This document shows, in pieces, positions 1 through 64,000 of a stretch of DNA of 64,000 nt (positions are counted from its first letter, which is position 1; each line of letters opens with the position of its first letter). The notes beneath the pieces were generated by a model. That model did no database searches. It saw only the letters and a list, made by a program, of their open reading frames with translations, and was not told the DNA's origin. The DNA is from a virus (Duplodnaviria > Heunggongvirae > Uroviricota > Caudoviricetes): IMG/VR virus record IMGVR_UViG_2693429668_000006; one strand, written 5' to 3'. The translations under genes and the position numbers were made by a program.

Positions 1-42
1 CGAGTATTTTTAGTCATCCTGTTTACCTCTTTCTCAGGAAGT

Positions 43-198
43 TTAGTCTCCAGGATTCCCGGGGCGGTTCACTCTCTCAAATATGGAAACGTCTTCTATT
101 CCTCGAAGAATGGCTAACATTTTGACCAGTTCATTAGCATCCATTTCTTCGAATAAGGCGTTTTGTTCATCAGCTATCGCTTTGCATTTCTTGCACAT
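43..198 (-). CDS. small hypothetical protein (51 aa, CKKCK motif), below ORF-track size cutoff
   Basis: ATG at 198 preceded by the conserved translation-initiation context (GGAAAAACACATG) and class-B motif; stop at 43-45. Confidence 0.3.
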   Translation of the reverse strand: MCKKCKAIADEQNALFEEMDANELVKMLAILRGIEDVSIFERVNRPGNPGD

Positions 199-214
199 GT
201 GTTTTTCCTAATGC

Positions 215-235
215 TTAAACAAGTTGTTTTCTTAT
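215..235 (-). promoter_or_regulatory. class-B palindromic motif TTAAACAAGTTGTTTTCTTAT (candidate operator/promoter)
   Basis: one of 7 near-identical copies 20-45 nt upstream of minus-strand start codons. Confidence 0.4.
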
Positions 236-495
236 TGGCTTTATTGTGATGTGGCATAAAAGGGGAGCAAGCTAAACGTAAAGGTGCAAACTCTCTATTT
301 CGGTCAACGAAACACAAGGGCCATTTGGCCCTTGTCATTAACACGTTGCTTTACGGACTAGCGGATAAGCGAAGTAGATCGCCAGACCAATGAGGACGCC
401 ATCAGAAATGACAGACATCATCTTTCCCGTAAAATCCACCAACACCGCTATCACCAGAAGAGCAATGACGGTCACAAGCCGGAATCTCTCAAGCA

Positions 496-921
496 TTAGA
501 GATAAGCATCCAGTGACAACTGAAGCGCCTGGGCGATCTTTTTCAGCGCCTGCTCTTCTGGTTCATCAATGCCGTCCTGGTCGGCAATATCAAGGCACAG
601 ACACAGTACATCTACTGCATCATCAGTCCCGGCCACATCCGCCAGCTCACGTAAAGCCTGGGCATTAGCACGGCGCGGTGAGGCTTCGTATTGAGCGCGG
701 ATATTGGCGCTCATCTGGGCAATCTCACCAGCAAAAGGAGAAAATGCAGGCAGAGCTGCAATTGTTTTCTCAAGAATGGAAATTTCTTTTGCATCGCATG
801 TACCGTTGGCATAGGAGATCATGTACCCGCCCCACACGGTGGCTTCAACCGCATCACGGTTCTCCATTTTTTTGACTTCGATAACAGCTTTACGAGTTTT
901 CTTTTTGAAGAAACCTAACAT
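496..921 (-). CDS. hypothetical protein (141 aa); weak TerB-like resemblance in acidic C-terminal part
   Basis: ORF with conserved initiation context at 921; motif DQDGIDEPEE; class-B motif upstream. Confidence 0.45.
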   Translation of the reverse strand: MLGFFKKKTRKAVIEVKKMENRDAVEATVWGGYMISYANGTCDAKEISILEKTIAALPAFSPFAGEIAQMSANIRAQYEASPRRANAQALRELADVAGTDDAVDVLCLCLDIADQDGIDEPEEQALKKIAQALQLSLDAYL

Positions 922-945
922 GTGTTTTCCTTTTGCTATTTGTCA

Positions 946-961
946 AAACAAATTGTTTTCT
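946..961 (-). promoter_or_regulatory. class-B palindromic motif AAAACAAATTGTTTTCT
   Basis: AAACAA/TTGTTT inverted repeat upstream of start at 921. Confidence 0.4.
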
Positions 962-1014
962 GGTTACATAAATTGCTTACGCAAAGACGGTCAATGCATA
1001 TGCACTAACAACCG

Positions 1015-1203
1015 TCAGAAATAACCAAGTACCGAACCGACTGGAAAAATAAAAATCCCAACTACACGAGCCAAGGTCATGCCAGCCTGAAACTGGAGAT
1101 CACCTGAGCAAACGAGTTTTATAATGTTGGATACCCAACCGGCGGCCATGAGAGCCAGAATTGCCAGCCAAATTTTCCCAAAGTGATTTGAAAGCCAGTT
1201 CAT
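1015..1203 (-). CDS. small membrane protein (62 aa)
   Basis: hydrophobic ORF, two predicted TM segments. Confidence 0.4.
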   Translation of the reverse strand: MNWLSNHFGKIWLAILALMAAGWVSNIIKLVCSGDLQFQAGMTLARVVGIFIFPVGSVLGYF

Positions 1204-1212
1204 ACAACCACC

Positions 1213-1707
1213 TTAGTCACAACATGATCCTGAGTAACTGGATGAACTTGAGGTATCGCATCCACCGTCATCCCATCCAGAGTGACAGGACGCTCTACTG
1301 GAGTGGTGGTAATTGTCGTCGACGGAGGTGTGGTGATGGATGAACCCGGCATCAAAAGGCTCTGGCCGGCTGGAACGGCTACCGTCGCCAGTGAAACTAT
1401 AATGAGAACGTAGGCCATTGGTTTCAGCCTCTTTCTTTGAAAATTTTCCATTCGAACTGTCCTTGTTGTTTTTCTCCTTCACTAAAGGCCGTGTACTTTT
1501 CGCTTCGCGTGAAGAACCAGAGGCAACAATCGCCCCCACGTTCGCAACAACTGACGCTTGATTATCTAAACGTTCATTCAGCAACCGAACGGTAGTCTCT
1601 AGTTCATCAAGACGTGACATAACACGACCGCTAAACAATTCGGCCAAAATTTGACGTAAAGAACGAGGACGTTTAGTTGCAGAAGTGAAATAGGTTTGAC
1701 GTGCCAT
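1213..1707 (-). CDS. hypothetical protein; N-terminal ~100 aa look coding, 3-prime extent uncertain (overlaps alternative-frame ORF 1200-1451 with signal-peptide-like start)
   Basis: ORF track; basic/coiled N-terminus; low-complexity C-terminus suggests mis-extended frame. Confidence 0.35.
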   Translation of the reverse strand: MARQTYFTSATKRPRSLRQILAELFSGRVMSRLDELETTVRLLNERLDNQASVVANVGAIVASGSSREAKSTRPLVKEKNNKDSSNGKFSKKEAETNGLRSHYSFTGDGSRSSRPEPFDAGFIHHHTSVDDNYHHSSRASCHSGWDDGGCDTSSSSSYSGSCCD

Positions 1708-1855
1708 GTGGACTCCATCCAGTGTCAGAAAGAGTTGCGGCTGGCGATCGCCAGCCGCCTTTCTCGTTCCATCCTGGAACTGTGTCTTACCGACACATTG
1801 TCATCCTGACGCTGATAAGATACATGATTTAAAATGATAGGTAAACACTTACTTA

Positions 1856-2446
1856 CTACTTGTTATAAACAAAACCAATATCTTTCTTGTGAGGCATATC
1901 TGCTGCTGAAAAAGCTGCGATCTTCGCGAGTCGATCACATATTTCATTTTCACGATGCCCGGCGTGACCTTTAACCCACTTCCAGCGAACATTATGTCGA
2001 CTTGCGGCCTCATCCAGACGCTTCCACAGATCAACATTCTTTACCGGTTTTTTGTCAGAAGTCATCCATCCATTGCGTTTCCACCATTTCATCCACTGTG
2101 TCATGCCGTTTTTCAGATACTGGCTATCAGAGTACAAAATAACGTTGCATGGATATTTCAAACGCTCCAGCCCGATAAGTGCCCCCATCATCTCCATGCG
2201 GTTATTGGTGGTGCTATGAAAACCATCTGAGAACTCGCGTTCCTCACCACCATACTGGAGAACTATACCGTAACCGCCCGGGCCACCCGGATTTTTAAGG
2301 CAAGAGCCATCACTGAAGATTTTCACGGTTTTAAGCTGGGGATTGAACTCTACGACAGGCGTTGTGGAATTGGTGCGGGGAGAATTTTTGTTTTTGTCAT
2401 TTTTGCGAGTTTTTGCTTGCGATCGGGCTGGTGTCTTCGTCGTCAT
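1856..2446 (-). CDS. rnhA: ribonuclease HI
   Basis: RNase H domain motifs (FSDGSC..., ...[14 protein letters not shown]); ATG at 2446 with GGAG RBS; longer track ORF start rejected. Confidence 0.85.
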
Positions 2447-3031
2447 ATAAACTCCTGAATCAAGCGCCGCGCCGATTTTTTTTCCTCGCGCGTGCGCACA
2501 CGCGTGCGTGTTAATAATTATTAAAATAAACAAATTACTTCCCAGAACAGGTTTTTATAAACCTGAACTGAACGAACGAAGTGAGTGAAGTTCACCTCGA
2601 ACGAAGTGAGAGGTTGTCTTTTCAGGTAATACTCTCCCAGGGAGGTGAGTACAAAATTTCCTCACCAACCTGGTCGTTTCATAACCTGAAAAGTTATGAC
2701 CTAAGTCTACTGCCAGCTTAGGCTTGGGAAGTTATGGATGACAGCACCCCAGAACCGAGATCTTCCCACACTTTATGAAGGGGAGTACTGGATTCAACCT
2801 CTCGAAACACCCCAGACTCGACAATCATAAAGTGACCCTTGTCTCTGCTCACTTTGGTTCCCCCTTCCCCAACCCCTAAACGGTGCCGGTTCTACGCTGG
2901 TAGTGAGCTTTTTTAAACCTGACGCCAGTGACGCTTACCCCCACCCATCAGGTCGAGCCTCCAATCTACGACTGGAAACTATCAGATCTTAGCACTTACA
3001 ATTCACTTTATGAATAGTTTGTACTTATCTA

Positions 3032-3286
3032 TCATTTCGATTGATTATTTTTTCGACCATGTAGTTGAACATTCAAGGCAAACACCTCGTTGATCAACTC
3101 ACCTAAAAGCTGTTCAACAAGTTCGCGATGCTCCCCAAGATGCAAGCACTTAATTGCCCATTCGTACAAGTTGAAAGCCTGCTCACGATCTTTCATCATT
3201 TCACGAGCCTGGGCCAGAAAATCGCTCTCTACGAGCGCAACGACATTAGTCGGGTATGACATGTTGGTTTCCTTAAAGTGGTTCAT
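3032..3286 (-). CDS. hypothetical protein (84 aa)
   Basis: ORF track, same strand as neighbours. Confidence 0.4.
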   Translation of the reverse strand: MNHFKETNMSYPTNVVALVESDFLAQAREMMKDREQAFNLYEWAIKCLHLGEHRELVEQLLGELINEVFALNVQLHGRKNNQSK

Positions 3287-3368
3287 AAAATCGATTTTAA
3301 AGCGTCTGGGAAGGGGTTCTAGTGGATTCTGTAGTGGTGTTCAGGTCTGGGAGTCTCTGATATAAAAC

Positions 3369-3427
3369 AGCCTGCTTCCGTATATTAATAATTAATATGT
3401 AGTTATTTATATATACAGAAGCAGGCT
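3369..3427 (-). terminator. composite hairpin element: 10-bp GC stem (AGCCTGCTTC/GAAGCAGGCT) around 39-nt AT-rich loop, T-rich tail on minus strand
   Basis: perfect inverted repeat immediately downstream of the stop of gene 3449-4042; second copy at 53541-53599. Confidence 0.5.
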
Positions 3428-3448
3428 AATTACAGACGCCAGAACAAA

Positions 3449-4042
3449 CTAAGCAGCCTTCTTTGATGGTCTTTTTTTCCTGATCACATTCGCAGGATCA
3501 TACCCTCCCAGACTTTTCATGACGTCCAAAGGGATCTTGCTTATAGAGTGCCCAGCGTCCTGACAGAATCCTCGAAAAACAACGAGCATACTGCCACCTG
3601 GGTTGATGTTTACTTCTACCTGACCCAGATTTACGTCAGGCTCGACAAACGCTACGCGGCCACCAGACAGAATAATCGTCTCATTCGCACACTCTGTTGC
3701 ACGCTCATACCACTTTGTATCTAGGGATTGAGGAATTAGCATCACTGTTGTAACTCCACGAGCCTGCTCACGTATAGCCGCATCAATCCAGGGGGAGATT
3801 TTGGAGTAGGGTGGATTGAGGAAGGCAATTGTACCTGGCTGTCCCCATTCAGATTTCAAAGCATCACGCTCAACGCCTATGAAATTAGGCAGCTTTGCAT
3901 TGTCCTTGTTGCAGGCAACGTCAACATCAAATGTCACTCCAAGATAACGTTGAATGGCAGAAAACAGCCAGTCAGGTGTTCTCCAGAGGTCACGAAGAGA
4001 GTTGTCGCGCTTTCGCTGTTTGATTTTTTCGGCTGCAATCAT
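3449..4042 (-). CDS. DNA N6-adenine methyltransferase (phage Dam-like family)
   Basis: NPPY catalytic motif (FLNPPYS), WRTPDWLF N-terminal motif typical of phage N6A-MTases. Confidence 0.65.
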   Translation of the reverse strand: MIAAEKIKQRKRDNSLRDLWRTPDWLFSAIQRYLGVTFDVDVACNKDNAKLPNFIGVERDALKSEWGQPGTIAFLNPPYSKISPWIDAAIREQARGVTTVMLIPQSLDTKWYERATECANETIILSGGRVAFVEPDVNLGQVEVNINPGGSMLVVFRGFCQDAGHSISKIPLDVMKSLGGYDPANVIRKKRPSKKAA

Positions 4043-4052
4043 CTTCTTTCTC

Positions 4053-4073
4053 GATAGGTAAGTATATACCTAT
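4053..4073 (-). promoter_or_regulatory. class-A palindromic motif GATAGGTAAGTATATACCTAT
   Basis: recurrent motif family (13 copies) just upstream of minus-strand genes. Confidence 0.45.
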
Positions 4074-4225
4074 TTTTGCATTTGATTTTATGTCTGGCAA
4101 TCAAATAAAACGCGCCAGAAATGCAAACGAGAAGCTCTCTGGCGCGTTTTTGTGGTGCTGGGTATGTGATTGGCTTACCCAGTACTATAAAGCTCTCTAT
4201 GGGCTTTATTTTAAGTAGGGGAACG

Positions 4226-5035
4226 TCATCCAATAGTGTACTCCGCGACAAACTTCTTAACGATCGGTGATTCTTCGTTCAATGTTAGATTTCCACCGTC
4301 TCTAACGGCAATTCCTGTCGCTGGAAATACAGCCATCATTTGCCCAGCCTGAGTTGACGCAGTGTTAAGCGGATACGGTTTTTCTGGATTGCTCATTAAA
4401 GCAATCTTAATACTATTACTTGTAGCCTTCTTTTCTGTGAGAAGGTGTCTCATGGAAATTACCGTGTAAACACTAATATCTGGACCTCCGCTAAACCAAT
4501 TAAGAAGGTTTAATATCTTATCCTTTGCTTTGACAGGCGCGTTATCGTAAGCGTCTAAGAAAATATCTTTTTCTAAGCCCGCTTTATTGAAAAACGAATC
4601 ATCTTTATCACTTAAAGTAAAACGAGGACCTCTTGCAGTACGCGCTTTTTTATTTGTATTGCTATCATTTGACTGTTGAACTTTTAATTCATCATTAACC
4701 TCAACACACTCTTCAACCTCAATAAATCCCAATTGTTCTGGCTCGTTTTCGGCAGCTTCAACACTTTCAGCGTTAATTACGTTTATAGGCTCATGCGCTA
4801 ACTCCAACTCATTTAAAGCAGAGCTGAAATCACCTGCTTTTTCTTCATTGAACAGTTCTTCGGCAACATCATCAGAACTCATGGCTACGCCAGCATCTAG
4901 GCCGAGCAGCAGATCGTCAATATCATCAGTATTTTCAACCTGTGCAGCTTTTTTTACTGGTTCATCAAGTGATTGCAACATGGCTGTCAGCTCGTCCAGA
5001 TCATCATTTGTCATTACATTTTCAACCGAACTCAT
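4226..5035 (-). CDS. acidic hypothetical protein (269 aa)
   Basis: ORF track; Asp/Glu-rich N-terminal half. Confidence 0.5.
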   Translation of the reverse strand: MSSVENVMTNDDLDELTAMLQSLDEPVKKAAQVENTDDIDDLLLGLDAGVAMSSDDVAEELFNEEKAGDFSSALNELELAHEPINVINAESVEAAENEPEQLGFIEVEECVEVNDELKVQQSNDSNTNKKARTARGPRFTLSDKDDSFFNKAGLEKDIFLDAYDNAPVKAKDKILNLLNWFSGGPDISVYTVISMRHLLTEKKATSNSIKIALMSNPEKPYPLNTASTQAGQMMAVFPATGIAVRDGGNLTLNEESPIVKKFVAEYTIG

Positions 5036-5193
5036 GTAAGTCTCCTTCTGTTTGGTTACATTTGCGTTTCGATGGCTGCATTTTGACTAAACCTATCAGG
5101 CGGAAAAGTATTAAATACAGGCAGAAAATGATTGAAAGGCGACTGTTCTTTAAAAAAAAGCCTACTTTAAACTTTTTAAAGTAGGCTTTTGTT

Positions 5194-5751
5194 TTACACA
5201 ATTTCAGAGGGTAATTTAAAAAATCCGTACTTATTACGTGCCTTAAAGAAGCATTGCATCATTAAGTTTGTGTCATATAAGGCACTATGTGCTTTGGCAT
5301 GATCGTATATAAAGCCAAGAGAGAAGGCCAACTCTTCAAGGCGGGGACGTTTACCGTCTTCTGTGGCCCACAATCCCGATAACATAGTATCTATAACAGG
5401 AACTTCTGGCAGTCTTACTCCATACCCTGAAAACTCGTGTCGAATAAATGGTATATCAAATGCTTCGCCGTTATGAGCAACCCACACACTACATGCCCCC
5501 ATATAAGCGCCAATTTCGCTGGCATGATTTGACAACAAAGGTTCAGCTGCGAGCTGTTCCAATGAAATGCCATGAACGGCTTGAGCTTTCGGATCTATGT
5601 TTCTGCGAGGGTTAAAACGCATCTCCAGACTATCAATATGTCTCTGTGTCTCCAGTTCATAGCGGGTAATTGCGATTTCAATAATTTTATGACCAGCAAG
5701 GAAATCCAGTCCCGTAGACTCGATATCGATGCCTGCAACAATCGTTGTCAT
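5194..5751 (-). CDS. DEDDh 3-prime-5-prime exonuclease (DnaQ-like)
   Basis: Exo I GIDIESTGL, Exo II HNGEAFDIPF, Exo III HSALYDT motifs. Confidence 0.7.
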   Translation of the reverse strand: MTTIVAGIDIESTGLDFLAGHKIIEIAITRYELETQRHIDSLEMRFNPRRNIDPKAQAVHGISLEQLAAEPLLSNHASEIGAYMGACSVWVAHNGEAFDIPFIRHEFSGYGVRLPEVPVIDTMLSGLWATEDGKRPRLEELAFSLGFIYDHAKAHSALYDTNLMMQCFFKARNKYGFFKLPSEIV

Positions 5752-5760
5752 CAGAACTCC

Positions 5761-6180
5761 TTACAACTTCTTAGCGCCCTTAAGTAGTGCGCTACGTACA
5801 AATTGAGCCGCTTTTTTCAAAGTTTCTTCACTGGTTTCACAGACAATCGGATCTTTCCACTTACCTGACGCAGTGTTGAGAATATTGATTTGGTTGCTAT
5901 CCAGACAAACAGAGATATAAAGCACCGTGCCACCAGCCAGCATCAAATGCATAGGAAACAGAGGCTTTTTACTGCCTTCACTGAACTGAGACATGGCGAT
6001 GTTAATGGCTTCACCTACTTGTGCGCCAACAAGCCCCTGCGCAGTTTCGAATATGGCACGAATAGCCAGACGAGCCTCTCGATCGCTCATAAGCGACCGG
6101 GAATGTTCGTCCGCTACACGAATCAAAGCCTCTGTTGTTTTCCGATCCAGTTCATCTTCAAGCAACATTTCACTAAACAT
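5761..6180 (-). CDS. hypothetical protein (139 aa)
   Basis: ORF track. Confidence 0.45.
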   Translation of the reverse strand: MFSEMLLEDELDRKTTEALIRVADEHSRSLMSDREARLAIRAIFETAQGLVGAQVGEAINIAMSQFSEGSKKPLFPMHLMLAGGTVLYISVCLDSNQINILNTASGKWKDPIVCETSEETLKKAAQFVRSALLKGAKKL

Positions 6181-6241
6181 TTTTTATCCTTAACCCATTT
6201 TGAGAGTTTTATTGTCGCAATGTCGAAGAGGCGAACAATTT

Positions 6242-6886
6242 CTAATGAACGGTTACTCGGCCACAGAACCGGTTTTCTATCTTTTCTACAGCGTTATCTA
6301 GCATTCTCATCACTGATCTGGCTCTTGCTTCAACCGTGCGATATCGGTTGGAAACGACGAAGGTTTGCAGATCTCCCCTTTGCGGATGCAGGTGAATTTT
6401 TGTCAGTTCCCCGCACATCAACGCATCAATACGAGCGACATACAGACGGTCTAATGATGCTCGTTGTGATCGCAAGTAATCTCGCTCTGAGAGAGCGACC
6501 CCCGGGCGTAGGCCAGCAATGGCGTTAAAGTTTGAAATAGCAGTTTTGTGGCAAAACTTTTCGATATCGAGGGCTAACTCAATACACCGATCTTCATTTG
6601 TATGGCCGACCAAATCCAACGTGTAGGCCATAACATCAGCAGGTGTGCGATCGATAACAAAGCCTTCAACACCACGTGTAAGTAGCTCTATATGCTTTGC
6701 TATTTCCATTTGAATCTGAAGCCGCTCATATAGAGGCATAGACTCACCTACTCGAACACCGAGGCGGCTCATCAAACTTCCGACACCAGCATCCACGTAA
6801 GGGATTCCGTAATGTTTGTCGATATATTTAGCCAGGGTTGTTTTCCCACTGCCCTGAGCACCAGTGATCCCAATCCGGTAATCCAT
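6242..6886 (-). CDS. P-loop nucleotide kinase-like protein (possible dNMP kinase)
   Basis: Walker A GAQGSGKTT near N-terminus; sits in nucleotide-metabolism block. Confidence 0.5.
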   Translation of the reverse strand: MDYRIGITGAQGSGKTTLAKYIDKHYGIPYVDAGVGSLMSRLGVRVGESMPLYERLQIQMEIAKHIELLTRGVEGFVIDRTPADVMAYTLDLVGHTNEDRCIELALDIEKFCHKTAISNFNAIAGLRPGVALSERDYLRSQRASLDRLYVARIDALMCGELTKIHLHPQRGDLQTFVVSNRYRTVEARARSVMRMLDNAVEKIENRFCGRVTVH

Positions 6887-7362
6887 TACGACCTTCTGTA
6901 TACGATCTGCGAAAAGCCAGGCTCTTCCTCGCTGGCTCGTTGGGTATAAGCTGTTTCAACAGGCACAAAGCCTAAGTTACGCATCATGCTTGCCGGGAAG
7001 AATGCATCGGCGTTTGGTACATCAACGCCGATGTGGGAGAGCCAAATCTCTTCAACATGCGGCATGAATAGCGAGTAAATTTGTTCCCCGCCAATCACCC
7101 ACACAGGCTCTGGTAATCGCAACACATCATCCACACCAGCAGGGTAGAATCCATTTGGTACAAAGCCATGAGAGCGCGTCAAAACGAGGTTATGACGCTC
7201 TGGAAGAGGGCGTTTGAGACTTTCCATCGTTTTACGCCCCATAACGACAGTGGCGTTTTTGGTGAGTCTCTTAAATAGCTTCAGATCGGTAGAACAACGC
7301 CAGGGCAGTTCGTTCGCTATGCCGATCTCATAGTTACGGCCAACAGCAGCGATCATCTTCAT
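6886..7362 (-). CDS. folA: dihydrofolate reductase
   Basis: collinear with E. coli DHFR (IAAVGRN...LPW..DL..FK..T....VVMGRKT..S..RPLP.R.N.VLTR...VIGG..IY). Confidence 0.85.
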   Translation of the reverse strand: MKMIAAVGRNYEIGIANELPWRCSTDLKLFKRLTKNATVVMGRKTMESLKRPLPERHNLVLTRSHGFVPNGFYPAGVDDVLRLPEPVWVIGGEQIYSLFMPHVEEIWLSHIGVDVPNADAFFPASMMRNLGFVPVETAYTQRASEEEPGFSQIVYRRS

Positions 7363-7820
7363 TTGCTCACCTCATAGATGACCGGTCGATGGTGAGAGTC
7401 GGCTAAAGCGGCACGGAGTCGAGGATCGTGCACCAGCGCAGCGATAAGCAGATCGCCTTTATGCTCCGCTAATGTGCGCTTAATATGCTTCTCATAACTG
7501 GTGCCATTCGGTACGAGATGAAGCCAGTCATAATCAACGCCAAAATCTTTCAGCCATCGTTTAGTTGGCGCTTCAAGAGTTTCAGAGCGGCTACTGATAA
7601 GCACCACTTCAGCCCCTGAGCGAGCAAAACCACGCAACATACGGCTGGTGGGGAAAATGAGTTCATCACCGGCAATGAGCTGGCCTGCATCCGCGTCAGA
7701 TACTGATTTACGATGGCTGGCATTTGCCAGCACACCTTCAATTTCGCATAAGACATACATACCTCTTGCCATATCACACCGCCACTGGAACCTTGATCCA
7801 CGGTAGAGGGTCATAGCCAA
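7359..7820 (-). CDS. hypothetical protein; possible HAD-like fold (true start likely internal Met)
   Basis: ORF track; weak HAD-like motif spacing; not confirmed. Confidence 0.35.
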   Translation of the reverse strand: MAMTLYRGSRFQWRCDMARGMYVLCEIEGVLANASHRKSVSDADAGQLIAGDELIFPTSRMLRGFARSGAEVVLISSRSETLEAPTKRWLKDFGVDYDWLHLVPNGTSYEKHIKRTLAEHKGDLLIAALVHDPRLRAALADSHHRPVIYEVSK

Positions 7821-8877
7821 GAATTAAAACCTCGTCCCATTTGAAATCATCCAACTCTGACCATTCATGAGGGAAAATAACGACCGGATCTGAATGCTCT
7901 GGAGCCTGTCGTTTCATTAGCTCACACACACCTTCCATGTGGTTGTTGTACAAATGCACGTCAAAGCCAAAATGCACAAATGCACCGGCCATGTGACCCG
8001 TAATCTTCGCGAGAAAATGAGTGAGAATGCCATAGCCAGCAATATTGAATGGCATACCAACAAAAGTGTCTACGCTACGCTGTACGAGGCAGGAGTTGAG
8101 GATGCGTTTGGGGATTCCAAGTTCATCCAGTTCAGCTTCAGTAACACTGCCGTCCATCTCCAGATCGTATAGCATCTTGGTGTAGATAGACTCGTAACCG
8201 AGGCGACTGTGTTGAAGACCAATGTCAGTTGCCATCGTTAAACGGGTTTCAAAATCCAGCTCACGACTCCACAAAGAGAAGACAAAGTGGCAAGGTGGCA
8301 GTTTCATATCCTCAAGCTCGCCTACGTTCCATGCGTTAAGCATGATGCGACGATCGGTAGGGTTCGTGCGCAGTGTATCGACAATACGCTGTAGCTGATC
8401 GATTTCACGGGACAGCACTACGCGATCTTCACTGATACCCAGGTATCCCTCGACTTTGTACCCGCGTTCACGGAAAGTAGCGATCTTGCTCAGATATTCA
8501 CTATGGCTCACGATGCGGGTATCTTCCCATCGACGCCACTGCTTACCGTAAACCGGCCCCAAATCGCCATTCTCATCGGCCCATGCATCCCAAATCTTAA
8601 CGCCGTTATCCTTGAGAAATTGGATGTTGCCCGTGCCTTTCAGATACCACTCAAGTTCGACAAGTAGTGGCTTAAGATTTACCGCCTTTCCAGAAATAAG
8701 CGGCACAGTCCCACCAGTAAGCATGTAGTAAGAGGGAACGTAGCAGGTGCTTAAAGTACCAGTGCCTGTGCGATCATCAGCCTGCACGCCGCTTTTAAGC
8801 ACCGTCTCAATAACTTTTGCATACGATGCGTTTGTTACCTGACCGTTCGTATGCTCTCGATTCAAAAGGAGTGACAC
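7774..8877 (-). CDS. thyA: thymidylate synthase (GTG start, ~100-aa insertion relative to E. coli ThyA)
   Basis: DRTGTGT, GDLGPVYGKQWR, LPPCH active-site motifs; GAGG RBS before GTG at 8877. Confidence 0.85.
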   Translation of the reverse strand: MSLLLNREHTNGQVTNASYAKVIETVLKSGVQADDRTGTGTLSTCYVPSYYMLTGGTVPLISGKAVNLKPLLVELEWYLKGTGNIQFLKDNGVKIWDAWADENGDLGPVYGKQWRRWEDTRIVSHSEYLSKIATFRERGYKVEGYLGISEDRVVLSREIDQLQRIVDTLRTNPTDRRIMLNAWNVGELEDMKLPPCHFVFSLWSRELDFETRLTMATDIGLQHSRLGYESIYTKMLYDLEMDGSVTEAELDELGIPKRILNSCLVQRSVDTFVGMPFNIAGYGILTHFLAKITGHMAGAFVHFGFDVHLYNNHMEGVCELMKRQAPEHSDPVVIFPHEWSELDDFKWDEVLILGYDPLPWIKVPVAV

Positions 8878-8890
8878 AAAAACCTCACAA

Positions 8891-8913
8891 AGATAAGTAA
8901 TTACTTATTCATC
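8891..8913 (-). promoter_or_regulatory. class-A palindromic motif AGATAAGTAATTACTTATTCATC
   Basis: immediately upstream of thyA RBS. Confidence 0.45.
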
Positions 8914-8954
8914 GTGTGAGTTTACATTCATTGAGAGAACAAGACCAGACAGAT

Positions 8955-8980
8955 AAAAAAATGGTGGCCATAGGCCACCA
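8955..8980 (-). terminator. rho-independent terminator (minus strand)
   Basis: hairpin TGGTGGCC-ATA-GGCCACCA followed on minus strand by T7 run. Confidence 0.6.
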
Positions 8981-9047
8981 AAACGAATAGTCATTCCAGA
9001 GTTTTATTACGCATGTTAAATATACACAGATAGATAACTACCTACAA

Positions 9048-9917
9048 TTATTTTTTGATCATTCCGTACATTGCTGAGGCTTTAGCTTGCTCAACAAAGG
9101 AGGATAAATCGACATCACTATAGGTTGGAGACTTCAGAATCTTTCCATCGGAAATTCGAAAACCGATCATCTTATCGGTGCCATCAGCATGGCGGAATCC
9201 CAGATCTGAAGAGTCGTATTTGCAGTTGGCCACAGCCTGGCGACGTTCCTCAACATCAGCAGGCCATAATTTTGTCATGTTAGACCGATGAATTTCGCCA
9301 ACCAGCTCGACGACATTGATACCGAGGAAATCAGCCAGTCGATAAGTCATCATGCACGCCACATAGATTTTGTTCATTACACGGCGCAGTTCCTGAATCA
9401 GCTCAGAATCCTTAACAGTCTTCTTCTCAAGTTTATCTGCCAGCTCTTCGAGCATACATGACGCCTCACGAGCTTCCTGAAATGGCATTGCCATATCATC
9501 GAAAACAGTGTTACCGGGCACAAAAATTGTCTGCATAAAGCGATCAATGCTCTGTTCCTGCGTGTAATAGGTCATGCCGGTAGAAATACCACCTTTGATG
9601 GCGACCATCGTACCAACACCAACGTATAAAAAGTCGGCCATTGCATCCAGCAGTTGCTCAATATCCCCATTCATTGCGGCTGGAATACCTTCCACTACAG
9701 CTTCTTCATGAATCAGGCTTGCACGGAGACGAAGCAGCTCTGGTGTCGGCATAACGCGTCTCGGATGCTGGAAGAGTTCATGAAACTGATCGACCATCTT
9801 GTAAATACTTTCAGTAGCTACACCATGACCTTCATGCAACTCATATGGTTCTGGCTTAAATCCAATGAGTCGATCGGTGGCAAGTTTCAGGTGGTCAGTC
9901 AGTTTGGTAAAGTTCAT
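9048..9917 (-). CDS. hypothetical protein (289 aa), function unresolved
   Basis: ATG at 9917 (MNFTKL...) with RBS; longer track ORF overlaps nrdB and is rejected. Confidence 0.5.
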   Translation of the reverse strand: MNFTKLTDHLKLATDRLIGFKPEPYELHEGHGVATESIYKMVDQFHELFQHPRRVMPTPELLRLRASLIHEEAVVEGIPAAMNGDIEQLLDAMADFLYVGVGTMVAIKGGISTGMTYYTQEQSIDRFMQTIFVPGNTVFDDMAMPFQEAREASCMLEELADKLEKKTVKDSELIQELRRVMNKIYVACMMTYRLADFLGINVVELVGEIHRSNMTKLWPADVEERRQAVANCKYDSSDLGFRHADGTDKMIGFRISDGKILKSPTYSDVDLSSFVEQAKASAMYGMIKK

Positions 9918-9994
9918 GCTAGTTTTGTTCCTTCTTAATTCTTGTGATCCATTGTGGCCCAGCGTTGCCAGGCCACATAATGCTTTGTATCGGT

Positions 9995-11137
9995 TTACAG
10001 GTCTGCAAACTGGCTTAGAGAAGCCTTGTCCACGGTAGAATCGATCTGACCTACCAGATATGTGCTTTGCTCTGCCTCTTGTGGTGCAATTTGCAGTGTG
10101 TCGGTTAACAACCACTTGTTCATCCAGACCAGCGGATCTGTGGTAACTTCTGGAAATAAAGCCTTCAGGCCAAGACGATTCATAGCCAGATTGGTGCGGT
10201 ATTTTACATAGGTCTTCAGAATATCCGCGTTTAAACCAATCATCGAACCGTCTTTGAAGAGATAGTCTGCCCAGTTCATTTCTTGTTCGGCGACTGATTT
10301 CATGGTGTCGTAAATGACGTTTTCTTCATCAGCAGCAATCTCTTTCCACAATAAACCTTCGCGACCGGTACGCATGAAGCGGATCATGCGTTCAGTTCCT
10401 TCGCAATGCAGAGCTTCATCACGGGCAATAAAGCGCATAATTTTGGTGTTACCCTCAAGCAACTTCCGTTCGCCAAAGGCAAACGTACATGCAAAACTTA
10501 CATAGAAACGGATCGCCTCAAGCGCATTAATGGACACCAACGTGCGGAAAAGCTGACGGTGCAAAGGGTATGGCTCCCAGCCATATTCATTTACGTACAG
10601 ACGTTCAAACTCTTTCTCACCTAACGACTGGCGCTCGCAGGTCATCCTATAAAGCCTGTCATATTCAGCAGAGATACTGATCGCTCGGTTGATGATTTCT
10701 TCATCCGTAACAATACCGTCAAAAACAATACTCGGATCGTCCACCATGCCACGAATAATGTGGGTGTAGCTGCGGCTATGGATAGTCTCAGAGAAAGACC
10801 ATGTTTCAACCCACGTTTCCAGTTCAGGAATAGAGATAAGCGGCAGCAGCGTTGCATTTGGGCTACGTCCCTGAACTGAATCGAGTAACGTTTGATAACG
10901 GAGATTGCTCAGAAAAATGTGACGTTCGTGGTCCCGCAGCTTCGTGTTGAAGTCGATACGATCGCTCGAAATATCAACTTCTTCCGGCCGCCAGAAGAAA
11001 GACAATTGACGTTCAATCAACTTTTCAAAATCACGGTATTTTTGCTGATCGTAACGTGCCACGTTGACAGATTGTCCGAGGAACATAGGCTCTTTGGTTG
11101 CATCATTAGCACCCAAACGGAACGTTGAATATGACAT
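9995..11137 (-). CDS. nrdB: ribonucleotide reductase class Ia beta subunit
   Basis: di-iron/tyrosyl radical region [19 protein letters not shown]; RNR small-subunit length. Confidence 0.85.
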
Positions 11138-11165
11138 GTGTTTTTCCTTTTTCTTTTTTGGTGCG

Positions 11166-11187
11166 TTTAAACAAGTTGTTATCTTAT
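11166..11187 (-). promoter_or_regulatory. class-B palindromic motif TTTAAACAAGTTGTTATCTTAT (plus partial second copy 11191-11200)
   Basis: upstream of nrdB start. Confidence 0.4.
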
Positions 11188-11243
11188 GTGTTTAAACAAG
11201 GCTTACAAATCAAAGAGAAGGTGGGGATATCCCCCACCATATG

Positions 11244-13559
11244 TCAGATTTTGCAGGCTCCGTCGCACTCATCTTCTGGCTCGACGGCTACAGCTTGCGT
11301 CAGTGGATTCTGCGGTTCGTCGTCATCACGCTTTCCTGCCCCATCTCTGGTGTTGTGGTAGTAAAGCGTTTTAACTCCCATCTTGTAGGCGAGAAGCAAA
11401 TCTGACAGTAGCGTCATCATTGGGACTTTATCGCCTTCAAAGCGAGAAGGGTCATAGTTGGTATTGGCTGAAATAGCCTGGTCAAAGAACTTCTGGATGA
11501 TCGCCACCTTTGTCAGATAGCCGCGGTTGTCCGGCATATCCCACAGGTATTCATACTGTTCCTTCAGTTTTTCAAACTCAGGCACGACCATCTTAACGAT
11601 GCCGTCCTTAGAAGATTTCACCGACACCGGGCCACGAGGCGGTTCGATGCCGTTGGTGGAATTAGTGATCTGGCTGGAAGTCTCGCATGGCATTTGTGCC
11701 GTCAGTGTGGAGTTGCGAAGGCCGTATTTTGCAATACGTTCACGCAGTTCTTCCCACGGCATCTTTAACTCAAAGTTGGTTTCGCCACTTTCGTCTAATG
11801 AAGAACGGTAATGGTCGATCGGCAACTGACCAATTGCGTACTTGGTCTGCTCAAACCAGTCACACTCACCTTTTGCTTCAGCAAGTCGGCAGCTGGCATC
11901 AAGAAGGTAATACTGGATAGCTTCGAACGTTTCATGCACCAGTTTATTGCCAGCGGTATCAGAATAACGAACGCCATTCTTTGCCAGGTAATAAGCAAAG
12001 TTGGTTACACCAATTCCCAAGCTACGACGAGCTTTGGCAGGCACTTCGGCTGCCTCCATCGGATAGTCTTGATAATCCAGTAACGAATCCAGTGCAGCAA
12101 CGGCATAGAACGCCACCTCTTTAAGAGACTCCAGTGAACGGATGGCTCCGAGGTTAAAAGCGGATAAAGTGCATAGCGCGATCTCACCGTTCGGGTCGTC
12201 GGTAAATGCCAGTGGACGAGTGGGTAGAGTGATCTCCATGCACAGGTTTGACTGGCGGACAGGTGCAAGAGCAGGAATGAAAGCGCCATGCTCATTAATA
12301 TGATCGACGTTCGCAATATAAATTCGGCCCGTGGACGCTCGTTCCTGCATCAGAGATGAGAACAGCTCAATGGCAGGTACTGACTTCTTGCGAATTGAAT
12401 CATCGGCTTCGTATTTATGGTACAGCTTTTCAAACAGATCCTGGTCTGTGAAGAAGGCTTCGTACATATCAGGCACATCATGCGGGCTGAACAGAGTGAT
12501 GTTCTCGCTTCTGACGAGTCGACGGTACATTAGACGGTTACTCATGACGCCGTAATCAAGATGGCGAACGCGGTTTTCATCAATACCACGGTTATTTTTC
12601 ACCACCAGCAGACTTTCAACTTCAAGATGCCAGATCGGGTAAAACGCTGTTGCTGCGCCACCACGAACACCACCTTGCGAGCAAGATTTAACAGCAGTCT
12701 GGAAATGCTTCAGGAATGGAATAACTCCGGTATGGGTGGCTTCACCATTGCGGATCTCACTGCCCAGCGCACGGATACGGCCAAAACCAATACCAATTCC
12801 AGCACGACGTGAAACGTAGTCGATAATTGCGGCTGAAGCTGCACTAATCCCTTTCAGACTATCGCCAGACTCAATCAGCACACAACTGGAGAACTGACGG
12901 GTTGGAGTACGGACGCCAGCCATGATTGGTGTGGGCAGAGACAGTTTGAACGTACTTGTAACGTCATAGAAACCTTTGACCATCTCCATACGTGTTTTGC
13001 CCGCGCAGTCGTCTTCCCAATTCTGGAACAGACACATGCCCACCAGCATATAGATATGTTGCGGGCCTTCGTGAATCTCACCAGTAACACGGTTTTGAAC
13101 GAGGTATTTGCTTTGCAACTGCACCGTAGCTGCATAGCCAAAAAGATCGTCACGTTTCGGCTTAATGTAATTGCCGAGTTCTTCGATCTCTTCAAACGAA
13201 TAATGTGTCAGCAAATCCTTGTCATAAACGCCCTTGTTAACGTTCTTGACAATGTGTTGGTAGAAGTTCGGATAGTCGTAACGACCGAAGGCATCTTTGC
13301 GGATTTTAAAAATGTTCAGGCGGGCAGCCACCTGTGAGTAATTTGGTGCTTCTGGTGAGATCAAATCAGCGGCAGATTTAACCAAAGCCTCATGCAACTG
13401 GCTGGTGGTAATCCCATCAAAAATGCTGGCCGCAGCTCCCATTGCTACAGCGGATGCGCTTACACCACGAATGCCTTCTACGCCATACATTACGACGCGG
13501 TTGTATTTTTCTTCGGATAACGGCTCTGTTTGGCCGTTACGTTTTACGATGCTTATCAT
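11244..13559 (-). CDS. nrdA: ribonucleotide reductase class Ia alpha subunit
   Basis: 771 aa; C-terminal redox cysteine pair (...ECDGACKI); adjacent to nrdB. Confidence 0.9.
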   Translation of the reverse strand: MISIVKRNGQTEPLSEEKYNRVVMYGVEGIRGVSASAVAMGAAASIFDGITTSQLHEALVKSAADLISPEAPNYSQVAARLNIFKIRKDAFGRYDYPNFYQHIVKNVNKGVYDKDLLTHYSFEEIEELGNYIKPKRDDLFGYAATVQLQSKYLVQNRVTGEIHEGPQHIYMLVGMCLFQNWEDDCAGKTRMEMVKGFYDVTSTFKLSLPTPIMAGVRTPTRQFSSCVLIESGDSLKGISAASAAIIDYVSRRAGIGIGFGRIRALGSEIRNGEATHTGVIPFLKHFQTAVKSCSQGGVRGGAATAFYPIWHLEVESLLVVKNNRGIDENRVRHLDYGVMSNRLMYRRLVRSENITLFSPHDVPDMYEAFFTDQDLFEKLYHKYEADDSIRKKSVPAIELFSSLMQERASTGRIYIANVDHINEHGAFIPALAPVRQSNLCMEITLPTRPLAFTDDPNGEIALCTLSAFNLGAIRSLESLKEVAFYAVAALDSLLDYQDYPMEAAEVPAKARRSLGIGVTNFAYYLAKNGVRYSDTAGNKLVHETFEAIQYYLLDASCRLAEAKGECDWFEQTKYAIGQLPIDHYRSSLDESGETNFELKMPWEELRERIAKYGLRNSTLTAQMPCETSSQITNSTNGIEPPRGPVSVKSSKDGIVKMVVPEFEKLKEQYEYLWDMPDNRGYLTKVAIIQKFFDQAISANTNYDPSRFEGDKVPMMTLLSDLLLAYKMGVKTLYYHNTRDGAGKRDDDEPQNPLTQAVAVEPEDECDGACKI

Positions 13560-13605
13560 GTATCACCAAATAAAGAGGGCCACTAAATATAGTGGCTCAT
13601 GTTAA

Positions 13606-13625
13606 TAGATAAGTACTTACCTATC
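13606..13625 (-). promoter_or_regulatory. class-A palindromic motif TAGATAAGTACTTACCTATC
   Basis: upstream of nrdA. Confidence 0.45.
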
Positions 13626-13632
13626 AATGAAA

Positions 13633-14202
13633 TCAAATGAGAGACTTAAGAACATCGCGCACCTGGCGGAACTGATCTGTTTGCATACCGGTATGGATGG
13701 CAGCCACCGCATCAGCCAAATGTTCGTTTTTGTTCACGAGAACATCCTGTCCAGATTGCTTACGACGCAGCCACGGTGCTTTAGGGTGTTTTTTCGTAGC
13801 CCACTGGATAATCTCTTCTTTCGATGTAGTAAGTTTATTGCCGACAAAATGCTTGATTTCGTTTGGAGTAACCTGGATCAATGGCTTATCCACACACGCA
13901 AGTACACCGATACAAATACCGTAAGACGTCTGCGAACGAGAGTTTTGGCTCCCAACCGGTAGCTCACAAAAAACCATATTTGCCTTATCAATGATTGGCT
14001 TCGCAACACGCCATATTTCACTGGCGCGGCGCAGATCGTCACTGTTCACACGAACGGTCTTTTTGTTACTCCCCGCTTTAGTCTCAACAAGAGTAAGGCC
14101 GTGAATCTCAAGTTCGTCCGTTTCAAGGTCTAAAGTGCCCACAGCAAGCCCAAAGTTGCTCATAGAGGGATCAACACCAACTACGCTGATTTTTTTACTC
14201 AT
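13633..14202 (-). CDS. RuvC-like Holliday junction resolvase
   Basis: N-terminal VVGVDPS (cf. RuvC ILGIDPG), MVFCELPVG, C-terminal HLADAVAAIHTG (cf. RuvC ADAADALAIA). Confidence 0.55.
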   Translation of the reverse strand: MSKKISVVGVDPSMSNFGLAVGTLDLETDELEIHGLTLVETKAGSNKKTVRVNSDDLRRASEIWRVAKPIIDKANMVFCELPVGSQNSRSQTSYGICIGVLACVDKPLIQVTPNEIKHFVGNKLTTSKEEIIQWATKKHPKAPWLRRKQSGQDVLVNKNEHLADAVAAIHTGMQTDQFRQVRDVLKSLI

Positions 14203-14211
14203 ATAGTCTCC

Positions 14212-14955
14212 TTACCATGTTCCCCATATAGGGTTTTCCAATAATCTCGCCTCCAACGAATTGGCTACTATTGCCGTTTGCAACGTTGGTTGGGGATAGT
14301 TTGCAAAGTCTGAATACTCATTTTCCTGCGTGACACGTTTATCTGCGGCATGTTTAACACCACTTGCTATGAAATGACGCATGATGCCCAATAGCCTCCG
14401 ACTGTCTGCACTATCGTTTGCTAAAACATGAGGGAGCTGAAGTTCGATTTCTACCATTTCTCCATACTTACCAACAAACTGTAGTTTGTCCGCACTGTAC
14501 TTTTTATCCCTCCTTTGGATAAGGAAACCAGTAAAAGCATCACCTGGCGATGCCAAACTATCCACCCGCTTATTGGCAAGTCGAATAAGGTTCGTGAAAG
14601 CCATACAGTGATGCGCACCCATTCCCCCAAAGAACCCTTCGCTATTAATGTTAAGATCTTCAGTTTCATGGGATGCAATAAACCCAGGCCCGACGTTGGG
14701 AAGATATCCCCCCTCAACAAAAGGATTAATCAGGATCGGCGCAATACATCCAGGTGGTAGTGATTTCAAACTTTGCATCAATGGCGTCTCGGATATTAGA
14801 CCAAGCAACGCGGCGAATTGTACTCCGTCAATATTGTTGCTGCCCCACAGAATACGTGGAGCCGCACCATTGGAAGTATGCCCATTGATCAGTTTTATCG
14901 ACTGCATCACTGCAAATACCTGCAAAAACTGCGAGCGGCTTAATTTAAACGACAT
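14212..14955 (-). CDS. hypothetical protein (247 aa)
   Basis: ORF track; upstream of sbcC-like gene. Confidence 0.45.
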   Translation of the reverse strand: MSFKLSRSQFLQVFAVMQSIKLINGHTSNGAAPRILWGSNNIDGVQFAALLGLISETPLMQSLKSLPPGCIAPILINPFVEGGYLPNVGPGFIASHETEDLNINSEGFFGGMGAHHCMAFTNLIRLANKRVDSLASPGDAFTGFLIQRRDKKYSADKLQFVGKYGEMVEIELQLPHVLANDSADSRRLLGIMRHFIASGVKHAADKRVTQENEYSDFANYPQPTLQTAIVANSLEARLLENPIWGTW

Positions 14956-16861
14956 AGCTGCGCCCCTCTTTAACTTCCAGCGTAATAGTTTCCCGGAACC
15001 ATGACTTCATCTCTTTATGGGAGATAATCAGCACAGTACCTCGCTCGCGAGCTTTGGACTCCAGAATACCCATGAGGCGTTCAAGACCGGCTGTATCGAG
15101 TGCATCGTCAATTTCGTCGCCGATAAACAAATCGATGTTTTTACTCGCCCGGTTACTAACCAGATCCTGCAATGCCAAAGAACACGCAATGCGAACCTTC
15201 CGCTTCTCACCACCAGAGAGGGTCTGGAACGACTTACTTGAACCTTTCTTCTGCACACTAATGTTGAATTTGTCGCGATACTCACCTTTTTTAGTGACAT
15301 CCATCGTCGACCACTCAGCAGTAATATTCCCGTCAGACAACGTATTGAGATACTCGGCAGTGCGTGTATTCAGGAAAGGCGTAACAGACGTCAAAATATG
15401 AGAACGCACCCCGGCAGGAGAGTAGACCTGACGAGCTTTTTCCAATAGCAACGTTTGTTCCTGAATAGCCTTCAACTCATCTTTTAAGGACTTGAAGGTA
15501 GACTTACTGGATACCAAGTTATCTTCGTGTCTGGCGATAAGAGCAATAAACGGATTAATCTCTTTTGATATACGATCGACCTCAGTACGAGCACGAGTCA
15601 CAAGAGACTCAATAGCAACAACCTCCTTCTCACGATGACGCAAAGATGAGAGTTGTTTCGTAAGCTCTTCAATCCGGGCAATGATAGCCGTTACATCAGG
15701 TGTCGTTTTAACAAGGGCAGACTCAATGCTTAACGCTTTCTCAAGATTCGTTTTGTGTTTAGCCATTGCCTCTGCAAGTGTCTTCGCCTGACCAATTTCC
15801 TGACGTGCTTGTTCAATGAAATTCTCCTTCACCGTTGATAGATCTTCTTCGCAGTAGGCTTTGCCACAAGTAGGGCATGGTGATCCTACTTTAGTACCAA
15901 CCTCTTCTGCTTTGGTCTTAAAATTGCGCGCGCGGCTCATTGCATCAGCCTGACTATTTTCTGTAGCTTTGATGCTTGCCCGAATATCAGTTATCGCACC
16001 ACGAACTTTGAGCAACTTGGCGTCATGTTCTTCTTTTGAGGCTAACTTTTTGCGCTCACTTTCGATTGCCTTCTCGGTATCACGTATCTGTTCGGGAAGA
16101 GTGCGGATCTCAAGTTCAACTTCCGTTAACTCAACTTCGGCACTGGCCAGCCCAGCCAGGGCATCGTCATAACGTTTAGAACGCTCTTGCTCCCATGATT
16201 CAGAGGAGGCTTTCGCTGACTCAATTTCTGACTGTGTTGCCTCAATGGTCGAGATTGTCGACTCCAATTTGGTTTTAACCACATCCATACGTGCGGCAGC
16301 TGCATTAGCTCGCTCACGAGCAATAGCGTAGGCGCGTGTCAGTCTGTCAACGCCAGCGGCTTCTTCTACGATGGTTTTGAGGTTTTTGTCGGACATTCCA
16401 GGTAAATCTGGCATAGCTTCTTGGCTCGCATAGATGGAAGCCATGAAAACCTCTTTAGATGCACCGATCAGACGCTCGACGAACTCCTGCGTCAGCGCAT
16501 CTTTGCCTTTCGTCATATCGCCATCTTCACCACGAACGATAAGACGATTTTTGAACTCTTTGTGTTTACGGTGACGAATGATTGCGTATCTCTTGCCTTC
16601 ATCCTCGATGGTTACTGCAACACGACAGTTCTTTTCATGGTCGGTAGACAACACATCGTCACCCTTCACACCATGAGCTGTTTCGCCATAAAGACACCAC
16701 ATCAGGCTATTCATTAGAGTTGACTTTCCAGAGCCATTACTTGATGCGGAACTATCATCACTATTAACACCCTGAATAAGCACTAAACCACGCTGATCTA
16801 ACTCGACCTCCGCGCTGGCGATAGCCATAAAATTCTCAACCTGGAGCTTTAAAAACTTCAT
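14945..16861 (-). CDS. sbcC: SbcC/Rad50-like recombination ATPase
   Basis: Walker A ...NGSGKST, zinc hook CPTCG within coiled coil, signature LSGGEKRKV, Walker B DEIDDALD. Confidence 0.8.
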   Translation of the reverse strand: MKFLKLQVENFMAIASAEVELDQRGLVLIQGVNSDDSSASSNGSGKSTLMNSLMWCLYGETAHGVKGDDVLSTDHEKNCRVAVTIEDEGKRYAIIRHRKHKEFKNRLIVRGEDGDMTKGKDALTQEFVERLIGASKEVFMASIYASQEAMPDLPGMSDKNLKTIVEEAAGVDRLTRAYAIARERANAAAARMDVVKTKLESTISTIEATQSEIESAKASSESWEQERSKRYDDALAGLASAEVELTEVELEIRTLPEQIRDTEKAIESERKKLASKEEHDAKLLKVRGAITDIRASIKATENSQADAMSRARNFKTKAEEVGTKVGSPCPTCGKAYCEEDLSTVKENFIEQARQEIGQAKTLAEAMAKHKTNLEKALSIESALVKTTPDVTAIIARIEELTKQLSSLRHREKEVVAIESLVTRARTEVDRISKEINPFIALIARHEDNLVSSKSTFKSLKDELKAIQEQTLLLEKARQVYSPAGVRSHILTSVTPFLNTRTAEYLNTLSDGNITAEWSTMDVTKKGEYRDKFNISVQKKGSSKSFQTLSGGEKRKVRIACSLALQDLVSNRASKNIDLFIGDEIDDALDTAGLERLMGILESKARERGTVLIISHKEMKSWFRETITLEVKEGRSYVV

Positions 16862-17090
16862 ATAACACCTCTGATACCGTGTGTTAGCTTTTGGCCTTCT
16901 TTCAATCTGAACTCCGTATGCGCCGGGAAGGATCTGCGCCTCAATACGCCTTTTCTTGTTAACCTTCCAAGATAAAACGCTACGGGATTTCCTTGTGGCG
17001 GGGAGGGCTTGTGAAACATCACCGTCTGGCCTCGTTCAAGTCTTTTCATCGTGATGGCAAAGTCTCGAAAGCTCCCATAACGACTTTGCT

Positions 17091-18176
17091 TCACACAGCC
17101 TCCGAACTCTCCGCTTCGGTGAGGATTTCCTGACACAAAATATCCAATTTGCTCAGATCAAATCCGCCGTCAGTATCGTGGACAATCTTGCAATAAGCAG
17201 ATACCGACTCTCCCAGGCTATCGATTTTGCTGGTTTCAGTTGTGCTGGCTGTCCCTTCCATCATTGATGACTTACGGATGAAGTTGCACACGACACCTTT
17301 TGCACCCATTGTTTTGAGGATGTTCTGGTACTTAATGCCTTCTTCATCGTTCTCAATTACGGCGCGGAAACGCACGTAGTTGCCGCGAATTTGGTCATCA
17401 GCAACATCATCTTCCAGGTTAATGAATTTAGGCGCACTGGTTTCGTAGTGACTGAAACTGCCGTCCGGGTTTACGATCATGTAGCCAGCCAGAGATCCAA
17501 CATCTCCCCAATTTTGATGAGTCAGTGCACCGACACTGATAACTCCAGGAATGACCTCTTTGTGGTTGTGGTAATGCCCACTAAGCACGAGACGAAAGCC
17601 GATATCCTTTAACTCCTGCGCATCGATACCGACGTCAGGCATTGTTGGAATGGCTTTGTTAATGGATGTATGGATAACAACGTCATGATTATCACCTTCT
17701 ACGCTCTTACGTAATGCTTTCAGATCGCTGATAAGCTCCGCATGATTGTTACGCCAGCTAATCAGGTGGACAGTCACATCACCAATTTTTATTGAGTGTG
17801 GGCGCTTGCCACATACGATTACCACGCCGATAGAACTCAGCGATGCTGCTGCGTTGGCGCTATATACTGAATCGTTGGTTTCAAGATCGTGATTACCGGC
17901 CAGCATTACTACTGTCAGATCAAGCTCGTTGATAATCCACTTGTACGTTTCAGTTACGTAATGCAAAACAGAAGGGGACACAGTTCCTCGGACGTGAAAT
18001 GTATCACCGGCAACCAACATGTACTTACAACCGGCCTTCTTCATGGCGATGGCTGCTTCTTTCGTTGCTTCCAACTGTATTTCAAGTCTGGAGTTAAGCC
18101 CCTCAGCGTTCGTCGTGGAGAACGCATCCCATTTGTGGTAGTGGCAGTCAGAAATGACGCCGTATGGCAAAGTCAT
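17091..18176 (-). CDS. sbcD: SbcD/Mre11-like nuclease (calcineurin-like phosphoesterase)
   Basis: metallophosphatase motifs GDTFH, GNHD, GHYH; paired with sbcC. Confidence 0.8.
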   Translation of the reverse strand: MTLPYGVISDCHYHKWDAFSTTNAEGLNSRLEIQLEATKEAAIAMKKAGCKYMLVAGDTFHVRGTVSPSVLHYVTETYKWIINELDLTVVMLAGNHDLETNDSVYSANAAASLSSIGVVIVCGKRPHSIKIGDVTVHLISWRNNHAELISDLKALRKSVEGDNHDVVIHTSINKAIPTMPDVGIDAQELKDIGFRLVLSGHYHNHKEVIPGVISVGALTHQNWGDVGSLAGYMIVNPDGSFSHYETSAPKFINLEDDVADDQIRGNYVRFRAVIENDEEGIKYQNILKTMGAKGVVCNFIRKSSMMEGTASTTETSKIDSLGESVSAYCKIVHDTDGGFDLSKLDILCQEILTEAESSEAV

Positions 18177-18288
18177 GTATTTTTCCTTTGTGGTTATTTT
18201 GATACAAATTCTAAGAGCAATGAGGAGGTAAACAACTATGCATAACGGTATGTTAGGAATGAAACGAGCGCCTTAATATACAAAATTT

Positions 18289-18312
18289 ATAAGTAAGTAT
18301 ATACCTATTTAT
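18289..18312 (-). promoter_or_regulatory. class-A palindromic motif ATAAGTAAGTATATACCTATTTATC
   Basis: upstream of sbcD. Confidence 0.4.
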
Positions 18313-18430
18313 CGTGGCGCAACTTTGCTTGTCTGTATGACTAAAAATAAGACAGGATCACTGTAGAACGCTATGAGAGCTATTTTGAGGGGGCGTAGAT
18401 TCTATCTACGCCAATATACGATCTGGAGGG

Positions 18431-19075
18431 TTACAGCGCGTCAGTGGGCTTTTTACGCGCTGCGTTTATGCTTATGACGCCAGCTTTTGGACGTGGGTCA
18501 ACAAGGTTAAGCTCTTCTTCGCTGTGGTATTCGAGGTCGAACTCACGTTTTACATGTCTGATGTAGATTGCGGTGAGCAGGCTATCTTTGGTCAGAAAGT
18601 GTCCGTAGGATTTGCGGATCACTTCTTCTACTTTCTCGATTTTCTCACCACCCATACAGAGATGATTAAACCGGCTGTGTTTCCGCAACATTTCGTCTAC
18701 TGGGCCTGAGTAAACCTTGTCTACTTTCCCAAAACGGATGATTTTCCCTGTGTCTGCGGATACGAGGCAAATCAGCTTGTCTGGTGATAAACGATCTCGC
18801 CACGTCACACCTGAACGGAGTGTGTTGAAGTAGGGAGCATCCAATCCGATGATCGGTTTACGAAATGCGAGTAATGGAACGTACCTGATGCAACTGTTTA
18901 AATGAAAATTCACACCAGCCTTATCAAGTTTAATTCTGGTTTCGTAGATCGGGCACTTCGCCGCTATACCGCAGATGTCACAAAGCAACTTCTGCTTATT
19001 CAGGTTGGAATTTGATTCGATAGTGTAGGAGCCGTCTTCAAGACGACGAACCCAGCGCGTGCGTTTTAGATCCAT
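18431..19075 (-). CDS. hypothetical protein (214 aa)
   Basis: ORF track. Confidence 0.45.
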   Translation of the reverse strand: MDLKRTRWVRRLEDGSYTIESNSNLNKQKLLCDICGIAAKCPIYETRIKLDKAGVNFHLNSCIRYVPLLAFRKPIIGLDAPYFNTLRSGVTWRDRLSPDKLICLVSADTGKIIRFGKVDKVYSGPVDEMLRKHSRFNHLCMGGEKIEKVEEVIRKSYGHFLTKDSLLTAIYIRHVKREFDLEYHSEEELNLVDPRPKAGVISINAARKKPTDAL

Positions 19076-19274
19076 ATGTCATTTTTCTGTGATTGTTAGC
19101 CGAGGCAACGATAACCCACCAGGTGCGCCGAAGGTAGTAAATGCCTGTTTTAATTATTCACATATCCACAGGATAGATCCTAATAAAGAGATCCATAGAT
19201 AGATCCTTATATAGATCAAATAAGATCCCCGATCGCTGTAAGCCGCGCCACGACTGGTCTGAAGTCATGTTCAT

Positions 19275-19376
19275 GTATGCTGTCAGCGGTAATTGATAGT
19301 CTGTCAGCGGTTCACCGTATGCTGCCAACTGTTTTTGGTATTCTGTCAGCGGCAAATCAAGTATGCTGTCAGCGGT
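19275..19376. repeat. upstream iteron array: 5 copies of ~16-bp GTATGCTGTCAGCGGT (some degenerate)
   Basis: copies at 19275, 19295, 19317, 19338, 19361. Confidence 0.75.
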
Positions 19377-19396
19377 TGAATGACAAAGGTGTCCAC

Positions 19397-20491
19397 ATGT
19401 CCACAAAAAATAAAAAAGGTAAAAATAACAAAGAAGTAGAAGATAACATCGACAACTTTGAAGAAGGTTCCCTTGAATTGTACACAGGGGAACTTGTCCC
19501 TAATAGCAACAATACAGTCCAACCAATTGCGTTGATGCGACTGGGGTTGTTCGTCCCCACGCTTAAGGGAACAAAATACAGTAAACGTAACAAGCCAAAT
19601 GAGATCGATGCTTCAAAGGAGCTTGTCCAGCTCGAAGTAGCCCGTTCTGAAGGCTATTCCGATATCAAGATAACCGGTCCTCGCCTGGACATGGATCATG
19701 ATTTCAAAACGTGGGTGGGCGTTGTGCGTTCGCTGGCAGAATACGGCGAACCTAATGGTCGTGTCGAGTTAAGCATCACGAAATTTGCGAAGTTTTGTGG
19801 CTATCCATCGTCACAGATCCGCAAAACACTCCGCGACCGGCTTACAAACAGTCTTTTGAAGATCATGCGTACAACTCTGTCTTTCCAGAGAACGTATGAA
19901 GAAAAGAACGTCGACGGCTCTAACAAGATCTCGCTTCTGATGGTGCACCTCATCAATAGCGTGGACTACAACGAGCAGAAAGATACGGTGGTGTTCTATG
20001 CAGAACCGAAGCTGGCCGAACTATATCGCTTTGACCATAAGGTTCTTTTGCAGTTAAAGGTTATCAATAAGCTACCACGCAAAGAAACAGCACAGGCTCT
20101 GTACACCTTCATCGAAAGTCTTCCAACCAAGCCTGCGCCGGTATCGCTTGCTCGATTGCGTGCGCGACTCAATTTGAGTAGCAGGAATGTCAGCTCGCAG
20201 AATCAGACTATACGTAACGGCTTAAAAGCTCTCCAAGATTTGGGCTATCTCGAATACAGCGAGATTAAGCGTGGGCGGTCGATCTATATCCAGATTCACA
20301 GCCGCAATCCAAAACTCAAAGTCGCACCGCCAAAACCTGAAGACATCGAACCCAAAAAACCAGATGAGAAAGCCGGGGAAATTGATGCCAAACAGAACAT
20401 TATCAATAAGATAACCGAACTTTCGCAGAATTTGACGCCTGAAAATATCAAGATGATTGAGATCCTTTCCAATAGTCTCAAACTGCTTTGA
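19397..20491 (+). CDS. repA: iteron-associated replication initiator (RepA-like), 364 aa
   Basis: plus-strand gene bracketed by iterons; ATG at 19397 with RBS; longer track ORF starting inside iterons rejected. Confidence 0.6.
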   Translation: MSTKNKKGKNNKEVEDNIDNFEEGSLELYTGELVPNSNNTVQPIALMRLGLFVPTLKGTKYSKRNKPNEIDASKELVQLEVARSEGYSDIKITGPRLDMDHDFKTWVGVVRSLAEYGEPNGRVELSITKFAKFCGYPSSQIRKTLRDRLTNSLLKIMRTTLSFQRTYEEKNVDGSNKISLLMVHLINSVDYNEQKDTVVFYAEPKLAELYRFDHKVLLQLKVINKLPRKETAQALYTFIESLPTKPAPVSLARLRARLNLSSRNVSSQNQTIRNGLKALQDLGYLEYSEIKRGRSIYIQIHSRNPKLKVAPPKPEDIEPKKPDEKAGEIDAKQNIINKITELSQNLTPENIKMIEILSNSLKLL

Positions 20492-20608
20492 TATGCTGTC
20501 AGCGGTGAAATGTATGCTATCAGCGGCTATTTTTCTGAAAAGTATGCTGTGAACGGTTAAAGATATGCTACCAGCGGTATAGTGAGATAAACGTATGCTG
20601 TGAGCGGT
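20491..20608. repeat. downstream iteron cluster 1 (5 copies)
   Basis: copies at 20491, 20512, 20542, 20563, 20593 with alternating 21/30-bp spacing; first overlaps rep stop codon. Confidence 0.75.
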
Positions 20609-20768
20609 AAATCATCTATCACCACTCAATGCTCTTTTATACCTCCCCAGTGGTTACTAACCTCGAAGAGTGCATTCCATATAGGTTTGCGCTCACTAAC
20701 ATTCTATTCCCATTGCGCTGATTACTTGTAGTGAAAGGTATTTATTGCCTGCTGCTCCCTGATAGAAC

Positions 20769-21023
20769 GTATGCTGTCAGCGGTGTTTTATTGAGGAATT
20801 TTTGTTTGGATATGCTATCAGCGGTAATTAATGGCATATGTCAGACCTTCGTATGCTGCCAGCGGTAATTTTGTTCTGGTTATACCCATACCGGTACACA
20901 TTATTCATGCAATGTCTTAAGTATGCTGTCAGCGGTAAAAAATCGAGTAAAGTATGCTGTGAGCGGTGAGATAGACTCTCGATATGCTATCAGCGGCAGT
21001 TGATTGTGTATGCTGTCAGCGGT
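20769..21023. repeat. downstream iteron cluster 2 (7 copies)
   Basis: copies at 20769, 20810, 20851, 20921, 20952, 20982, 21008. Confidence 0.75.
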
Positions 21024-21070
21024 GACGACTATGAAATATGACTGCGGAACGTGCCGCAGTCAGTTTGCAT

Positions 21071-21283
21071 TTAGTGTATTTTCTTCAACAGACCCCAAAG
21101 TGTTCCGGCTTTTGTAGTCAGTTTTCCTGTTTCTGGATCGTACATACGCCATTCACGCCGCTGGTGGACGATATACCCATCTTCACGTTCCAGACGCTCA
21201 AGAATGCCAGGCTGCTTGAAACCCTTAGCACGCCAGTATCCGCTTGTTTTCTCGATTTCCAGACCTGCCAGTGTTAATGCCAT
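21071..21283 (-). CDS. hypothetical protein (70 aa)
   Basis: ORF track; ATGA-type overlap with upstream gene. Confidence 0.35.
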   Translation of the reverse strand: MALTLAGLEIEKTSGYWRAKGFKQPGILERLEREDGYIVHQRREWRMYDPETGKLTTKAGTLWGLLKKIH

Positions 21284-21618
21284 TATCCAACCTCCTTGCA
21301 GTCATCGAAAAGGTAGCTTTGCTGAGAAGCGTGAACGCCATAGAAGCCCTTGTATTTGTTGTATACGAAGTGGTCTTCTCCGACGCCGGTTAATTTGCCA
21401 TTACGATTTGTGAGATATGGGGATGACAACACTCGATCGTCACGCACAACATAGAACTGGTCGCCGCTGTCTACGACCATCGCTCCATATGGTGCTTTTA
21501 TGACGTCGGTAAGAGCGCCATTCTTAACGTCGGCTACAGACATTTCACACTGATAAACAGTGGTGTCGGCCACAACGATCGAAGAAAGGAACAACAGCGC
21601 GAATGGGATGGCCTTCAT
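21283..21618 (-). CDS. secreted hypothetical protein (signal peptide)
   Basis: N-terminal MKAIPFALLFLSSIVVA signal-like sequence. Confidence 0.45.
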   Translation of the reverse strand: MKAIPFALLFLSSIVVADTTVYQCEMSVADVKNGALTDVIKAPYGAMVVDSGDQFYVVRDDRVLSSPYLTNRNGKLTGVGEDHFVYNKYKGFYGVHASQQSYLFDDCKEVG

Positions 21619-21794
21619 GCTGCCACCTCTTTGATTACATCAAATGCTGAATTAAATACGAGCACGATAGCCAAAGCGTTTATGACTACGTCGTGCACCG
21701 GGGAAAAGACTTTACGAATGACACCAGTGAAAATGCAGTCGATGACAAAAGCTATTGAAACGATGAGTAACAAGTATTCAATAAAAATCTTCAT
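21615..21794 (-). CDS. small membrane protein (59 aa), below ORF-track cutoff
   Basis: hydrophobic ORF with stop/start overlap to downstream gene; class-A-like motif at 21795-21817 upstream. Confidence 0.35.
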   Translation of the reverse strand: MKIFIEYLLLIVSIAFVIDCIFTGVIRKVFSPVHDVVINALAIVLVFNSAFDVIKEVAA

Positions 21795-21833
21795 GATAGG
21801 TAGATACTAACTTATATAAATTTTACTGTAAAC

Positions 21834-22109
21834 TCACTCAAAAGTGCTGATGCTTAAAATACGCTCAAGATGTTCGGCATCTTCATCACTGATTTGTTGA
21901 GTCTCTTCTACGTACCAACAGTTGCCGTTATGCCAACAAACACCATCATCATCAACCATCACTGAATCAGCGTCATGACCTGTATATTCAACGAGAATAC
22001 GCTGGATCAGCGCGTCAGTTTCTTCGTCGTTAAGGCCATCGGCTTTGACCATAAAAAGCGGAAACACGTCATAGACAGTGCTGGTAACGATTCGAACTAA
22101 AACTCTCAT
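21834..22109 (-). CDS. hypothetical protein (91 aa)
   Basis: conserved initiation context at 22109. Confidence 0.45.
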   Translation of the reverse strand: MRVLVRIVTSTVYDVFPLFMVKADGLNDEETDALIQRILVEYTGHDADSVMVDDDGVCWHNGNCWYVEETQQISDEDAEHLERILSISTFE

Positions 22110-22164
22110 GTGTTTTTCCTTTTGTGGTTAGTGTTTACTTATTTTGTTAGTTATGAATAGGCGA

Positions 22165-22590
22165 TCAATCTTCTTGTTTAGGGAAAAACTGTTCAATAAC
22201 TCTGTCAACGGCTGTGTCTATATGGAGTAGATGCCACACAACCATATCTTTGCTTCCCATGCCTTGTGTGAATATCACGTCATACTTACGCCATGCGCAG
22301 TGGAACCAATATGCTGAGTCATCAATTGGTAAATCCTCTCCCGCCTCTTTGAAGTATTTCAGCAGCATTGCCTGCTCTGCCGTTGGCGTTGGACCTATTT
22401 CCTGAGCGTACATACGGATGAATCGCTGCCAGTCTGTCTCGTCGGGGGTTGGATCTGGTGGGGTCATTTCTGCGATAGCGTTTCGTAGCTGATGCGCCCA
22501 ATCAGGTTCAGGAAAGCCTTTTGCTACTTCATCATCAATAACATCCAGAGCCACGTTTGCGGCATCGTAGAGTTTCTTAATAGCTGCCAT
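22165..22590 (-). CDS. hypothetical protein (141 aa)
   Basis: ORF track; class-B motif upstream. Confidence 0.45.
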   Translation of the reverse strand: MAAIKKLYDAANVALDVIDDEVAKGFPEPDWAHQLRNAIAEMTPPDPTPDETDWQRFIRMYAQEIGPTPTAEQAMLLKYFKEAGEDLPIDDSAYWFHCAWRKYDVIFTQGMGSKDMVVWHLLHIDTAVDRVIEQFFPKQED

Positions 22591-22602
22591 GTTTTCTTAT
22601 CC

Positions 22603-22626
22603 TTTTAAACAAATTGTTTTCTTAAT
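22603..22626 (-). promoter_or_regulatory. class-B palindromic motif TTTTAAACAAATTGTTTTCTTAAT
   Basis: upstream of gene starting at 22590. Confidence 0.4.
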
Positions 22627-22681
22627 AAGATAATTGCGATAAAAAAGGCGTCCAACTGGACGCCTGAACTTTTTAGGGGAG

Positions 22682-23512
22682 TTATTTCACTGTAATGAAA
22701 GGAGTGTTAGCCCCTTGAGTCATGTACTGCGGTAACTGGCCATTCCATTTATTGATGGCTTCCAGTTCCATAACGTTCGGGTTTTGACGCAGAGCTTCAC
22801 CGCGCAGACGAATGGCGTCTGCTTCTGCTTGCGCACGAGCACGGATAGCATCAGCTTCACCATTAGCCTGTTCACGTAGCATATTCGCCTCAGCTTTACG
22901 TTGTTCAACTTCCTGCTGACGTTGCAGAGTACGCTGGTTAGCCGTTACTTTGGCGTTAATAGATTCAATGACAGTTTTTGGGTAATCAGGCTTTCCAACC
23001 CATGACAGGCTCAGTACCTCAATACCAACCGGAGACATCTCTTTCTGAATATCTTTCAGTGCGTTGTCCAGCAATTGTGCCTTACCACCGTCGATAAATG
23101 AGTCAGTGGTCATACGGCTGGCCAAACGGTTTAGAGAGTCGGCAATTTTCTGACGCAGATCTGATTCGGTGATATCGTCTACGCCTTTGCGATAGGTCTG
23201 GAACACCGTCGTTACCTTGTCACGATTAACCAGATACGCAACGCCAATTTTGTGACCAATAGCAGTACCGTCACTCATCTGGAATGTGAACGGCTCGTCG
23301 TAGGTCTTTATTTGTTTGAAGGTCGGGAATACGTAAAGTTCGGTGTTAAGACCTGTCCATTGGCGACCAACGCCAACCACTTCACCAATCCCTTTGTCTT
23401 CACCTAATTTGTTTACTTTGATGCCAACGTATCCAGGCTCCACGCGATCACAGCCAGTAAGACCCATTGTGCAAATAGCCGCCAGAGCAACTGCAAGTAA
23501 ACCTTTCTTCAT
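22682..23512 (-). CDS. SPFH/band-7 domain lipoprotein
   Basis: lipobox LTGC after signal peptide; SPFH-like core; C-terminal Ala/Glu/Arg/Gln-rich coiled coil. Confidence 0.55.
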   Translation of the reverse strand: MKKGLLAVALAAICTMGLTGCDRVEPGYVGIKVNKLGEDKGIGEVVGVGRQWTGLNTELYVFPTFKQIKTYDEPFTFQMSDGTAIGHKIGVAYLVNRDKVTTVFQTYRKGVDDITESDLRQKIADSLNRLASRMTTDSFIDGGKAQLLDNALKDIQKEMSPVGIEVLSLSWVGKPDYPKTVIESINAKVTANQRTLQRQQEVEQRKAEANMLREQANGEADAIRARAQAEADAIRLRGEALRQNPNVMELEAINKWNGQLPQYMTQGANTPFITVK

Positions 23513-23515
23513 TAC

Positions 23516-23716
23516 TTATTTCCCCTTTGCTTTGATTAATGAGTTGATAAACTTACGACCAGCAATAAGACCGATTACAGGAGCACCAAAACCAACGACA
23601 ACTCCAAACATGACGGCTAAATCACTCTTGGTAGAAATCAGCGACGGAACCAGTAAACCGTAGATGAGAGCCACTGAAAGGCCTGTGGCTACTGCCAATA
23701 GATAGATTTTGATCAT
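23516..23716 (-). CDS. small membrane protein (66 aa)
   Basis: two hydrophobic segments; immediately upstream of SPFH gene. Confidence 0.4.
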   Translation of the reverse strand: MIKIYLLAVATGLSVALIYGLLVPSLISTKSDLAVMFGVVVGFGAPVIGLIAGRKFINSLIKAKGK

Positions 23717-23745
23717 GTGTTTTCCTATGTGGTTGTTATGTGAAA

Positions 23746-23768
23746 ATAATAAGTAAGTACTTATATAT
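23746..23768 (-). promoter_or_regulatory. class-A palindromic motif AATAATAAGTAAGTACTTATATAT
   Basis: upstream of 23716 start. Confidence 0.45.
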
Positions 23769-23807
23769 TTTCAAGAGATAAAAAGGCGTCCTGTGGACGC
23801 CTTGTGT

Positions 23808-26147
23808 TTACTCTTCTACTGACTCGGTGGGGTTGTCTTTTGCTCTTCGGTCGTCGATTGCCTGCAAAGCCGCAATGATTTCAGCCAGTGGCTTCTCCCG
23901 ATACATCTCGACGATCTGCGATTTGGTGTATTTCTTGTCACCAATTTCAACTCGCCCGCTGGCGTTCTTTGGCAGGTATCCTTCTTCCAGCATGTACTCG
24001 ACGAGCGATTCGATAACGTCGAGGCCACGAGTAGGATCGAAGTAGAATTTCCAGGTGCATTTGCCATACGGTGGTGCAACTTTGTTTTTGATGCATTCTG
24101 CGCCTACGTCCTGGCCGATCTTCTCTTTACCATCCTTCATCACCGATGCACCAAGACGGATACGTACAGAAGCGTAGAACTTCGGTGAATCTCCACCTGG
24201 CGACGTAGTAGGGTCGCCAAACATTACACCGATTTTTGTGCGAACCTGATTCAAGAAGATGATGCAGGCGTTGTATTTGCGTGCCCACAAAGCCAGAGTA
24301 GGGAAGTTCGCACTCGTCGCACGAGCCAGTGCCGTATTGTCGTTCATGTTTAGCTGATCTTTGTCTTTGGCTGTGCCTTCAGCCATCTTTTCGAACTTCT
24401 CGGCTTTGGAGTTCGGAACCATAGACGCAAGAGAGTCAGCCACGATACAGATAGGTGCTGATTCGGGGATAAGCTCTTCATCACGAACCAATTTAAGTAT
24501 TGTGCCGATCAACTCTACAGAGTCTTCGAAGGTATCTGGCTGCTTGTATACCCACTGACCGTCATCCTCATCTGCGTTCAGGCCATTGGCTACAGCCAGG
24601 CCAACGTCAAAACTGTTTTCATGATCGAGGAATACCGCCAGACCATCTTGTTTTTGAGCGGAGATCATCGCTGCTGTTGCAAGGAATGTGTTGTGGCTGA
24701 TAATCCCGTTAGACCAGAAAGAGTGTGTTTCCGGCATCGCTACGTCGAACGTTGGTGCTTCACCTTCCTCAATAGCCACGACTTCGTCGTAGAACAAGTT
24801 AGAGCCAATTACCGCTGCCAGTTGTGCAAACAGATGCTCGTTAAAACGATTCTTTCTGCCAATGAAGGAGACATAGATTTCTCGCAGTTTGTCTATTCCG
24901 ACACGATCGCCGCGGCCAATAACGTGGTCTACCAGAGCGTAGTCTTCACGGGTGGTCTTGGTGAGCGACTCGTAGAGTGATTTCACTAAGCCGCTGATGT
25001 GCGGAACATAGCCTGAGTAAGTGCGGTCAAAACCAATGTCCCGTTTGGTTGCCACTGATAAACGTGCCGGAGATTCGAAACCAATCGTTGACAGAAAAAG
25101 GTCGTAATTAGAGCCACTGAATGACAGCCGGTAATATGTATTTTCATAACCCGCGACGTGTTTTTCAGAGATAGTTGACGTAATCCCCAGATTCAGGAGC
25201 ATGAGGCGAATTTGCTGTAGCAGCAGCCCACTCGCGCTCACAACCTCAATGCAGCGACCATCATTGACGTGGCATTCCAGCTCAAAGTAGCCGCGAAGGA
25301 ATGCAATTTGAGCCTCGCTATTGGCGCGACGCACACTCAACGGAACCTGCTTGCCAGCAGCTTTCTCATACTCCAGACCATATTCTTTAAAAAGCAGCGA
25401 ACGCACCTCTTTGCTAAACAGCACATGGTCTTCCGAGCCGTTATGTTTTCTCGTAACTGGCATCTTGTCTGATACCAGCGAAATGAGGCGGTAGTACTCA
25501 TCCTTGATGAAAGGATCTGTGTTAGAAAAATTCACTGAATTTTCAGAGGCCACGTATCCGTCAGCAATTAAATAGCCCATCAGTTTTGCGATATTGGCAT
25601 CCAGGTGCTGATCGCCGAATTGATGTGTGCCAACCATTGAAGGAATCGTGTCGCCTACACTGATTTTTTCAGCATGTCGCCAGACGACATTACCTAAGTC
25701 GTCAACCACACGGATTGGGTGACGGAACGTAGCCTCGATATAACCGCCTGATGCCAGCTTAATACGCTTGAATTTGCGACGGTTGTTCCATGTCAGGTGT
25801 GAGGTCTTCTCTATCACGCCATTTTCATTGATGAGTCCAACGTTATGCTCTACATCGCGAGTAGTGCATGTCGCTTTGTACCCTTCAATCTCAAACAACT
25901 CTTTCACTGTTACCATTCCACGCTCCGTCAGCAGCATGGTGTCTGCGGTAACACATTTCCCCGCGCTTGGTGGCCCGAATACTTCTACGATACGACCACA
26001 TGGGAAACCGCCATCGTAACGACCGGAAATAGCTTTGTTTAACGGAGGAAAGCCTGTGTCAATCCAATGAGTTACTTTCTGAATTTCGTCGTTGCTACCG
26101 ATTTTCTTTTTCAGAGCAAGTGCCAGTGCGGATTTTCCTTTTGCCAT
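23808..26147 (-). CDS. recA: RecA-like recombinase precursor interrupted by an intein
   Basis: exteins (64 + 293 aa) carry RecA motifs GRIVEVFGPPSAGK|TF, FLDHENSFD, IIFLNQVR; insertion inside Walker A. Confidence 0.8.
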   Translation of the reverse strand: MAKGKSALALALKKKIGSNDEIQKVTHWIDTGFPPLNKAISGRYDGGFPCGRIVEVFGPPSAGKCVTADTMLLTERGMVTVKELFEIEGYKATCTTRDVEHNVGLINENGVIEKTSHLTWNNRRKFKRIKLASGGYIEATFRHPIRVVDDLGNVVWRHAEKISVGDTIPSMVGTHQFGDQHLDANIAKLMGYLIADGYVASENSVNFSNTDPFIKDEYYRLISLVSDKMPVTRKHNGSEDHVLFSKEVRSLLFKEYGLEYEKAAGKQVPLSVRRANSEAQIAFLRGYFELECHVNDGRCIEVVSASGLLLQQIRLMLLNLGITSTISEKHVAGYENTYYRLSFSGSNYDLFLSTIGFESPARLSVATKRDIGFDRTYSGYVPHISGLVKSLYESLTKTTREDYALVDHVIGRGDRVGIDKLREIYVSFIGRKNRFNEHLFAQLAAVIGSNLFYDEVVAIEEGEAPTFDVAMPETHSFWSNGIISHNTFLATAAMISAQKQDGLAVFLDHENSFDVGLAVANGLNADEDDGQWVYKQPDTFEDSVELIGTILKLVRDEELIPESAPICIVADSLASMVPNSKAEKFEKMAEGTAKDKDQLNMNDNTALARATSANFPTLALWARKYNACIIFLNQVRTKIGVMFGDPTTSPGGDSPKFYASVRIRLGASVMKDGKEKIGQDVGAECIKNKVAPPYGKCTWKFYFDPTRGLDVIESLVEYMLEEGYLPKNASGRVEIGDKKYTKSQIVEMYREKPLAEIIAALQAIDDRRAKDNPTESVEE
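24690..25955 (-). mobile_element. intein (422 aa) with LAGLIDADG homing-endonuclease domain
   Basis: starts Cys (CVTADTML...), ends ...SHN followed by Thr; LAGLIDADG-type motifs LMGYLIADGYV and AFLRGYFELE. Confidence 0.8.
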
Positions 26148-26149
26148 GA

Positions 26150-26422
26150 TCAGGCTCCTTTTGTTTCGTTGATTCGTTTTAAAGCGGCGGATTCGTCTAA
26201 TACAATCGCATCGTGATTAAGGAGTCTGGATACACGAGCGAGGATTTTTACGACCTGCTCGCTGACTAATCCAAACTCGCGATCTGTCGCTTTCATTCCG
26301 GCAGCGCCTAGAATTGACGGCAGTGCGATGACAGCGTACTCACCGTGATAAAAGACAATCTCTTTTGCCAGTTGGGTGGGGGTGGTTGTAGCGCCATTAA
26401 TAATCGATTTAAGCATTAGCAA
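26150..26422 (-). CDS. hypothetical protein (90 aa)
   Basis: ORF track. Confidence 0.4.
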   Translation of the reverse strand: MLMLKSIINGATTTPTQLAKEIVFYHGEYAVIALPSILGAAGMKATDREFGLVSEQVVKILARVSRLLNHDAIVLDESAALKRINETKGA

Positions 26423-27411
26423 TACCTTTCGAATGGAAGAACAAACACTTCAAGGTCTTCAAGGAACGAACGGAAATTCAGCTCGTAGCACAGTTGCTCG
26501 AATGCTTTCACGTCACGATTGCCTTTGATTGTTTCGATTTCGGTAGGCGGAAACTTCGTCTCAATCAGGTTCATTAGCGTGATGTTTCTCTTGAACGCTT
26601 CGAGCATTCGACAGCCTGTTTTCTCGTTGAAGGCATTCTTCGCTAGTTTGTTGAAGGCGGTCTTATGACGCCCTTTATTAACCACGATTGAGCCGTCGTT
26701 GATGCCGCGTACCATCGTTGCGACACTTCCCCATTCATGCAGCAGCTCTTTCGCACCGCCAGCACCAATGCCTCCAACACCGCTAATGTTGTCCGAGTTA
26801 TCGCCTTGTAATGCTTTTGCTTCCAAAAATGCGCGAGGCGTGGCGAATCCTGTCAGCTCCGCAAATTGCTCAAAATTAACCTGCTTGTTTTTGGCGTCTT
26901 CACGCAGGCTTACCCAGCTTACGTTTTCACGAACTAACTGAAGCCAGTCGCTATCGCCTGTTAACAGATAGATGTGTTCAACGGTTGGCTGCGGTGCCAT
27001 GCGGGATACCAGCAGCCCGGCCAGATCATCCGCTTCTGCATCTTTTGCAATGAGTTGGGTAACTCCAAGCGCGGTCATCATTTTGAGGATGTATGGCTTC
27101 TGGATAGCAAAGCCTTCCTTCATCTTTTTCATATCAGGATCGTCGTCGCGATTTGCTTTGTAGTCCGGGTAAAAGTCGCGACGCTTGTCACTAAATCCAT
27201 CCCAAAGAATCATAGGTCGGGCATGGAGGATGGAGGCATAACGACGGACGTTCTTAACAAAGCCGAAAGCAGCCTGTACTTCCATTTCGCCGTTGTGCAA
27301 TTTGTCAGATTGTTGGTGGTAATAACCCAGGCTATTGCCATCTACGAAGAGATAATTCACCGGTACATTCCTTCCAAAAAGTAAGGCGTCCGTAGACGCC
27401 TTACTGGTCAC
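26416..27411 (-). CDS. 5-prime-3-prime exonuclease / flap endonuclease (FEN family)
   Basis: N-terminal YLFVDGNSLGY, acidic cluster DAEADDLAG, H3TH-like C-terminal region. Confidence 0.75.
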   Translation of the reverse strand: MTSKASTDALLFGRNVPVNYLFVDGNSLGYYHQQSDKLHNGEMEVQAAFGFVKNVRRYASILHARPMILWDGFSDKRRDFYPDYKANRDDDPDMKKMKEGFAIQKPYILKMMTALGVTQLIAKDAEADDLAGLLVSRMAPQPTVEHIYLLTGDSDWLQLVRENVSWVSLREDAKNKQVNFEQFAELTGFATPRAFLEAKALQGDNSDNISGVGGIGAGGAKELLHEWGSVATMVRGINDGSIVVNKGRHKTAFNKLAKNAFNEKTGCRMLEAFKRNITLMNLIETKFPPTEIETIKGNRDVKAFEQLCYELNFRSFLEDLEVFVLPFERYC

Positions 27412-27420
27412 GTAATGGGA

Positions 27421-28449
27421 TTACAGAGAGTCCAGCTCTCTCAGTAGGTCATCCAGACCTTCATCTTCCGTCGCAGATGCGGCTGCTACAGATGTCGCTG
27501 CGACTGCTTCAGACTCTTTGACTGATACTGCAACGGCAGCGGAACTTGCTTCTGGTTTAAATTCAGTTTCAACGGCACGGAGGATTTCTTCATCAACCAG
27601 ACTGGTTGGTTCAGAAGCCGGTGTGTGCGCGGTTGCTACAGCCGTCGCTCCTTCTGTATGACCAGTGACAGAGCCAAATCCAGGTAGTGCCGCAGCCGAT
27701 GTTTTCGCGGTTGAGGAAATTGCTGGTGCAGATGCTGCGGCAGTTGGTGCAGCGATGCCAATCAGACGACCCATAGTGCGAACTGTCGACAGAAGACGAG
27801 TTTCATCAGCCTGATTTGCGTATGCGATCAGATCATGCTGGGTGTTCCAGAATTTATCTTCGATATCGCCTTTGTAGACTTTACGCTTAGGCGAGACGTC
27901 ATATTTGGTATCGCGACCAGAGCCAGTACGTTTAATCAGGAATGCGTAGCCTTCCTCTTTGCTCAGTGGATTGCCGATATCATCAGCGATGTCTTCGGTG
28001 ATTGCTTTGCAGATATCATCGAATACAGTAGACGGCAGCTCGATTAACTGGCATTTCTCAGCATCTGCGAAATCCTCACGAGCAGAAAGAATGCCGTTGA
28101 CCAGGTAGCGAGGAGTGGCACGCATTTGACCGATGCGTTCTTCCATTGCTTTGTTACCCTTGTGACGAGCGCGACCTTCCATAACCATTTCGCATAGCTG
28201 ACAAGCGCGACCGTGAGTATGTTGCTCACAAATATAAGCGTTGGTTGCTTCTTTACCTTCCTCGTTCTGATACTTAACGTAGTGCATACCGAAAGTCTGG
28301 AAGAACTTACCGTTTGGGTCGTCTTTATTCGGGAAGATGCGGATATAGTTGACGCCGTCTTTTAAGCGAGTCAGATCAACGTTGTTGCCACGTTTGGCGG
28401 CAATGTCTTCACGAGTTTTGTTAAGCAAATCAAGTAATGTCTTAGACAT
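27421..28449 (-). CDS. single-stranded DNA-binding protein, T4 gp32-like
   Basis: VNYIRIFPNKDD... collinear with gp32 core; H/C zinc-ligand cluster (CEQHTHGRACQLC); acidic C-terminal tail (DEGLDDLLRELDSL). Confidence 0.6.
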   Translation of the reverse strand: MSKTLLDLLNKTREDIAAKRGNNVDLTRLKDGVNYIRIFPNKDDPNGKFFQTFGMHYVKYQNEEGKEATNAYICEQHTHGRACQLCEMVMEGRARHKGNKAMEERIGQMRATPRYLVNGILSAREDFADAEKCQLIELPSTVFDDICKAITEDIADDIGNPLSKEEGYAFLIKRTGSGRDTKYDVSPKRKVYKGDIEDKFWNTQHDLIAYANQADETRLLSTVRTMGRLIGIAAPTAAASAPAISSTAKTSAAALPGFGSVTGHTEGATAVATAHTPASEPTSLVDEEILRAVETEFKPEASSAAVAVSVKESEAVAATSVAAASATEDEGLDDLLRELDSL

Positions 28450-28532
28450 GTGTTTCTCCTTGTTGTGATTTGGCCGATGGCGCTATGCGCGTTGGGCTTT
28501 CGTTCATTCGTGGCTCTTTCGAGCTGTTAAAT

Positions 28533-28560
28533 GATAGATCAGTACTTACTTATTATCTAT
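28533..28560 (-). promoter_or_regulatory. class-A palindromic motif GATAGATCAGTACTTACTTATTATCTAT
   Basis: upstream of SSB gene. Confidence 0.45.
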
Positions 28561-28566
28561 CAAAAA

Positions 28567-28998
28567 TCAACGGGGAGTAATAAAGCGTTCAGAGCCTAAT
28601 CGCTCTAATTCAACGATGGCCATCTTTGACGCCTGAACGATCATGTCTCGGCGATGCGAAAAGGCGGCGACAGCATGTTTGTATATGTCTGCGATGTGCC
28701 GTGCTTCATCCAACTTCTGCCGTTTAGACAGATACTGTGGGTTTGTTTTAACCTTAGCGTCCAGTACAGACTCGTTGAACTTAATGCCGTTCATACTCAA
28801 GTTCTTACGCTCTGTGTCGTATAGCTTTGCTTCAACAGCTTCAAGGTTAAGTTTTGCCTCTGCGACATCTCGATCTGCCTGCGCTAGTTTTGACCCATAC
28901 TCCATTAAAAGCCGTGGCTGTTTACGCCATACTTCCTCAAGGTTGTCGCGGTCGAACTCCAGATCGGCCATGATTTTAGAAAAAATATCAGTGTTCAC
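28567..28998 (-). CDS. hypothetical coiled-coil protein (143 aa); possible UvsY-like mediator
   Basis: size and position next to SSB/recombinase genes only. Confidence 0.35.
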   Translation of the reverse strand: MNTDIFSKIMADLEFDRDNLEEVWRKQPRLLMEYGSKLAQADRDVAEAKLNLEAVEAKLYDTERKNLSMNGIKFNESVLDAKVKTNPQYLSKRQKLDEARHIADIYKHAVAAFSHRRDMIVQASKMAIVELERLGSERFITPR

Positions 28999-29253
28999 TC
29001 TAATAGGTTCCTACTTATAAAATCTGTATCAATTATATCAAACAGAGAACGGGTTTATGGCGTCATGTCAACTTTGTTCAGGGGAAAAATATTGAGATCA
29101 CCGAAGATAATTAGTTGTCTTATTTTGGTAAGCTGTGCTGACCATCTTTAGGTCACATACATGAGATGGATGGGGGTGTGGCATGAACGGATGAAATTCA
29201 GTCGCCGTTGACAGATGTCAACACTGTGAATAGAATACTATTATCGGAGGCGA

Positions 29254-29478
29254 ATGAAGCAACATCCGAATAAGCATATTCAAGCAGCCATTGACTATGC
29301 ATTAAGTAAAGGCTGGATCTGGGTAGCAGCTGGTGGTGCTGCACATTGTTTTTGCAGACTGCGATGCGGTAATCCAGAAGGTGAACACAAAACTCACCAA
29401 ATGAGCGTATGGTCGACTCCGGGTAATCCCGAAAACCATGCCAAACAGATCAAACGAATGGTTGATCGTTGTAAATGA
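29254..29478 (+). CDS. small hypothetical protein (74 aa); possible HicA-like toxin
   Basis: plus-strand island; His/Cys-containing basic protein; weak pattern only. Confidence 0.3.
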   Translation: MKQHPNKHIQAAIDYALSKGWIWVAAGGAAHCFCRLRCGNPEGEHKTHQMSVWSTPGNPENHAKQIKRMVDRCK

Positions 29479-29538
29479 TTTCAAGGCGGCATTAGCCGCC
29501 TTTTGCAGAAACTGTCCAACTATCTTCAAAGGAAAACT

Positions 29539-30102
29539 ATGGCGCTTTATAACTTCACTCTGACGCTCTCAGGCGTATCGTATGAGACGGAAGGACTGGA
29601 AGACGCGCTGTACCAAAACGGCTGTGACGATGCGCTAATTTGCGCATATGGAAACTCCGTCTATGTAGAATTTGACCGCGAAGCACAATCACTTGATGCA
29701 GCTATCGCATCTGCGGTCGACAATATTGAATCAGCCGGTATCGGTGCAATTGTTGAATCCGTCGACTCGGCTCTTGTGGGCTTAAGCGATATCGCGGAAC
29801 TGACAGACCTGTCTCGCCAGGCAGTGGCGTTGCTCAAAGACGGTAAGCGCGGAAGCGGCGACTTCCCTTGCCCTGTACAACGCATAAAAGGCCAGTCTCC
29901 TCTCTGGGATTGGGCTGATGTGGCTGAATGGCTCATGAATAACGGACGACTTAAAGAGGGCGATCAAATTGTCCAAAATGCCCGAACTTTGAGTAAATGG
30001 AATCTGGCGCTTCGAAACAGCGTCTCGAAAGATTTCAACGAAATAGAGCAAATTGCGGAGAAACTGATTAAACGCCGCAAAGATATTGCGAAATGCGCAT
30101 AA
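29539..30102 (+). CDS. hypothetical protein with C-terminal HTH-like segment; possible HicB-like antitoxin
   Basis: ATG at 29539 with RBS; C-terminal ...LSRQAVALLKDG...WADVAEWL helix-turn-helix-like pattern. Confidence 0.35.
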   Translation: MALYNFTLTLSGVSYETEGLEDALYQNGCDDALICAYGNSVYVEFDREAQSLDAAIASAVDNIESAGIGAIVESVDSALVGLSDIAELTDLSRQAVALLKDGKRGSGDFPCPVQRIKGQSPLWDWADVAEWLMNNGRLKEGDQIVQNARTLSKWNLALRNSVSKDFNEIEQIAEKLIKRRKDIAKCA

Positions 30103-30431
30103 TGATGCCCGCCAATTGGCGGGCATCTGTTCTCTGTAAAGGTGTCTGGCATCGTCTGGTTCGTTAACGTTTACTAAACCAATGGTGACAAAAATTAGTT
30201 ATCTTTGAAAAATAAAGGTTGCATGAAAAGAAGGGGTATGCGTTAATAGCATCGTTGGTTTGCAAGACAGACCTTATGTAAGCAGTTTTAGTAAAGCAGT
30301 CTCAGTTCAGTGTTATCTTCTGATTTCCCTTCTTCGTGAGTCTCCTCCTTAAGTGCCTAAGTAAGTCCCAATCTATACAGATCAAATTCTCGCCGCACTA
30401 TGTGGCTCACAAAATTAAGAAGGTAATATCT

Positions 30432-30647
30432 ATGTCTAATAAAATGACTGGTTTAGTAAAATGGTTTAACTCTGATAAAGGCTTTGGCTTTATTTCTCCT
30501 GCTGATGGCAGTAAAGATGTTTTTGTACATTTTTCGGCAATTCAGAGTAATAATTTCCGCACTTTGGAAGAAGGCCAGCAGGTCGAATTCTCTATCGAGA
30601 ATGGGGCTAAAGGCCCAGCAGCAGCAAATGTCGTTGCTCTAAGCTGA
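30432..30647 (+). CDS. cold-shock protein (CspA family, 71 aa)
   Basis: RNP1/RNP2 motifs KGFGFI and VFVHF; GLVKWFN start; ~190-nt leader upstream. Confidence 0.85.
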
Positions 30648-30925
30648 TTCAACGCTGATGATCCTCATTTCTACAATAACGAAGACGGTGTAAGCCTGAG
30701 TGGATAGATTTGTAGGATTGTACAAGTTGAATAAATTAGCATGGTAAGGCCATGCTAATTAAATCGACACAACGGCCAGTTTATTCCATAAAAGTGAATT
30801 GCCCATTGTGGCGAAATGCGGGGTTGCCGCATGAATAGTCAAAGGCAGAAGCTAACTGCCGGCATGGCAAAACAAAGTGCGTAAGAGGAGTGACTTCCTC
30901 AACAAGCGCCATAATTCTTTATAAA

Positions 30926-30950
30926 CCCGCCAACAGGCGGGTTTTCTTTA
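30926..30950 (+). terminator. rho-independent terminator
   Basis: hairpin CCCGCC-AACA-GGCGGG followed by TTTTCTTT; between convergent csp and dnaE. Confidence 0.6.
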
Positions 30951-33900
30951 TTACTTATTTATTGTCTCCGCGATATCAGCCAGAATGGCCTCCAGTCGCT
31001 CTCCTTCTTCCGGTCGGAAGTACAGGATATTCGGGTTAAATCCGTAGAAGACGGTTGCATCAAGCTCTGGGAAGTACTCCTTACGACCAATCAGATCTGA
31101 TGGTTTACTCTTATTGTTAAATAGTGCGGTTGAACGACTACCACACGTCAAAATGTAGGTTGGTCGTACAAGATTAATTTCTTCCCGCATAAAGTCTGTG
31201 AACTGGCCTATCTCGTCTTTGGTATAGTCTTTCTCTTTGTCCTTAACCTTCTTACAAACACCCGTGACATAAAGATCGCCCATGCGCAGATCTCCAACTG
31301 TCAGTAGTTTTGCCTTAAAGTCGTCGTATCCGTTCTCCATGAAGTAGCCGGTACGAGCGTCATTGCCGTTCGCATTGTCCAGAATGATCATGATTTTGGG
31401 TTTAATACCAATAGTCGGGCGTATCAACTCCTCACCCAAGCCCATTTCAGCCGCCATACGTGTCATGAGTACGTTGATTTCGGCAGAACGCTTAGGATTC
31501 ATTTCGAACGGACGTGATGCTTTAACAGCGTCAATGATGAGATTGCCCATCAGCTCAGCCTGGTCGCGCAGTCGTTCAGGATCAGTTGCTGGCAGACTGC
31601 CTGGCTCAATTGACGCAAAAGCCCCTACTTTATGAAGCGACTCGCGTACACGACTGTTACATGCACGCTTCTCGACCGCTTCATCGAATTGTGCCACTGA
31701 CTCGAATTTGCCACCAACTTTCTCACGCGCACGCATAATTGCCTGACAACCATTTTCAGAACAGCCTTTCACAGCAGAGAATGGCGCATACAGTGCCTGA
31801 CTGCCGTCTTCGAGTGTGCGGATCTCAATTCGGTTAGATGACACATTAACGTCTGGTGGCAATACGCGAATGCCATAGGTCAGCGCATCCTTCACCAGCC
31901 CCTGATGCTTATCCTCGCCCAGAATGGTGAGCGCAGCTGCGAAGAACTCAGCAGGGTAGTGCGTCTTTAGCCACATAGACTGATAACTGATTAAAGAATA
32001 AGAAACGGAGTGTGATTTATTGAACTGATAGGCTCCGTTTTTCTCAAATGCGGTCCAGATCTCCTTCGCTTTCATCTCTGATAGCCCTGGATGTGACGCT
32101 GTAACGCGTACTGCGTTTATAGGTAGTTTTGCGCCGTGCTCAAGTGCCTCTTCGACAGTTTTCAGAGTTCCGTCTTCGCATTTAAAATGTTCCGCACGGT
32201 GAATGCGCTGTGTAGTGCCATCTTCCAGCTCAACGTCTATCCAGCCAGCTTGAGCCTGAACGATGAACTTCTCGCCCATGCTCTTCATTTTTTCCATGTT
32301 CTTCTTACCGATTGCGGAACGCACAGCGTCAGCTTCAGCCATTGTGAAGCCGGCAAGCAATCGAGTCGCGTTCATCGTCTGTTCCTGATAGAGAATCACG
32401 CCATTTGTTTCCGCGGTAAGTTCATCAAGAACGGGGTGTAATGATTCCGGCGTCATAAAGCCTTTGGCGACAGAAACATAGTCATCCAACATGCCTGATT
32501 GAATTGGCCCCGGCCGGAAGAGCGCAGTTGTAGCGACGACCGTTTTAAAGCTCATTGGCTCAATTCCACCACCTAAATCTTTAAGCAGCTTGCGCATTGG
32601 GCCTGATTCAAGCTGGAAAACACCTTGAGTGTACCCAGCAGCAAAACCATCCAGCACCTTGCGATCTTCAAGAGAAATGGCATCAAGATTGATATCTTCA
32701 CCTGTGTTCTCTTTTATGTAGCGTTTTGCACTATCGAGCAAATCGAGAGTTGCCAGGCCAAGCACGTCCAGCTTAATTAGGCCCATAGCCTCGCAGTAAC
32801 GCTTGTCAAATGCGATACAACGCGCGTCACCACGGCGCTCAACCGGTGTACGTTCTGTCAGAGGAACACCTGCTACGATCATCCCTGCCGCATGTCTACC
32901 AAAGCCACGCATAAGGCTTTGTAACTTGCAGGCTGCATTGAATGCATCAGGATATTTTGTTGCGTATTTGTCGAGACTTGCCAGTTGTTCGCGCAGTTCT
33001 TCCAATGGAAGGCTATCATCCTCAGCGTTCTTCAGTTCTTTTGATACCGCCATATCTGCGGACTCCACACCATAAATACGAGCGGTGTCACGTAGTGCAG
33101 AGGCTGCGCCCAGGTAGGTGAAGTTCGGAATGCCTGCAACGTAATCTTCGCCGTAGCGTTCATTCAGATACTCGATCACCTCATGGCGACGTGCCTGGCT
33201 GAAGTCCAAATCCGCATCTGGCAAGTCGAGACGCTCAGGGTTGATGAAACGTTCAAACAGAAGACCGTGACGGATAGGGTCGACGTTGGTTATGCCTATG
33301 CACCATGCCACCAAAGAGCCAGCGGAGGAACCACGACCAGGCCCGACAGGAATGCCAGTTTCACGGCTGTGATTCATCAGATCGCGTACCATCAGGAAGT
33401 AACCACAAAATCCCAGGCGAGTAAGCGTGTCCATTTCGTACTTAAGTCGCTCAACATAAACCCTGTTCTCAGAAGCCGGTGGTGTGTATCCAAACTCTTT
33501 TGTGGTAAGACGTTTACGCAGCCCTGCAACAGCCAGTTTCATCAGCGTTGCAGGTTCGTCGTCTGCCATCTTGGGCAGTGCTGGTGGCAATTCATGCCAG
33601 CGCCATGTACAGGCTTCGATAATGGAGTCCTGCGTTGTTGAGGCCATTGCAGCTGTTACCGGCACATCCATGCGAACGGAGAAGGCTTTAAGCGCCTCAA
33701 GGAGATGGCGGCGACCATTGACGGCGTTATCTCGCTGGTGGGGTATACGCAGACGATGCGGCTGGTCGATTTTTATGTTGTTCGTAACCATGTGCGCAAT
33801 GTCTTTAATGTCTGCATCGTCGATCGATTCGTAATAAGCGGGATAGAACGCTACTGGCTCTATTTTCAGTGCGCTGGCTACTTTCATCGCTCGGACGTTA

Positions 33901-34469
33901 ATCTGGTCGTAGAATGGGGTAGGGTGCGGATAAACCACGCTATAGAAGTTGTCTTTCCCGCCCGCTGTAATCAGTGAGCTTATGATTTTTGCAAAATCGT
34001 TGCGTTGGAACACGCTACCGATGTCGGAAGTGAGCAGGATGATGTTGCCTTTGGCATATGTAGAAACCAACTGTTCGAGCGAGAGACGCGGTACAAAGTA
34101 GAACTGTTCTCGTGTGTTGGCCACCGTCATTAGTTCGCAGATGTCGCGATATCCTTGCTCATTTTTAATTAGAGCGGTAAACGAGTAGTTACGTCCCCGC
34201 TCTAATGATTCCATACATCTCATAGATTCTTTAGCAAGTTTAGCCCGGTGCTCGTATGTGGGATCATCAACGATATTTAGTTTCACACCACAAATAACCG
34301 CCATGTCGTCACCAGCGGCACGTTGTAGTGGAATAACACTCGCAATATTCATGCTATCTGCTGAAATTACAGCGGTGTAGCCAGCTTCTCTGGCAATCTT
34401 CACCGCGTTTTCTGCTTTTAGAGCCGACTCCCCAAGTGAGAAGTCAGTTCGAACCATCAGTGCTTTCAT
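30951..34469 (-). CDS. dnaE: DNA polymerase III alpha subunit (DnaE-type, PHP domain N-terminus)
   Basis: 1172 aa; Pol III alpha core (GPGRGSSAGSLVAWCIGITNVDP), degenerate PHP N-terminus; ATG at 34467-34469. Confidence 0.8.
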   Translation of the reverse strand: MKALMVRTDFSLGESALKAENAVKIAREAGYTAVISADSMNIASVIPLQRAAGDDMAVICGVKLNIVDDPTYEHRAKLAKESMRCMESLERGRNYSFTALIKNEQGYRDICELMTVANTREQFYFVPRLSLEQLVSTYAKGNIILLTSDIGSVFQRNDFAKIISSLITAGGKDNFYSVVYPHPTPFYDQINVRAMKVASALKIEPVAFYPAYYESIDDADIKDIAHMVTNNIKIDQPHRLRIPHQRDNAVNGRRHLLEALKAFSVRMDVPVTAAMASTTQDSIIEACTWRWHELPPALPKMADDEPATLMKLAVAGLRKRLTTKEFGYTPPASENRVYVERLKYEMDTLTRLGFCGYFLMVRDLMNHSRETGIPVGPGRGSSAGSLVAWCIGITNVDPIRHGLLFERFINPERLDLPDADLDFSQARRHEVIEYLNERYGEDYVAGIPNFTYLGAASALRDTARIYGVESADMAVSKELKNAEDDSLPLEELREQLASLDKYATKYPDAFNAACKLQSLMRGFGRHAAGMIVAGVPLTERTPVERRGDARCIAFDKRYCEAMGLIKLDVLGLATLDLLDSAKRYIKENTGEDINLDAISLEDRKVLDGFAAGYTQGVFQLESGPMRKLLKDLGGGIEPMSFKTVVATTALFRPGPIQSGMLDDYVSVAKGFMTPESLHPVLDELTAETNGVILYQEQTMNATRLLAGFTMAEADAVRSAIGKKNMEKMKSMGEKFIVQAQAGWIDVELEDGTTQRIHRAEHFKCEDGTLKTVEEALEHGAKLPINAVRVTASHPGLSEMKAKEIWTAFEKNGAYQFNKSHSVSYSLISYQSMWLKTHYPAEFFAAALTILGEDKHQGLVKDALTYGIRVLPPDVNVSSNRIEIRTLEDGSQALYAPFSAVKGCSENGCQAIMRAREKVGGKFESVAQFDEAVEKRACNSRVRESLHKVGAFASIEPGSLPATDPERLRDQAELMGNLIIDAVKASRPFEMNPKRSAEINVLMTRMAAEMGLGEELIRPTIGIKPKIMIILDNANGNDARTGYFMENGYDDFKAKLLTVGDLRMGDLYVTGVCKKVKDKEKDYTKDEIGQFTDFMREEINLVRPTYILTCGSRSTALFNNKSKPSDLIGRKEYFPELDATVFYGFNPNILYFRPEEGERLEAILADIAETINK

Positions 34470-34653
34470 GTGTTTTTACCTTTATGGTTTTTTTGATTTT
34501 GTCATTGGGGAAGCCTACGAACTTCCCATACATCGAAATCGCAACTTCTTTTGCTGATTGGTGACAATCGGGCTTGTCTGGACATACCAGACAAGCCTTA
34601 CCAGTTTCAGAAGCAGCGATAAGAGAGCCGAAACATCCTTTACGCACGATCAA
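34444..34653 (-). CDS. small Cys-rich hypothetical protein (69 aa)
   Basis: ORF track; CLVCPDKPDC cluster; overlaps dnaE start by 26 nt. Confidence 0.3.
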   Translation of the reverse strand: MIVRKGCFGSLIAASETGKACLVCPDKPDCHQSAKEVAISMYGKFVGFPNDKIKKTIKVKTHESTDGSN

Positions 34654-35885
34654 CCAAATATTTTTTGAACAACTTCACGAGCCGCTTGTGCAGAAGCTGA
34701 AGGGAGTTTGTTAATGAAAGAACGCTCAATACCTGTCACAAAGTCGCCTCGCATCATTCCAATCTTGGCCGACAACAAAAGTTCACGAGGGCCAATTGGC
34801 TGACTGATAAGGTGTTCTTCGTATCCATCGCGAACGATACCGGCAAACTTAACCATCTTTTCTGCGTATTCATCCACGATACCGGCATTTATCAACATGT
34901 TGATCTCTGCCTCTTTGCTCATGTATTTCACATTCGAAACGATGCCAAAACGCGAAAAGTTCGCGGCGTTCTGGATGTTTGTACCCTGGTACAAGCCGGT
35001 TTCATCACCAGATCCGTTCGTGTTGCCAGTGCCAATGAAAGCAAACCGTTCATGCGGAGTAATGCGACGCCATTCTGGAGTCGCCTCTTTGATGACCAAC
35101 GCTTCACCTTCCAGCACTGGCTGATACACGCCAAGAATCTGTGGAAACGCAAAGTCGTATTCATCCGCGAGGTAAACCCAGCCATGCTTCATTGCGAGCG
35201 CAAGCAAGCCAGGCTCGAAATACGTAGAGCCATCACGCGCCAGAATTTGCCCCGTAACATGTGCCTCTTCCATTGATGCTGTATGTTGGGCACGGATCAA
35301 CGGACGATTGAGCAAAGCACATAGTTGTGTAGGCAATGACGATTTGCCTGTTCCTGCATGACCCCACAAATAGCCAGGTATGCCAAGTTCAAGCATCATG
35401 AAAATGTCTTTGATCAGTTCGAAGTCGCCATATACGTAGCCCTTCTTCACTTCTGGAACGAACTCTGGAAACGGCGTATTGACGTTGACGCTAACCATGA
35501 GCGGCGTCCCACGTTTTGTTCCGAGTTCTTTCACCGTTACATTTAGCAGTTCGTGAGCTGCGACCAGATCTGTCTTGTACTCAACTGTGCCTGTGTAGCC
35601 TGGGCTACTGGTCACGCCAGATGATTTGGCCATTTCGCTTTTTTGCTCGGCACGTTTAGCTTGAATTGCATCAAGTGCCTTTTTCGATAGCGTTGGTTCA
35701 TCTGGAAACTGCGTTGTGTACATTTTCAGTACGGTGTCAGGATCGGCATCTTTTACTGACTCAGGAATGCCCTCGCAATTACCATTGGCTACATGGGACT
35801 TAAAATAGTGAAATGATTTGCCGCACCACTTGCAAACAAGGTAATCAGAAGGATTTTTATCATTTTGCAGTGCAGTAGTAGTCAT
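34650..35885 (-). CDS. AAA+ ATPase (MoxR/CobS-like) with N-terminal zinc-finger-like segment
   Basis: Walker A GHAGTGKSS, Walker B-like VYLADEYD; N-terminal CKWCG...C. Confidence 0.65.
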   Translation of the reverse strand: MTTTALQNDKNPSDYLVCKWCGKSFHYFKSHVANGNCEGIPESVKDADPDTVLKMYTTQFPDEPTLSKKALDAIQAKRAEQKSEMAKSSGVTSSPGYTGTVEYKTDLVAAHELLNVTVKELGTKRGTPLMVSVNVNTPFPEFVPEVKKGYVYGDFELIKDIFMMLELGIPGYLWGHAGTGKSSLPTQLCALLNRPLIRAQHTASMEEAHVTGQILARDGSTYFEPGLLALAMKHGWVYLADEYDFAFPQILGVYQPVLEGEALVIKEATPEWRRITPHERFAFIGTGNTNGSGDETGLYQGTNIQNAANFSRFGIVSNVKYMSKEAEINMLINAGIVDEYAEKMVKFAGIVRDGYEEHLISQPIGPRELLLSAKIGMMRGDFVTGIERSFINKLPSASAQAAREVVQKIFG

Positions 35886-35942
35886 GCGCTTTTCCTTTGT
35901 TCTCTAATGAGCGTTCAAGTTCTTATATAAATATACCATTAA

Positions 35943-35964
35943 CTATGGTAAGTAGTTACTTATC
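35943..35964 (-). promoter_or_regulatory. class-A palindromic motif CTATGGTAAGTAGTTACTTATC
   Basis: upstream of AAA+ gene. Confidence 0.45.
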
Positions 35965-35980
35965 ATTAAGGCTGTTTTAA

Positions 35981-38089
35981 TTACTTCAAAATGATACGAG
36001 ATAGTTCAGTAACTACAGATGAACCAAGACTATCAACACTAGTTACCAGGGCATGATTTGCGTAAAATCTCTCCGGTGCATCAGTCATGATGCCAATTGC
36101 CATCAAATCAATGTCAGTCTGCGTTTCAATTTGCTTCGTAACCGAACGCAAATGGGCGTCAAAACCTCTCCCAACAGCCCACGGCGCGCCATCACTCAGA
36201 ACAAGCATGATCTTCCTGTCCTCCAAGCGACCGGAAAATAACGATGCAAGGCTGGCTATGCTTTCACCATCCACGTTATTAAGAAGTGGGAATGTGTAGC
36301 CTACGCACCCCATACGTGAGCGAACTTCGCGAGAATTTGCTTTTTCATTCCAATTTTTGATGATAGGTAGCATTAAAGATTCAAAGCGAGAGAACTCATA
36401 TTTGATAGCCTTAAGTTCTCCTGCTGCCATATGACTGCCAAATGTAGTGAAGCCGGTGATAATGTTGGGAACATTTATTCGATCAAGTGCATCGGCGATG
36501 GTATATGCACTTGCAAGAGCTAGTTTTATCGTTTCGCCACTCATTGAACCCGATAAATCAATCACTTGTTGAACACAGGCGTTAACGGCTTTAGATTCTT
36601 CTTTTTTACGAAACACGCGATCATCATTCATTGTTAATCTGTAGATACTTGAACCATGAATGCGCCCCCGACGCTGGCCAGGTATAAACTGAACTCTGTT
36701 TCTGCTTGCTATTGCACGTTCCAGGTCTTTTGCCAGCGTCGACGAAACACCTGACGAAAGGTGCTTTTCAATATATTTGTCGAAGAGCTGGTTGCCTTCA
36801 GGAACGATGCGATAACGGCTGATTGGATATCCACCTAAATCAATATCGGAGAATGTTTTAATAAGCCGTTTGATATGGGCTTCTGCCTGATCAATCGAGC
36901 CGATGAAGTCGTATGAGCGATTGTATGGCCTGTATTCGCTTTTCGAGCTTTCTGTTAACTCGCTTTTAATCGTTTCGGATAGCGCATCTTCTGTCATGCC
37001 TCCGACTTCATCTTCCATGCTATCCAACTCCTCTAAAGCCTCTTCCAGACTCATTTTTGACGGAGTTGGAATGTCTGAAGAGCCGTCTTCTGTCGATTTT
37101 CTTTTTTCGTGGTCAGTGGTAAATGATTCTGACGCCGCGTTATCAGAAGCACCAGAATCTGATACCTCTTTATCATTTTCTGTATCATCGAATATTGTTT
37201 CTGATGATTCAGAATTATCTGAATCATCACTGTCGTTATTATCATGTTTGTACTTACTGTGTGATTCTGATTTGATAGATTTGTGATTATCTAACGCTGA
37301 GGGTGTCTCATGATCTTCGTTGTCTTCATTGTTTTCTCCAGAGGCATCCGTCTGGTCAGCGTCTGAAGGATCGGAAGTTTTTCCCGGAGCTGACTCCTTA
37401 CCTTTGCTTTCACTTTCAGTGTCTTTGAGGATCTTAGCTATGGTCGCAGCCACCTTTACACAATCCTCGGTGCAAGACATGTTACGCACGGCCACATCGA
37501 TACCATGTTCTTTTAATAATGAAATTGGTTTCTCAATGACAGGCCAATATTCATCCATGAAATCTACGAACGGTGCTTGGCCATCCCAGGCTCTTACAAC
37601 CGGACAGAGAAAGAAGTTTAGAAAAAGCGCGCGCTGATCTTTGCCACAATAAGCAATAGCCTCTGAAGCCTTTGTTTTAAAGACTTTTTCGATTATAAGG
37701 CGCTGAGTTGCCATCAGATTACGTCTTGTTCCGTTAAAGACCTGACCCATTTTTCGCTCGATGAACACGTCTTCTAAGGCATTCCATAGCGACCAGGAAG
37801 GAACGCGTCCTTTTTCTCTCATTTTGTTGGACACACGAATATCGGTAAACAAAATGTGAGCAACCTCATGATCGAGAAATCCGCGCACAGCATTCATCAA
37901 TGCCGGTGTTGCGTTATCCGGGATTGATGGGATGTTTACGAGAATTGGCTCTCCATCATCGTTATAGCGTACATAAGCGTCGTCCCCTCGTTCTGCAACA
38001 GGGATGTTTTTACCTGAAAGGAGAGCGACTACTCGTTTTACACTGTCACGGAAGTCCTGAACCTCTTTGATGGAACGTTTTTTAGACAT
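35981..38089 (-). CDS. von Willebrand factor A (VWA) domain protein (CobT-like partner of AAA+ ATPase)
   Basis: C-terminal MIDAS motif DLSGSMSG; long acidic Ser/Asp-rich linker. Confidence 0.6.
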   Translation of the reverse strand: MSKKRSIKEVQDFRDSVKRVVALLSGKNIPVAERGDDAYVRYNDDGEPILVNIPSIPDNATPALMNAVRGFLDHEVAHILFTDIRVSNKMREKGRVPSWSLWNALEDVFIERKMGQVFNGTRRNLMATQRLIIEKVFKTKASEAIAYCGKDQRALFLNFFLCPVVRAWDGQAPFVDFMDEYWPVIEKPISLLKEHGIDVAVRNMSCTEDCVKVAATIAKILKDTESESKGKESAPGKTSDPSDADQTDASGENNEDNEDHETPSALDNHKSIKSESHSKYKHDNNDSDDSDNSESSETIFDDTENDKEVSDSGASDNAASESFTTDHEKRKSTEDGSSDIPTPSKMSLEEALEELDSMEDEVGGMTEDALSETIKSELTESSKSEYRPYNRSYDFIGSIDQAEAHIKRLIKTFSDIDLGGYPISRYRIVPEGNQLFDKYIEKHLSSGVSSTLAKDLERAIASRNRVQFIPGQRRGRIHGSSIYRLTMNDDRVFRKKEESKAVNACVQQVIDLSGSMSGETIKLALASAYTIADALDRINVPNIITGFTTFGSHMAAGELKAIKYEFSRFESLMLPIIKNWNEKANSREVRSRMGCVGYTFPLLNNVDGESIASLASLFSGRLEDRKIMLVLSDGAPWAVGRGFDAHLRSVTKQIETQTDIDLMAIGIMTDAPERFYANHALVTSVDSLGSSVVTELSRIILK

Positions 38090-38106
38090 GGCTAATCCTT
38101 TGTTAT

Positions 38107-38124
38107 GAAAACAAATTATTTACT
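38107..38124 (-). promoter_or_regulatory. class-B-like motif GAAAACAAATTATTTACT (degenerate)
   Basis: upstream of VWA gene start. Confidence 0.3.
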
Positions 38125-38187
38125 AGTGTGTTTAATGTAGCACTGCGCGAACAGGGAACTAAGCCATTCGCGCAGGGAGAAGAGGGG

Positions 38188-38400
38188 TTAACAGATTCTG
38201 ACGGCTAAAGACCCGGAGCCGGTATTGAGAAGCGTGAAGCGTTTGTTGTTAAGTTCGAATATAAAGCCAGTTGTGTCATTCACACCAACCTGAATCTGCT
38301 CATTCGGTAGATCGGTGAGGATGTCAGCTACACACTCATCAGCTAATTTCTGTACGTGTCCGATCTCAAGAGCGATTAGGCTGGAAATAGTGGTGTTCAT
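38188..38400 (-). CDS. hypothetical protein (70 aa)
   Basis: ORF track. Confidence 0.35.
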   Translation of the reverse strand: MNTTISSLIALEIGHVQKLADECVADILTDLPNEQIQVGVNDTTGFIFELNNKRFTLLNTGSGSLAVRIC

Positions 38401-38651
38401 TCAATCAATCCATTCTAACTTATACTATGGTAAGGAATACTACTAAAATCTATATCAATACTGAATACATTCATATCATATGCAAGTTGATTTTCTTACC
38501 TGTTTTGGGCTAATTTTTCTCCGTGCAATGGCCTTTAACCGGTCTTTTAAGTGCCTATCGAAAAAAATGATAATAGCTTTACAACCCTAACCTTTGATGT
38601 AATATCGGTAAGCACTTACCAGAGAGAATTGAACGCGCAAAGGTTGTAACC

Positions 38652-39038
38652 ATGTCTGATAACAAGATTGAATTTATAGAAAGTCGCTACGCTGCTTTTA
38701 TCGCAGGGTTGATTGAATCCTCACCTATGAGCCAGGCCCAGATAGCCAAAACAATTGGGTATAAAAACGCCAACAACCTTTCTTTAATTAAAAGCGGCAA
38801 AATTCCTTTGCCTATCGATAAGGTTCGTCCGCTGGCGCTGGCACTGGGCATTGAGCCAAGTCGTCTTATGATGATGGTGCTGGAAGAACGCCAACCCGAA
38901 CTCGCAGCATTTTTATACAAAGAAGGCACTGCTCCTCTTAACGAGGACGAAAAACAGGTTCTTGCTGCATATAACGAGCGATTCGGTAAAGAGAAAGGCG
39001 CATCACAAAAGGTTGTTGAGGCCATAAAGTCTCTATGA
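38652..39038 (+). CDS. HTH DNA-binding regulator (XRE-like)
   Basis: helix-turn-helix segment SQAQIAKTIGYKNANNLSLIKSGK. Confidence 0.5.
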   Translation: MSDNKIEFIESRYAAFIAGLIESSPMSQAQIAKTIGYKNANNLSLIKSGKIPLPIDKVRPLALALGIEPSRLMMMVLEERQPELAAFLYKEGTAPLNEDEKQVLAAYNERFGKEKGASQKVVEAIKSL

Positions 39039-40136
39039 AAAATTTACACGAATAAGCTCTGTTGATAGACGATCTCCCTTAAATTTGTGGTCAATTTCGT
39101 CTAAATCCGGTTGCTCTACGATTGATGCGATGTACGTCGAGAAACTTTCTAAGGCGTCTCGCATCTCGTCCATATAATCGTGCCGGTCGTAGACCCGATC
39201 TATCCCCTCAAGACTGTGGTTCATGATTTTACGTGATACCTCCTGGCTTATGCCTAATGCTGGGAAGTAACTACGCGCAGTACGGCGCAAATCTCGGGGT
39301 GTAAATGGCTCAAGCTCCATCAGTTCTGGTCGTTCCAGAATACGACGTAATGCCTGGGCTATTGCCACTTTAGACATAGGAAGGTCTTTCCCGATTTTTT
39401 TATTCGAAGGCACGAGCCACTGGCTGTCTTTACCATATTCGAACAACTCTTCAATACAAGTGCGCATTAATGAGCTTAAAGGCAGAGAATGCTCACGGGC
39501 AGATTTGTTCCTCTTGCCTTGATTCCAAACCCCACGCTTAAGATTGAACTCACTTTTTTTAGCCCGCAGTACTTCGTCAGGTCGTCTTGCGGATACAAGA
39601 CATAGCCTGGCCGCCCATTTTGTACCAGCGCACACATTGAAGTAGTCCCATATATTCCAGAACACCCATACCTCTGCGTCGGTCAGCTTCCGCTCGCGAG
39701 GTGTGGGCTTTGCGCCACCGGCAACTTTGTTAAGTGACATATCGTTTAACGGTGACACGTCTATCATCCCCTGGAAGGCGCACCAGCTAAGGAACTGCTT
39801 CATCAGAGAGAAAACGCGGCGGCCCATAACAATTTTGCCATCCAGTATTAGTGGGTTGACCAGTTGGTTCACCATGAACCTATTAATGTCACTTACTTTT
39901 ACATCGGCAATGTGCGGCAAAACATGTATCAAAATACAATGAACAGCGATCTCTGGCCGACGTCTGGTTATCAGCAGAGATAAGCGAGTGAATAACATGA
40001 ATGCGTCCGAGAATCTCATGTCATTGCTGACCTGGGAGATCATAACGGCCTGCATTTGAGATGCTCTTTCGAGATACTCTATCGCCTCTTTTGAGGTGTT
40101 CTCCGCAGCGCGTGCTCTGTCAAAGCTATTTTTCAT
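39033..40136 (-). CDS. tyrosine recombinase / integrase family protein
   Basis: C-terminal catalytic region TPRDLRRTARSY (box II) and NHSLEGIDRVYDRH (His...Tyr); ARRPDEV box I-like. Confidence 0.65.
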   Translation of the reverse strand: MKNSFDRARAAENTSKEAIEYLERASQMQAVMISQVSNDMRFSDAFMLFTRLSLLITRRRPEIAVHCILIHVLPHIADVKVSDINRFMVNQLVNPLILDGKIVMGRRVFSLMKQFLSWCAFQGMIDVSPLNDMSLNKVAGGAKPTPRERKLTDAEVWVFWNIWDYFNVCAGTKWAARLCLVSARRPDEVLRAKKSEFNLKRGVWNQGKRNKSAREHSLPLSSLMRTCIEELFEYGKDSQWLVPSNKKIGKDLPMSKVAIAQALRRILERPELMELEPFTPRDLRRTARSYFPALGISQEVSRKIMNHSLEGIDRVYDRHDYMDEMRDALESFSTYIASIVEQPDLDEIDHKFKGDRLSTELIRVNFS

Positions 40137-40346
40137 ATGACAATCACCGAGTTACGCCGATGCACTGTATAAGTAAACAGTATATTAGGCATAGATTCTT
40201 ATAGGATCAAGAGTAAAAGTAACTCATTTTCAGCAATGATTCCATACATAGTAGGTATGGAATCATTTAGCCGTTGTTTTTTGAATTTTAAGGGAACCAA
40301 GCGTGAGTTTGGTGGGAACAAAAACGGCTCCTGTGAGCCGTTAAAA

Positions 40347-40592
40347 TTAGAGAGTGGTGACGTATGCAGCCAGTTCTGTGTATCCGCCAATCGGTTGGCC
40401 ATCGATCAGTACCTGGGGGATAGTCTCTACCGGTTTGCCAACAATTTCGCTAAGTTTTTCCTTATCGATACCGGCAGTGGTGATGTCGATGTACTCATAA
40501 TCACCATAGCCGTGTCCCTTTAGTTGTTTCGCCAGCTCGACCGCACGTTTGCAATATGAGCAGTTATCTCGTCCGTAGATAACGATAGTCAT
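40347..40592 (-). CDS. glutaredoxin-like protein (NrdC/NrdH-like)
   Basis: IYGRDNCSYC redox motif, thioredoxin-fold length, ...DGQPIGGY. Confidence 0.7.
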   Translation of the reverse strand: MTIVIYGRDNCSYCKRAVELAKQLKGHGYGDYEYIDITTAGIDKEKLSEIVGKPVETIPQVLIDGQPIGGYTELAAYVTTL

Positions 40593-40648
40593 GTTTACCT
40601 CATAATAATTATGTGTTACTTAACCAGAAAATAAATATTACTATAAAA

Positions 40649-40670
40649 GATAGGTAAGTAAAAACCTATT
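40649..40670 (-). promoter_or_regulatory. class-A palindromic motif GATAGGTAAGTAAAAACCTATT
   Basis: upstream of glutaredoxin gene. Confidence 0.45.
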
Positions 40671-40731
40671 TAATGTCTGCAATACATCGTAAACTTGCCT
40701 GTTAATCACAACTTAATTTAGTTAATATTTA

Positions 40732-42060
40732 ATGCAACTAACAATGGTAAGTACGAGAGCATACATGCCTGTTTTTATTTCTGTTGCAATTCTAATGTTT
40801 TCCATAATAATTTTGTTTTTAGGTTTACTACTTGAGCCATTTCAAGATTGGAAGGTTACAGACCAAATTGCTGTATTGAGTAGTTTTATAACGACAGCGG
40901 CTTTTTGTGCAACAGCGTGGAACGCCTATGAAGCAAGAAAAAGTGCAAAGGCAGCACTGGAGGCCGTTAGGATAACTACCGATTCATTGATTGAGATGAG
41001 AAAAAATTCTTTCAAAGAATGGTTTGACACTTTATTAAATCAGCATGATGAGTTGTACAATAATGTCATACCAATCATTGAACAGACAAAAAAACAATTT
41101 AATAAAAATGAAATGCATTCGTTTTTTTATCCATTGGTAAGAAAGCATGAGGTTATTCAGTACATAAAACATATTACCAATATATTAGTCTATGTAGATA
41201 ACCGATTTTACATAGATGGAAATTGTTTTGATGAAAAAATGGAATATATTATTCAATTGAGTGGAAAAATACCACCGCAAATGAAGTTGGTTATTGCAGT
41301 TTTTGGATTGGACATCGATTCTCGTGAACCGCTGGATTCAAAAAAACTGTATGCTTTATTAAATAAATATGATTTTTTCAAAGATGAAATATTCTTTGAT
41401 GATGCTTATTCAAGCATGCCTGAAGTAGAGCTATTTATAAAGGATAGATTTGATAAAATATTTAAAACCAAGATGTTAAAATACTTTTGGAACGTGATTA
41501 AGGAATATTATTCTCAAGTTGAAGTCAAAGAAATCTGGGTGGTTCGTCGTCCGCAAGTTGCTTCATCGGTATTAATGAACTACCAAACACCATTATCTGG
41601 TTTAATTGATGATTATTTTAAAAATTTGCCAAATGAGGTAAAGAGCATTTTTGATGAAGCACTAAAAAAAGCTAATGATAGTGTTACGTCTATTGATGAC
41701 TATATTCATCGTTTGATCGGTTGCAGAGTCGCGTCGATTTCAGAGCATGTCCATTTCGAAAGTGAAATACTGAGTAGTGAAAAGGATGTGAAGGATATGA
41801 TTAAAAATTACATAGAGCAAAGAAAAACTGGAAAAAATGCGGTAAATCTTGGGCAGTTATATTTCTCGAGTGAGTCAGATGTAATTACAGGTGATCAGTT
41901 GAGTGATGCGATCGATGAATATGAGAAAAAGTTGGCACTTATGGCAATAAACGATAATGATGATAGTGATAACCTATTGTGCCATATCTATATTAAATCA
42001 TGTGAGATAGTTGATGAATATAAGCGTGAAACATTAAAATTGGGCGAGTACGCACAATAG
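40732..42060 (+). CDS. AT-rich membrane-anchored hypothetical protein (442 aa)
   Basis: N-terminal TM helix (and possible second), large K/E/D-rich soluble domain, markedly AT-rich codon usage, opposite strand to backbone. Confidence 0.55.
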   Translation: MQLTMVSTRAYMPVFISVAILMFSIIILFLGLLLEPFQDWKVTDQIAVLSSFITTAAFCATAWNAYEARKSAKAALEAVRITTDSLIEMRKNSFKEWFDTLLNQHDELYNNVIPIIEQTKKQFNKNEMHSFFYPLVRKHEVIQYIKHITNILVYVDNRFYIDGNCFDEKMEYIIQLSGKIPPQMKLVIAVFGLDIDSREPLDSKKLYALLNKYDFFKDEIFFDDAYSSMPEVELFIKDRFDKIFKTKMLKYFWNVIKEYYSQVEVKEIWVVRRPQVASSVLMNYQTPLSGLIDDYFKNLPNEVKSIFDEALKKANDSVTSIDDYIHRLIGCRVASISEHVHFESEILSSEKDVKDMIKNYIEQRKTGKNAVNLGQLYFSSESDVITGDQLSDAIDEYEKKLALMAINDNDDSDNLLCHIYIKSCEIVDEYKRETLKLGEYAQ

Positions 42061-42311
42061 GTTGTGCAGATTCGAAGCCTCTTTAAATTTTGCGCTGAAA
42101 ATTGTTATTTTACGGTAAGTAACGCTGTTTTCAGCGCATAAATGTCAGTGAATAATTTGATGCTTGCTGTAACGATGGTACGCTACGTAAAATCCGATAT
42201 TTATGAGACTGATTGCAGGTAAGGACTTACATAGCGCACAAAAATTGCTGATACCAGATGCAATATATGTTTAATGTCAAATTTTAGATAGGGGCGTATA
42301 CGCCCCTGTCA

Positions 42312-42866
42312 TTATTTTATTTTATCTTCTTCTAAACGAGAAAATTTAAATTGTTTATCGGTGATGGTGAGTAGTGTTACACCTTCCTTTTCGTGTAAAA
42401 GACCGGCACCGTTTGACACCATAATCAATCTATCCTTCCCTCGAAAGATTTCATAATATTTACCAGCTCCACAAGTTTTAGTTTCAATACAGTCCATGCC
42501 AGATACTGCTTCTCTGTTAAAAACACGATCTTTTGTAGCAACGGGTTTTCCGTACTCCTTTGTCAGCATTTCACTTATCTGGATGAATGTATACTTACCA
42601 ACATTACTGGTTAATGACATTTCGACTTTTCCGTCGATCAGGTTGCCATTCGTATGCGGTTCTTTTTCAGTCGGACTATTTTTATCTTGAAGAATAAACA
42701 CTTCAACATTTTGTGTTAGCTTCTTGAATTGGGCTTTATAATTTTGTTCAAGTTCACTTTTATCTTTGCCTATTAACGTTAATTCATCTATTTCAGATTC
42801 GTTACACCCTGTTAGTGTTAACGCAATTATTAGAGATGCGAAAATATTGAGATGGCACTTCTTCAT
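42312..42866 (-). CDS. lipoprotein (184 aa)
   Basis: signal peptide with lipobox LTGC; AT-rich. Confidence 0.55.
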   Translation of the reverse strand: MKKCHLNIFASLIIALTLTGCNESEIDELTLIGKDKSELEQNYKAQFKKLTQNVEVFILQDKNSPTEKEPHTNGNLIDGKVEMSLTSNVGKYTFIQISEMLTKEYGKPVATKDRVFNREAVSGMDCIETKTCGAGKYYEIFRGKDRLIMVSNGAGLLHEKEGVTLLTITDKQFKFSRLEEDKIK

Positions 42867-42982
42867 TAATTTGTCTCCATGTTTAACTGCTGCGATCTAA
42901 TCAGGAACATGAAGGCAGTCTAACGCTGCCTCGGATCAAAGCGATAAAACGATACGTGAATATAACTAAGTGTCAACAAATC

Positions 42983-43005
42983 AAAAAAGGGGCCGAAGCC
43001 CCTTT
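42983..43005 (-). terminator. rho-independent terminator downstream of tRNA cluster
   Basis: hairpin GGGGC-CGAA-GCCCC with A6 on plus strand (T6 on minus strand). Confidence 0.6.
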
Positions 43006-43159
43006 GAATTTTGCGCTGAAAAAAGTGTTGCTAGGATGTTAGCAAGCTATGGTTAAGAACGTCTGCCGTAATTGTCTATCACAGCGTTGAGCGGTCTGGT
43101 TTATGTTAGCGGAGTCTTAATCTGGTTGATTAAAAGGCCAAACCGCTCAACGCTGTGTC

Positions 43160-43246
43160 TGGCGGAGAGTAATGGAATCGAACCATCATCGTTTGCACAA
43201 TGGGACGGTTTTCAAGACCGCTTGAGCACCATGCTCCCTACTCTCC
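43160..43246 (-). tRNA. tRNA-Ser (anticodon UGA)
   Basis: 87-nt cloverleaf with encoded CCA, anticodon loop CUUGAAA, long variable arm, T-loop TTCGATT. Confidence 0.8.
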
Positions 43247-43540
43247 AATTGTGTTGTGTGCTCCGTTTCGTGGAGCTAACGGCGGGTGATCAGACCGCAC
43301 CAGGTTGGACGTATTTCAGCGTTATGCTGTTGCAAGAGAGCCAAATTGTGATGGCCGGTGCTGATCTCCGGCATTGCCTACGTTAGCGGCCTTCAGGCAG
43401 TTCATCCGCTTGCTTCTACGTCGCACATCAGCCTGTGCATTCACCACAATGTTGAGAACACTGGTTGTCACGCTGCAACGCAACATTATATTCATAAATT
43501 GGGATATGAACCCGTTACGCCAATGTTCTCAATATTATGT

Positions 43541-43616
43541 TGGTGCCGGTTAACGGACTTGAACCGCTGGCCATTTGCTTACAAAGCGACTGCTCTACCA
43601 ACTGAGCTAAACCGGC
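43541..43616 (-). tRNA. tRNA-Thr (anticodon UGU), two mismatches in anticodon stem
   Basis: 76 nt; acceptor/D/T arms canonical; loop TTTGTAA; possibly pseudo-tRNA. Confidence 0.6.
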
Positions 43617-43620
43617 AATT

Positions 43621-43707
43621 TGGTGGGGAGTGATGGAGTCGAACCACCCGAGTCGCAATGACAGTAGATTTACAGTCTACACCGCTACCTCTACGGACTA
43701 ACTCCCC
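43621..43707 (-). tRNA. tRNA-Tyr (anticodon GUA)
   Basis: 87 nt; anticodon arm GTAGA-CTGTAAA-TCTAC; long variable arm. Confidence 0.8.
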
Positions 43708-43712
43708 TAAAT

Positions 43713-43787
43713 TGGCGATGGTGGGTGGATTCGAACCACCGATCAGTTGGTTAACAGCCAACTGCTCTACCGCTGAGCTACACCATC
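43713..43787 (-). tRNA. tRNA-Asn (anticodon GUU)
   Basis: 75 nt; anticodon arm GTTGG-CTGTTAA-CCAAC; T-arm GGTGG-TTCGAAT-CCACC. Confidence 0.85.
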
Positions 43788-44545
43788 AATTCAGCACTGC
43801 CAGTATTTATTACTCAGCAGTGCCAATCGCGGCGGTGTTAGTTTTTGCCAATAAACGCACCGCTACTTGCACTTTTCGTTAGTGCCAGACGTTTTCGACT
43901 TCGCTCAATAGAAGGCAAAATCTTTAAGTAGATGATGTTTCTGAGGACAGCACCTACTTTGTAATTTACATAATGCGGTGTATGGAATCATTTGTTGTGA
44001 AAACAGGCACCAATGGCAACAGTGGTTAAACCTACACAACAATCCTGTCTTCACAACGTTGAGGCCACTACCCCGATTGAATGTTTGCCCAACATGTTAC
44101 ATATCAACGTTCGCCAGTATCTCTGTGAATAGAACCTTAGAATTGATAAAAATGTAATGGCCTCAACGTTGTGTGCTGGCTAACCATACCAGCCGGGCTA
44201 CGTCGCCGCTTTTTAACCCAGTATAAACGACATAATTGAACAAAATGACGTAACAGGATGGGCGGTCAGTGGCTAAGAATCCGGGAGTGATATGGAGTTG
44301 GAAATATACCGACCGCCCATTCTGTTACTTCATCGGAGAGGGCATGGGTGGTGCCGTATCATGCCCTCTCCTGCGTTCTGCAATCACACTCGCTCAGTGT
44401 GTCCCATTTCGGTAACGAGGCTGGAAACTGACCTCGCTGGTGTTTGGCTTATTAGGCTACTGCCAGATAGACTTCTTCGTTTGCACTTGTATTTAAGTTC
44501 AAACAGTCGCGTCTCAACGAAAACAAAGCCATCTTATACATAAAA

Positions 44546-44567
44546 GATAAGTAAGTAAATACTTATC
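44546..44567 (-). promoter_or_regulatory. class-A palindromic motif GATAAGTAAGTAAATACTTATC
   Basis: upstream (minus-strand sense) of the structured noncoding region and tRNA cluster. Confidence 0.4.
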
Positions 44568-44576
44568 GTGATGTTT

Positions 44577-44867
44577 TTATTCGGTTGTGACTTTTTTGAT
44601 CATGGCCACTCTACGATCAGGTGTTCTTGTGATGGTTGCAGTGAATCGTTTCGCTTGGATAGTAATGGTTTCGTTCTCCTTAAGTTGCCCGTAGCGAGTT
44701 TCCACCAGGGTGCCAAGACGCCACAGGCAATCATCGATACGTTTATGACTGGCAAATTTAATCAGCAGCAGTTTTACGACTAACTGACCTACGTAAAAGG
44801 CGAATCCGACTCCAGTCGCGATGAAATAGTGTACCAACCACCAGTCCCAAGAAGTTAAATTGCTCAT
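44577..44867 (-). CDS. membrane protein (96 aa)
   Basis: N-terminal hydrophobic helices. Confidence 0.4.
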   Translation of the reverse strand: MSNLTSWDWWLVHYFIATGVGFAFYVGQLVVKLLLIKFASHKRIDDCLWRLGTLVETRYGQLKENETITIQAKRFTATITRTPDRRVAMIKKVTTE

Positions 44868-45012
44868 TTTCTCACCTTTGTTTCATGAATTACCCGATAC
44901 ACACGCTTTCCGATGCACAGTGTTTTGGTTTTAAGTTCCTGCTTAATTAAGTCACGACAGATGCCGAAGCCGATAAGGAAACCAGCCATAAAAGCTAATG
45001 AGATGTATGGAA

Positions 45013-45228
45013 TCATTCTAACGCTCCTGATTCTACTAATTGCTGTAGCAATACTTTCCCTTTATCAGTTAACTGGTAGTTGGCCGAGCACCACGTTTCA
45101 GAAACGTTTGCAACCAACCCTAACCGCTCTAACTTAGCCCGCGTTTTAGGCTTCCAGTACTCAGGGAACTCCGGCCACTTACTGATTTCATGAAGCGTTT
45201 CCTTCTCCCGCTTACTTAATACGATCAT
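45013..45228 (-). CDS. hypothetical protein (71 aa)
   Basis: ORF track. Confidence 0.4.
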   Translation of the reverse strand: MIVLSKREKETLHEISKWPEFPEYWKPKTRAKLERLGLVANVSETWCSANYQLTDKGKVLLQQLVESGALE

Positions 45229-45387
45229 CCTTAATCTCCTTCACTGTGTGGGTTATTTCTACAATGCGATAAATACGACCGCGTCGTTCTATAACACCGC
45301 TTTTAATGTAGTCATTGATGCAACTGGACATCACCACAATACCGATTAAAAAACCAACCGCTAAAAATGCAATCATCCAGCCGAGCA

Positions 45388-46710
45388 TCATTCTTTATCT
45401 CCGATTCGATCTTCTGTATCGCGTAAGCAACGCGGCCATTTCAGTCGTGGGTGGCGTAAGCTGCCGTCCGGTGTTTTCTCGTGACAATGAACCTCAACAA
45501 TACGACCACGGTACTTCTCTTTGTTGTTCCAGATCTCGTCCAGATATTTATGCTTAATGCCGCTCGCACGAACAATCACACCGTTTTCAAGGCGAATAAC
45601 AATTTTTCCAAGCGTGTTGGCAAAACCAGAGTCCGGGTCGCCCGACTCAAAGTCGATAATTTCACCATCTTCTGAATCTTCGTCTTTTAACTTCCACCAG
45701 CTGCGGGTACGTTTAAACTCGTAAACAGAGTTCGGATCTTTGCCCATCTCCCCTTCTTCGTTATCGTCAAGGCGTTTCATGAAGCGTTCGATGAAGTCTT
45801 CGTGGCTATGGATGATATAGAACGGATGCAGGTGAATGTCTTGTGTGTAGCCTTCACTGCGATCGTTTTTGAACAACGCCACGAGAATAGCCAGGCGCTC
45901 TTTCAGCTTCATACCTGTCTTTGCATACTCTTTGGATTTAGCCTGTGCCCGCCATTCCGGTAGGAAGAAGTCGAAAACATGATAAATAGCGCCAATTGCC
46001 TGCACGTTCTTTTTGCGCAATGCAGATACGGACTGGTTAAATGAACCGGCTGTTCCTTCACCATCGAAGAAGATGTGTTTGTGGCCTGAAAGTTTGCCTA
46101 ATTCGAGCATTGCTGGCTTTAGGTGATCGAGAGACGTGATTGGATTACCAGTACGAGAAAGGAAGTTAACCTCTTCCTCGTCAACAATAACCTCGCAAAT
46201 TACTCGCAAACCATCGAGCTTAAGACTGCCAATCATCGGCCATTTTGCTTTAGGGTTTGGCTTGAAGGGGTATTTGTCGCCTTTTTCTTTATACGGTGAC
46301 GCCAGCTGCACCTCGAATTTCGGAATGGGATTTTCAAAAACCTTGTTGCATAGGCTAATCCCAACACCCGCTTTCGGGTCTTTTAAGAGGAAACGACGGA
46401 ACACGTCCTGCCCATCGGCGCACATTGACGCCACGATAGACTCAACAGCAGCTATTGCTGCGTTCCCCGTCAGCTCGCGAGAGGCCAGCTTATTCAGTAC
46501 ATCAATGGCTTTTTCGTCACTTGGGACGGACTCACTAAGCGGCTCTGCCACTTTGTATTTCTTTACCCCAAAACGGATGAAAGGGTTGAGCATCAATGAA
46601 ACCATGCTTTGTTCAAAGTCATCCATGTTGGCCAATGCCTCTTTTTTTGCATTGGTTCCCATAGCTTTCATTTCGTCCAGCTTATGCTTAAGTGCGATCA
46701 ACTTTTTCAT
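45388..46710 (-). CDS. ATP-dependent DNA ligase
   Basis: adenylation motif I KLDGLR; 440 aa. Confidence 0.8.
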   Translation of the reverse strand: MKKLIALKHKLDEMKAMGTNAKKEALANMDDFEQSMVSLMLNPFIRFGVKKYKVAEPLSESVPSDEKAIDVLNKLASRELTGNAAIAAVESIVASMCADGQDVFRRFLLKDPKAGVGISLCNKVFENPIPKFEVQLASPYKEKGDKYPFKPNPKAKWPMIGSLKLDGLRVICEVIVDEEEVNFLSRTGNPITSLDHLKPAMLELGKLSGHKHIFFDGEGTAGSFNQSVSALRKKNVQAIGAIYHVFDFFLPEWRAQAKSKEYAKTGMKLKERLAILVALFKNDRSEGYTQDIHLHPFYIIHSHEDFIERFMKRLDDNEEGEMGKDPNSVYEFKRTRSWWKLKDEDSEDGEIIDFESGDPDSGFANTLGKIVIRLENGVIVRASGIKHKYLDEIWNNKEKYRGRIVEVHCHEKTPDGSLRHPRLKWPRCLRDTEDRIGDKE

Positions 46711-47177
46711 TGTTGTTTTGCCTCCATATGTTGATCGATTTGCTCATGTGTTTCTTTTGTTGTTTCTTCAATCAACGCCGCATACACGTCAGTGATCGCT
46801 GTTTGTGATGTGGCGCTCTTCTTAACCATGCTATTAATCATTACACTGTCACGTTTTCGTTTTATAGTTCTGGCTTGTTTATTCCGTTCTTCAACCTCCT
46901 TAATGAGTGCGGTCATATCTTCGAAATACAGAGATTCTCCTTTACGAATCTCTTCAACCATCATTTTTAACGCCTTGCATTTGCCTGCTTTAATAGCGGT
47001 TGCGCACGACTGGAAAGACGTTCGAGGAAGACGGTTTTCTTTGAAGGCAAGAATGGTGTGCTGGCAAACGGAGTAGCTGCAATATGCCGACTCACCGTTT
47101 ATCTTTACTTCCTCACAACGAAGTGAATAACCGTTATTTCCTGAAATAGAAGGGACTTTTGACAAATCAGCTTTCAC
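46707..47177 (-). CDS. hypothetical protein (156 aa), Cys-containing N-terminal region
   Basis: ORF track. Confidence 0.45.
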   Translation of the reverse strand: MKADLSKVPSISGNNGYSLRCEEVKINGESAYCSYSVCQHTILAFKENRLPRTSFQSCATAIKAGKCKALKMMVEEIRKGESLYFEDMTALIKEVEERNKQARTIKRKRDSVMINSMVKKSATSQTAITDVYAALIEETTKETHEQIDQHMEAKQQ

Positions 47178-47244
47178 AATTACCGCCAGAAATAATCTTG
47201 TGCTTACCTATCATTATTTGCGTAAAAAACGACACACAGAGAGC

Positions 47245-48027
47245 TTACCAACTTCCCCAGCTAATCATCTTGCGCTGATCGCTTTCTAAGCGATAGGGGG
47301 CAAGAAGCTCTGTGACATGATTGGTGGCGTATGATTTGGCCTCTTGCTCTATCATCGGTAATTCGTTAGCAATCCTGACCATCTTCCCAGCAAATTCCGC
47401 CATTACGCCATCACACGCCTTACCCGCATCAACAATGATATGCACAAGATCCAACTGGCTTTTGCACATGTCCCAAAGAGTCGAATATTCGCTCTCCCTG
47501 ATTAGGTTTACAGCATCATTAGCCCCTTTATTAATCAAAACCTCCAACAGATTTGTCGGGGTGACGAAATCGGCTTTCAGAGACAATGTTGGTTCAGCTT
47601 TTACCGACAGCAAGTAATCTTCAAAGTTTTGCTTGTCTTCCAGCAAAGCTAAACTACGCATAGCTCGAATTGATTCTCGAATAACGGCTTCAATATGTTC
47701 GTCACCTGGAGGACAGATAATGGTATCTGTATAGATGACTCTGCCATCAAACCACGCCCCAACCTGCACTTTTAGAGTTCGTAAGTTTTCTTTGCGTACA
47801 AAAACAACTAATGCAGAACGTCGTGCATGTGCAGGTTCGCCCCATACGCACAACTTAACCTTCAGATAAGGTAGCCCCGGTAGAGGGATCTCGACCAAAC
47901 GAGTGGCGATATGATCCATTGCCGTATTGACGGCTTTTTCAATGATGTCTAGCCGATTGCTCTCGCTGATTTCTAAACCAGTTTTATCAATGATGTTGCA
48001 GGCTAATCTCTTAATTTCTTCTTTCAT
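47245..48027 (-). CDS. hypothetical protein (260 aa)
   Basis: ORF track; class-A motif upstream. Confidence 0.5.
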   Translation of the reverse strand: MKEEIKRLACNIIDKTGLEISESNRLDIIEKAVNTAMDHIATRLVEIPLPGLPYLKVKLCVWGEPAHARRSALVVFVRKENLRTLKVQVGAWFDGRVIYTDTIICPPGDEHIEAVIRESIRAMRSLALLEDKQNFEDYLLSVKAEPTLSLKADFVTPTNLLEVLINKGANDAVNLIRESEYSTLWDMCKSQLDLVHIIVDAGKACDGVMAEFAGKMVRIANELPMIEQEAKSYATNHVTELLAPYRLESDQRKMISWGSW

Positions 48028-48068
48028 ACCAACTCCTAGCTAACGGATGAAAGTATTCTTACAAAAAC

Positions 48069-48089
48069 TTAAGTATGTATCTACTTATC
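48069..48089 (-). promoter_or_regulatory. class-A palindromic motif TTAAGTATGTATCTACTTATC
   Basis: upstream of gene starting at 48027. Confidence 0.4.
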
Positions 48090-48152
48090 ATTTTAGGTGC
48101 AATAGTTCTTTATACTAAGATGCCGGGCATATCCTCAGCCCAGCATTCACCT

Positions 48153-48566
48153 TTAATGAGCTACAGCCTCACTGTTGCACATCTTTCTGTAGACCTGCTT
48201 ATAACGCTGTAAATCATGAGGATCATTAGGTGCCAACGACTTCGATAGGATTTTGTATACCACCCCTTTTGAAAACATGCCCTTTGGCTTCATTTCGAGT
48301 TCAACAACATATGAGTGATAGCCCACGTATGCACCAAAGCCATTTTTGGCGTTTAATTCACCACACACAAAGCCTGTCACACTCCCATCATCATGATCAG
48401 TCCTGACAAACTTATCTTTCCTAAACATCACCGACGTGGGATCTTTCATATCATCCGCAATTGCCTGTTGGCCCAGAGTAATAGCCTTCTCGTCTGTAGG
48501 CTTACACCCAACTAATGCAAACAACGACAATAAAGCACCTGTTAAAATCAACTTCTTTTTGCGCAT
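48153..48566 (-). CDS. lipoprotein (137 aa)
   Basis: signal peptide with lipobox LVGC. Confidence 0.5.
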   Translation of the reverse strand: MRKKKLILTGALLSLFALVGCKPTDEKAITLGQQAIADDMKDPTSVMFRKDKFVRTDHDDGSVTGFVCGELNAKNGFGAYVGYHSYVVELEMKPKGMFSKGVVYKILSKSLAPNDPHDLQRYKQVYRKMCNSEAVAH

Positions 48567-48793
48567 TTTGACTTCCCTTTATTTATATTTATCGTAGGTA
48601 TTAGTTAACCAAAACACGAGCCGTGTCACAATAATTCCATAGCTCATTATTTCCATCAGTGATTAATATCACATCAACTTTACAGTTCATAAATTATCAA
48701 AGCTGACAGATTAACTAAATTTAAGTACCCTTTTCGCACACTTGACGCTTGCCGCGTCTAAACTGTTCATCCTATATCAACAGAACATAAAAT

Positions 48794-50047
48794 ATGAAAC
48801 TCATAAAACCTTCATCGTTGCTGGCATTAGCTTTGCTTTTCGGCCCTGGATACGTTAACGCAGATAATAAACAAACGCTGATCGACGCCGCCACCGCAGG
48901 AGATACCACAGCACAAAGTGCGTTAGGGACAAATTATTTGGATGGGGCTAATGGCTTTGATGAGGATTTAGTAGAGGCCAAGAAGTGGATCGATCTCGCC
49001 GCAGAAAAGGGAGATAAAGTAGCATATTATGCGCTTGGGGTTATGTACACAATTGGGAAGGGAGTAGATAAAGATCTAAATAAGGCCGTTGAGTACTACA
49101 AACTAGCAGGAAATGCTCGCAACGGCAGTGCTTACCATAATCTTGCCGTTATATACGAACGAGGTTGGACTGGAAAGGAGGACCCAGAAGCTGCTTTAAA
49201 ATATCACAAACTAGCAGTAGAAGCTGGTGATATACCTTCGCTTGCCTATATGGGATATTTATATCAATACGGTAAGGGAGTTCCGAAAGATTACAAGAAA
49301 GCATTTAAATCTTATAAAAAGGCTGCGGATAGTGGAAATGCCGCAGGAATGTATGGGCTAGGCTCTATGTACGACGATGGTGTTGCTGTTAAGCGCAACA
49401 ATAAAGAGGCAATTAAGTGGTACTTGAAAGCAGCTGAATTAGGAAATAATAACGCCATGAGCGCGCTTGGATACAAGTTGATGCATGGAGAAGGTATAAA
49501 AAAAGACTATTCGAAGGCCAGAAGTCTTTTAGAACAAGCAATCAGCTTAGGAAATGATTATGCCATGAACCACCTTGGTTACATGTATCTTAAGGGATTG
49601 GGCGTCAAACAGGATTATCGGAAAGCATCAGAGCTTTACCAAGCTGCTTGCGATAAAGATGACGAAACGGGCTGCGAAAACGTTGCTGCAATGAAAGCAA
49701 AAGGTACGTTCCGTTCGCCTTCAAAACAGCAAAATGCCAAATCTGACACTCAGCGACTTATTGCTAAATCCATTGATAAAGGCGTTAACGCAACATTTAC
49801 CTGGCAGGGTGATGATGCCGTCTTCACCGCTAATGATGGCAAAGTTGACTGCACCTTCTTGAAGGATTTTTCAGAGAAAGGAGGCAATCTGGCTACCTCG
49901 TTTGTTTGCACCGATAACGTTCAAATCATCCTGAAGCAATTCAGAGATACCAAGAATGCCTACCTCGCGGTAATGACTGACAACTTCAACACAGAAGTTA
50001 AATCATTTTCGGTCAATGTTTACGTGACTAATACTGGTTCAAACTAA
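48794..50047 (+). CDS. secreted Sel1-repeat (TPR-like) protein
   Basis: signal peptide; tandem ~36-aa Sel1-like repeats (A..LG.MY..G.GV.KD...A..WY.KAA). Confidence 0.65.
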   Translation: MKLIKPSSLLALALLFGPGYVNADNKQTLIDAATAGDTTAQSALGTNYLDGANGFDEDLVEAKKWIDLAAEKGDKVAYYALGVMYTIGKGVDKDLNKAVEYYKLAGNARNGSAYHNLAVIYERGWTGKEDPEAALKYHKLAVEAGDIPSLAYMGYLYQYGKGVPKDYKKAFKSYKKAADSGNAAGMYGLGSMYDDGVAVKRNNKEAIKWYLKAAELGNNNAMSALGYKLMHGEGIKKDYSKARSLLEQAISLGNDYAMNHLGYMYLKGLGVKQDYRKASELYQAACDKDDETGCENVAAMKAKGTFRSPSKQQNAKSDTQRLIAKSIDKGVNATFTWQGDDAVFTANDGKVDCTFLKDFSEKGGNLATSFVCTDNVQIILKQFRDTKNAYLAVMTDNFNTEVKSFSVNVYVTNTGSN

Positions 50048-51220
50048 TGCTGCTATACCTTTTACCTTGCTTAAAAGTTCAAGCTGTCGTGAGTAAGGTT
50101 TTGCGCAATAGTAGGCTTTGATAATCTGCCCCGGTGTCGCATCGCCGGGGTCGAGTCCTTCCTCGCCCAAACACGCAACTTTGACATTAAGACCAATACT
50201 GGTCAGTCGCCTGGCTGCGGCCATCGTGTTTCGTATAGCTTGCTTTTCACTATCCCACATCATGATCACATTACGTAATCCACGCGCCTTGAGCGTCAGG
50301 AACGCGCCCAACTGATCTTCTGCATCCTGAGTGGTGTTGCCAGATAGATGCATCCCGAACGTTCCTATTGGCTCCACGTAATCACGTAATGTTTCTTCGT
50401 CGAAAATAGCTCGTTTGACCCCCATAACATCGAACGCACCCTCACAGACAACTACAGTCTGTTTGCCGACTGCATTATGGCCGTTGTAGAGAAATTTACC
50501 TGAAGCTGGAAGCTGCATAGGAAAGAGGTAGCGGCGTTCTGCTGTACCGGTAATGTCTCGTCCCTGAAATGTCTTCATTACCCCATCCAGATCGTAAACC
50601 GGTATCAGTATTCGCATATCGAATATCTGCCCTTTTACCTGATCTGTATACGGATCTACATAAGCGTGCTTGCCTTCGACGCAGTATCGTAGGTCAAAAT
50701 ACTTTGCCATTTCAGGTGATATGTTTCGTTCAACCAGATAGTCTGGAAGACGGCCATCTATAGGAAGCTCGTAATGACGAGGGAGTGCAACTGGCCCCTC
50801 TAACTCGACTGTGCTTGCAAGCACTAGCTCTTCTTTCTTTGGTGTCCACCCCTGGGAAAGAAGAGCGTTCTGCACATATTCCTCGAACTGTCGTCGTGAT
50901 TTACCGCTGTAGTGCTTGAGGAAGACCAGCTTATTGAACTGAATCTCTTCGGGATGATCACCAGCGAAGCATTTGCCGACGCCACTGGTCAGATTGAAAT
51001 ATACCTTCCAGTTGGAGCTGCCGCATACCGGACACTCTTTGATATTCACTTCACGACCGCGAGCACTCACGCCTCCACGTCGATAAACGATACCTTCAGT
51101 ATCCAACCATTGTTCAAAATCTAATTCGGCAATTAGCTCTTTCAGCTCGCTCACGATAATTCCACTTTTAACAGGCAATATTGTGACCAACCTAAATGTT
51201 GATATAACATAAAGGCTCAT
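50039..51220 (-). CDS. DnaG-like DNA primase (zinc finger + TOPRIM)
   Basis: zinc-binding CPVCGSSNW...GKCFAGDH; TOPRIM VVVCEGAFDVMG / MWDSEK; ATG at 51220 with conserved initiation context. Confidence 0.7.
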   Translation of the reverse strand: MSLYVISTFRLVTILPVKSGIIVSELKELIAELDFEQWLDTEGIVYRRGGVSARGREVNIKECPVCGSSNWKVYFNLTSGVGKCFAGDHPEEIQFNKLVFLKHYSGKSRRQFEEYVQNALLSQGWTPKKEELVLASTVELEGPVALPRHYELPIDGRLPDYLVERNISPEMAKYFDLRYCVEGKHAYVDPYTDQVKGQIFDMRILIPVYDLDGVMKTFQGRDITGTAERRYLFPMQLPASGKFLYNGHNAVGKQTVVVCEGAFDVMGVKRAIFDEETLRDYVEPIGTFGMHLSGNTTQDAEDQLGAFLTLKARGLRNVIMMWDSEKQAIRNTMAAARRLTSIGLNVKVACLGEEGLDPGDATPGQIIKAYYCAKPYSRQLELLSKVKGIAALV

Positions 51221-51301
51221 GTGTTTTTCTTTTGTGGTTTGGCAAAAGAAAAGTTGTTTCACCAATGAATCAAGCGTGGAGGTGTTCTCCACGCTTATTT
51301 T

Positions 51302-52642
51302 TTAGGTAACGTCTAAGATTCGCTCAATGAAGCGCATTTGTTCGAGGTTTTGTTTAACGCGAATGCTGATCCCTCCCTGCTGGTTACGTGAACCGGCAAA
51401 GTAGAGACGAGCCTCTCCTTTCGCTTCTTCTTCTTCGGTTTTGTTGATCGTTATTACCAGGTCAGCAATACGTACTTTTTCGATGTTGTCGGCAGCGTGC
51501 ATCATTGTGGCAACTTCTGACGCGCCACCTTCACGGTTTGTCTGCGATGCCGTGATCCCAGCAACGTTATGCTTGTCATAAAGAGCACGTAAATCGGTGT
51601 AGATACTACGAATGTTGGCGCGATCATCACGAAGGTCATAACTGGCACGCATCAAATCTGCGTAGTCGACAACAACCATGTCAGGCACCATGCCGTTGGC
51701 TTTCATGCTGTTAAGCATACGGTCCAGATCTGCCGGTGACATACTTCCTGACGGACGCTCAACAACCCACAAACTACCAATCCCCTTAGAGGCTCCCAAC
51801 TCTGCCAACTTACGATGAACTTCATCGCGCCGTTCCACCAACTTGGACATTTCCGTCTCCGACAATCTTGCATCAAAACGGTCGGACAAAATGTTGGTGT
51901 GAACCTCCAGCGAGAGATACAGAACATTGTAGCCAGCAAGCGTTGCGTTTATGGAAAACTCGCCCATTGCGGTCGATTTACCGGATTTAGCGAACCCCAT
52001 GAAGAGCACCATTTCGCGCTTTGCCCAGCCTTTTTGGTACAGCAACCTATCGAGAAGAGGGAGTCCAGTTGTAATACTGTTTGGTACATACTCCTCTGAA
52101 GCCTCATATTCACGCGCTTTCAATCGCTCACTTGCGGAGGTGTAGTAGTCATAGATTCCGGTCGCTTCGTTCGATCCAATCTGCTGAACCTTGGCCATGA
52201 TTGCCATCGCCCCCTGAAAGTCGCCCTTCTCTTTCAGTTCAGCAGCCTTAATCAGAGCATCATCAAACGCTACGCTTTTTGCGAAGGTTGATACCTGGTC
52301 AACCATGTACGAGGTATCGGACAATTTTTCTGCAAGGATGCGCTTAAACGCAACAACAACATCGGCGAATAGTTCCTCACGGATAGTCTTATCGCGTTTC
52401 GCACGCTTAAGCATATCCAGAATTGCAGATGAAGAGGGCGCGCTCTTGTACATACGGTAATAGCCCGAAACCATATTAACCAATATGGCATTGGCCGCAT
52501 TGGCAAATTGGCTAGGCACAACCAGATCTCCCGCACGAGTAAGAAACTCGTGATCACGACAAAAATATGCCGTCAGTCTGTTCTGGAAATCTTCATCAAA
52601 CTCTTCGGACAGCCCGCGTCCTGTATGGCAAAGTTCGGTCAT
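51302..52642 (-). CDS. DnaB-family replicative helicase
   Basis: Walker A GFAKSGKST, RecA-like C-terminal domain, 446 aa. Confidence 0.75.
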   Translation of the reverse strand: MTELCHTGRGLSEEFDEDFQNRLTAYFCRDHEFLTRAGDLVVPSQFANAANAILVNMVSGYYRMYKSAPSSSAILDMLKRAKRDKTIREELFADVVVAFKRILAEKLSDTSYMVDQVSTFAKSVAFDDALIKAAELKEKGDFQGAMAIMAKVQQIGSNEATGIYDYYTSASERLKAREYEASEEYVPNSITTGLPLLDRLLYQKGWAKREMVLFMGFAKSGKSTAMGEFSINATLAGYNVLYLSLEVHTNILSDRFDARLSETEMSKLVERRDEVHRKLAELGASKGIGSLWVVERPSGSMSPADLDRMLNSMKANGMVPDMVVVDYADLMRASYDLRDDRANIRSIYTDLRALYDKHNVAGITASQTNREGGASEVATMMHAADNIEKVRIADLVITINKTEEEEAKGEARLYFAGSRNQQGGISIRVKQNLEQMRFIERILDVT

Positions 52643-52655
52643 GTGCTTTCCTTTG

Positions 52656-52680
52656 TTTTTTAAACAAATTGTTTTCTAGT
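52656..52680 (-). promoter_or_regulatory. class-B palindromic motif TTTTTTAAACAAATTGTTTTCTAGT
   Basis: upstream of helicase start. Confidence 0.4.
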
Positions 52681-52685
52681 ATTAG

Positions 52686-53426
52686 TTAATTAGATAGGGG
52701 ATCAATAAACCGCCGTGCTTCTTCCAGTTCTTCTGGAAAGTGGGCGGAAATAAGGCGCTCTGGAACGATTTCCATTAGCCAGATAGCGGAGAAAATTGCG
52801 CGTATGCGCTTACTGCGAGGGATGGTGCGCAAACGCTCCAGAATCCACTCAAAATAGCTTTCCTGAATCGGGTTGAACTGCATGTCTCCCATATGCTTAA
52901 AGCTAACCAGAGAGTCATCCAGACGGGTTGTTGCGCGTCTGGCTAATTTCTCTTCAAATATCTCAATCAGTTCTGGCTGCCACAAATGCTGTGGGCGAGG
53001 CAGCTTGTCCCACAGACGTCGTGCAGCTGCGGAAAGAACAGTGGAGATAAAGTAGTCGTATGAGCAGCAATAGCGATCCGCAAACTGGCGTGCTTTCCAT
53101 AGCGACGTTTTATTAGCAGTCGACAACTCCTGATAAGGCAAGCGTTTTAACCCGGTGGTGAACGGAGCTGTTTCAAAGTGTTCACGACCGTGCGTCAGCA
53201 TGATATTTGAGTACTGACGTTTGTATGCCTCCGTAAACAGACAGGTGGCCATGAGAGGATGCATATCGCGGTAATCAAACCACTTCGTCTCAAACAGTTC
53301 AGCCTCGTCTTTGCAGCGCGACAAACCAATGTTTTCAGCAACCCACTTGTCCATAACAGCGGTATTCCACTCTGTCATGAAGTCGTACTGGTCGTTGTCG
53401 ATGGTATCGAAAAAGATTTGGCTCAT
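52686..53426 (-). CDS. hypothetical protein (246 aa)
   Basis: ATG at 53426 with AGGTGA RBS (track GTG start at 53435 rejected). Confidence 0.5.
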   Translation of the reverse strand: MSQIFFDTIDNDQYDFMTEWNTAVMDKWVAENIGLSRCKDEAELFETKWFDYRDMHPLMATCLFTEAYKRQYSNIMLTHGREHFETAPFTTGLKRLPYQELSTANKTSLWKARQFADRYCCSYDYFISTVLSAAARRLWDKLPRPQHLWQPELIEIFEEKLARRATTRLDDSLVSFKHMGDMQFNPIQESYFEWILERLRTIPRSKRIRAIFSAIWLMEIVPERLISAHFPEELEEARRFIDPLSN

Positions 53427-53437
53427 GTGGCTCACCT

Positions 53438-53459
53438 GGTAGGTAGTTACTTACTTATC
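53438..53459 (-). promoter_or_regulatory. class-A palindromic motif GGTAGGTAGTTACTTACTTATC
   Basis: immediately upstream of 53426 start. Confidence 0.45.
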
Positions 53460-53540
53460 ACAATGAGCGGATGATAGCGACTGGTGGCAGTTTTTGGAAG
53501 TGGAAACGGAAGGGACTTGTTCTGGTGGGTGTCTTTAAAA

Positions 53541-53599
53541 GACCTGCTTCTGTATATACAAATAATAAGTAACTTATTAAATACATACGGAAGCAGGTC
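53541..53599 (-). terminator. composite hairpin element: 10-bp stem GACCTGCTTC/GAAGCAGGTC around 39-nt AT-rich loop
   Basis: second copy of the element at 3369-3427; directly downstream of KAP-like NTPase stop. Confidence 0.5.
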
Positions 53600-53607
53600 A
53601 TAATCTA

Positions 53608-55314
53608 TTAATGATTGAGTATTTTATTAACACGCAGCTTATTAAGTGTTGATTTTGAAGCAACTTCCTCCAAAGCTTCTATTGCTTTATCAGTGATGCT
53701 CTTCTGTTCGTCTGTCGGGTGTTGCATACCCTTGAACTTGAGCATAGTCTCTTCTACTAAATTCAAAGCATCCTGATCACAGGATAATATCCAGTTTACG
53801 TAATCATCTTTAGAAAAACTGTTAAGAATATTCACATCACTATGGTTAAATCTTCCACCAGCTATTTTTTTTATAATTTTATCTAAGTTATAGTCATCTG
53901 GATTTCTATCTTTCAATTTTTTTTCAATTCTGAAACCTAATTCTTCATTTCCGAAGATCTCTACTCGCAAAGAATTAAATGTAGCATACGCATTGTCTTT
54001 ATTAACAAAAGCATCTGCATATGCCTCTATAATATTATTACAATCTCTATCCAATTTGATTAGGACATTTATTAAACCTACGAACTGTCCAATTGGTATA
54101 CGCAACAGACTATCGTTAATTACGCGCTCAATTTGAAAAATAAACTCTGATTCATTATCTTTAAAAGAGTTTCTAAAAACATCCCAAATTTTATAAACCT
54201 CACATAAAACCCTATTATCTCTATATTGTTCATTTTTTTCTTTTATTATATTTAGAATATTGCTTTCAGAAGACACATAACCGTTCTTAAGGTAAAAATC
54301 TATATCATCATCGAAAGCACTTTCTGCTCGTTCATAAATAATATCAAGGCTATTAACAAATGAATATACAGAGTTAACTTCTTCCTTTTCATCTTTATCA
54401 TCTAACATATAGTCGAATGCATGTATATTTTTGATTGACTCCTTAAATGAAGCATAATCAACGCTAGGAACACCAAAATAGTAAACCACTGAAAATAAGA
54501 CCAATCTATTAATAAAACTTTCTCTAACCTTATCCTCTGCTAACTTTAGCACATCTCTAAATATAACTAGAGATGATTTTATTTTATTTAATATTCTAAT
54601 GTTTTTGATGTTTAAATCATTTGCTAGGTTTTTTAACAAAAGAAAATCAGGGTCAGTCTCATAAAAAACTTTTCTTAAGTTTTTCTCAGGCGTGGGATCG
54701 TATTTTATTTCCACATCAATTATTTTTTCTCTATACTCTAAAAACTGTTGTTGTGCAGTTTCTTCATGTAAGTTATCTTCATTTAATATTAGAACAACCT
54801 TGCAATTTTTTCTTCTTGCCAACTCATCAATTACCCCCATAATCTCTTTAATTTCTAGCGCACTACCTTTTCGTTCAATATCATCAATGCAAACCAAATA
54901 ATTATTAACAAATTTATACTCAAGAGATGACAGCAGATTATCAGTTTTGAACCCAAAAAAATCGTTCTTTCCAAAATGTATTAAAAATTTTGACAAGGAG
55001 TTGTATTTCAACCATCCCCAAAACCCATTTCTATAACGAATCATAGTTCGATCCGTTTCAGATAAAATCAGTTCTTTATATTTCTTTTCATTAATTGGTG
55101 TGGCACAATGATAAAGAGCTTTTTTAATGTCTCCAATAGAATTTATTCCAAACAAAGAAACATATGAATATGCATTAAAATCTAATTTTTTAGAATGTTT
55201 AGTATAAAAGCTATTCCAATAATGCGTTTTACCTACTCCCCAATTTCCTTTTATGACAGCAACCCGATGATCTGAGTCCAAAAAATTTTTTAAAAATACT
55301 TCTATCGATTCCAT
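53608..55314 (-). CDS. KAP-family-like P-loop NTPase (568 aa), AT-rich accessory gene
   Basis: Walker A GNWGVGKT (GxWGxGK[ST]), Walker B LVCIDDIERK (hhhhDD[LI][DE]R); strongly AT-rich. Confidence 0.55.
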   Translation of the reverse strand: MESIEVFLKNFLDSDHRVAVIKGNWGVGKTHYWNSFYTKHSKKLDFNAYSYVSLFGINSIGDIKKALYHCATPINEKKYKELILSETDRTMIRYRNGFWGWLKYNSLSKFLIHFGKNDFFGFKTDNLLSSLEYKFVNNYLVCIDDIERKGSALEIKEIMGVIDELARRKNCKVVLILNEDNLHEETAQQQFLEYREKIIDVEIKYDPTPEKNLRKVFYETDPDFLLLKNLANDLNIKNIRILNKIKSSLVIFRDVLKLAEDKVRESFINRLVLFSVVYYFGVPSVDYASFKESIKNIHAFDYMLDDKDEKEEVNSVYSFVNSLDIIYERAESAFDDDIDFYLKNGYVSSESNILNIIKEKNEQYRDNRVLCEVYKIWDVFRNSFKDNESEFIFQIERVINDSLLRIPIGQFVGLINVLIKLDRDCNNIIEAYADAFVNKDNAYATFNSLRVEIFGNEELGFRIEKKLKDRNPDDYNLDKIIKKIAGGRFNHSDVNILNSFSKDDYVNWILSCDQDALNLVEETMLKFKGMQHPTDEQKSITDKAIEALEEVASKSTLNKLRVNKILNH

Positions 55315-55365
55315 TGGTGTCTATCCTTCAACTCATATATTGGGCGTAACAAACGCCCAATATAA

Positions 55366-55725
55366 TCACCCTTTCTTCATCAACTCGCGTTTAATTTCAT
55401 CGGTACGCATCGTGACATCGGCAGCTGTGATCGCCTCGTTAAGTTTCACGATGTCCTCGATTTCCTGCGGTGTCTTCTCCGCAAGATGGAAAATAGCAGC
55501 ACGAATCACGTCAGAACGAGTGAACTTCTCGAAGCGAGGGATGAACTTCATCATCTCCAGCAGTTCGAAGTATTCGTCCTCCAGTGACATTGTGCGGCTT
55601 TTAATTTTCTCTTTGCCACGAGTCGGGCGTCCCTGTGGTCTGACTGGTTGGCGCAAAGGAGTTGTGTTCTTAGCCGGTGCATCAGGCTCTTTGCGCTTTG
55701 CTAGGTCACCCATTTTCATGGACAT
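55366..55725 (-). CDS. small partition partner protein (ParG/ParB-like candidate, 119 aa)
   Basis: translationally coupled downstream of parA; basic N-terminus. Confidence 0.4.
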   Translation of the reverse strand: MSMKMGDLAKRKEPDAPAKNTTPLRQPVRPQGRPTRGKEKIKSRTMSLEDEYFELLEMMKFIPRFEKFTRSDVIRAAIFHLAEKTPQEIEDIVKLNEAITAADVTMRTDEIKRELMKKG

Positions 55726-56393
55726 TATTCTTCTTCCTCCAGACTCAACAGATAATCTACAAATTCTTCAAACTCGGCTTCCGCCTTTTTGTCGCGCTCG
55801 CTACCGGTCATTTCAAAGATAGAACGACCAGACTCTTCCGCATCATCATAGACGTTGCGGTTATATAGATTGACTGGCGCAGACTCGATGCCAAACGTCT
55901 CAACAATCTCTTTAGCCGCCAGAATGCGAGACACTTGTGATGGCAAAGCCGGGCACTGGTTCATGACCGCGCGGACCTTCACTTTATCGTTTACATTACG
56001 AACATTGTCGATAATAGGATCGATGTCACGCAGAGATTTCAAATCACGACGCTTAGGACGAAGCGGGATAATGATAACGTCGGCCATCAGCATCGCTTGT
56101 CGCTGAATTTCGGAGTCAAAGCCACCAGCATCTACCACTACAAACTCAGCTCTACCCTGAAGCGATTTTAGGTGCTTAATGATGTCATCCTGAACGTATG
56201 CAAAAGGAATCAGCTCAAGGTCTTCGTTCTGTCGACGGTCTTCACACCAGCTTGTTGTCGTGCGCTGAATATCTATATCAGTGATATAAACCTTCTTCTT
56301 CTTTTTGACTTTCAGGCAAACGGCAATTTGCTGGGCAACGGTGGATTTGCCAGGCCCGCCCTTTGTGCCGCCAACCACAAAGATCTTGGTCAT
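55725..56393 (-). CDS. parA: ParA-family partition ATPase
   Basis: deviant Walker A VVGGTKGGPGKST; 222 aa small-ParA size. Confidence 0.8.
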   Translation of the reverse strand: MTKIFVVGGTKGGPGKSTVAQQIAVCLKVKKKKKVYITDIDIQRTTTSWCEDRRQNEDLELIPFAYVQDDIIKHLKSLQGRAEFVVVDAGGFDSEIQRQAMLMADVIIIPLRPKRRDLKSLRDIDPIIDNVRNVNDKVKVRAVMNQCPALPSQVSRILAAKEIVETFGIESAPVNLYNRNVYDDAEESGRSIFEMTGSERDKKAEAEFEEFVDYLLSLEEEE

Positions 56394-56425
56394 TGGAGAG
56401 TTCCCTTTGCGTCTATTATTATCGT

Positions 56426-56450
56426 CTGAAACAACTTGTTTTCTTATATG
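56426..56450 (-). promoter_or_regulatory. class-B palindromic motif CTGAAACAACTTGTTTTCTTATATG
   Basis: upstream of parA. Confidence 0.4.
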
Positions 56451-56711
56451 TGATATAGCCTAAATGCCTACGGCTACGGTGTAAAGGTTAAATGGTAGGT
56501 TGTGGTTAACAATTGGCAATCATAGCTTGTATTTGTCTGTTGAAAAAAGTAACAATGACCTCTATATTACAAGTACGGTGATATGCCGTACACAATTTGA
56601 TAATGCACACGTAATGGGCTATAGCCTTTTAAAGTAATTTTTGAGTCGAAAACTCAGTTTGAACAGAGGAGATTGATGGCCTTCCTACATCACGGCCATC
56701 AGGAGGAATAC

Positions 56712-56981
56712 ATGTCAGCACTAAAAAAGCAGCGCATCGATTTGAGATTAACCGATGACGATAAAAGCATCATCGAGGAAGCTGCCGCAATGTCTAACCA
56801 GAGCATTACTCAGTTTATGGTTAGCAGTGCATCTGAACGTGCCGTGAAAGTTATAGAGCAACACCGTAGACTAGTTCTGAATGAAGAATCCTGGAATCTG
56901 GTTATGGACGCTATAAGCAATCCTCCGGCACCGAACGACAAGCTGAAACGAGCTGCTGATCGTCTGAAAAGCATGGAGTAG
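56712..56981 (+). CDS. tacA: TacA-like antitoxin (DUF1778, RHH)
   Basis: ATG at 56712 after AGGAGG RBS; typical TacA N-terminus MSALKKQRIDLRLTDDDKSIIEEAAA. Confidence 0.7.
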   Translation: MSALKKQRIDLRLTDDDKSIIEEAAAMSNQSITQFMVSSASERAVKVIEQHRRLVLNEESWNLVMDAISNPPAPNDKLKRAADRLKSME

Positions 56982-56988
56982 TTTACTC

Positions 56989-57510
56989 GTGAGCAATACA
57001 ACGATAGAGATTTTCTCTGGAGAGAAAGATTATGATCTAAACGGTTTTGATTGCGGCGAAGAGTCACTAAACGCCTTTTTAGCCAACCACTTAAAAAGGC
57101 AGCATGAGGGAAAAATTCTTCGTGCTTATGTGCTTTGCACTCAAGAAGAAAGGCCAAAAGTGTTAGGATATTACACTTTGTCAGGTAGTTGTTTTGAAAA
57201 GGAGTCCTTACCTTCAAGAAGCAAACAAAAGAAGGTTCCTTATCGGAATGTTCCAAGTGTTACTTTGGGTAGGCTGGCTTTGGACAAGTCCCTTCAAGGT
57301 CAAGGATTTGGCTCAATGCTTGTAACACATGCAATGCGCGTTGTGTACAATGCATCTCTTGCTGTAGGCATTCATGGACTTTTCGTTGAGGCGTTAAATG
57401 ACAAAGCCAAGGCGTTTTATAAAAGTTTAGGCTTTATCCAGCTGGTTGGTAACAACGAGCGTTCTTTGTTCTATCCTACAAAATCTATCGAAAAATTGTT
57501 CGAAGAATAA
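56989..57510 (+). CDS. tacT: GNAT acetyltransferase toxin (TacT-like)
   Basis: GTG start 8 nt after tacA stop; GNAT acetyl-CoA motif (RLALDKSLQGQGFGSMLV). Confidence 0.7.
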   Translation: MSNTTIEIFSGEKDYDLNGFDCGEESLNAFLANHLKRQHEGKILRAYVLCTQEERPKVLGYYTLSGSCFEKESLPSRSKQKKVPYRNVPSVTLGRLALDKSLQGQGFGSMLVTHAMRVVYNASLAVGIHGLFVEALNDKAKAFYKSLGFIQLVGNNERSLFYPTKSIEKLFEE

Positions 57511-57542
57511 TGTGTTCCCCTCATTTGAGGGGAACTTCGACA

Positions 57543-57758
57543 TCACCAACCACAAACCCTCTCTCCCATCGTATTGTGAAAAAGGATTTGGCGTTCGGTT
57601 TCTTCAGTCATTACATCATTATTGCTGATATAGATAGGCTCAGCCCCATCGCAGAACAACACGCTGGCTGTTTGTGGTTTAATGACGCACCCACTTATCA
57701 TACAACTCACGATGAACGGCAGAAGCATCTTTCTGACGTATTTTACTGCTCGTCTCAT
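57543..57758 (-). CDS. o-spanin (Rz1-like lipoprotein), embedded out of frame in i-spanin gene
   Basis: signal + lipobox MISGC; overlaps 57679-57930 in another frame. Confidence 0.45.
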   Translation of the reverse strand: MRRAVKYVRKMLLPFIVSCMISGCVIKPQTASVLFCDGAEPIYISNNDVMTEETERQILFHNTMGERVCGW

Positions 57759-57930
57759 TCACCACTTTCACTGTGTTTTGAAGTCGTTTTCTGTCTTCCT
57801 GTTTTGCCTTCTCTTCCATTGCTCGTCGCGCCGCATTCCCGCCCATCGTGTAAGCGCCGACAAGAACGAAAAGAACGGCAGCCAGCGTAATCAAAGCAAC
57901 TTTTAGCTTTGTCATCAGGCTGCCTAGCAT
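57679..57930 (-). CDS. i-spanin (Rz-like)
   Basis: N-terminal TM helix then charged coiled-coil. Confidence 0.5.
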   Translation of the reverse strand: MLGSLMTKLKVALITLAAVLFVLVGAYTMGGNAARRAMEEKAKQEDRKRLQNTVKVVNETSSKIRQKDASAVHRELYDKWVRH

Positions 57931-57931
57931 A

Positions 57932-58651
57932 TTAGACCATCCCTTTCTGGTGTTTTCTTACCTGCGACCAGGCAATGAATCCTGCCACAACAATAGTGGC
58001 AATACCGAAGATGATGCGTACTGTATCCCCGCTAGAGATATGACCTTGTGCTTTATCCATAGCAGCGGAAACCTGCGGCATAACATCGGCCAGCTGCGCC
58101 AGACCAATACCTGCTGTAACAGTTGCGCCTGCGGTTTCTTTAGTTACAGGAACAGCCTTCACGGTTTTCACCGGCTTAACAACGCCAGCTCGACGCAGAC
58201 CTTCCTCAATAACTTCTGCCGCATACCAGGTGTTCAGCGTTTTTAGCGGGCCTCGGCCATTCTCGTGGCGAATGATTGCCTCAACCAAAGGTCGAAGGAT
58301 GTCGTAATCATGCAGATCGATGATCATGTCTGCGGTTACACCAACGGCTTTAGACACCTCATTAATGTAGGCGTCAGTATTGTTTTCATTCGGCGGTGCC
58401 CAGCGTTCAATAACTTCACGAATGGTATCGATACTTGTGCCGTCTTTTGCGCGACGTTTATCGTGGTAGGTAATTAGAGTCACCGCCAGCGCACGAATCC
58501 CCCAAACAGGGTCTTTAAACGTGCAAAAGCGCGGTTCGTCTGGATTCGCAACCAGACCTTGCCACGGTGATCCTTTATCAAGATTACCGGGGTTATTATT
58601 ACGAATGCCTCTCGGAGTCTTCATCCTTGATCTCCTGTTATTGCAGTCCAT
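57932..58651 (-). CDS. putative lysin (peptidoglycan hydrolase candidate) with C-terminal hydrophobic segment
   Basis: position between holin-like and spanin genes; IRNNNPGNL motif; call is contextual. Confidence 0.4.
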   Translation of the reverse strand: MDCNNRRSRMKTPRGIRNNNPGNLDKGSPWQGLVANPDEPRFCTFKDPVWGIRALAVTLITYHDKRRAKDGTSIDTIREVIERWAPPNENNTDAYINEVSKAVGVTADMIIDLHDYDILRPLVEAIIRHENGRGPLKTLNTWYAAEVIEEGLRRAGVVKPVKTVKAVPVTKETAGATVTAGIGLAQLADVMPQVSAAMDKAQGHISSGDTVRIIFGIATIVVAGFIAWSQVRKHQKGMV

Positions 58652-58961
58652 TTTTTACGCCATACGCGGCTAACCCCAAAAGCAGTGCAGTAATAATGAA
58701 CGACGTTATTTTAGAAACAATGCCGCCAAAGAACCCACTGGAGATGGAATCTAACCGGTTAAGGAGCTTGTCCAGGTTGGAGTGTTGAATACTATGTTGC
58801 GCCGGGGTCATATCACCAAAGTAGGTTTTCAGCTGATCATTGACCTCCTGGCCAATTTCTTCACGTAGCTCTTTGCCTAATTTGCCAACAACCTCCCGAG
58901 CAACGATCGCGGCAATACGCTCAACTTGCTCTGTTGTAACGCCCGCCATCTCGTTCGACAT
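58638..58961 (-). CDS. holin-like small membrane protein
   Basis: 107 aa, C-terminal TM helix; first gene of lysis cassette. Confidence 0.4.
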   Translation of the reverse strand: MSNEMAGVTTEQVERIAAIVAREVVGKLGKELREEIGQEVNDQLKTYFGDMTPAQHSIQHSNLDKLLNRLDSISSGFFGGIVSKITSFIITALLLGLAAYGVKNGLQ

Positions 58962-59022
58962 GTTTTCCTCCGTGAAAAGTCAAATCGGGATGGCGGATTT
59001 ATATCACACTTCTCCTTTTAAT

Positions 59023-59047
59023 TGTAGGTATATACTTACCTACCTAT
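59023..59047 (-). promoter_or_regulatory. class-A palindromic motif TGTAGGTATATACTTACCTACCTAT
   Basis: upstream of lysis cassette. Confidence 0.45.
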
Positions 59048-59164
59048 ACATATACCGTTTAACGGTTGTTCATATTCGCATCTAGTAACTCACTAATATA
59101 TCCCTATGATTGCGGCTGTGAAATCGCATTTTTAAACCACACAGCCATATAAATAATGTCTAAA

Positions 59165-62100
59165 TCAGTTACTTGTTGCCCCAACAGTACCTGCAAATTT
59201 CAGCCATTGACCTGACGGACTTCTATTACTACGGTAGTGATAAACGAGGATTGCGTTTGTAATCCCACCATAGTCAGCTTTGTGTGACGTCGTTAAACGA
59301 ATTGTATAATCACCGTTAGGTAGATTAAAAACTTCGATTATAGATTCTGCTAATTCTACAGCACCAAATCCCGTTATATTGTTGATACTGCCAGCATTGA
59401 ATCCCATAGCATCGCCAAAGCCAATCCAATAACTTTTGCTAAACGCCCCATTTGATTTTAGGTGGCTAATGAATGCGGACAAGCTCATGCCCATATCCCC
59501 ACCTGAAACAGAGGAAGTTCGCACAGTCATACTTGGAAGAGCACTGCTCTTCACATAGGAACTTAGAAGGTTTGTTACCTCTGTTTTCGTGTAAGCATTA
59601 AGGTTAGCCGCAGTCAAAGTTATATCGGCAGAGCCATCAAACGCCACACCAGCAATTTTCCTTGCTGTCTGCAATTTTGTGGCGGTTGCGGCATTACCAG
59701 TAGTGTTCTGGTTCCCATCTGCATTCACACCTGGAATGCTGTCTTTTTTAGTATATATCTGAGTCCAGTCCTCTTCGAACCCATAGCCATCACGTGATGA
59801 ACGGTAATACAATCCACCATTTTTATAATGCGCTCGGATTTGGAGAGTCCGACAACTACCTACGCCTATATAAAAATTTGCAACGATATAAGAATCCCCG
59901 GAGCGTGTAACATTATACGCACCTGATTCGGCATTCCACGGGACCGCACCACTAGCATCGGCATAAGTTCCAGTAGCGCGTCGAGCAAAAGCAGATACAT
60001 TTGCAGCTGTTAGTGTTATATCAGCAGAACCATCAAAAGACACGCCGCTTATTTTTCTAGCAGTTTGCAACTTCGTAGCTGTTGAAGCATTACCGTTCAA
60101 ACTACCATTTACGCCACCAGTAACATTTAGTCCATTACCAATGGACACAGCACCGCTGGTATTATTAATTGTAATAGGTCGCAAACCGTTCCATGAACCT
60201 AATGTGTCTCCTGATGCTGTTAGCATGAAATATGTGTTCGATCCATCATTACGGATAAAGAACCCAAAGCTACCGTAAGCAATGCGGAAACCATTTGCAT
60301 ATTTTGAAACGATCTCACCAGAAGACGTTAATCCGCCAGTTAACGCTCCTCCAGATAGTGGTAAAGCTCCGACATCAGCCGCAGTAGGCTTGTTTTTAGT
60401 GTTATACGCTCTGCGCCATCCTGGTGAATAGCTCGTCCCGTTAAATACATAGATAAACTCCGCATTAGTGAGAGCACCAGAGACACTCGCCGTTGTGGCC
60501 GTTGTTATACGGATCGTATAATTGTTTGAGCTACTACCGTTATTAAATACCTCTATAACAGCTCCTGCTAATGGAATAACGCCACAACCAGTTTCACTAT
60601 TTGGTATGGTTGCACTATTGGCATAGGCCCACGCACATCGAGCAATCCATGACTTTGTGTTAAATGCTCCATTATTTTGCAATAACGTCACTAACTGTGC
60701 TGTTGTTATTGCTCCGCCATTACTTCCTGTAGTTAACCAACCAGTAGGAGATGCCGGGCAACCTATATTTGCTGGCGACAAGGAAATATTTGCCGAGCCG
60801 TCAAACGACACCCCATTGATAGTACGCGCAGTCTGCAACTTCGTAGCAGTAGCCGCGTTGCCCGTTGTATTCTGATTACCAGTCGTATTAACACCTGGCA
60901 AATTAATATTCGCAGTACCATCAAAGCTCACGCCGCCGATAGTTCTTGCCGTCTGAAGTTTTGTAGCAGTTGCAGCATTACCAGTGGTGTTCTGATTACC
61001 CGTAGTGTTTACACCTGGAAGGTTAATATTTGCAGAACCGTCGAAAACAACTCCACCGATAGATCTTGCCGTCTGCAATTTCGTGGCTGTACTTGCATTA
61101 CCATTCAATGAACCAGTTAATCCACCTGTAACAGACAACGGACCTGAAACTGTTCCTCCGGTTGTTGGCAGTGCTCCAATATCTGATGGTGTAGGTTTCT
61201 GATGTGAGCTATACATCGTATAAACAACACCATCGGTAACGCTGGAAGGCTTACTCGCTGAATATGTTGGCGAGGTATAAATAGAAACTGTCGCATTTGC
61301 AGTACAATCCCAATGGATATTTACACGAGTCGCATAATTGCCAATCTCAACGTAAATATCATATGTATCGCCGGATGTGTTGATCCAGGCGAAATTCGTT
61401 AATCCGACAGCTGTACGCTTCCACAAAGCACCTGTAATCCCTTTGGGGTTTCCATTGCCTGCTCGTAGAACCAGTTCTGAAATGCCTGCCTGATGTGGGG
61501 AGCCGACGTTGTAACCAGCGCCACCAATCAATGCGATGTAAACGATGGAACTCGCTTGTGGCATGGTAACCGTAGCCAGTTTGAACCACCCTGCCCCGCC
61601 AGAGAAAGACATCGTTACTGAATTTAAAGTACCAATATCTTTCGGCGTTAATGTGATATCCGCAGTCAGTGCTTTACCGTTAACTTTTCGGTTAGATGGC
61701 ACCCTGCTATTCGCATTGTCATTGGCTGCTTTAACTGCTTTTGGCGTTGCGGCCAGCGATTCACTGGTGCTGTCGACAGCACTGCTAAGTTTCACAACAC
61801 CTTTAGTTGTAAGGCTTGCGTCTTCCATCGCAACTGCACCGGCAATCTCTTCAGCACGATCAGCAGCAGCTTCCGCACGGGTCGCAGCGGATTCAGCAGC
61901 AGTTTTGCTCTGAGATGCTGCCGTCGCACTGCCTGCCGCCTCTGTTGCTTTCGTGGATGCCGTCGTGGCACTGCCCTTCGCTGCTGACGCCTGTCTGGTC
62001 GCCTCATCTTTTGAAGCAGACGCAGATGATGCCGATGACGCCGCCGAACTGGCGGACGATGCGGCAGCCGTTTTTGAGGATTCTGCGCTGGTTTCCGACG

Positions 62101-63190
62101 CTTTCGCGTTCGTTTCGGATGTCTTCGCTGCGGAAGCAGACCTCGCTGCTGCGCTAGCCTGTTCAGTGGCTTCGCCAGCCTTCGTTGTGGCTGTTGAAGC
62201 AGACGATGCGGCACTTTCTGCCGATTTTCCGGCGGCGGTGGCACTGGCTGAGGCCTGCCCGGCACTTGTTGACGCGGCACTGGCAGACGACGCAGCCGCT
62301 GTTTTTGAGCCTGCCGCAGCTGAGGCACTCTGTGCTGCTGCCGTCTCAGAAGACTTAGCGTTCGTCTCGGACGTTTTTGCCGCCTTCGCGGAATTGCCTG
62401 CCGCTGTTGCCGAGGAGGCTGCACTACTGGCGCTCAAGGATGCGTTCGTTTCTGATGATTTCGCTGCCTCTTTTGAGGCCGCCGCATCCCGGGCTGAGGT
62501 GGCAGCTTCTGACGCTTTCGTGGTCGCGGTGGATGCAGAAGTGGCTGCTGATTGTTGTGACGCTGCGGCATTCGTTTCAGATTTTTTCGCAGCAGTTGCA
62601 CTCGCACTTGCGGCACTTTGTGAGGATGCCGCAGCGGATGCACTTTGAGACGCTTGAGAGGCTTTTTCTCCAGCGGTATTGGCGCTTTCTGCTGCTGCGG
62701 CAGCACTGGCCGCTGCCTCACGAGCTTTGTCGCCAGCAGCATCAATCGCGTCAGTGTTATTTTTATACCACTCAACGTTTTCGTTGTGCTCGTTGACGAT
62801 CTGCATTAGCGGCTTAACGGTTACTTCTGTACCGTCTTCACGCTCGATTGTCACCTCATCCAGAGCAGTCAACCAACTGCGCATAGACTTGGAATCAGCC
62901 GACATACGCGACATTAGTGCTGTAAAGCGCGCGCTAAACTGTGTTAAGTCGCCTTCATAGGTCGTAATGATTCGGCACGGAACCTCAGACTGAGTTTCGC
63001 CGGTATAAGGTTCTGAGAGAACAATATTCGTATCGCTTATTACGCGCTTGATCTCATACAGCTTATTGTCGGGGCCAATGACGATCATCCCCGGCAACAC
63101 ACCATTAGCTGTTACGTTCCAGGCTGTCCCTGCCCCAACCAGAGTATTGCTACCCTGTGTAAATGTGATAGTACCTTCCCTGTACCACAT
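59165..63190 (-). CDS. tail fiber protein (1341 aa) with Ala/Ser-rich coiled region and T4 gp34/gp37-type fiber repeats
   Basis: ~200-aa Ala/Ser/Thr/Lys low-complexity segment; repeated GNASTATKLQTAR.I.GV.FDGSA.I.L units (>=5). Confidence 0.8.
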   Translation of the reverse strand: MWYREGTITFTQGSNTLVGAGTAWNVTANGVLPGMIVIGPDNKLYEIKRVISDTNIVLSEPYTGETQSEVPCRIITTYEGDLTQFSARFTALMSRMSADSKSMRSWLTALDEVTIEREDGTEVTVKPLMQIVNEHNENVEWYKNNTDAIDAAGDKAREAAASAAAAAESANTAGEKASQASQSASAAASSQSAASASATAAKKSETNAAASQQSAATSASTATTKASEAATSARDAAASKEAAKSSETNASLSASSAASSATAAGNSAKAAKTSETNAKSSETAAAQSASAAAGSKTAAASSASAASTSAGQASASATAAGKSAESAASSASTATTKAGEATEQASAAARSASAAKTSETNAKASETSAESSKTAAASSASSAASSASSASASKDEATRQASAAKGSATTASTKATEAAGSATAASQSKTAAESAATRAEAAADRAEEIAGAVAMEDASLTTKGVVKLSSAVDSTSESLAATPKAVKAANDNANSRVPSNRKVNGKALTADITLTPKDIGTLNSVTMSFSGGAGWFKLATVTMPQASSIVYIALIGGAGYNVGSPHQAGISELVLRAGNGNPKGITGALWKRTAVGLTNFAWINTSGDTYDIYVEIGNYATRVNIHWDCTANATVSIYTSPTYSASKPSSVTDGVVYTMYSSHQKPTPSDIGALPTTGGTVSGPLSVTGGLTGSLNGNASTATKLQTARSIGGVVFDGSANINLPGVNTTGNQNTTGNAATATKLQTARTIGGVSFDGTANINLPGVNTTGNQNTTGNAATATKLQTARTINGVSFDGSANISLSPANIGCPASPTGWLTTGSNGGAITTAQLVTLLQNNGAFNTKSWIARCAWAYANSATIPNSETGCGVIPLAGAVIEVFNNGSSSNNYTIRITTATTASVSGALTNAEFIYVFNGTSYSPGWRRAYNTKNKPTAADVGALPLSGGALTGGLTSSGEIVSKYANGFRIAYGSFGFFIRNDGSNTYFMLTASGDTLGSWNGLRPITINNTSGAVSIGNGLNVTGGVNGSLNGNASTATKLQTARKISGVSFDGSADITLTAANVSAFARRATGTYADASGAVPWNAESGAYNVTRSGDSYIVANFYIGVGSCRTLQIRAHYKNGGLYYRSSRDGYGFEEDWTQIYTKKDSIPGVNADGNQNTTGNAATATKLQTARKIAGVAFDGSADITLTAANLNAYTKTEVTNLLSSYVKSSALPSMTVRTSSVSGGDMGMSLSAFISHLKSNGAFSKSYWIGFGDAMGFNAGSINNITGFGAVELAESIIEVFNLPNGDYTIRLTTSHKADYGGITNAILVYHYRSNRSPSGQWLKFAGTVGATSN

Positions 63191-63232
63191 GTTGAATATG
63201 CTCCTTGATTTGGCGGGTTATCCTTGCCCGCC

Positions 63233-63253
63233 ATTAAGTAAATACTTACCTAT
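63233..63253 (-). promoter_or_regulatory. class-A palindromic motif ATTAAGTAAATACTTACCTAT
   Basis: upstream of tail-fiber gene, followed by 5-prime-UTR hairpin and AAGGAG RBS. Confidence 0.45.
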
Positions 63254-63283
63254 TTTTACCGATATAAAATTTTTTTTCCACCA

Positions 63284-63994
63284 TCACAGACGGCCAATTC
63301 TTACTCGTAGGACGTTGTTATCGTCATAAACGTCAATCCGCTGACCATTTATAACCAATCTCCCATTGCCGCCGCTATTACCGTTGATCTCAAGCGTTCC
63401 ATTTTTGCCGAACCGCCATCCAGATCTACCGCTAACAAAATTGGTAGATTGCAGATCGCCTACTTTTGCATTGGTGATTGTGCCATCCTTGATATACGCT
63501 CCATTCATATAGGCGATACTGTTTTCGATAACAAATGGCGTTGTGATCTTCCCGTTAACAGAGTTGACCAAACCAAACCTGTCCGCCTGAACCAAAAACT
63601 GAGATAGCCCAGTGGTGTCAATACCAAGCGCAATACCGGCAACATACTTCTGCCCTCCGCTCGTTGAAGTCTCCATTTTCAACGTCCACGCGGTTGATAC
63701 TTTTTTGTTGGTATCAGCAATAGCTGTTGCCTGCTGTTGAATTGTCGCGGTATTTCCATCCACCTCTGCTTTCAGAGTATCGATTCGCCCACTCAGAGCA
63801 TTATCTGCCTGCGTTCTCGCTGTCGTTTCAGTTGTGACCGCCGCAGAAATGTTGGCTGCTGTTTGAGACTCTAAGTTTGTGATTTGAGTCGCCAATGCAG
63901 CATCTTGCTCTGTACGCGTTTTCGTTTCGGTTGCTACAGCCGCTTTAATATCCTCTTTGTATTGAGAGGTCAGCTTGGTGATCTGAGACGACAA
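63284..63994 (-). CDS. tail fiber/tail tip protein, C-terminal part (gene probably continues beyond window end)
   Basis: coiled Thr/Ala/Gln-rich segment then beta-rich C-terminus; only 6 nt remain upstream. Confidence 0.5.
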   Translation of the reverse strand: MSSQITKLTSQYKEDIKAAVATETKTRTEQDAALATQITNLESQTAANISAAVTTETTARTQADNALSGRIDTLKAEVDGNTATIQQQATAIADTNKKVSTAWTLKMETSTSGGQKYVAGIALGIDTTGLSQFLVQADRFGLVNSVNGKITTPFVIENSIAYMNGAYIKDGTITNAKVGDLQSTNFVSGRSGWRFGKNGTLEINGNSGGNGRLVINGQRIDVYDDNNVLRVRIGRL

Positions 63995-64000
63995 CGCCGA

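Follow-up and report, generated by a model that had tools for sequence, protein, structure and literature searches.

A short sequence recurs ahead of minus-strand genes in the 64,000 nucleotides analysed here (the window), and it raises the question of whether these copies act as phage-specific promoters or as binding sites for a regulator, and for which one. The window belongs to an E. coli SSU5-like phage-plasmid and has about 98% identity to phage Cyrano/pLF82. SSU5-like phage-plasmids are common across Enterobacterales and Acinetobacter, and plasmids of the pMT1 and pHCM2 kind are members of the SSU5 family. Homologues of the repressor described below are found on 865 plasmids in PLSDB, among them plasmids about 100 kb in size from Yersinia pestis and from Salmonella, and copies of the motif are present on a Y. 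pestis contig. In the accessible part of the published work, phage-plasmids, the SSU5-like family included, are described as carriers of antibiotic-resistance genes. A search of the literature found no account of the lysogeny switch or the operators of SSU5-like phage-plasmids, and searches on the motif string and on SSU5/pHCM2 promoters and operators gave nothing relevant.

The repeated sequence is a real, non-random 20-bp palindrome. Its consensus on the coding (minus) strand is ATARGTAAGTACTTACYTAT, which forms a perfect dyad over all 20 bp. A sequence-only reading of the window had listed 15 copies (13 main and two "weaker" ones), and the motif is found at all 15 positions, displaced by no more than 1–5 nt. 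The AAGTA/TACTT inverted repeat by which the motif was described there holds as a dyad, but the exact string AAGTA-NN-TACTT occurs in only five sites, and the motif is better written over 20 bp as ATARGTA-N6-TACYTAT with a centre near AGTACT. The grading of single copies also changes (Table 1): the "weaker" copy at 3012 is weak indeed, whereas that at 21795 is strong, and the copy at 35943, listed as a main one, is actually weak. Three copies had been missed, at 1837–1856, 3391–3410 and, in degenerate form, 38604–38623. The exact core AAGTANNTACTT occurs five times against 0.02 expected, and the 24-mer proposed earlier occurs four times with up to three mismatches against 0.00 expected. A symmetric PSSM finds 17 sites of at least 14 bits in the window against 0.2 in shuffles. 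This count is circular as regards the 15 sites that seeded the matrix; applied to SSU5 and to Klebsiella phage pJN2-26, the matrix yields about 20 strong sites per genome. The window holds at least 15 good copies and two to three weak ones, and the whole genome about 25–30.

Table 1. Motif copies and the candidate repressor gene in the window, with neighbouring genes and predicted promoter-like elements.
Feature	Position	Strand	PSSM score (bits)	Context
Motif	1837–1856	.	23.5	Overlaps stop codon of RNase H-like gene; 129 nt upstream of gene starting at 1707; orthologous copies in Cyrano, SSU5 and Kp
Weak motif	3013–3032	.	15.2	Weak orthologues at Cyrano 78477, SSU5 78709 and Kp 15673
Weak motif-like copy, membership uncertain	3391–3410	.	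15.0	
Motif	4054–4073	.	28.8	11 nt upstream of adenine methyltransferase start (4042); overlaps predicted -10 and transcription start of TTGCCA-17-(TG)AAAAAT promoter (4100–4072, minus strand; kept in three genomes)
Motif	8889–8908	.	22.7	11 nt upstream of thyX GTG (8877); ribosome-binding site directly after
Motif	13605–13624	.	29.3	45 nt upstream of nrdA; flanked by RuvC-like stop codon and terminator-like hairpin (13579–13596); spanned by predicted TTGATA-17-TAACAT promoter-like match (13627–13599)
Motif	18289–18308	.	28.2	112 nt upstream of SbcD-like gene; conserved TGnnATAAT-type extended -10 box 6 nt later
Motif	21796–21815	.	24.0	1 nt upstream of ATG of small membrane-protein gene; overlapped by conserved predicted TTTACA-17-TAGTAT element; promoter-like matches at 21832–21804 and 21820–21793
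Motif	23749–23768	.	24.7	Past RecA-like gene, 32 nt upstream of gene at 23716; predicted TTGAAA-17-TATTAT promoter-like match (23774–23746)
Motif	28534–28553	.	24.5	84 nt upstream of gp32-like SSB gene; occupies the spacer of conserved predicted TAGATA-17-TATCAT element (28559–28531)
Weaker motif	35944–35963	.	16.7	58 nt upstream of CobS-like AAA ATPase gene; weak orthologues in Cyrano, SSU5 and Kp
Degenerate motif ATCGGTAAGCACTTACCAGA	38604–38623	.	7 (20-bp PSSM)	28 nt upstream of repressor ATG; abuts -10 of predicted repressor promoter TTTACA-16-TAATAT (38578–38605, plus strand)
XRE-type helix-turn-helix repressor gene, 128 aa (= CYRAN_45)	38652–39038	+		Candidate motif-binding protein
Motif	40650–40669	.	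24.5	57 nt upstream of glutaredoxin gene; TAATAT box 9 nt downstream
Motif	44547–44566	.	26.9	TGTATAAGAT 6 nt later; upstream of ultra-conserved noncoding block and tRNA cluster
Motif	48069–48088	.	22.4	41 nt upstream of gene with start at 48027; then conserved extended -10-like box, GTAAGAAT in the window and TGTAAGAAT/TGTAATAAT in the three relatives
Motif	53439–53458	.	24.6	12 nt upstream of ATG at 53426; ribosome-binding site directly after; conserved TATCAT/TATGAT box about 12 nt upstream, so that the motif falls in the predicted initial transcribed region
Motif	59024–59043	.	24.4	62 nt upstream of holin gene; conserved (TG)ATATAAAT box 15 nt downstream
Motif	63234–63253	.	27.2	43 nt upstream of tail fibre gene, between tail protein J and tail fibre genes; then GC-rich hairpin

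Almost every lytic gene block is headed by a copy of the motif. Minus-strand ORFs of 50 aa or longer cover 84% of the window, and 14 of the 17 sites fall completely outside them, with one more (3013) almost completely outside. The distance to the start codon, given earlier as 15–90 nt, ranges from 1 to 129 nt and is just 1–12 nt at several sites (21796, 4054, 8889 and 53439). The motif precedes the replication, nucleotide-metabolism, lysis and tail-fibre genes named in the sequence-only reading, and portal and capsid genes as well. Because it stands in intergenic gaps ahead of early (replication, nucleotide metabolism) and late (portal, capsid, tail, holin) genes alike, it marks no single temporal class.

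This placement is conserved. Cyrano, SSU5 and pJN2-26 share the motif at about 23 syntenic places, although these genomes are only about 77% identical and the sequences flanking the motif diverge. Each of these three genomes has about 21–25 sites, before early and late genes, and the accessory/plasmid-maintenance arm is essentially free of the motif, with weak matches only at 85–108 kb of Cyrano. A distant Acinetobacter relative has a palindrome of its own, ATCAGTCAGTACTGACTGAT, in a like architecture, with about 30 copies at matching syntenic places. A stop codon precedes and a predicted intrinsic terminator follows the motif at the after-capsid, nrdA and after-tail-M sites, and this arrangement is kept even in Acinetobacter. 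The motif also occurs within the portal gene, at its 3' end. The conserved noncoding blocks close to two motif copies match no Rfam family.

The variation among the copies bears on whether the palindrome is read in DNA or in RNA. The symmetric positions 4 and 17 are variable and vary independently of each other, A4/C17 being the commonest combination (Fisher p=0.77), as expected for two half-sites contacted by a protein. The palindrome could instead work at the RNA level, its stem-loop marking polycistronic transcripts for RNase III processing, stabilising the mRNA or acting as a translational operator. The stem would have 8 bp and the loop 4 nt, many copies are found immediately 5' of a ribosome-binding site or just past a stop codon, and an FljA-like (PF03614) homologue of an RNA-binding repressor is encoded elsewhere on the element. 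However, compensatory variation is absent, the A-C mismatch at pair 4/17 is the commonest state (15 of 53 sites) with the two sides independent, just 31 of 53 sites have a pair at 8/13, and the centre and the loop are as conserved as the stem. Furthermore, tblastn did not detect the FljA-like gene in the Acinetobacter relative, even though a motif of like architecture is present there. A role in RNA is highly improbable on these grounds, the missing covariation speaking directly against a hairpin. No U-tract directly follows the palindrome.

The phage-specific promoter put forward in the sequence-only reading is not supported, since the site is palindromic, no polymerase or sigma gene is annotated in the relatives, the register to promoter elements varies, and early and late genes are preceded alike. 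The annotation of Cyrano, SSU5 and pJN2-26 contains no RNA polymerase or sigma gene, and Pfam scans covering 20 selected proteins with a regulatory or no assigned function detected no sigma factor, activator or polymerase, many further ORFs being without a functional assignment. Promoters of a single-subunit phage polymerase (T7, SP6 or N4 types) were rejected because the annotation lists no such polymerase, the site has dyad symmetry and its distance to the start codon is variable.

Predicted host-type promoter elements accompany most copies of the motif. Conserved -10-like boxes or predicted sigma-70-like matches overlap or abut most sites, and some sites are without a convincing promoter. 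On the gene strand, six of 25 sigma-70-like matches overlap motif sites (five distinct sites) against about 0.35 expected, the expectation being a rough hand estimate and the promoters weak-consensus predictions. Depending on the site, the conserved -10-like box begins at motif position -17, -3, 7, 18, 21, 29 or 34, and the centre of the motif is at about -42, -30, -20, -9, +2 or +15. At sites where the gene begins 1–12 nt past the motif, the conserved box is located within the motif or upstream of it. Such a site-dependent register argues against a fixed promoter element. A fixed -10 spacing was also rejected on the downstream TAnnnT profile, which is just modestly enriched and is mirrored on the other side. 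The commonest register, seen at seven of 17 sites, places a -10-like TAYnAT at motif positions 18–23 (right end plus 3 nt), and this fixed position could reflect a promoter role.

These data also bear on a positive regulator. The motif could be the site at which a phage transcription activator or sigma-remodelling factor turns on every lytic promoter; it would then mark a phage-specific promoter class used by host RNA polymerase together with a phage protein, for which one of the small conserved winged-helix-like proteins is a candidate. Consistently, consensus sigma-70 promoters are depleted in positions 1–20000 of the window (14 against 30.3 +/- 6 in shuffles), a good -35 is missing at many motif sites, and at four sites an extended -10 lies 4–6 nt from the motif, which puts the motif centre near -30. 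A centre near -30 resembles the MotA-dependent middle promoters of phage T4. The hexamer at positions 18–23 fits as well, as do the conservation of an 88-aa protein encoded upstream of the small terminase in all four genomes and the full-strength motif of SSU5, which has no repressor. However, an activator needs a fixed register, and the observed one runs from about -42 to +15. The ribosome-binding site or ATG that follows several copies within 1–12 nt leaves no room for a downstream -10, and promoters with an extended -10 or of the TTGATA/TTGCCA/TTTACA type should run without an activator. One copy lies over the predicted promoter start of the repressor gene itself, and the Pfam scans of 20 proteins revealed neither a sigma nor an activator domain. 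Taken with these objections, an activator site is unlikely. Activator-dependent late promoters of the P1 Lpa, Mu C and P2 Ogr types were rejected because the distance from the dyad to the -10 is not fixed.

The arrangement points instead to a repressor, and the motif is probably the operator of the lysogeny repressor of the phage-plasmid, for which the XRE-type protein in Table 1 is the candidate. The alternative offered in the sequence-only reading, a class of regulator-binding sites, accordingly gains from the dyad with its independently varying half-sites, from the syntenic intergenic conservation and from the variant copy at the promoter of the XRE repressor. The protein matches Pfam HTH_19 at E=7.8e-4, which is below the curated cut-off, belongs to PHROG 8 ("transcriptional regulator") and has no S24 peptidase domain in the Pfam scan. 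Its predicted fold resembles helix-turn-helix repressors of the lambda cI, C-protein and Stl types, with no match at E<=0.001; the structure is a single-sequence model with a pLDDT of 75 and matches generic XRE folds only. A search of the sequence against the PDB found nothing. In the LF82 lysogen, the repressor gene is listed as expressed about 10-fold above the local background (PMC9928086).

The repressor locus carries the motif in variant form. The 14-bp core of the copy at 38604–38623 differs from the consensus core GGTAAGTACTTACC at one position only. A variant copy 26–36 nt upstream of the repressor ATG is conserved in all enterobacterial lineages examined, in which the repressors are 56–100% identical. 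K. pneumoniae CP125183 has two sites at the repressor locus, and the Acinetobacter relative has three degenerate copies in the intergenic region between the repressor gene and a small ORF. The recognition helix may change with the operator: Acinetobacter has ATCAGTCA arms and the helix FKRPNV versus YKNANN, although any phage protein would co-diverge, and in K. pneumoniae CP125183, whose repressor is only 48% identical, the NANN helix and the ATAAGTAA arms are both kept. This comparison comprises only three lineage contrasts. A scan of species-representative genomes for distant repressor homologues gave only six loci, four of them close enterobacterial ones, and one of viral contigs gave only relatives at 56% identity or more. 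A distant homologue on Thauera plasmid pTX1 was set aside as uninformative because that plasmid is conjugative and not SSU5-like.

SSU5 has lost the repressor gene and grows lytically, and its motif copies are still at full strength. The repressor is therefore not needed for lytic transcription. The intact motif in this genome requires a recent deletion, a second function or a second binder. Other DNA-binding candidates encoded in all four genomes are the 88-aa winged-helix-like protein and two ParB-like proteins.

A ParB-like protein would make the motif a centromere-like or KorB-like site for partition, for plasmid-wide silencing or for both. The palindrome is spread over a plasmid genome, in the manner of the KorB operators of RK2 and the dispersed centromere sites of the phage-plasmid N15. 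Two ParB_N-domain proteins are kept in all four genomes, and a copy lies just upstream of a parB-like gene, a weak one at 105107 in Cyrano and one with a single mismatch at 69363 in Acinetobacter. However, only the N-terminal domain of ParB is detected in these proteins, a helix-turn-helix not being recognised. The copies follow the gene starts of the lytic array without clustering near the partition genes, and the region of the ParA gene is without a strong copy. The degenerate copies clustered at the repressor locus would also be left unaccounted for, which makes a ParB site quite improbable.

In the operator model, a dimer of the 128-aa XRE-type protein would bind the 20-bp palindrome, each copy of which would sit in a short intergenic gap heading an early or a late lytic transcription unit. 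The motif would fall within the footprint of a host sigma-70 promoter, in the -35, the spacer, the -10/start or just downstream of the start, and the bound repressor would block initiation there. The weaker variant over the promoter of the repressor gene would allow negative autoregulation. One repressor may thereby keep the phage silent during its life as a plasmid. A simple promoter-occlusion model does not explain the order of stop codon, motif and terminator; where a copy is squeezed in after a stop codon and ahead of the following ribosome-binding site or terminator, bound repressor may block read-through. In a bolder and less likely form of the model, a single small XRE repressor would directly silence an 85-kb co-directional lytic genome through about 27 palindromes, a subset of which would not be promoter operators but roadblocks or nucleation points for repressor bridging. 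This subset would comprise the sites flanked by a stop codon and a terminator, those within the portal gene near its 3' end and those adjoining ribosome-binding sites.

An operator sequence with its candidate repressor would be a handle for predicting immunity groups and for engineering or curing SSU5-like phage-plasmids, and could explain why SSU5, without the repressor, is lytic. A defined operator would also help to annotate transcription units in these elements.

The likeness to lambda cI/Cro lies in the dyad sites, the proposed helix-turn-helix dimer and the copies in the gap that separates the repressor gene from a small divergent one, and the predicted repressor fold weakly resembles the class of the lambda cI N-terminal domain. 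Unlike lambda cI, the repressor is without the S24 peptidase domain, and unlike the lambdoid phages, in which operators form two clusters and antitermination cascades operate, single putative operators are spread here over about 85 kb. The KorB operators of the IncP plasmid RK2 are about a dozen copies of a short palindrome at variable promoter distances and serve global repression; the repeated short palindrome at variable promoter distances is shared. In contrast, KorB belongs to the ParB family and has a helix-turn-helix of its own, and no link between the ParB-like proteins of this element and the motif was found.

The P1 repressor C1 reportedly acts on many operators across the genome, in separate operons and at its own gene. 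The element described here is likewise a plasmid-prophage, with one candidate repressor, scattered putative operators at operon heads and a putative operator at the repressor gene. However, P1 operators are 17 bp long and asymmetric, with the consensus ATTGCTCTAATAAATTT, and the 20-bp palindrome is unrelated to them in sequence. C1 is not of the XRE type, unlike the candidate helix-turn-helix protein, and P1 late genes are controlled indirectly via the activator Lpa, whereas the same site precedes the portal, capsid, tail and holin genes here.

Mycobacteriophage L5 is said to have about 30 sites for its repressor gp71, the stoperators, mostly in short intergenic gaps of early and late genes. 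Likewise, tens of sites lie here in short intergenic gaps of early and late co-directional genes, and for some copies wedged between a stop codon and a ribosome-binding site only a roadblock role is plausible. The L5 sites are 13 bp long, asymmetric and orientation-dependent, whereas the 20-bp sites here are palindromic, so that orientation cannot matter. If true, the roadblock reading would provide a Gram-negative, symmetric-site counterpart of the mycobacteriophage stoperators that is common to the SSU5 family.

The motif, a 20-bp palindrome whose copies are named here by their start coordinates, is present at all 15 positions listed by the sequence-only reading. The exact sequence AAGTANNTACTT occurs 5 times, compared with 0.02 expected from shuffles, and the 24-mer given in that reading has 4 matches (0.00 expected from shuffles). 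Realignment of the sites on the coding strand yields a perfect 20-bp dyad, ATARGTAAGTACTTACYTAT, with a 4-nt register ambiguity in the alignment because TA dinucleotides recur every 4 bp. A symmetric PSSM with a site threshold of 14 bits detects 17 sites in the window, compared with 0.2 in shuffles, and adds the sites 1837-1856 and 3391-3410, together with more weakly scoring ones at 9026 and 37275. Two copies had been called weaker: the one at 3013 is indeed weak, but that at 21796 is strong, and 35944 is weak as well. The distance to the start codon, previously put at 15-90 nt, ranges from 1 to 129 nt. Minus-strand ORFs cover 84% of the window; 14 of the 17 sites have no overlap with them, and 3013 has almost none.

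Escherichia phage Cyrano (the E. coli LF82 element pLF82) aligns with the window in reverse orientation and is 97-99% identical to it over the aligned parts; the share of the window that has no Cyrano counterpart varies between segments, at about 8-27%. Salmonella phage SSU5 and Klebsiella phage-plasmids show about 77% identity. Judging from these matches, the window is an SSU5-like phage-plasmid. In the annotation of the relatives, genes for terminase, portal, capsid, tail, lysis, replication, recombination and nucleotide metabolism form one co-directional lytic array of about 85 kb, and accessory and maintenance genes occupy a separate arm; the lytic genes of the window run along its minus strand. 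With the PSSM described above, about 20 strong sites each are detected in Cyrano, SSU5 and Klebsiella phage pJN2-26, and about 23 syntenic positions hold the motif in these three elements. Such positions are found where the large terminase gene is followed by the portal gene, within the portal gene's 3' end, behind the major capsid gene, and ahead of the tail, tail fibre, holin, helicase-region, ligase-region, tRNA, CobS-like, SSB, SbcD, nrdA, thyX and methylase genes, and others, so that early and late genes are both preceded by the motif. Genome alignments show that the flanks diverge and the motif is retained. The accessory arm (Cyrano 85-108 kb) contains weak matches only. In Yersinia pestis, motif copies occur in a 20-kb stretch of a contig whose length is about 108 kb.

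The window has 4 tRNA genes, compared with 3 in the Cyrano record and 1 in that of SSU5. The cspA thermoregulator RNA match points to a cargo gene for a cold-shock protein, encoded on the other strand from the lytic genes. Two low-GC stretches carry ORFs of unknown function (442 aa, plus strand, PHROG 18168; 568 aa, PHROG 4740); a Cyrano counterpart exists for only 73% of the window part that holds them, and they are probably accessory cargo if they are among the parts missing from Cyrano. Because the RecA-like ORF is as long in Cyrano as in the window but encodes 358 aa in SSU5 and pJN2-26, its length suggests an intein or other insertion. Outside the window, at Cyrano 100780-101301, lies a gene for a full-length FljA homologue (PF03614, E=1e-80), FljA being the protein that represses phase-1 flagellin. 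This gene is kept in SSU5 and Klebsiella and is not detected by tblastn in the Acinetobacter relative.

A selected RNA stem is argued against by the symmetric positions 4 and 17, which vary independently among 53 distinct sites (Fisher p 0.77) and most commonly combine A4 with C17, a mismatch in RNA. This independence argues for two protein-contacted DNA half-sites. The proposal of a phage-specific promoter is not supported either: no RNA polymerase gene is annotated in Cyrano, SSU5 or pJN2-26, a Pfam search with 20 proteins that are regulatory or of unknown function reveals no sigma factor, many ORFs still being of unknown function, and the register between the motif and predicted promoter elements varies. 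The other half of that proposal, a class of regulator-binding sites, is supported.

Conserved -10-like boxes, whose registers were read from three-genome alignments, lie at differing distances from the motif (see table). For genes that start no more than 12 nt from the motif, the box is upstream of the motif; for genes further away, it is at or past the right arm. In the closest case, the ATG of the small membrane-protein gene is 1 nt behind the motif. In a generic sigma-70 scan, 6 of the 25 gene-strand hits fall on motif sites (five distinct), compared with a chance expectation of about 0.35 by a rough hand estimate. Because the register varies and yet always stays within the RNA polymerase footprint, the arrangement is the pattern of repressor operators rather than of promoter elements or activator sites. 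Sigma-70 consensus promoter-like sites are depleted in window 1-20000 (14 versus 30.3 +/- 6.0 in shuffles) and near expectation in the other two thirds.

Features of the window and registers of -10-like boxes at motif sites
Feature	Window position	Strand	Details
Leader separating motif copy 1837 from the gene that starts at 1707	1700-1836	minus	conserved multi-hairpin structure
Stop codon/motif/terminator sites	13579-13596 (hairpin before nrdA)		after capsid gene, before nrdA, after tail gene M
RecA-like ORF	23808-26147	minus	779 aa
cspA thermoregulator RNA family	30254-30672	plus	full-length match, 185.7 bits
XRE-type helix-turn-helix protein (candidate repressor)	38652-39038	plus	128 aa
Low-GC stretches	40001-42000; 54001-56000		35% GC
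LexA box CTGTATAAGTAAACAG	40165-40180		good match; about 29 nt upstream of integrase start
tRNA genes Asn, Tyr, Thr, Ser	43160-43787	minus
Noncoding block	about 44390-44520	minus	just downstream of motif copy 44547 and TGTATAAGAT box
Sigma-70 hits on motif sites	4054, 13605, 21796 (two overlapping), 23749, 28534
Sites before SbcD gene, after primase and DUF4942 genes, before tRNAs			extended -10 of TGTAAGAAT/TGTCATAAT type 4-6 nt past motif; centre near -30
Holin site			-10-like box 15 nt past motif; centre near -42
Seven sites			TATCAT/TATTAT at motif positions 18-23 (right end); motif fills spacer
Site before small membrane-protein gene			TAGTAT within motif; conserved TTTACA at 17 bp
Methylase gene site			TTGCCA-17-TGnAAAAAT immediately upstream; motif over start point
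Gene starting at 53426, terminase/portal site			TATCAT/TATGAT, TATTCT about 12 nt upstream; motif about +6 to +25

Two noncoding regions adjoin motif copies. RNAalifold on three genomes folds the leader behind copy 1837 at -40 kcal/mol, with 6 pairs that hold their pairing despite changes on both sides; it has no Rfam match at the gathering threshold and may be a cis-regulatory RNA. The block behind copy 44547, upstream of the tRNA cluster, is near-identical among the elements from E. coli, Salmonella and Klebsiella, whose identity elsewhere is about 77%. It holds no notable ORF, has no convincing match in Rfam and is a candidate small RNA gene.

The candidate repressor gene is divergent from a 70-aa ORF and convergent with the integrase gene. 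A variant of the motif, ATCGGTAAGCACTTACCAGA, lies 28 nt upstream of its ATG, adjoins the -10 of a predicted TTTACA-16-TAATAT promoter, and agrees with the motif core at 13 of the 14 core positions. The variant copy is kept 26-36 nt upstream of the repressor gene in every enterobacterial lineage examined, among which the repressor is 56-100% identical. Homologues are found on 865 PLSDB plasmids, nearly always with an adjoining integrase gene. In the structure search no match reaches E<=0.001; the structural model of the repressor bears a weak likeness to all-helical repressors such as Stl, the C proteins and the lambda cI N-terminal domain. Ciprofloxacin induces Cyrano (PMC9928086). Because an S24 peptidase domain is absent from the repressor in a Pfam scan, induction probably proceeds via an anti-repressor or interference and not by self-cleavage. 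LexA boxes lie at the same place ahead of integrase in the window, in Cyrano (41046) and in pJN2-26 (88948), the window count of 1 being not above chance (0.91 expected). The integrase and repressor genes overlap by 6 nt, and induction could in part involve SOS-driven transcription that runs antisense into the repressor gene.

Repressor and motif can also be compared across lineages. The distant syntenic relative p107, an Acinetobacter baumannii plasmid, has a repressor with 48% identity. This plasmid contains about 30 copies of another palindrome of the same architecture, ATCAGTCAGTACTGACTGAT, in the same kinds of places as the enterobacterial motif, and the gap from its repressor gene to a divergent small ORF holds three degenerate copies. 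Its recognition helix reads FKRPNV, whereas the enterobacterial proteins have YKNANN or YKNPNI. A Klebsiella lineage with a repressor that is also 48% identical keeps NANN and the ATAAGTAA arms, and has two motif sites at the repressor start.

The best-supported reading, which we hold with moderate confidence, is that the motif constitutes a dispersed operator network of the prophage master repressor, binding and repression being what we infer. A dimer of the helix-turn-helix repressor would bind each palindrome and block host polymerase at every lytic transcription unit, and the weaker copy at its own promoter would provide autoregulation. Between the tRNA-Asn and CobT-like genes, Cyrano, the window and pJN2-26 carry a block of integrase, repressor and 70-aa ORF, and this block is absent from SSU5. 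Its absence fits the plaque-forming lytic behaviour of SSU5 and is consistent with a repressor-deleted lytic derivative; because SSU5 grows lytically, it shows that lytic transcription needs no repressor. However, three points fit the operator reading poorly. The motif is at full strength in SSU5 despite the missing repressor. At three or four conserved sites a stop codon precedes it and an intrinsic terminator follows it, an order also seen in Acinetobacter. Two ParB-like proteins and a winged-helix-like protein of 88 aa, all kept in all four genomes, are possible motif binders. These points keep alive an activator-binding site, unlikely as it is and at odds with the variable register, and a ParB/KorB-type site, which we regard as highly improbable. 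At the sites where a terminator follows the motif, the terminator loops hold -10-like TATATT/TATAC sequences. Possibly, a promoter there has its -10 in the terminator loop, new transcripts starting inside the descending arm; a roadblock or bridging role for the motif is another possibility.

No prior description of such a motif network was found in the searchable literature. In function, the P1 C1 operator network comes closest, together with the L5 gp71 stoperators. Their sites are asymmetric and their proteins are unrelated to the candidate repressor, so the symmetric motif belongs to neither family. It probably belongs among the dyad operators of XRE/cI-type repressors in general; compared with these, however, its deployment is unusually wide, spanning the genome and including late structural genes.

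Follow-up and report, generated by a model that had tools for sequence, protein, structure and literature searches.

Replication of phage P1 from its R replicon (oriR-incC-repA-incA, IncY) depends on DnaK/DnaJ/GrpE and is controlled by SeqA/Dam and by handcuffing, and lytic replication of the same phage uses another origin and protein, oriL/RepL. The layout used here is that of the curated GenBank annotation of P1, which has a tandem DnaA site, five sites for Dam, five iterons in incC (spacing 21, 21, 21, 22), the promoter PrepA within these iterons, repA and the incA array. In RepFIB of F and P307 (IncFIB) repeats lie on either side of rep, with a GATC-containing core upstream, like in the locus described here, and the RepA replicon of Salmonella phage SSU5, pHCM2 and pLF82 (Cyrano) has the same iterons-repA-iterons architecture. 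According to a review, iterons located 3' of rep modulate copy number via titration and handcuffing (PMC12361487).

The stretch of DNA analysed here (64,000 nucleotides of IMG/VR record IMGVR_UViG_2693429668_000006, hereafter the window) belongs to an SSU5-supercommunity phage-plasmid of the pECOH89/p09EL50 type. We consider it very probable that positions 19154-21062 constitute the plasmid-state theta replicon of this phage-plasmid, homologous to but diverged from the P1 R replicon and RepFIB. The replicon is an ordinary one that has already been catalogued, and it offers no new mechanism. Its features, by window position, are:

19154-19170, plus strand: tandem DnaA boxes TTATTCACA and ATATCCACA with one base in common, aligned with the P1 oriR tandem DnaA site
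19175-19234, plus strand: six GATC (Dam) sites in (T)AGATCC heptamer repeats, aligned with the five P1 oriR Dam sites
19242-19252, plus strand: GC-rich element GCCGCGCCACG, identical in P1 oriR and Klebsiella relatives
19275-19376, plus strand: five direct, incC-like origin iterons, starting at 19275, 19296, 19317, 19338 and 19361
19335-19364, plus strand: candidate rep promoter TTGGTA-N18-AAGTAT in iterons 3-5, positional homolog of P1 PrepA, weak consensus match
19390-19405, plus strand: two adjacent TGTCCACA motifs astride the rep ATG, weakly DnaA-box-like (7/9 to TTATCCACA)
19397-20491, plus strand: rep, 364 aa, initiator of the RepFIB/P1-RepA clade by homology and Pfam
20491-20608, plus strand: downstream iteron cluster I, five direct iterons, spacing 21, 30, 21, 30
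20609-20768, no strand: iteron-free spacer of 160 bp between the downstream clusters, no PWM match above 6 bits and no Rfam match
20769-21023, plus strand: downstream iteron cluster II, seven direct iterons, spacing 41, 41, 70, 31, 30, 26
21039-21062, no strand: hairpin with a perfect stem of 9 bp at the module's right edge, adjoining the 3' end of a leftward gene (21071-21283)

The plus-strand ORF of 364 aa that had been predicted between the two iteron blocks was found where expected, preceded by a Shine-Dalgarno-like AAGG at 19386-19389, and its proposed kinship with RepA/RepFIB initiators was borne out by BLASTP, tblastn and Pfam alike. The closest characterised initiator is that of F RepFIB (52% identity, E = 2e-110, BLASTP), P1/P7 RepA is a homolog as well (43.5% identity, E = 2e-64, tblastn, aa 32-309), and residues 118-239 match Pfam PF01051 Rep3_N (WH1) with 37.5 bits (E = 3.9e-9, cutoff 22.4). 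An alignment of six initiator proteins including Rep has 76 invariant columns; judged by these sequence comparisons, the ORF is a true initiator homolog. Rep is longer than P1 RepA by ca. 30 N-terminal and ca. 55 C-terminal residues, and the similarity to RepFIB extends into part of the C-terminal extension. No match for Rep was present in NCBIfam, a phmmer search with Rep retrieved no PDB chain at E <= 1, a six-sequence Rep profile matched nothing in PDB apart from a spurious aldo/keto reductase, comparison of the Rep profile with F RepE by hhalign gave a probability of 2.7% (from a very shallow alignment), and an AlphaFold2 model computed from the single sequence was unusable (pLDDT 40).

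RefSeq uses an alternative reading from the ATG at 19277 (404 aa), a start that looks to be 40 codons too early. We rejected it, as this start falls within iteron 1, 5' of the position equivalent to PrepA, homology to P1 starts only at residue 32 of the 364-aa form, and the inter-iteron spacers that would thus be coding are 50% conserved versus an overall Rep protein identity of 85%. The TGTCCACA motifs at the preferred start have no other copies in the whole window, and Klebsiella relatives carry GTATCCACA (8/9) at this site.

Around rep, GTATGCTGTCAGCGGT occurs in 17 copies, five upstream and 12 downstream, all on the plus strand and all at exactly the coordinates of the original prediction. 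Allowing up to three mismatches, the 64 kb contain 18 matches versus 0.43 expected by chance, a number reached in none of 100 shuffled sequences; the eighteenth (position 25934, three mismatches, within a RecA/intein gene) is probably a chance match. With a PWM built from the 17 iterons every copy scores at least 19 bits and the rest of the window at most 15.1 bits. Within the 16-bp repeat, conservation is highest in the columns TGCTG and CGG. The same matrix found no degenerate relics in the 160-bp and 54-bp gaps of the downstream array, and a relic iteron suspected by eye near 20881 was rejected for want of a PWM score. The upstream block has start-to-start spacings of 21, 21, 21 and 23, and the last iteron of cluster I and the first of cluster II are 176 apart, start to start. 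The alternating 21/30 spacing ascribed to the downstream iterons is thus correct for cluster I and wrong for cluster II, and the reported overlap with the rep stop amounts to 1 nt, the first downstream iteron starting at the last base of the TGA (20491).

Upstream of the iterons, TTATTCACA conforms exactly to TTWTNCACA (there are just five such exact DnaA boxes in the window) and ATATCCACA has one mismatch. The adjacent GATC cluster is the densest in the 64 kb, with six sites in ca. 60 bp versus 0.41 per 100 bp overall, and the stretch 19150-19199 is 70% A+T; together they are a candidate for the unwinding and SeqA/Dam-controlled region. A consensus sigma-70 scan recovered no plus-strand promoter upstream of rep, and the promoter assigned to 19335-19364 is a putative one, proposed by position. 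Rfam matched nothing over 18900-21400, so nothing points to control by an antisense RNA there. The hairpin on the right is probably both a terminator and the module boundary.

The incC/incA architecture of P1 that had been invoked for this locus could be matched element by element with the curated P1 annotation. The initiators are homologous and the host-factor core of P1 oriR is 69% identical to that of the window at the nucleotide level, including the DnaA boxes, the (T)AGATCC heptamers and GCCGCGCCACG. The offsets are -121 in the window and -117 in P1 for the DnaA boxes, -99 to -44 and -94 to -43 for the GATC sites, and +101 and +103 for the end of the iteron block, and the candidate promoter of the window sits where P1 has PrepA (TTGCTA-N18-TAGGAT). 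In both, five upstream iterons lie ca. 21 bp apart, the first downstream iteron (iteron 9, in incA of P1) starts at the last base of the initiator's stop codon, and the downstream spacings (ca. 21, 30-31 and 41 bp) come close to whole numbers of helical turns. The resemblance to P1 is one of homology and not just analogy. The differences are also clear: the iteron is GATGTGTGCTGGAGGGAAA in P1 and GTATGCTGTCAGCGGT in the window, and the iteron blocks are just 40% identical, so that the two replicons would be expected to differ in specificity and in incompatibility group. There are six GATC sites versus five in P1, and the 12 downstream iterons are all direct and in two clusters, whereas P1 has nine (three direct, six inverted). 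In P1, incA is followed by the parAB operon, which is missing after the window array (a ParA-like gene lies ca. 35 kb away), and the host phage is an SSU5-type siphophage instead of a P1-type myophage.

From the homology with these systems, we envisage that Rep monomers would bind the five helically phased origin iterons and host DnaA the tandem boxes, and that replication would start from this region. After initiation the hemimethylated GATC sites would presumably be sequestered, preventing immediate re-firing. Rep may also repress its own synthesis, since the promoter of rep seems to be located inside the origin iterons. Clusters I and II together would act as an incA-like copy-control array, where the 12 iterons titrate Rep and handcuff with the origin iterons, and such an action could account for a low copy number and for incompatibility.

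A different division of labor, which we regard as unlikely, is that the downstream array is oriV and that the upstream repeats are only an operator for rep autoregulation. In some Rep_3 plasmids the origin does lie downstream of rep, and cluster I, with five iterons, equals the upstream block in number. A downstream oriV was proposed in 2026 for the near-identical plasmid pEc_K1G_A, where the four 3'-most repeats were named 'iteron-type oriV', eight of the 17 repeats were listed and the 404-aa start was used (PMC13463583). The eight listed repeats map exactly to window positions 20491, 20769-20866 and 20921-21023, but the five upstream ones are absent from that account, falling inside its 1215-bp repB annotation (window 19277-20491). 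Moreover, the DnaA boxes, the GATC cluster, the A+T-rich stretch and the GC-rich element are all upstream and aligned with P1 oriR, whereas the downstream array has a single DnaA-box-like site with one mismatch (20880-20888) and no A+T-rich region. The two arrays also behave differently among relatives. The number and spacing of the five-iteron block are the same in p09EL50, phage PhiR41_1 and two Klebsiella phage-plasmids, but the downstream iterons number 12, 9, 8 or 9; PhiR41_1 has nine instead of 12 copies, the last three having been lost by an 87-bp iteron-to-iteron deletion, and in the Klebsiella relatives the gap between the downstream clusters is shorter (87 bp start to start). Owing to the homology with P1, we place the likely origin upstream of rep and not in the downstream repeats.

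It is even less probable that the module is a relic or a lytic-only origin and that another function maintains the plasmid. The element does encode its own DnaE, DnaB-like helicase and RecA, and the annotation of p09EL50 includes a ligase; there must therefore be a separate replication mode of the phage type. However, the iterons are under purifying selection: in the Klebsiella phage-plasmid pJN2-26, 128 of 144 iteron columns (89%) are identical to the window versus 23 of 46 spacer columns (50%; Fisher p = 1.2e-7), against a background of 75% nucleotide identity in rep and 80% in the DnaA/GATC core of the Klebsiella relative. Iterons are thus not only present in related genomes, where their absence would have spoken against the original prediction, but also selectively conserved. 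Across more than 100 plasmids rep is an intact ORF with 97-100% conservation, MOB-suite detects a single replicon cluster in p09EL50 (rep_cluster_488), and the homologous replicons of P1 (RepA/oriR) and RepFIB serve plasmid maintenance. That the repeats are transcription-factor or recombination (att) sites unrelated to replication is scarcely credible, even though the GenBank record of phage pJN2-26 labels two homologous repeats attL and attR, as that record has 13 iteron copies, of which these 20-bp features are simply two, the repeats lie on both sides of a RepA homolog exactly as in P1, and the element was never found integrated in a chromosome (no chromosomal places in 5,426 complete E. 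coli genomes).

The reading of the locus as a plasmid-state replicon also agrees with its distribution. The replicon is 99.2% identical to that of p09EL50 and 99.6% to that of PhiR41_1 at the nucleotide level, and the downstream array was detected in 118 of the 5,426 E. coli genomes, with all 119 places on plasmids. PLSDB contains 144 matching plasmids, 137 of them non-mobilizable, and the best-matching records are ca. 105-125 kb long. The window encodes a tail fibre, a ParA-like ATPase, a tyrosine recombinase, DnaE, a DnaB-like helicase and RecA, and tail genes are present in p09EL50, i.e., phage structural and plasmid maintenance genes reside on the same extrachromosomal element. The suggestion that the element is a plasmid prophage is backed by its context: near-identical DNA in ca. 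110-kb circular plasmids and in a phage record, an exclusively plasmid location, and a mixture of phage and plasmid genes; its replication and low copy number are predicted from homology. The type assigned by PlasmidFinder to plasmids of the pECOH89/p09EL50 kind is IncFIB(H89-PhagePlasmid). The RepA proteins of pECOH89 and p09EL50 are identical, and members of the lineage bear CTX-M-15 (PMC3999498). Likewise, pEc_K1G_A was typed as IncFIB(H89-PhagePlasmid) and has iteron repeats at the same positions (PMC13463583).

The main value of these results is for annotation and epidemiology. The replicon marks a phage-plasmid lineage present in ca. 2% of complete E. coli genomes, and three annotations look wrong or incomplete, i.e., the RefSeq rep start, the attL/attR labels of pJN2-26 and the downstream oriV (PMC13463583). 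A full iteron map provides a concrete basis for predicting the incompatibility of co-resident SSU5-type phage-plasmids, and also aids the reading of copy-number mutants. A 2026 preprint reportedly connects mutations in repA and the copy number of phage-plasmids with antibiotic heteroresistance.

Although PlasmidFinder files this replicon type under IncFIB, true IncFIB incompatibility seems unlikely, since Rep is only 52% identical to the RepFIB initiator and the iterons differ (those of F RepFIB are unrelated ...ATAAGCTGT... repeats). RepFIB also resides on a conjugative plasmid and the window replicon on a phage genome. The SSU5 replicon occupies the same genomic slot, with flanking-gene proteins 85.5% and 94.3% identical, and has the DnaA/GATC core in common with the window, but its Rep is only 45-48% identical and its iterons, (A/T)ACCACTGTAGAGAG, are unrelated. 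Nucleotide homology with SSU5 breaks off at 19235 and resumes at 21073, just past the hairpin, and the specificity module therefore looks like an exchanged cassette. We tentatively extend this to a possible, still rather doubtful, generalization in which the iteron-rep-iteron unit (ca. 19236-21072) is an exchange cassette of SSU5-type elements and changes in the number of downstream iterons tune copy number. If so, the cassette would have its left junction between the first iteron and the conserved DnaA/Dam core and its right junction at the hairpin, and its exchange would let otherwise near-identical phage-plasmids escape incompatibility. The all-direct array would expand and contract (8-12 copies) via iteron-to-iteron recombination, as in PhiR41_1, and a copy number tuned in this way would in turn change the gene dosage of cargo (e.g., resistance genes) and how stably the lysogenic state persists. 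In SSU5 itself, the downstream array has inverted copies and the upstream core and iteron block are duplicated.

A search of the window with GTATGCTGTCAGCGGT, allowing up to three mismatches, returned 18 matches (0.43 expected), 17 of which are iterons, all on the plus strand and at exactly the places originally predicted, on both sides of an initiator gene (rep, 19397-20491, 364 aa) whose TGA stop shares its last base with the start of the first downstream iteron.

Iteron start positions from the GTATGCTGTCAGCGGT search
19275, 19296, 19317, 19338, 19361, plus strand: upstream iteron block
20491, 20512, 20542, 20563, 20593, plus strand: downstream cluster I
20769, 20810, 20851, 20921, 20952, 20982, 21008, plus strand: downstream cluster II

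The alternating 21/30-bp spacing first ascribed to the repeats holds in cluster I (21, 30, 21, 30, start to start) but not elsewhere, i.e., the upstream block is spaced 21, 21, 21, 23 and cluster II, which follows after a start-to-start gap of 176, is spaced 41, 41, 70, 31, 30, 26. In a PWM made from the 17 copies the informative core of the repeat is a 16-mer; all 17 iterons score at least 19 bits, the rest of the window never exceeds 15.1 bits, and the scan found no degenerate iteron relics in the gaps. The 18th match (25934), within the RecA/intein gene, departs from the query at three positions and is probably fortuitous.

Pfam and BLASTP searches identify Rep as an initiator, with Rep3_N at 37.5 bits (cutoff 22.4) and 52% identity to the F-plasmid RepFIB initiator (E = 2e-110); in PHROGs it falls in phrog_775 (E = 5e-133). 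Rep3_N is the WH1 domain of iteron initiators. By tblastn against phage records, Rep is 100% identical in two "Escherichia phage CMS-2020a" records, 99.7% in Escherichia phage PhiR41_1, about 85% in Klebsiella phage-plasmids, 48% to SSU5 and Cyrano RepA and 43.5% to P1 and P7 RepA (E = 2e-64); given the identities to P1 RepA and RepFIB, the P1 likeness pointed out in the original prediction is therefore real homology. Searches by sequence or profile gave no link to solved initiator structures and the single-sequence structure model was unusable, so it is the Pfam WH1 match that puts Rep, putatively, in the RepE/pi structural class. Compared with P1 RepA (286 aa), Rep is longer by about 30 N-terminal and about 55 C-terminal residues. 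The C-terminal extension (window 20326-20488, residues ~310-364) is absent from P1 and p0111 RepA, common to SSU5 RepA and partly to F RepFIB, and carries a conserved helical motif, L(S/T)(P/K)E..(I/L)..(I/L)E.L; it scored best within a structure model that was poor overall.

In its architecture the module follows the P1 R replicon and RepFIB and is not a new kind of system. AF234172, the curated P1 record, lists in order a tandem DnaA site, five Dam sites, five incC iterons, repA and nine incA iterons, with PrepA inside the incC iterons and the first incA iteron beginning at the final base of the repA stop. The window elements match those of P1 at nearly equal offsets.

Origin elements in the window and in P1 (offsets from the first iteron)
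Tandem DnaA boxes: window -121 (19154-19170); P1 -117
GATC sites in (T)AGATCC heptamers: window six, -99 to -44; P1 five, -94 to -43
GC-rich element: window GCCGCGCCACG; P1 identical
Number of origin iterons: window five; P1 five
End of the five-iteron block: window +101; P1 +103

The window's additional GATC site has its P1 counterpart in a heptamer reading CAGGTCC, and the origin-core GATC cluster is the densest of the whole window. Pairwise identity to P1 is 69% in the host-factor core (vs oriR) but only 40% in the iteron block, so the origin has kept its host-interaction part but diverged in its Rep-specific part. Where P1 has PrepA (TTGCTA-N18-TAGGAT), the window carries TTGGTA-N18-AAGTAT (19335-19364), a candidate that a consensus scan did not call as a promoter, so rep autoregulation is something we can only infer. 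Two adjacent TGTCCACA motifs, the only ones in the window, span the rep ATG, where Klebsiella relatives instead have a better DnaA box, GTATCCACA. The origin core alone (19143-19263) finds ~76-82% identity over roughly 80-120 bp in other Enterobacteriaceae plasmids, with no annotated feature beneath the matches; this DnaA/GATC core appears to be common well beyond the present lineage and unannotated in the records examined.

RefSeq/PGAP annotates a 404-aa Rep from an ATG at 19277, inside origin iteron 1 (window 19277-19396; 6178-7392 in L001, the p09EL50 record), so that the five origin iterons fall inside the CDS. The GenBank record of Klebsiella phage pJN2-26 has the same early start, likewise with the origin iterons inside the CDS, and that of PhiR41_1 uses the 364-aa start. 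Based on P1 RepA homology and promoter position, we favour the 364-aa start at 19397 over the 404-aa form.

The P1-specific details of replication control are established knowledge, and homology with P1 and RepFIB suggests a similar mechanism here. Rep monomers would fill the five phased origin iterons, DnaA would bind the tandem boxes and the neighbouring A+T-rich, Dam-methylated heptamer region would melt; once the fork has passed, hemimethylation would delay re-initiation (putative Dam/SeqA control), and chaperone dependence is likewise predicted. Rep on the promoter-overlapping iterons would restrict its own synthesis, and the twelve downstream iterons would titrate Rep and also handcuff the origin iterons, pairing with them in cis and in trans; both effects would lead to a presumably low copy number and set incompatibility (general statements on iteron control follow PMC12361487).

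Megablast of window 19100-21100 matched three phage records and 144 PLSDB plasmids (119 Escherichia; 137 non-mobilizable; 120 with at least 80% query coverage), the best-matching plasmid records being about 105-125 kb. A search with the downstream array alone placed it 119 times in complete E. coli genomes (118 of 5,426), always on plasmids and never on a chromosome. p09EL50, PhiR41_1 and two Klebsiella phage-plasmids all carry five origin iterons with the same spacing, while their downstream copies number 12, 9, and 8 and 9, respectively; a constant origin array beside a variable control array agrees with how labour is divided in P1. PhiR41_1 has lost three downstream copies through an 87-bp deletion from iteron to iteron (4060-4075 of its record, L002, vs window 20921-21023), as recombination between the two identical iterons at 20921 and 21008 could produce, and this makes the phage a natural variant in the size of the copy-control array. 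Against pJN2-26, with 75% nucleotide identity in rep, 128/144 iteron columns are identical compared with 23/46 in the inter-iteron spacers (Fisher p = 1.2e-7), a pattern that would be expected of selected protein-binding repeats.

The downstream array has itself been taken for the origin in pEc_K1G_A, a near-identical plasmid, where four downstream 21-bp repeats were called "iteron-type oriV" and four more were noted downstream (PMC13463583), at coordinates falling exactly on window 20491, 20769-20866 and 20921-21023. However, that description omits four cluster I copies and all five upstream copies, the latter falling within its 1215-bp repB annotation; moreover, the host-factor elements all lie upstream, aligned with the annotated P1 oriR, and it is the downstream array that varies naturally, and we consider a downstream oriV very unlikely. 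A relic, or an origin used only in lytic growth, is likewise a very unlikely reading of the module, given that the iterons are under purifying selection and that p09EL50 has a single replicon type (one MOB-suite replicon cluster, in a record with tail genes). The pJN2-26 record (MZ779062) labels two iterons as "phage attachment site", attR and attL (L005 1378-1397, 2648-2667), but these are mislabelled, being simply two of its 13 iterons, probably through a prophage-finder's direct-repeat heuristic.

The window comes from a phage-plasmid in the SSU5 supercommunity, a group typed as IncFIB in published surveys (PMC7969092; PMC11652158); the window further encodes a tyrosine recombinase, DnaE and a DnaB-like helicase, besides:

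55725-56393: ParA/MipZ-like ATPase
59165-63190: tail fibre

Compared with SSU5, identity is 85.5% and 94.3% for the flanking proteins, and the nucleotide sequences remain homologous across the DnaA/GATC core up to window 19235 and again from 21073, whereas Rep is only 45% identical in the comparison with SSU5 itself and the SSU5 iterons, (A/T)ACCACTGTAGAGAG, are unrelated. On these grounds the iteron-rep-iteron unit apparently behaves as an exchanged specificity cassette, with an analogue in the IncY/p0111 alternative replicases of P1-like elements (PMC7969092). The downstream array of SSU5 mixes direct and inverted copies, like P1 incA. SSU5 (L004 1780-2000, 2155-2411) also carries the origin core twice in tandem upstream of repA, the two DnaA-box/GATC cores being 80% identical over 44 nt and each followed by its own iteron block.

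Catalogues already have the replicon under a name, IncFIB(H89-PhagePlasmid) in PlasmidFinder and rep_cluster_488 in MOB-suite; a 2014 paper noted its RepA (PMC3999498) and the repeat array was partly described in 2026 (PMC13463583). Added here are the full 17-iteron map, a predicted origin upstream of rep, a proposed shorter Rep start (364 aa) and putative cassette limits relative to SSU5, of mostly practical use in annotation, prediction of incompatibility and the reading of copy-number variants. A 2026 heteroresistance preprint that names SSU5 and pHCM2 contains the phrases "mutations in repA" and "phage-plasmid copy number"; copy control through RepA in the SSU5-type family may already have experimental backing there.

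Divergent from the origin lies a gene for a 214-aa protein (18431-19075, minus strand; phrog_2105, no Pfam match) that adjoins the replicon also in SSU5 (85.5% identical) and the Klebsiella relatives, despite the different rep cassette. Further along, a 779-aa RecA-like protein (23808-26147, minus strand) contains an intein that includes a homing-endonuclease domain of the LAGLIDADG type (Pfam RecA, Intein_splicing and LAGLIDADG_3); its homolog is a 357-aa form without intein in p09EL50 and the 779-aa form in PhiR41_1, and the intein is therefore polymorphic in this phage-plasmid lineage.

Follow-up and report, generated by a model that had tools for sequence, protein, structure and literature searches.

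The DNA analysed here, a 64-kb (64,000-nucleotide) stretch that we call the window, is very probably part of a roughly 110-kb circular phage-plasmid of the SSU5 supergroup from E. coli; such an element is a temperate siphovirus that persists in the prophage state as a plasmid of low copy number. A first-pass annotation of positions 19275-57510 had proposed such a plasmid-prophage lifestyle and suggested comparison with whole genomes of known phage-plasmids. That comparison bears the proposal out and extends it, as the whole window beyond this segment is a single element that continues outside the window. Each feature that the annotation listed was confirmed at or close to its stated coordinates. 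The window differs from the circular E. coli plasmid p19KM1803_1 (112,650 bp) by 10 SNPs and in its first 69 bases; it spans the origin of that record and is not strictly the same record. A nucleotide search with positions 19275-44000 aligned 80% of the query to Cyrano, a proven phage-plasmid, at 97.9% identity, and 50% to SSU5 at 79.8%. Collinear SSU5 homologues were found for 52 of the 67 window genes. Since rep, parA and the small partner of parA are among them, the plasmid genes belong to a genome that was sequenced from virions.

The core of the element is present in 245 of 5,426 complete E. coli genomes, at 263 places, every one of which is on a plasmid. These plasmids are about 96-161 kb long, most of them about 105-116 kb, and relatives are typed in PLSDB as non-mobilizable with replicon rep_cluster_488. 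The first-pass annotation had named chromosomal integration with rep and par pseudogenes as the contrary case. What was found is the reverse, with none of the 263 places chromosomal, a window free of chromosomal genes, and rep, parA and the parA partner all full-length relative to their SSU5 homologues. Cyrano (pLF82) is maintained at 5.5 copies per cell, is induced 39-fold by ciprofloxacin, releases virions and shows siphovirus particles (PMC9928086). SSU5-type phage-plasmids are already known, well described and common as E. coli prophages, and the element itself is therefore ordinary.

Replicon, partition and toxin-antitoxin genes

The iteron replicon recognised in the first pass consists of a Rep3-type initiator gene between two iteron arrays. 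Reading from the sequence, the origin-proximal segment (19160-19245, plus strand) contains a DnaA-box-like ATATCCACA, six GATC sites and tandem GATAGATCC repeats. It is followed on the same strand by an upstream array of 4-5 copies of TATGCTGTCAGCGG spaced about 21 bp apart (19276-19375), by rep (19397-20491), and by a downstream array of 12 iterons (20492-21022). The core TATGCTGTCAGCGG occurs 16 times in the window at two or fewer mismatches, against 0.46 expected, always on the plus strand; no match to the sigma-70 promoter consensus was seen at the iterons. Rep is a Rep3/RepB-family initiator of 364 aa from the ATG at 19397, and its open reading frame (19277/19397-20491) carries a Rep3_N WH1 domain (Pfam E=5e-9). 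PGAP annotates the counterpart in p19KM1803_1 as "RepB family plasmid replication initiator", and the protein shares 49% identity with Rep of SSU5 and 44% with RepA of P1. The order DnaA box, GATC cluster, iterons, rep and control iterons is common to P1 oriR, and the downstream array has its analogue in incA, the copy-control array of P1. By homology, the Rep3/P1-RepA-like initiator would fire the origin made up of the DnaA box, GATC cluster and 4-5 iterons, while the 12 iterons downstream of rep would titrate or handcuff Rep and so limit copy number.

A partition operon on the minus strand (55366-56393) encodes a ParF-like ParA (55725-56393) and a small partner (55366-55719, 117-119 aa), as had been proposed. 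ParA matches the ParA/MipZ/CbiA families of Pfam and has ParF as its best solved relative, and its match to NCBIfam ParA_partition (E=2e-33) lies under that model's cut-off. The partner belongs to phrog_5111 and has no Pfam hit. Both proteins are 91-92% identical to the SSU5 pair; a search for centromere repeats near parA found none. Homologous systems suggest that this pair segregates plasmid copies.

The module first described as TacA/TacT (56712-57510, plus strand) is a type II toxin-antitoxin pair of the GNAT/RHH kind. Its antitoxin (56712-56981) belongs to the TacA1 family (Pfam E=9e-26), and its toxin (56989-57510) is a GNAT protein (Pfam). The toxin is close to those of AtaT-AtaR from E. 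coli O157 (6GTS, 70% identity, E=1e-79) and KacT-KacA from Klebsiella (E=4e-75). Because it is more distant from TacT of the Salmonella TacT-TacA pair (5FVJ, E=2e-11), "AtaRT/KacAT-like" is a more precise label than "TacAT". Pairs of this type are expected, from their homologues, to kill plasmid-losing cells.

The tyrosine recombinase and its neighbouring palindrome

The tyrosine recombinase reported in the first pass (39033-40136, minus strand) was recovered as Phage_integrase in Pfam (E=3e-10), and in NCBIfam it comes closest to a P4-type integrase domain. No solved relative was found by sequence, gene-content comparison found no homologue in SSU5 or P1, and no sigma-70 consensus promoter was found upstream of the gene. 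Adjoining it is an HTH protein (38652-39038, plus strand; weak Pfam HTH_19), homologous to Cyrano CYRAN_45 "putative repressor" and absent from SSU5, which is presumed to be the lysogeny repressor.

Upstream of the recombinase gene lies a perfect palindrome, AATGATTCCATAC-N7-GTATGGAATCATT (40235-40267), which is a candidate core site of the recombinase. In every relative examined, this 13-7-13 palindrome is found 43-99 bp upstream of the gene, its arms invariant and its spacer variable, and it is single-copy per plasmid. In several independent cases, near-identical plasmids lose homology to one another at the palindrome's outer edge. Core sites of tyrosine recombinases, such as loxP and FRT, typically have a geometry of this 13-7-13 kind, with a spacer that varies. 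We read the palindrome as a candidate lox-like site, an observation that may be undescribed, and the recombinase, acting on this single adjacent site, would resolve multimers.

Three solitary copies of the 13-bp arm are conserved equally with the palindrome. One lies antisense inside dnaE (34204-34216, plus strand), where the 13-mer is invariant and nearby synonymous sites vary. The others lie on the minus strand, about 190 bp past tRNA-Asn (43980-43992) and overlapping the start of a 50-aa open reading frame (MIPYISLAF..., 45005-45017). Such exact copies at conserved positions, under constraint at the DNA level, make it possible, if doubtful, that the palindrome is not a recombination site but an operator, to which the adjacent HTH repressor or some other regulator would bind. 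The solitary 13-mers would then be monovalent operators, comparable to the mono- and bivalent C1 operators of P1, which are dispersed, asymmetric and in some cases paired. The position of the palindrome upstream of a gene adjoining a putative repressor agrees with this, as does SSU5, which lacks the recombinase and still retains two solitary arm copies. However, the HTH protein has changed far more rapidly than the recombinase (56% versus 83% identity in pJN2-26), and at Chimaeribacter loci it is not detectable although the palindrome arms are still identical. The core-site geometry and the homology breaks at the palindrome edge likewise argue for a recombination site.

Phage genes, cargo and virion competence

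The element encodes replication machinery of its own, on the minus strand in the following segments. The DnaE-type DNA polymerase III alpha subunit noted earlier (30951-34469) was confirmed by Pfam PHP, DNA_pol3_alpha, finger and HHH_6 domains and is 93% identical to that of SSU5. The primase (50039-51154; weak Toprim_2 and DNAG_N matches under the cut-off) and DnaB-like helicase (51302-52642; DnaB_C above the cut-off) are 91-93% identical to SSU5. Also present are a FEN-like 5'-3' exonuclease (26416-27360; 5_3_exonuc_N, 5_3_exonuc), an ATP-dependent DNA ligase (45388-46710; DNA_ligase_A_M) and a pair made up of a CobS-like AAA ATPase and a CobT-like VWA protein (34650-38089; AAA_5, CobT, CobT_C). 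The recombination proteins had been called T4-like, which holds strongly only for the gp32-like single-strand DNA-binding protein (27421-28449; Pfam gp32 E=2e-67). RecA (23808-26147; RecA, LAGLIDADG_3, Intein_splicing) is a member of the bacterial family of RecA proteins, and no Pfam match supports the UvsY label that Cyrano carries. A 422-aa LAGLIDADG intein (residues 65-486) interrupts the RecA Walker A motif, with junctions GK|C...HN|T in alignment to the intein-less SSU5 RecA. The remainder of the same element at 338-19075 (minus strand), collinear with SSU5 and 47-91% identical to it, encodes TerB-like, RNase H, Dam methylase, DnaQ-like exonuclease, DHFR (dfrA51), ThyA, NrdAB and SbcC/Mre11-like nuclease proteins (Pfam, PGAP). 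After induction, which in the close relative Cyrano is triggered by DNA damage, the element would replicate with its own DnaE, DnaQ-like exonuclease, helicase, primase and gp32-like protein, together with ligase, FEN, RNase H, NrdAB, ThyA and DHFR. RecA and the SbcCD-like nuclease would supply recombination functions.

Islands lacking an SSU5 counterpart are probably cargo: a KAP NTPase, a Sel1-repeat protein, the toxin-antitoxin pair, and the grxA, 442-aa and 184-aa genes adjoining the recombinase site. The KAP-family P-loop NTPase (53608-55314, minus strand; Pfam KAP_NTPase), in a low-GC (0.35) accessory island and absent from SSU5, matches candidate defence family PDC-S49 (PADLOC E=2e-21) and is a candidate defence gene. 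The near-identical p19KM1803_1 also encodes a type I R-M system, in a part that the window does not cover. ARAGORN finds a tRNA-Ser, -Thr, -Tyr, -Asn cluster (43160-43787, minus strand), of which Rfam recovers three. The earlier suggestion that accessory genes act as competition modules is plausible.

Lysis and tail-fibre genes had been assigned to 19275-57510; they are present but lie just beyond its end. The lysis cassette (57679-58961, minus strand; PHROGs) comprises a putative holin, an endolysin and an Rz-like spanin, 76-96% identical to their SSU5 counterparts and expected to lyse the cell. Further along the same strand (59165-64000), positions 59165-62914 encode a tail fibre and 63284-64000+ the C-terminal portion of a J-like tail-tip protein, with Gp34_trimer and Phage_Tail_Tip domains (Pfam). 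Terminase, portal, capsid and tape measure genes are present in p19KM1803_1. In that plasmid, 10 SNPs from the window, an IS3-family element splits the host-specificity J gene just beyond the window, leaving an annotated pseudogene fragment, and this particular lineage may have lost the ability to form infectious particles. Relatives often carry IS insertions, and the tyPPing paper notes that defective phage-plasmids occur (PMC12977533). It is nonetheless unlikely that this copy is a plasmid-locked defective derivative that has kept the plasmid and most phage genes, lost infectious virions and therefore behaves as a non-mobilizable plasmid only. The interrupted gene is outside the window, which is not strictly the p19KM1803_1 record; all phage genes within the window are intact open reading frames, full-length relative to SSU5; and Cyrano, 98% identical, releases virions.

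Relation to known phage-plasmids

The choice first offered between a P1-like and an SSU5/pHCM2-like element falls to the latter, and only the replicon resembles P1. A P1-like (Punavirus) identity is very improbable and is refuted by gene content: P1 homologues exist for 4 of 67 genes, against 52 for SSU5. The related Rep and shared origin architecture, TerB/TciA-like and Cra-like genes common to P1, and 82% identity to P1 over a 300-bp stretch near the tRNAs are set against the absence of Cre, Phd/Doc and P1-type ParAB and against siphovirus-type, SSU5-homologous virion genes. A chromosomally integrated prophage, or one inserted into an unrelated plasmid, is barely conceivable, for although a recombinase with an integrase-domain match is encoded and a mixed query of 19 kb had short matches at 14 chromosomal places (probably grxA, tRNAs or AtaRT-like genes), neither the core (0 of 263 places) nor the recombinase site (0 of 504) is chromosomal, the window has no chromosomal genes, and rep and par are positioned as in SSU5 virion DNA.

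As an SSU5-supergroup phage-plasmid, the element shares its gene order with Cyrano (pLF82 of E. coli LF82; OV696614), including RepA, the intein-bearing RecA, gp32-like protein, DnaE, CobS/T, HTH "repressor", integrase and KacT-type pair. The two differ in cargo by the recombinase site, where Cyrano has a 555-bp open reading frame and three tRNAs and the window has 442-aa and 184-aa open reading frames and four tRNAs, and the Cyrano rep region aligns only from window position 21071 onward. SSU5 (Salmonella phage, JQ965645 / NC_018843), type member of the supergroup, has its collinear homologues at 42-96% amino acid identity across the replisome, nucleotide metabolism, lysis, ParA with its partner, and Rep. 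It lacks the recombinase, HTH repressor, palindrome, toxin-antitoxin pair, KAP NTPase, Sel1 protein, CspG and RecA intein. The pECOH89, pHCM2 and pSLy3-type "phage-like plasmids" of Enterobacteriaceae, SSU5-homologous, non-conjugative and about 105-115 kb, are treated in the literature as a family and assigned to the SSU5 supergroup (PMC3999498, PMC7969092, PMC12977533). We place the window at supergroup level relative to the pSLy3 and SSU5_pHCM2 subgroups. pECOH89 carries CTX-M-15, whereas the present copy has no acquired resistance cassette within the window.

The P1 maintenance set (oriR/RepA/incA, ParAB-parS, Phd-Doc and Cre-loxP) brings the same four functional categories together on one prophage plasmid. 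Its replicon is homologous to that of the window and shares its layout, but the other three differ: partition is ParF-type (type Ib) in the window and ParAB (type Ia) in P1, the toxin-antitoxin pair is GNAT/RHH instead of Phd/Doc, and no similarity to Cre could be detected in the recombinase, whose candidate 13-7-13 site is unrelated in sequence to the 13-8-13 site of P1.

Relation to SSU5, P1 and chromosomal prophages

The window was found to be occupied by an element that public plasmids match from end to end. The closest of these, p19KM1803_1, is a circular 112,650-bp plasmid from an E. coli isolate from a Swiss cat, and differs from the window by 10 SNPs and in the window's first 69 bases. 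Position 1 of its record corresponds to window 19397, so the window crosses that record's origin. Window 1-69 is without a match in p19KM1803_1 and in most relatives, where matches start at base 70. At least one further family member, NZ_CP122519.1, does match it, so the window comes from a close relative of p19KM1803_1 and not from that plasmid itself. A second record, pTIC (MF554642.1, labelled as an "uncultured bacterium" plasmid), has ~100% identity to the window save for three rearrangements: rep is missing (window 19310-20489), with the deletion ending in the iterons; a 1.3-kb IS lies between the recombinase gene and the palindrome beside it (window 40169-40176); and a 690-bp segment with aac(6')-Ib-cr stands in place of the equal-length window segment 56818-57508, which holds the end of tacA and the GNAT toxin gene. 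Given these changes pTIC was set aside as the closest record in favor of p19KM1803_1, itself still non-identical.

For the comparison with known phage-plasmids that the first-pass annotation had proposed as a check, a nucleotide search of phage records gave Escherichia phage Cyrano, which is plasmid pLF82 of E. coli LF82, as the best phage-record match (97.9% over 80% of the query) and Salmonella phage SSU5 as the next (79.8% over 50%), while the nucleotide match to P1 covered only ~300 bp. For gene content we took coordinates from the PGAP annotation of the near-identical plasmid and required at least 35% identity and at least 50% coverage. Homologs of 52 of the 67 window genes were found in SSU5 with their order conserved, including Rep (49% identity), ParA (91%) and the ParA partner (92%), so these "plasmid" genes belong to a genome sequenced from virions. 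P1 has homologs of 4 of the 67, and a P1-like element sharing the Punavirus gene repertoire, one of two plasmid-prophage lifestyles offered by the first-pass annotation, is ruled out by this gene content. The other, an SSU5/pHCM2-like lifestyle, agrees both with the collinearity and with the location of relatives on plasmids. This supports assignment of the element to the SSU5 supergroup and not to the P1-like elements.

We searched 5,426 complete E. coli genomes for the DnaE-CobS-CobT core and found it in 245 genomes at 263 places, every one on a plasmid of about 96-161 kb (most ~105-116 kb). An integrated prophage is ruled out by the absence of chromosomal places in complete E. coli genomes, both for this core (n=263) and for the recombinase-associated palindrome (n=504). 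The state that the first-pass annotation had set against its own reading, chromosomal integration between att sites with rep and par decayed to pseudogenes, was thus not encountered. With a broader 19-kb query the places numbered 847 on plasmids and 14 on chromosomes. This query includes grxA, the tRNAs and the AtaRT-like pair, all with chromosomal relatives, which probably account for the 14.

Phage-plasmids as delimited by Pfeifer et al. (2021) are extrachromosomal, which holds for 263/263 core and 504/504 palindrome places in complete E. coli genomes, and carry plasmid replication and/or partition genes, here a Rep3_N initiator, 16 iterons and ParA with a partner. They combine these on one replicon with genes for virions, packaging and lysis; the window holds a lysis cassette, a tail fiber and a tail tip, and the remainder of p19KM1803_1 encodes a terminase, portal, major capsid, tape measure and tail proteins. 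Cyrano, at 98% identity, is the only one of these elements for which virion release has been demonstrated (PMC9928086). Just past window 64000, at 3236-4951 of p19KM1803_1, the J host-specificity gene is split by an IS3-family element, which raises doubt about infectious virions from this lineage. The same plasmid also carries metG and apbC of chromosomal type, along with a type I restriction-modification system.

Replication, partition and toxin-antitoxin genes

Every feature itemized in the first-pass annotation is present in the window, which has a GC content of ~46% and holds most of its long ORFs on the minus strand. The iteron replicon consists of a rep ORF (19277-20491) with a Rep3_N winged-helix domain, placed between two iteron arrays. 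Its true start is probably the ATG at 19397, the first base in many plasmid records. The iteron core TATGCTGTCAGCGG, counted with up to 2 mismatches, occurs in 16 copies, all on the plus strand, versus 0.46 expected by shuffling; 4-5 copies lie just before rep (19276-19375) and 12 just after it (20492-21022). Reading the sequence that precedes the first array shows a DnaA-box-like ATATCCACA together with six GATC sites within ~75 bp. The annotated oriR of P1 has the same layout of DnaA box, Dam sites, incC iterons, repA and incA iterons. Winged-helix initiator, flanking iterons, DnaA box and Dam sites together predict an iteron-controlled replicon of the Rep3/P1-RepA type. Since sigma-70 promoter scans of the iterons and of the region preceding the recombinase gene returned none by the tool's criteria, we make no claim of autoregulation.

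The ParA gene (55725-56393, 222 aa) matches the ParA/MipZ families and NCBIfam ParA_partition, the latter at E=2e-33 and 116 bits, under the model's 180-bit cut-off, and its closest solved relative is ParF of TP228 (E=1e-10). The small partner proposed for it was likewise recovered, as an ORF of 117-119 aa immediately downstream that belongs to a conserved phage family and is without a Pfam match. Such a small Walker-type ParA, lacking an N-terminal HTH and followed by a small partner gene, is the arrangement of type Ib (ParF/ParG-like) systems. A repeat search for a centromere near parA (55250-56760) gave nothing convincing, its output being limited to short matches in two copies and a 12-bp hairpin (55336-55364).

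The module named TacA/TacT on first reading holds up as a GNAT/RHH pair. A TacA1-family antitoxin gene (56712-56981, E=9e-26) lies directly upstream of a GNAT toxin gene (56989-57510), with a gap of 7 bp. The toxin is 70% identical to solved AtaT, almost as similar to KacT, and much more distant from Salmonella TacT. These features predict a type II toxin-antitoxin system of the TacAT/AtaRT/KacAT group.

Phage functions and variable cargo

Domain matches bore out the DnaE-type polymerase and the phage replication genes, with support for DnaE, a gp32-like SSB, a 5'-3' exonuclease, an ATP ligase, a primase, a DnaB-like helicase and an intein-containing RecA. Upstream of 19275-57510, the region to which the phage-plasmid reading had been assigned, matches also support an SbcC/Mre11-like pair, NrdAB, ThyA, DHFR and a DnaQ-like exonuclease. 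The description of the recombination proteins as T4-like stands for the gp32-family SSB (Pfam E=2e-67) and fails for UvsX and UvsY: the recombination protein belongs to the bacterial RecA family (PF00154, TIGR02012), and the ORF labelled UvsY in Cyrano has no Pfam match at E<=0.01. The resemblance of the SbcC/Mre11-like pair to T4 gp46/47 is generic. Lysis and tail-fiber genes are present as claimed, but just past the end of that region, with the lysis cassette at 57679-58961 and the tail fiber at 59165-62914. Four tRNAs are clustered at 43160-43787.

RecA (23808-26147, minus strand) has its Walker A motif split between GPPSAGK and T by a LAGLIDADG intein of 422 aa whose junctions are canonical (Cys1, His-Asn/Thr+1). 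RecA of SSU5 and of Klebsiella phage pJN2-26 lack the intein, and since the annotation in some relatives is "RecA" and in others "LAGLIDADG homing endonuclease", it looks polymorphic within the plasmid family. The DHFR gene (6886-7362, minus strand) is of phage type and in the PGAP annotation bears the recent name dfrA51. Expression of dfrA51 raises the trimethoprim MIC (PMC12217456); here it belongs to the element's core set for nucleotide metabolism and is no acquired cassette.

Genes missing in SSU5 are variable cargo. They comprise CspG, the recombinase/repressor block, grxA, the 442-aa and 184-aa ORFs, the 137-aa ORF at 48153-48566, the Sel1-repeat protein, the KAP NTPase and the toxin-antitoxin pair. 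The CspG-like cold-shock gene (30254-30672, plus strand) lies between the recombination genes and dnaE and has a leader with a full-length cspA thermoregulator (Rfam RF01766, 186 bits). At 40765-42060 (plus strand, GC ~0.35) is a protein of 431-442 aa belonging to phrog_18168, for which Pfam, NCBIfam and PADLOC all gave no match. The KAP-family NTPase (53608-55314, minus strand) sits in an island of GC ~0.35 and matches the PADLOC candidate defense family PDC-S49, and a role as one of the competition modules suggested by the first-pass annotation is plausible for it. PADLOC assigned no family to eight other accessory ORFs and the GNAT toxin, with one marginal PtuA match for the Sel1-repeat protein, and the ORFs labelled HicA/HicB in Cyrano were without Pfam matches.

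What the window itself provides is this parts list and its homologies, from which a way of working can be proposed by analogy with homologous systems. Rep would bind the origin iterons to start replication, and the 12 downstream iterons would restrain copy number in the manner of P1 incA. Segregation of the plasmid copies would fall to ParA and its partner, the tyrosine recombinase would resolve multimers, and in plasmid-free segregants decay of the labile antitoxin would free the GNAT toxin to acetylate charged tRNA and kill the cell. The HTH protein beside the recombinase, a putative repressor in Cyrano, may keep the lytic genes silent. Following DNA damage, the element would rely on its own replisome and nucleotide-supply enzymes for replication and on RecA, gp32 and the SbcCD-like nuclease for recombination, and cell lysis would follow.

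The tyrosine recombinase, its adjoining palindrome and known systems

The tyrosine recombinase at 39033-40136 was recovered through a Phage_integrase domain match (E=3e-10). For the catalytic R...R...H...Y residues we could place by eye ARRPDE, RDLRRT, NHS and VYDRHDY, with Arg replacing the first His of HxxR; a sequence search of solved structures gave no match. A perfect palindrome, AATGATTCCATAC-ATAGTAG-GTATGGAATCATT, with 13-bp arms around a 7-bp spacer, is found at 40235-40267, 98 bases upstream of the recombinase start codon. It occurs once in the window and is the sole full copy in p19KM1803_1. In pJN2-26, whose recombinase is 83% identical, the arms are unchanged save for the outermost base of each, whereas the spacer differs and the flanks have diverged.

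When a single genome of each species was scanned for exact arms, the site turned up at seven loci: two in Kluyvera, three in Chimaeribacter, one in Buttiauxella and one on a 108-kb Yersinia pestis contig, the size of pMT1. Each lies 43-99 bp upstream of a recombinase homolog of 57-86% identity. In IMG/VR the site is carried by 101 stretches. We analyzed 89 site-bearing loci (80 from IMG/VR, seven from genomes, pJN2-26 and the window), and the arrangement of site and recombinase was the same in all 86 that contain the gene. The spacers fall into 11 variants and occur in both orientations relative to the gene. Searching from the protein instead, the exact site was present at 68 of 69 evaluable homolog loci, and the sole exception (recombinase 56% identical) has a mirror-symmetric change in both arms. 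Site-bearing relatives span six genera, with recombinases 57-100% identical. Among complete E. coli genomes the site is present in 252, as a single copy per plasmid, and absent from every chromosome. In four loci with 96-99% identity to the window on the recombinase side, all similarity ends at the outer edge of the palindrome, three at window 40267-40269 and one at 40279; the neighboring DNA in one of them is a fimbrial usher/chaperone operon with IS2.

Solitary copies of the arm occur at 34204-34216 (plus strand, antisense inside dnaE), 43980-43992 (minus strand, just past tRNA-Asn) and 45005-45017 (minus strand, overlapping the start of a 50-aa ORF), each exact 13-mer being expected ~0.002 times by chance. 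All are oriented toward the full site, and the three positions are kept in dozens of relatives, the arm usually followed by ATC. In the dnaE copy the 13-mer is constant while synonymous sites around it vary, so the solitary arms appear to be under DNA-level constraint. No conserved second, degenerate arm was found beside them.

SSU5 lacks both the recombinase and the palindrome, yet keeps two of the solitary arms. This persistence at conserved positions makes it a serious rival reading that palindrome and solitary arms are operators, comparable to the monovalent and bivalent C1 operators of P1. Against operators, divergence is much faster in the HTH protein than in the recombinase, and the Chimaeribacter loci keep identical arms with no detectable HTH protein. 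Two inverted arms around a spacer of 6-8 bp, tied to a recombinase gene, describe a putative site of the lox/FRT type, and such a core site would fit the 13-7-13 spacing, the combination of invariant arms and free spacer, the strict linkage to the gene, the single copy per replicon and the exact breakpoints. We therefore infer that the palindrome is a lox/FRT-type core site that may serve multimer resolution and mark a past cargo junction. A stronger version, in which the recombinase and AATGATTCCATAC-N7-GTATGGAATCATT form a previously undescribed working lox-like site that is the sole multimer-resolution site and a recurrent entry point for cargo, with the solitary arms part of the same recombinase-binding system, is one we hold tentatively and consider slightly more apt to be wrong than right. 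Such a system would explain multimer resolution and the clustering of cargo at one place, and would add an orthogonal recombinase/site pair to those available.

Of the whole element, only the recombinase/palindrome system might be new. Neither a tblastn match of the recombinase nor a match of the site was found in P1, the source of Cre/loxP, the literature searched gave no description of a recombination site of SSU5-like elements, and phage-plasmids are described there as typically lacking integrases. The phage-plasmid finding is correct and already known, and mainly confirms that such an element is recognizable from raw sequence. The importance of SSU5-like phage-plasmids, which occur in ~4-5% of the complete genomes of E. 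coli, is that they carry resistance genes (CTX-M-15, dfrA51), toxins and defense genes. They have been described repeatedly as "phage-like plasmids" (pHCM2, pECOH89, AnCo1-3), and are catalogued, typed and in part characterized by experiment. Pfeifer et al. place SSU5_pHCM2, pKpn, pSLy3, pMT1 and pCAV in the SSU5 supercommunity (PMC7969092), of which pSLy3 is the mainly E. coli type according to tyPPing (PMC12977533). Cyrano is maintained at 5.5 copies per cell, expresses its KacT-type toxin in lysogens, and releases virions with a 39-fold induction by ciprofloxacin, siphovirus particles of the expected size having been observed (PMC9928086).
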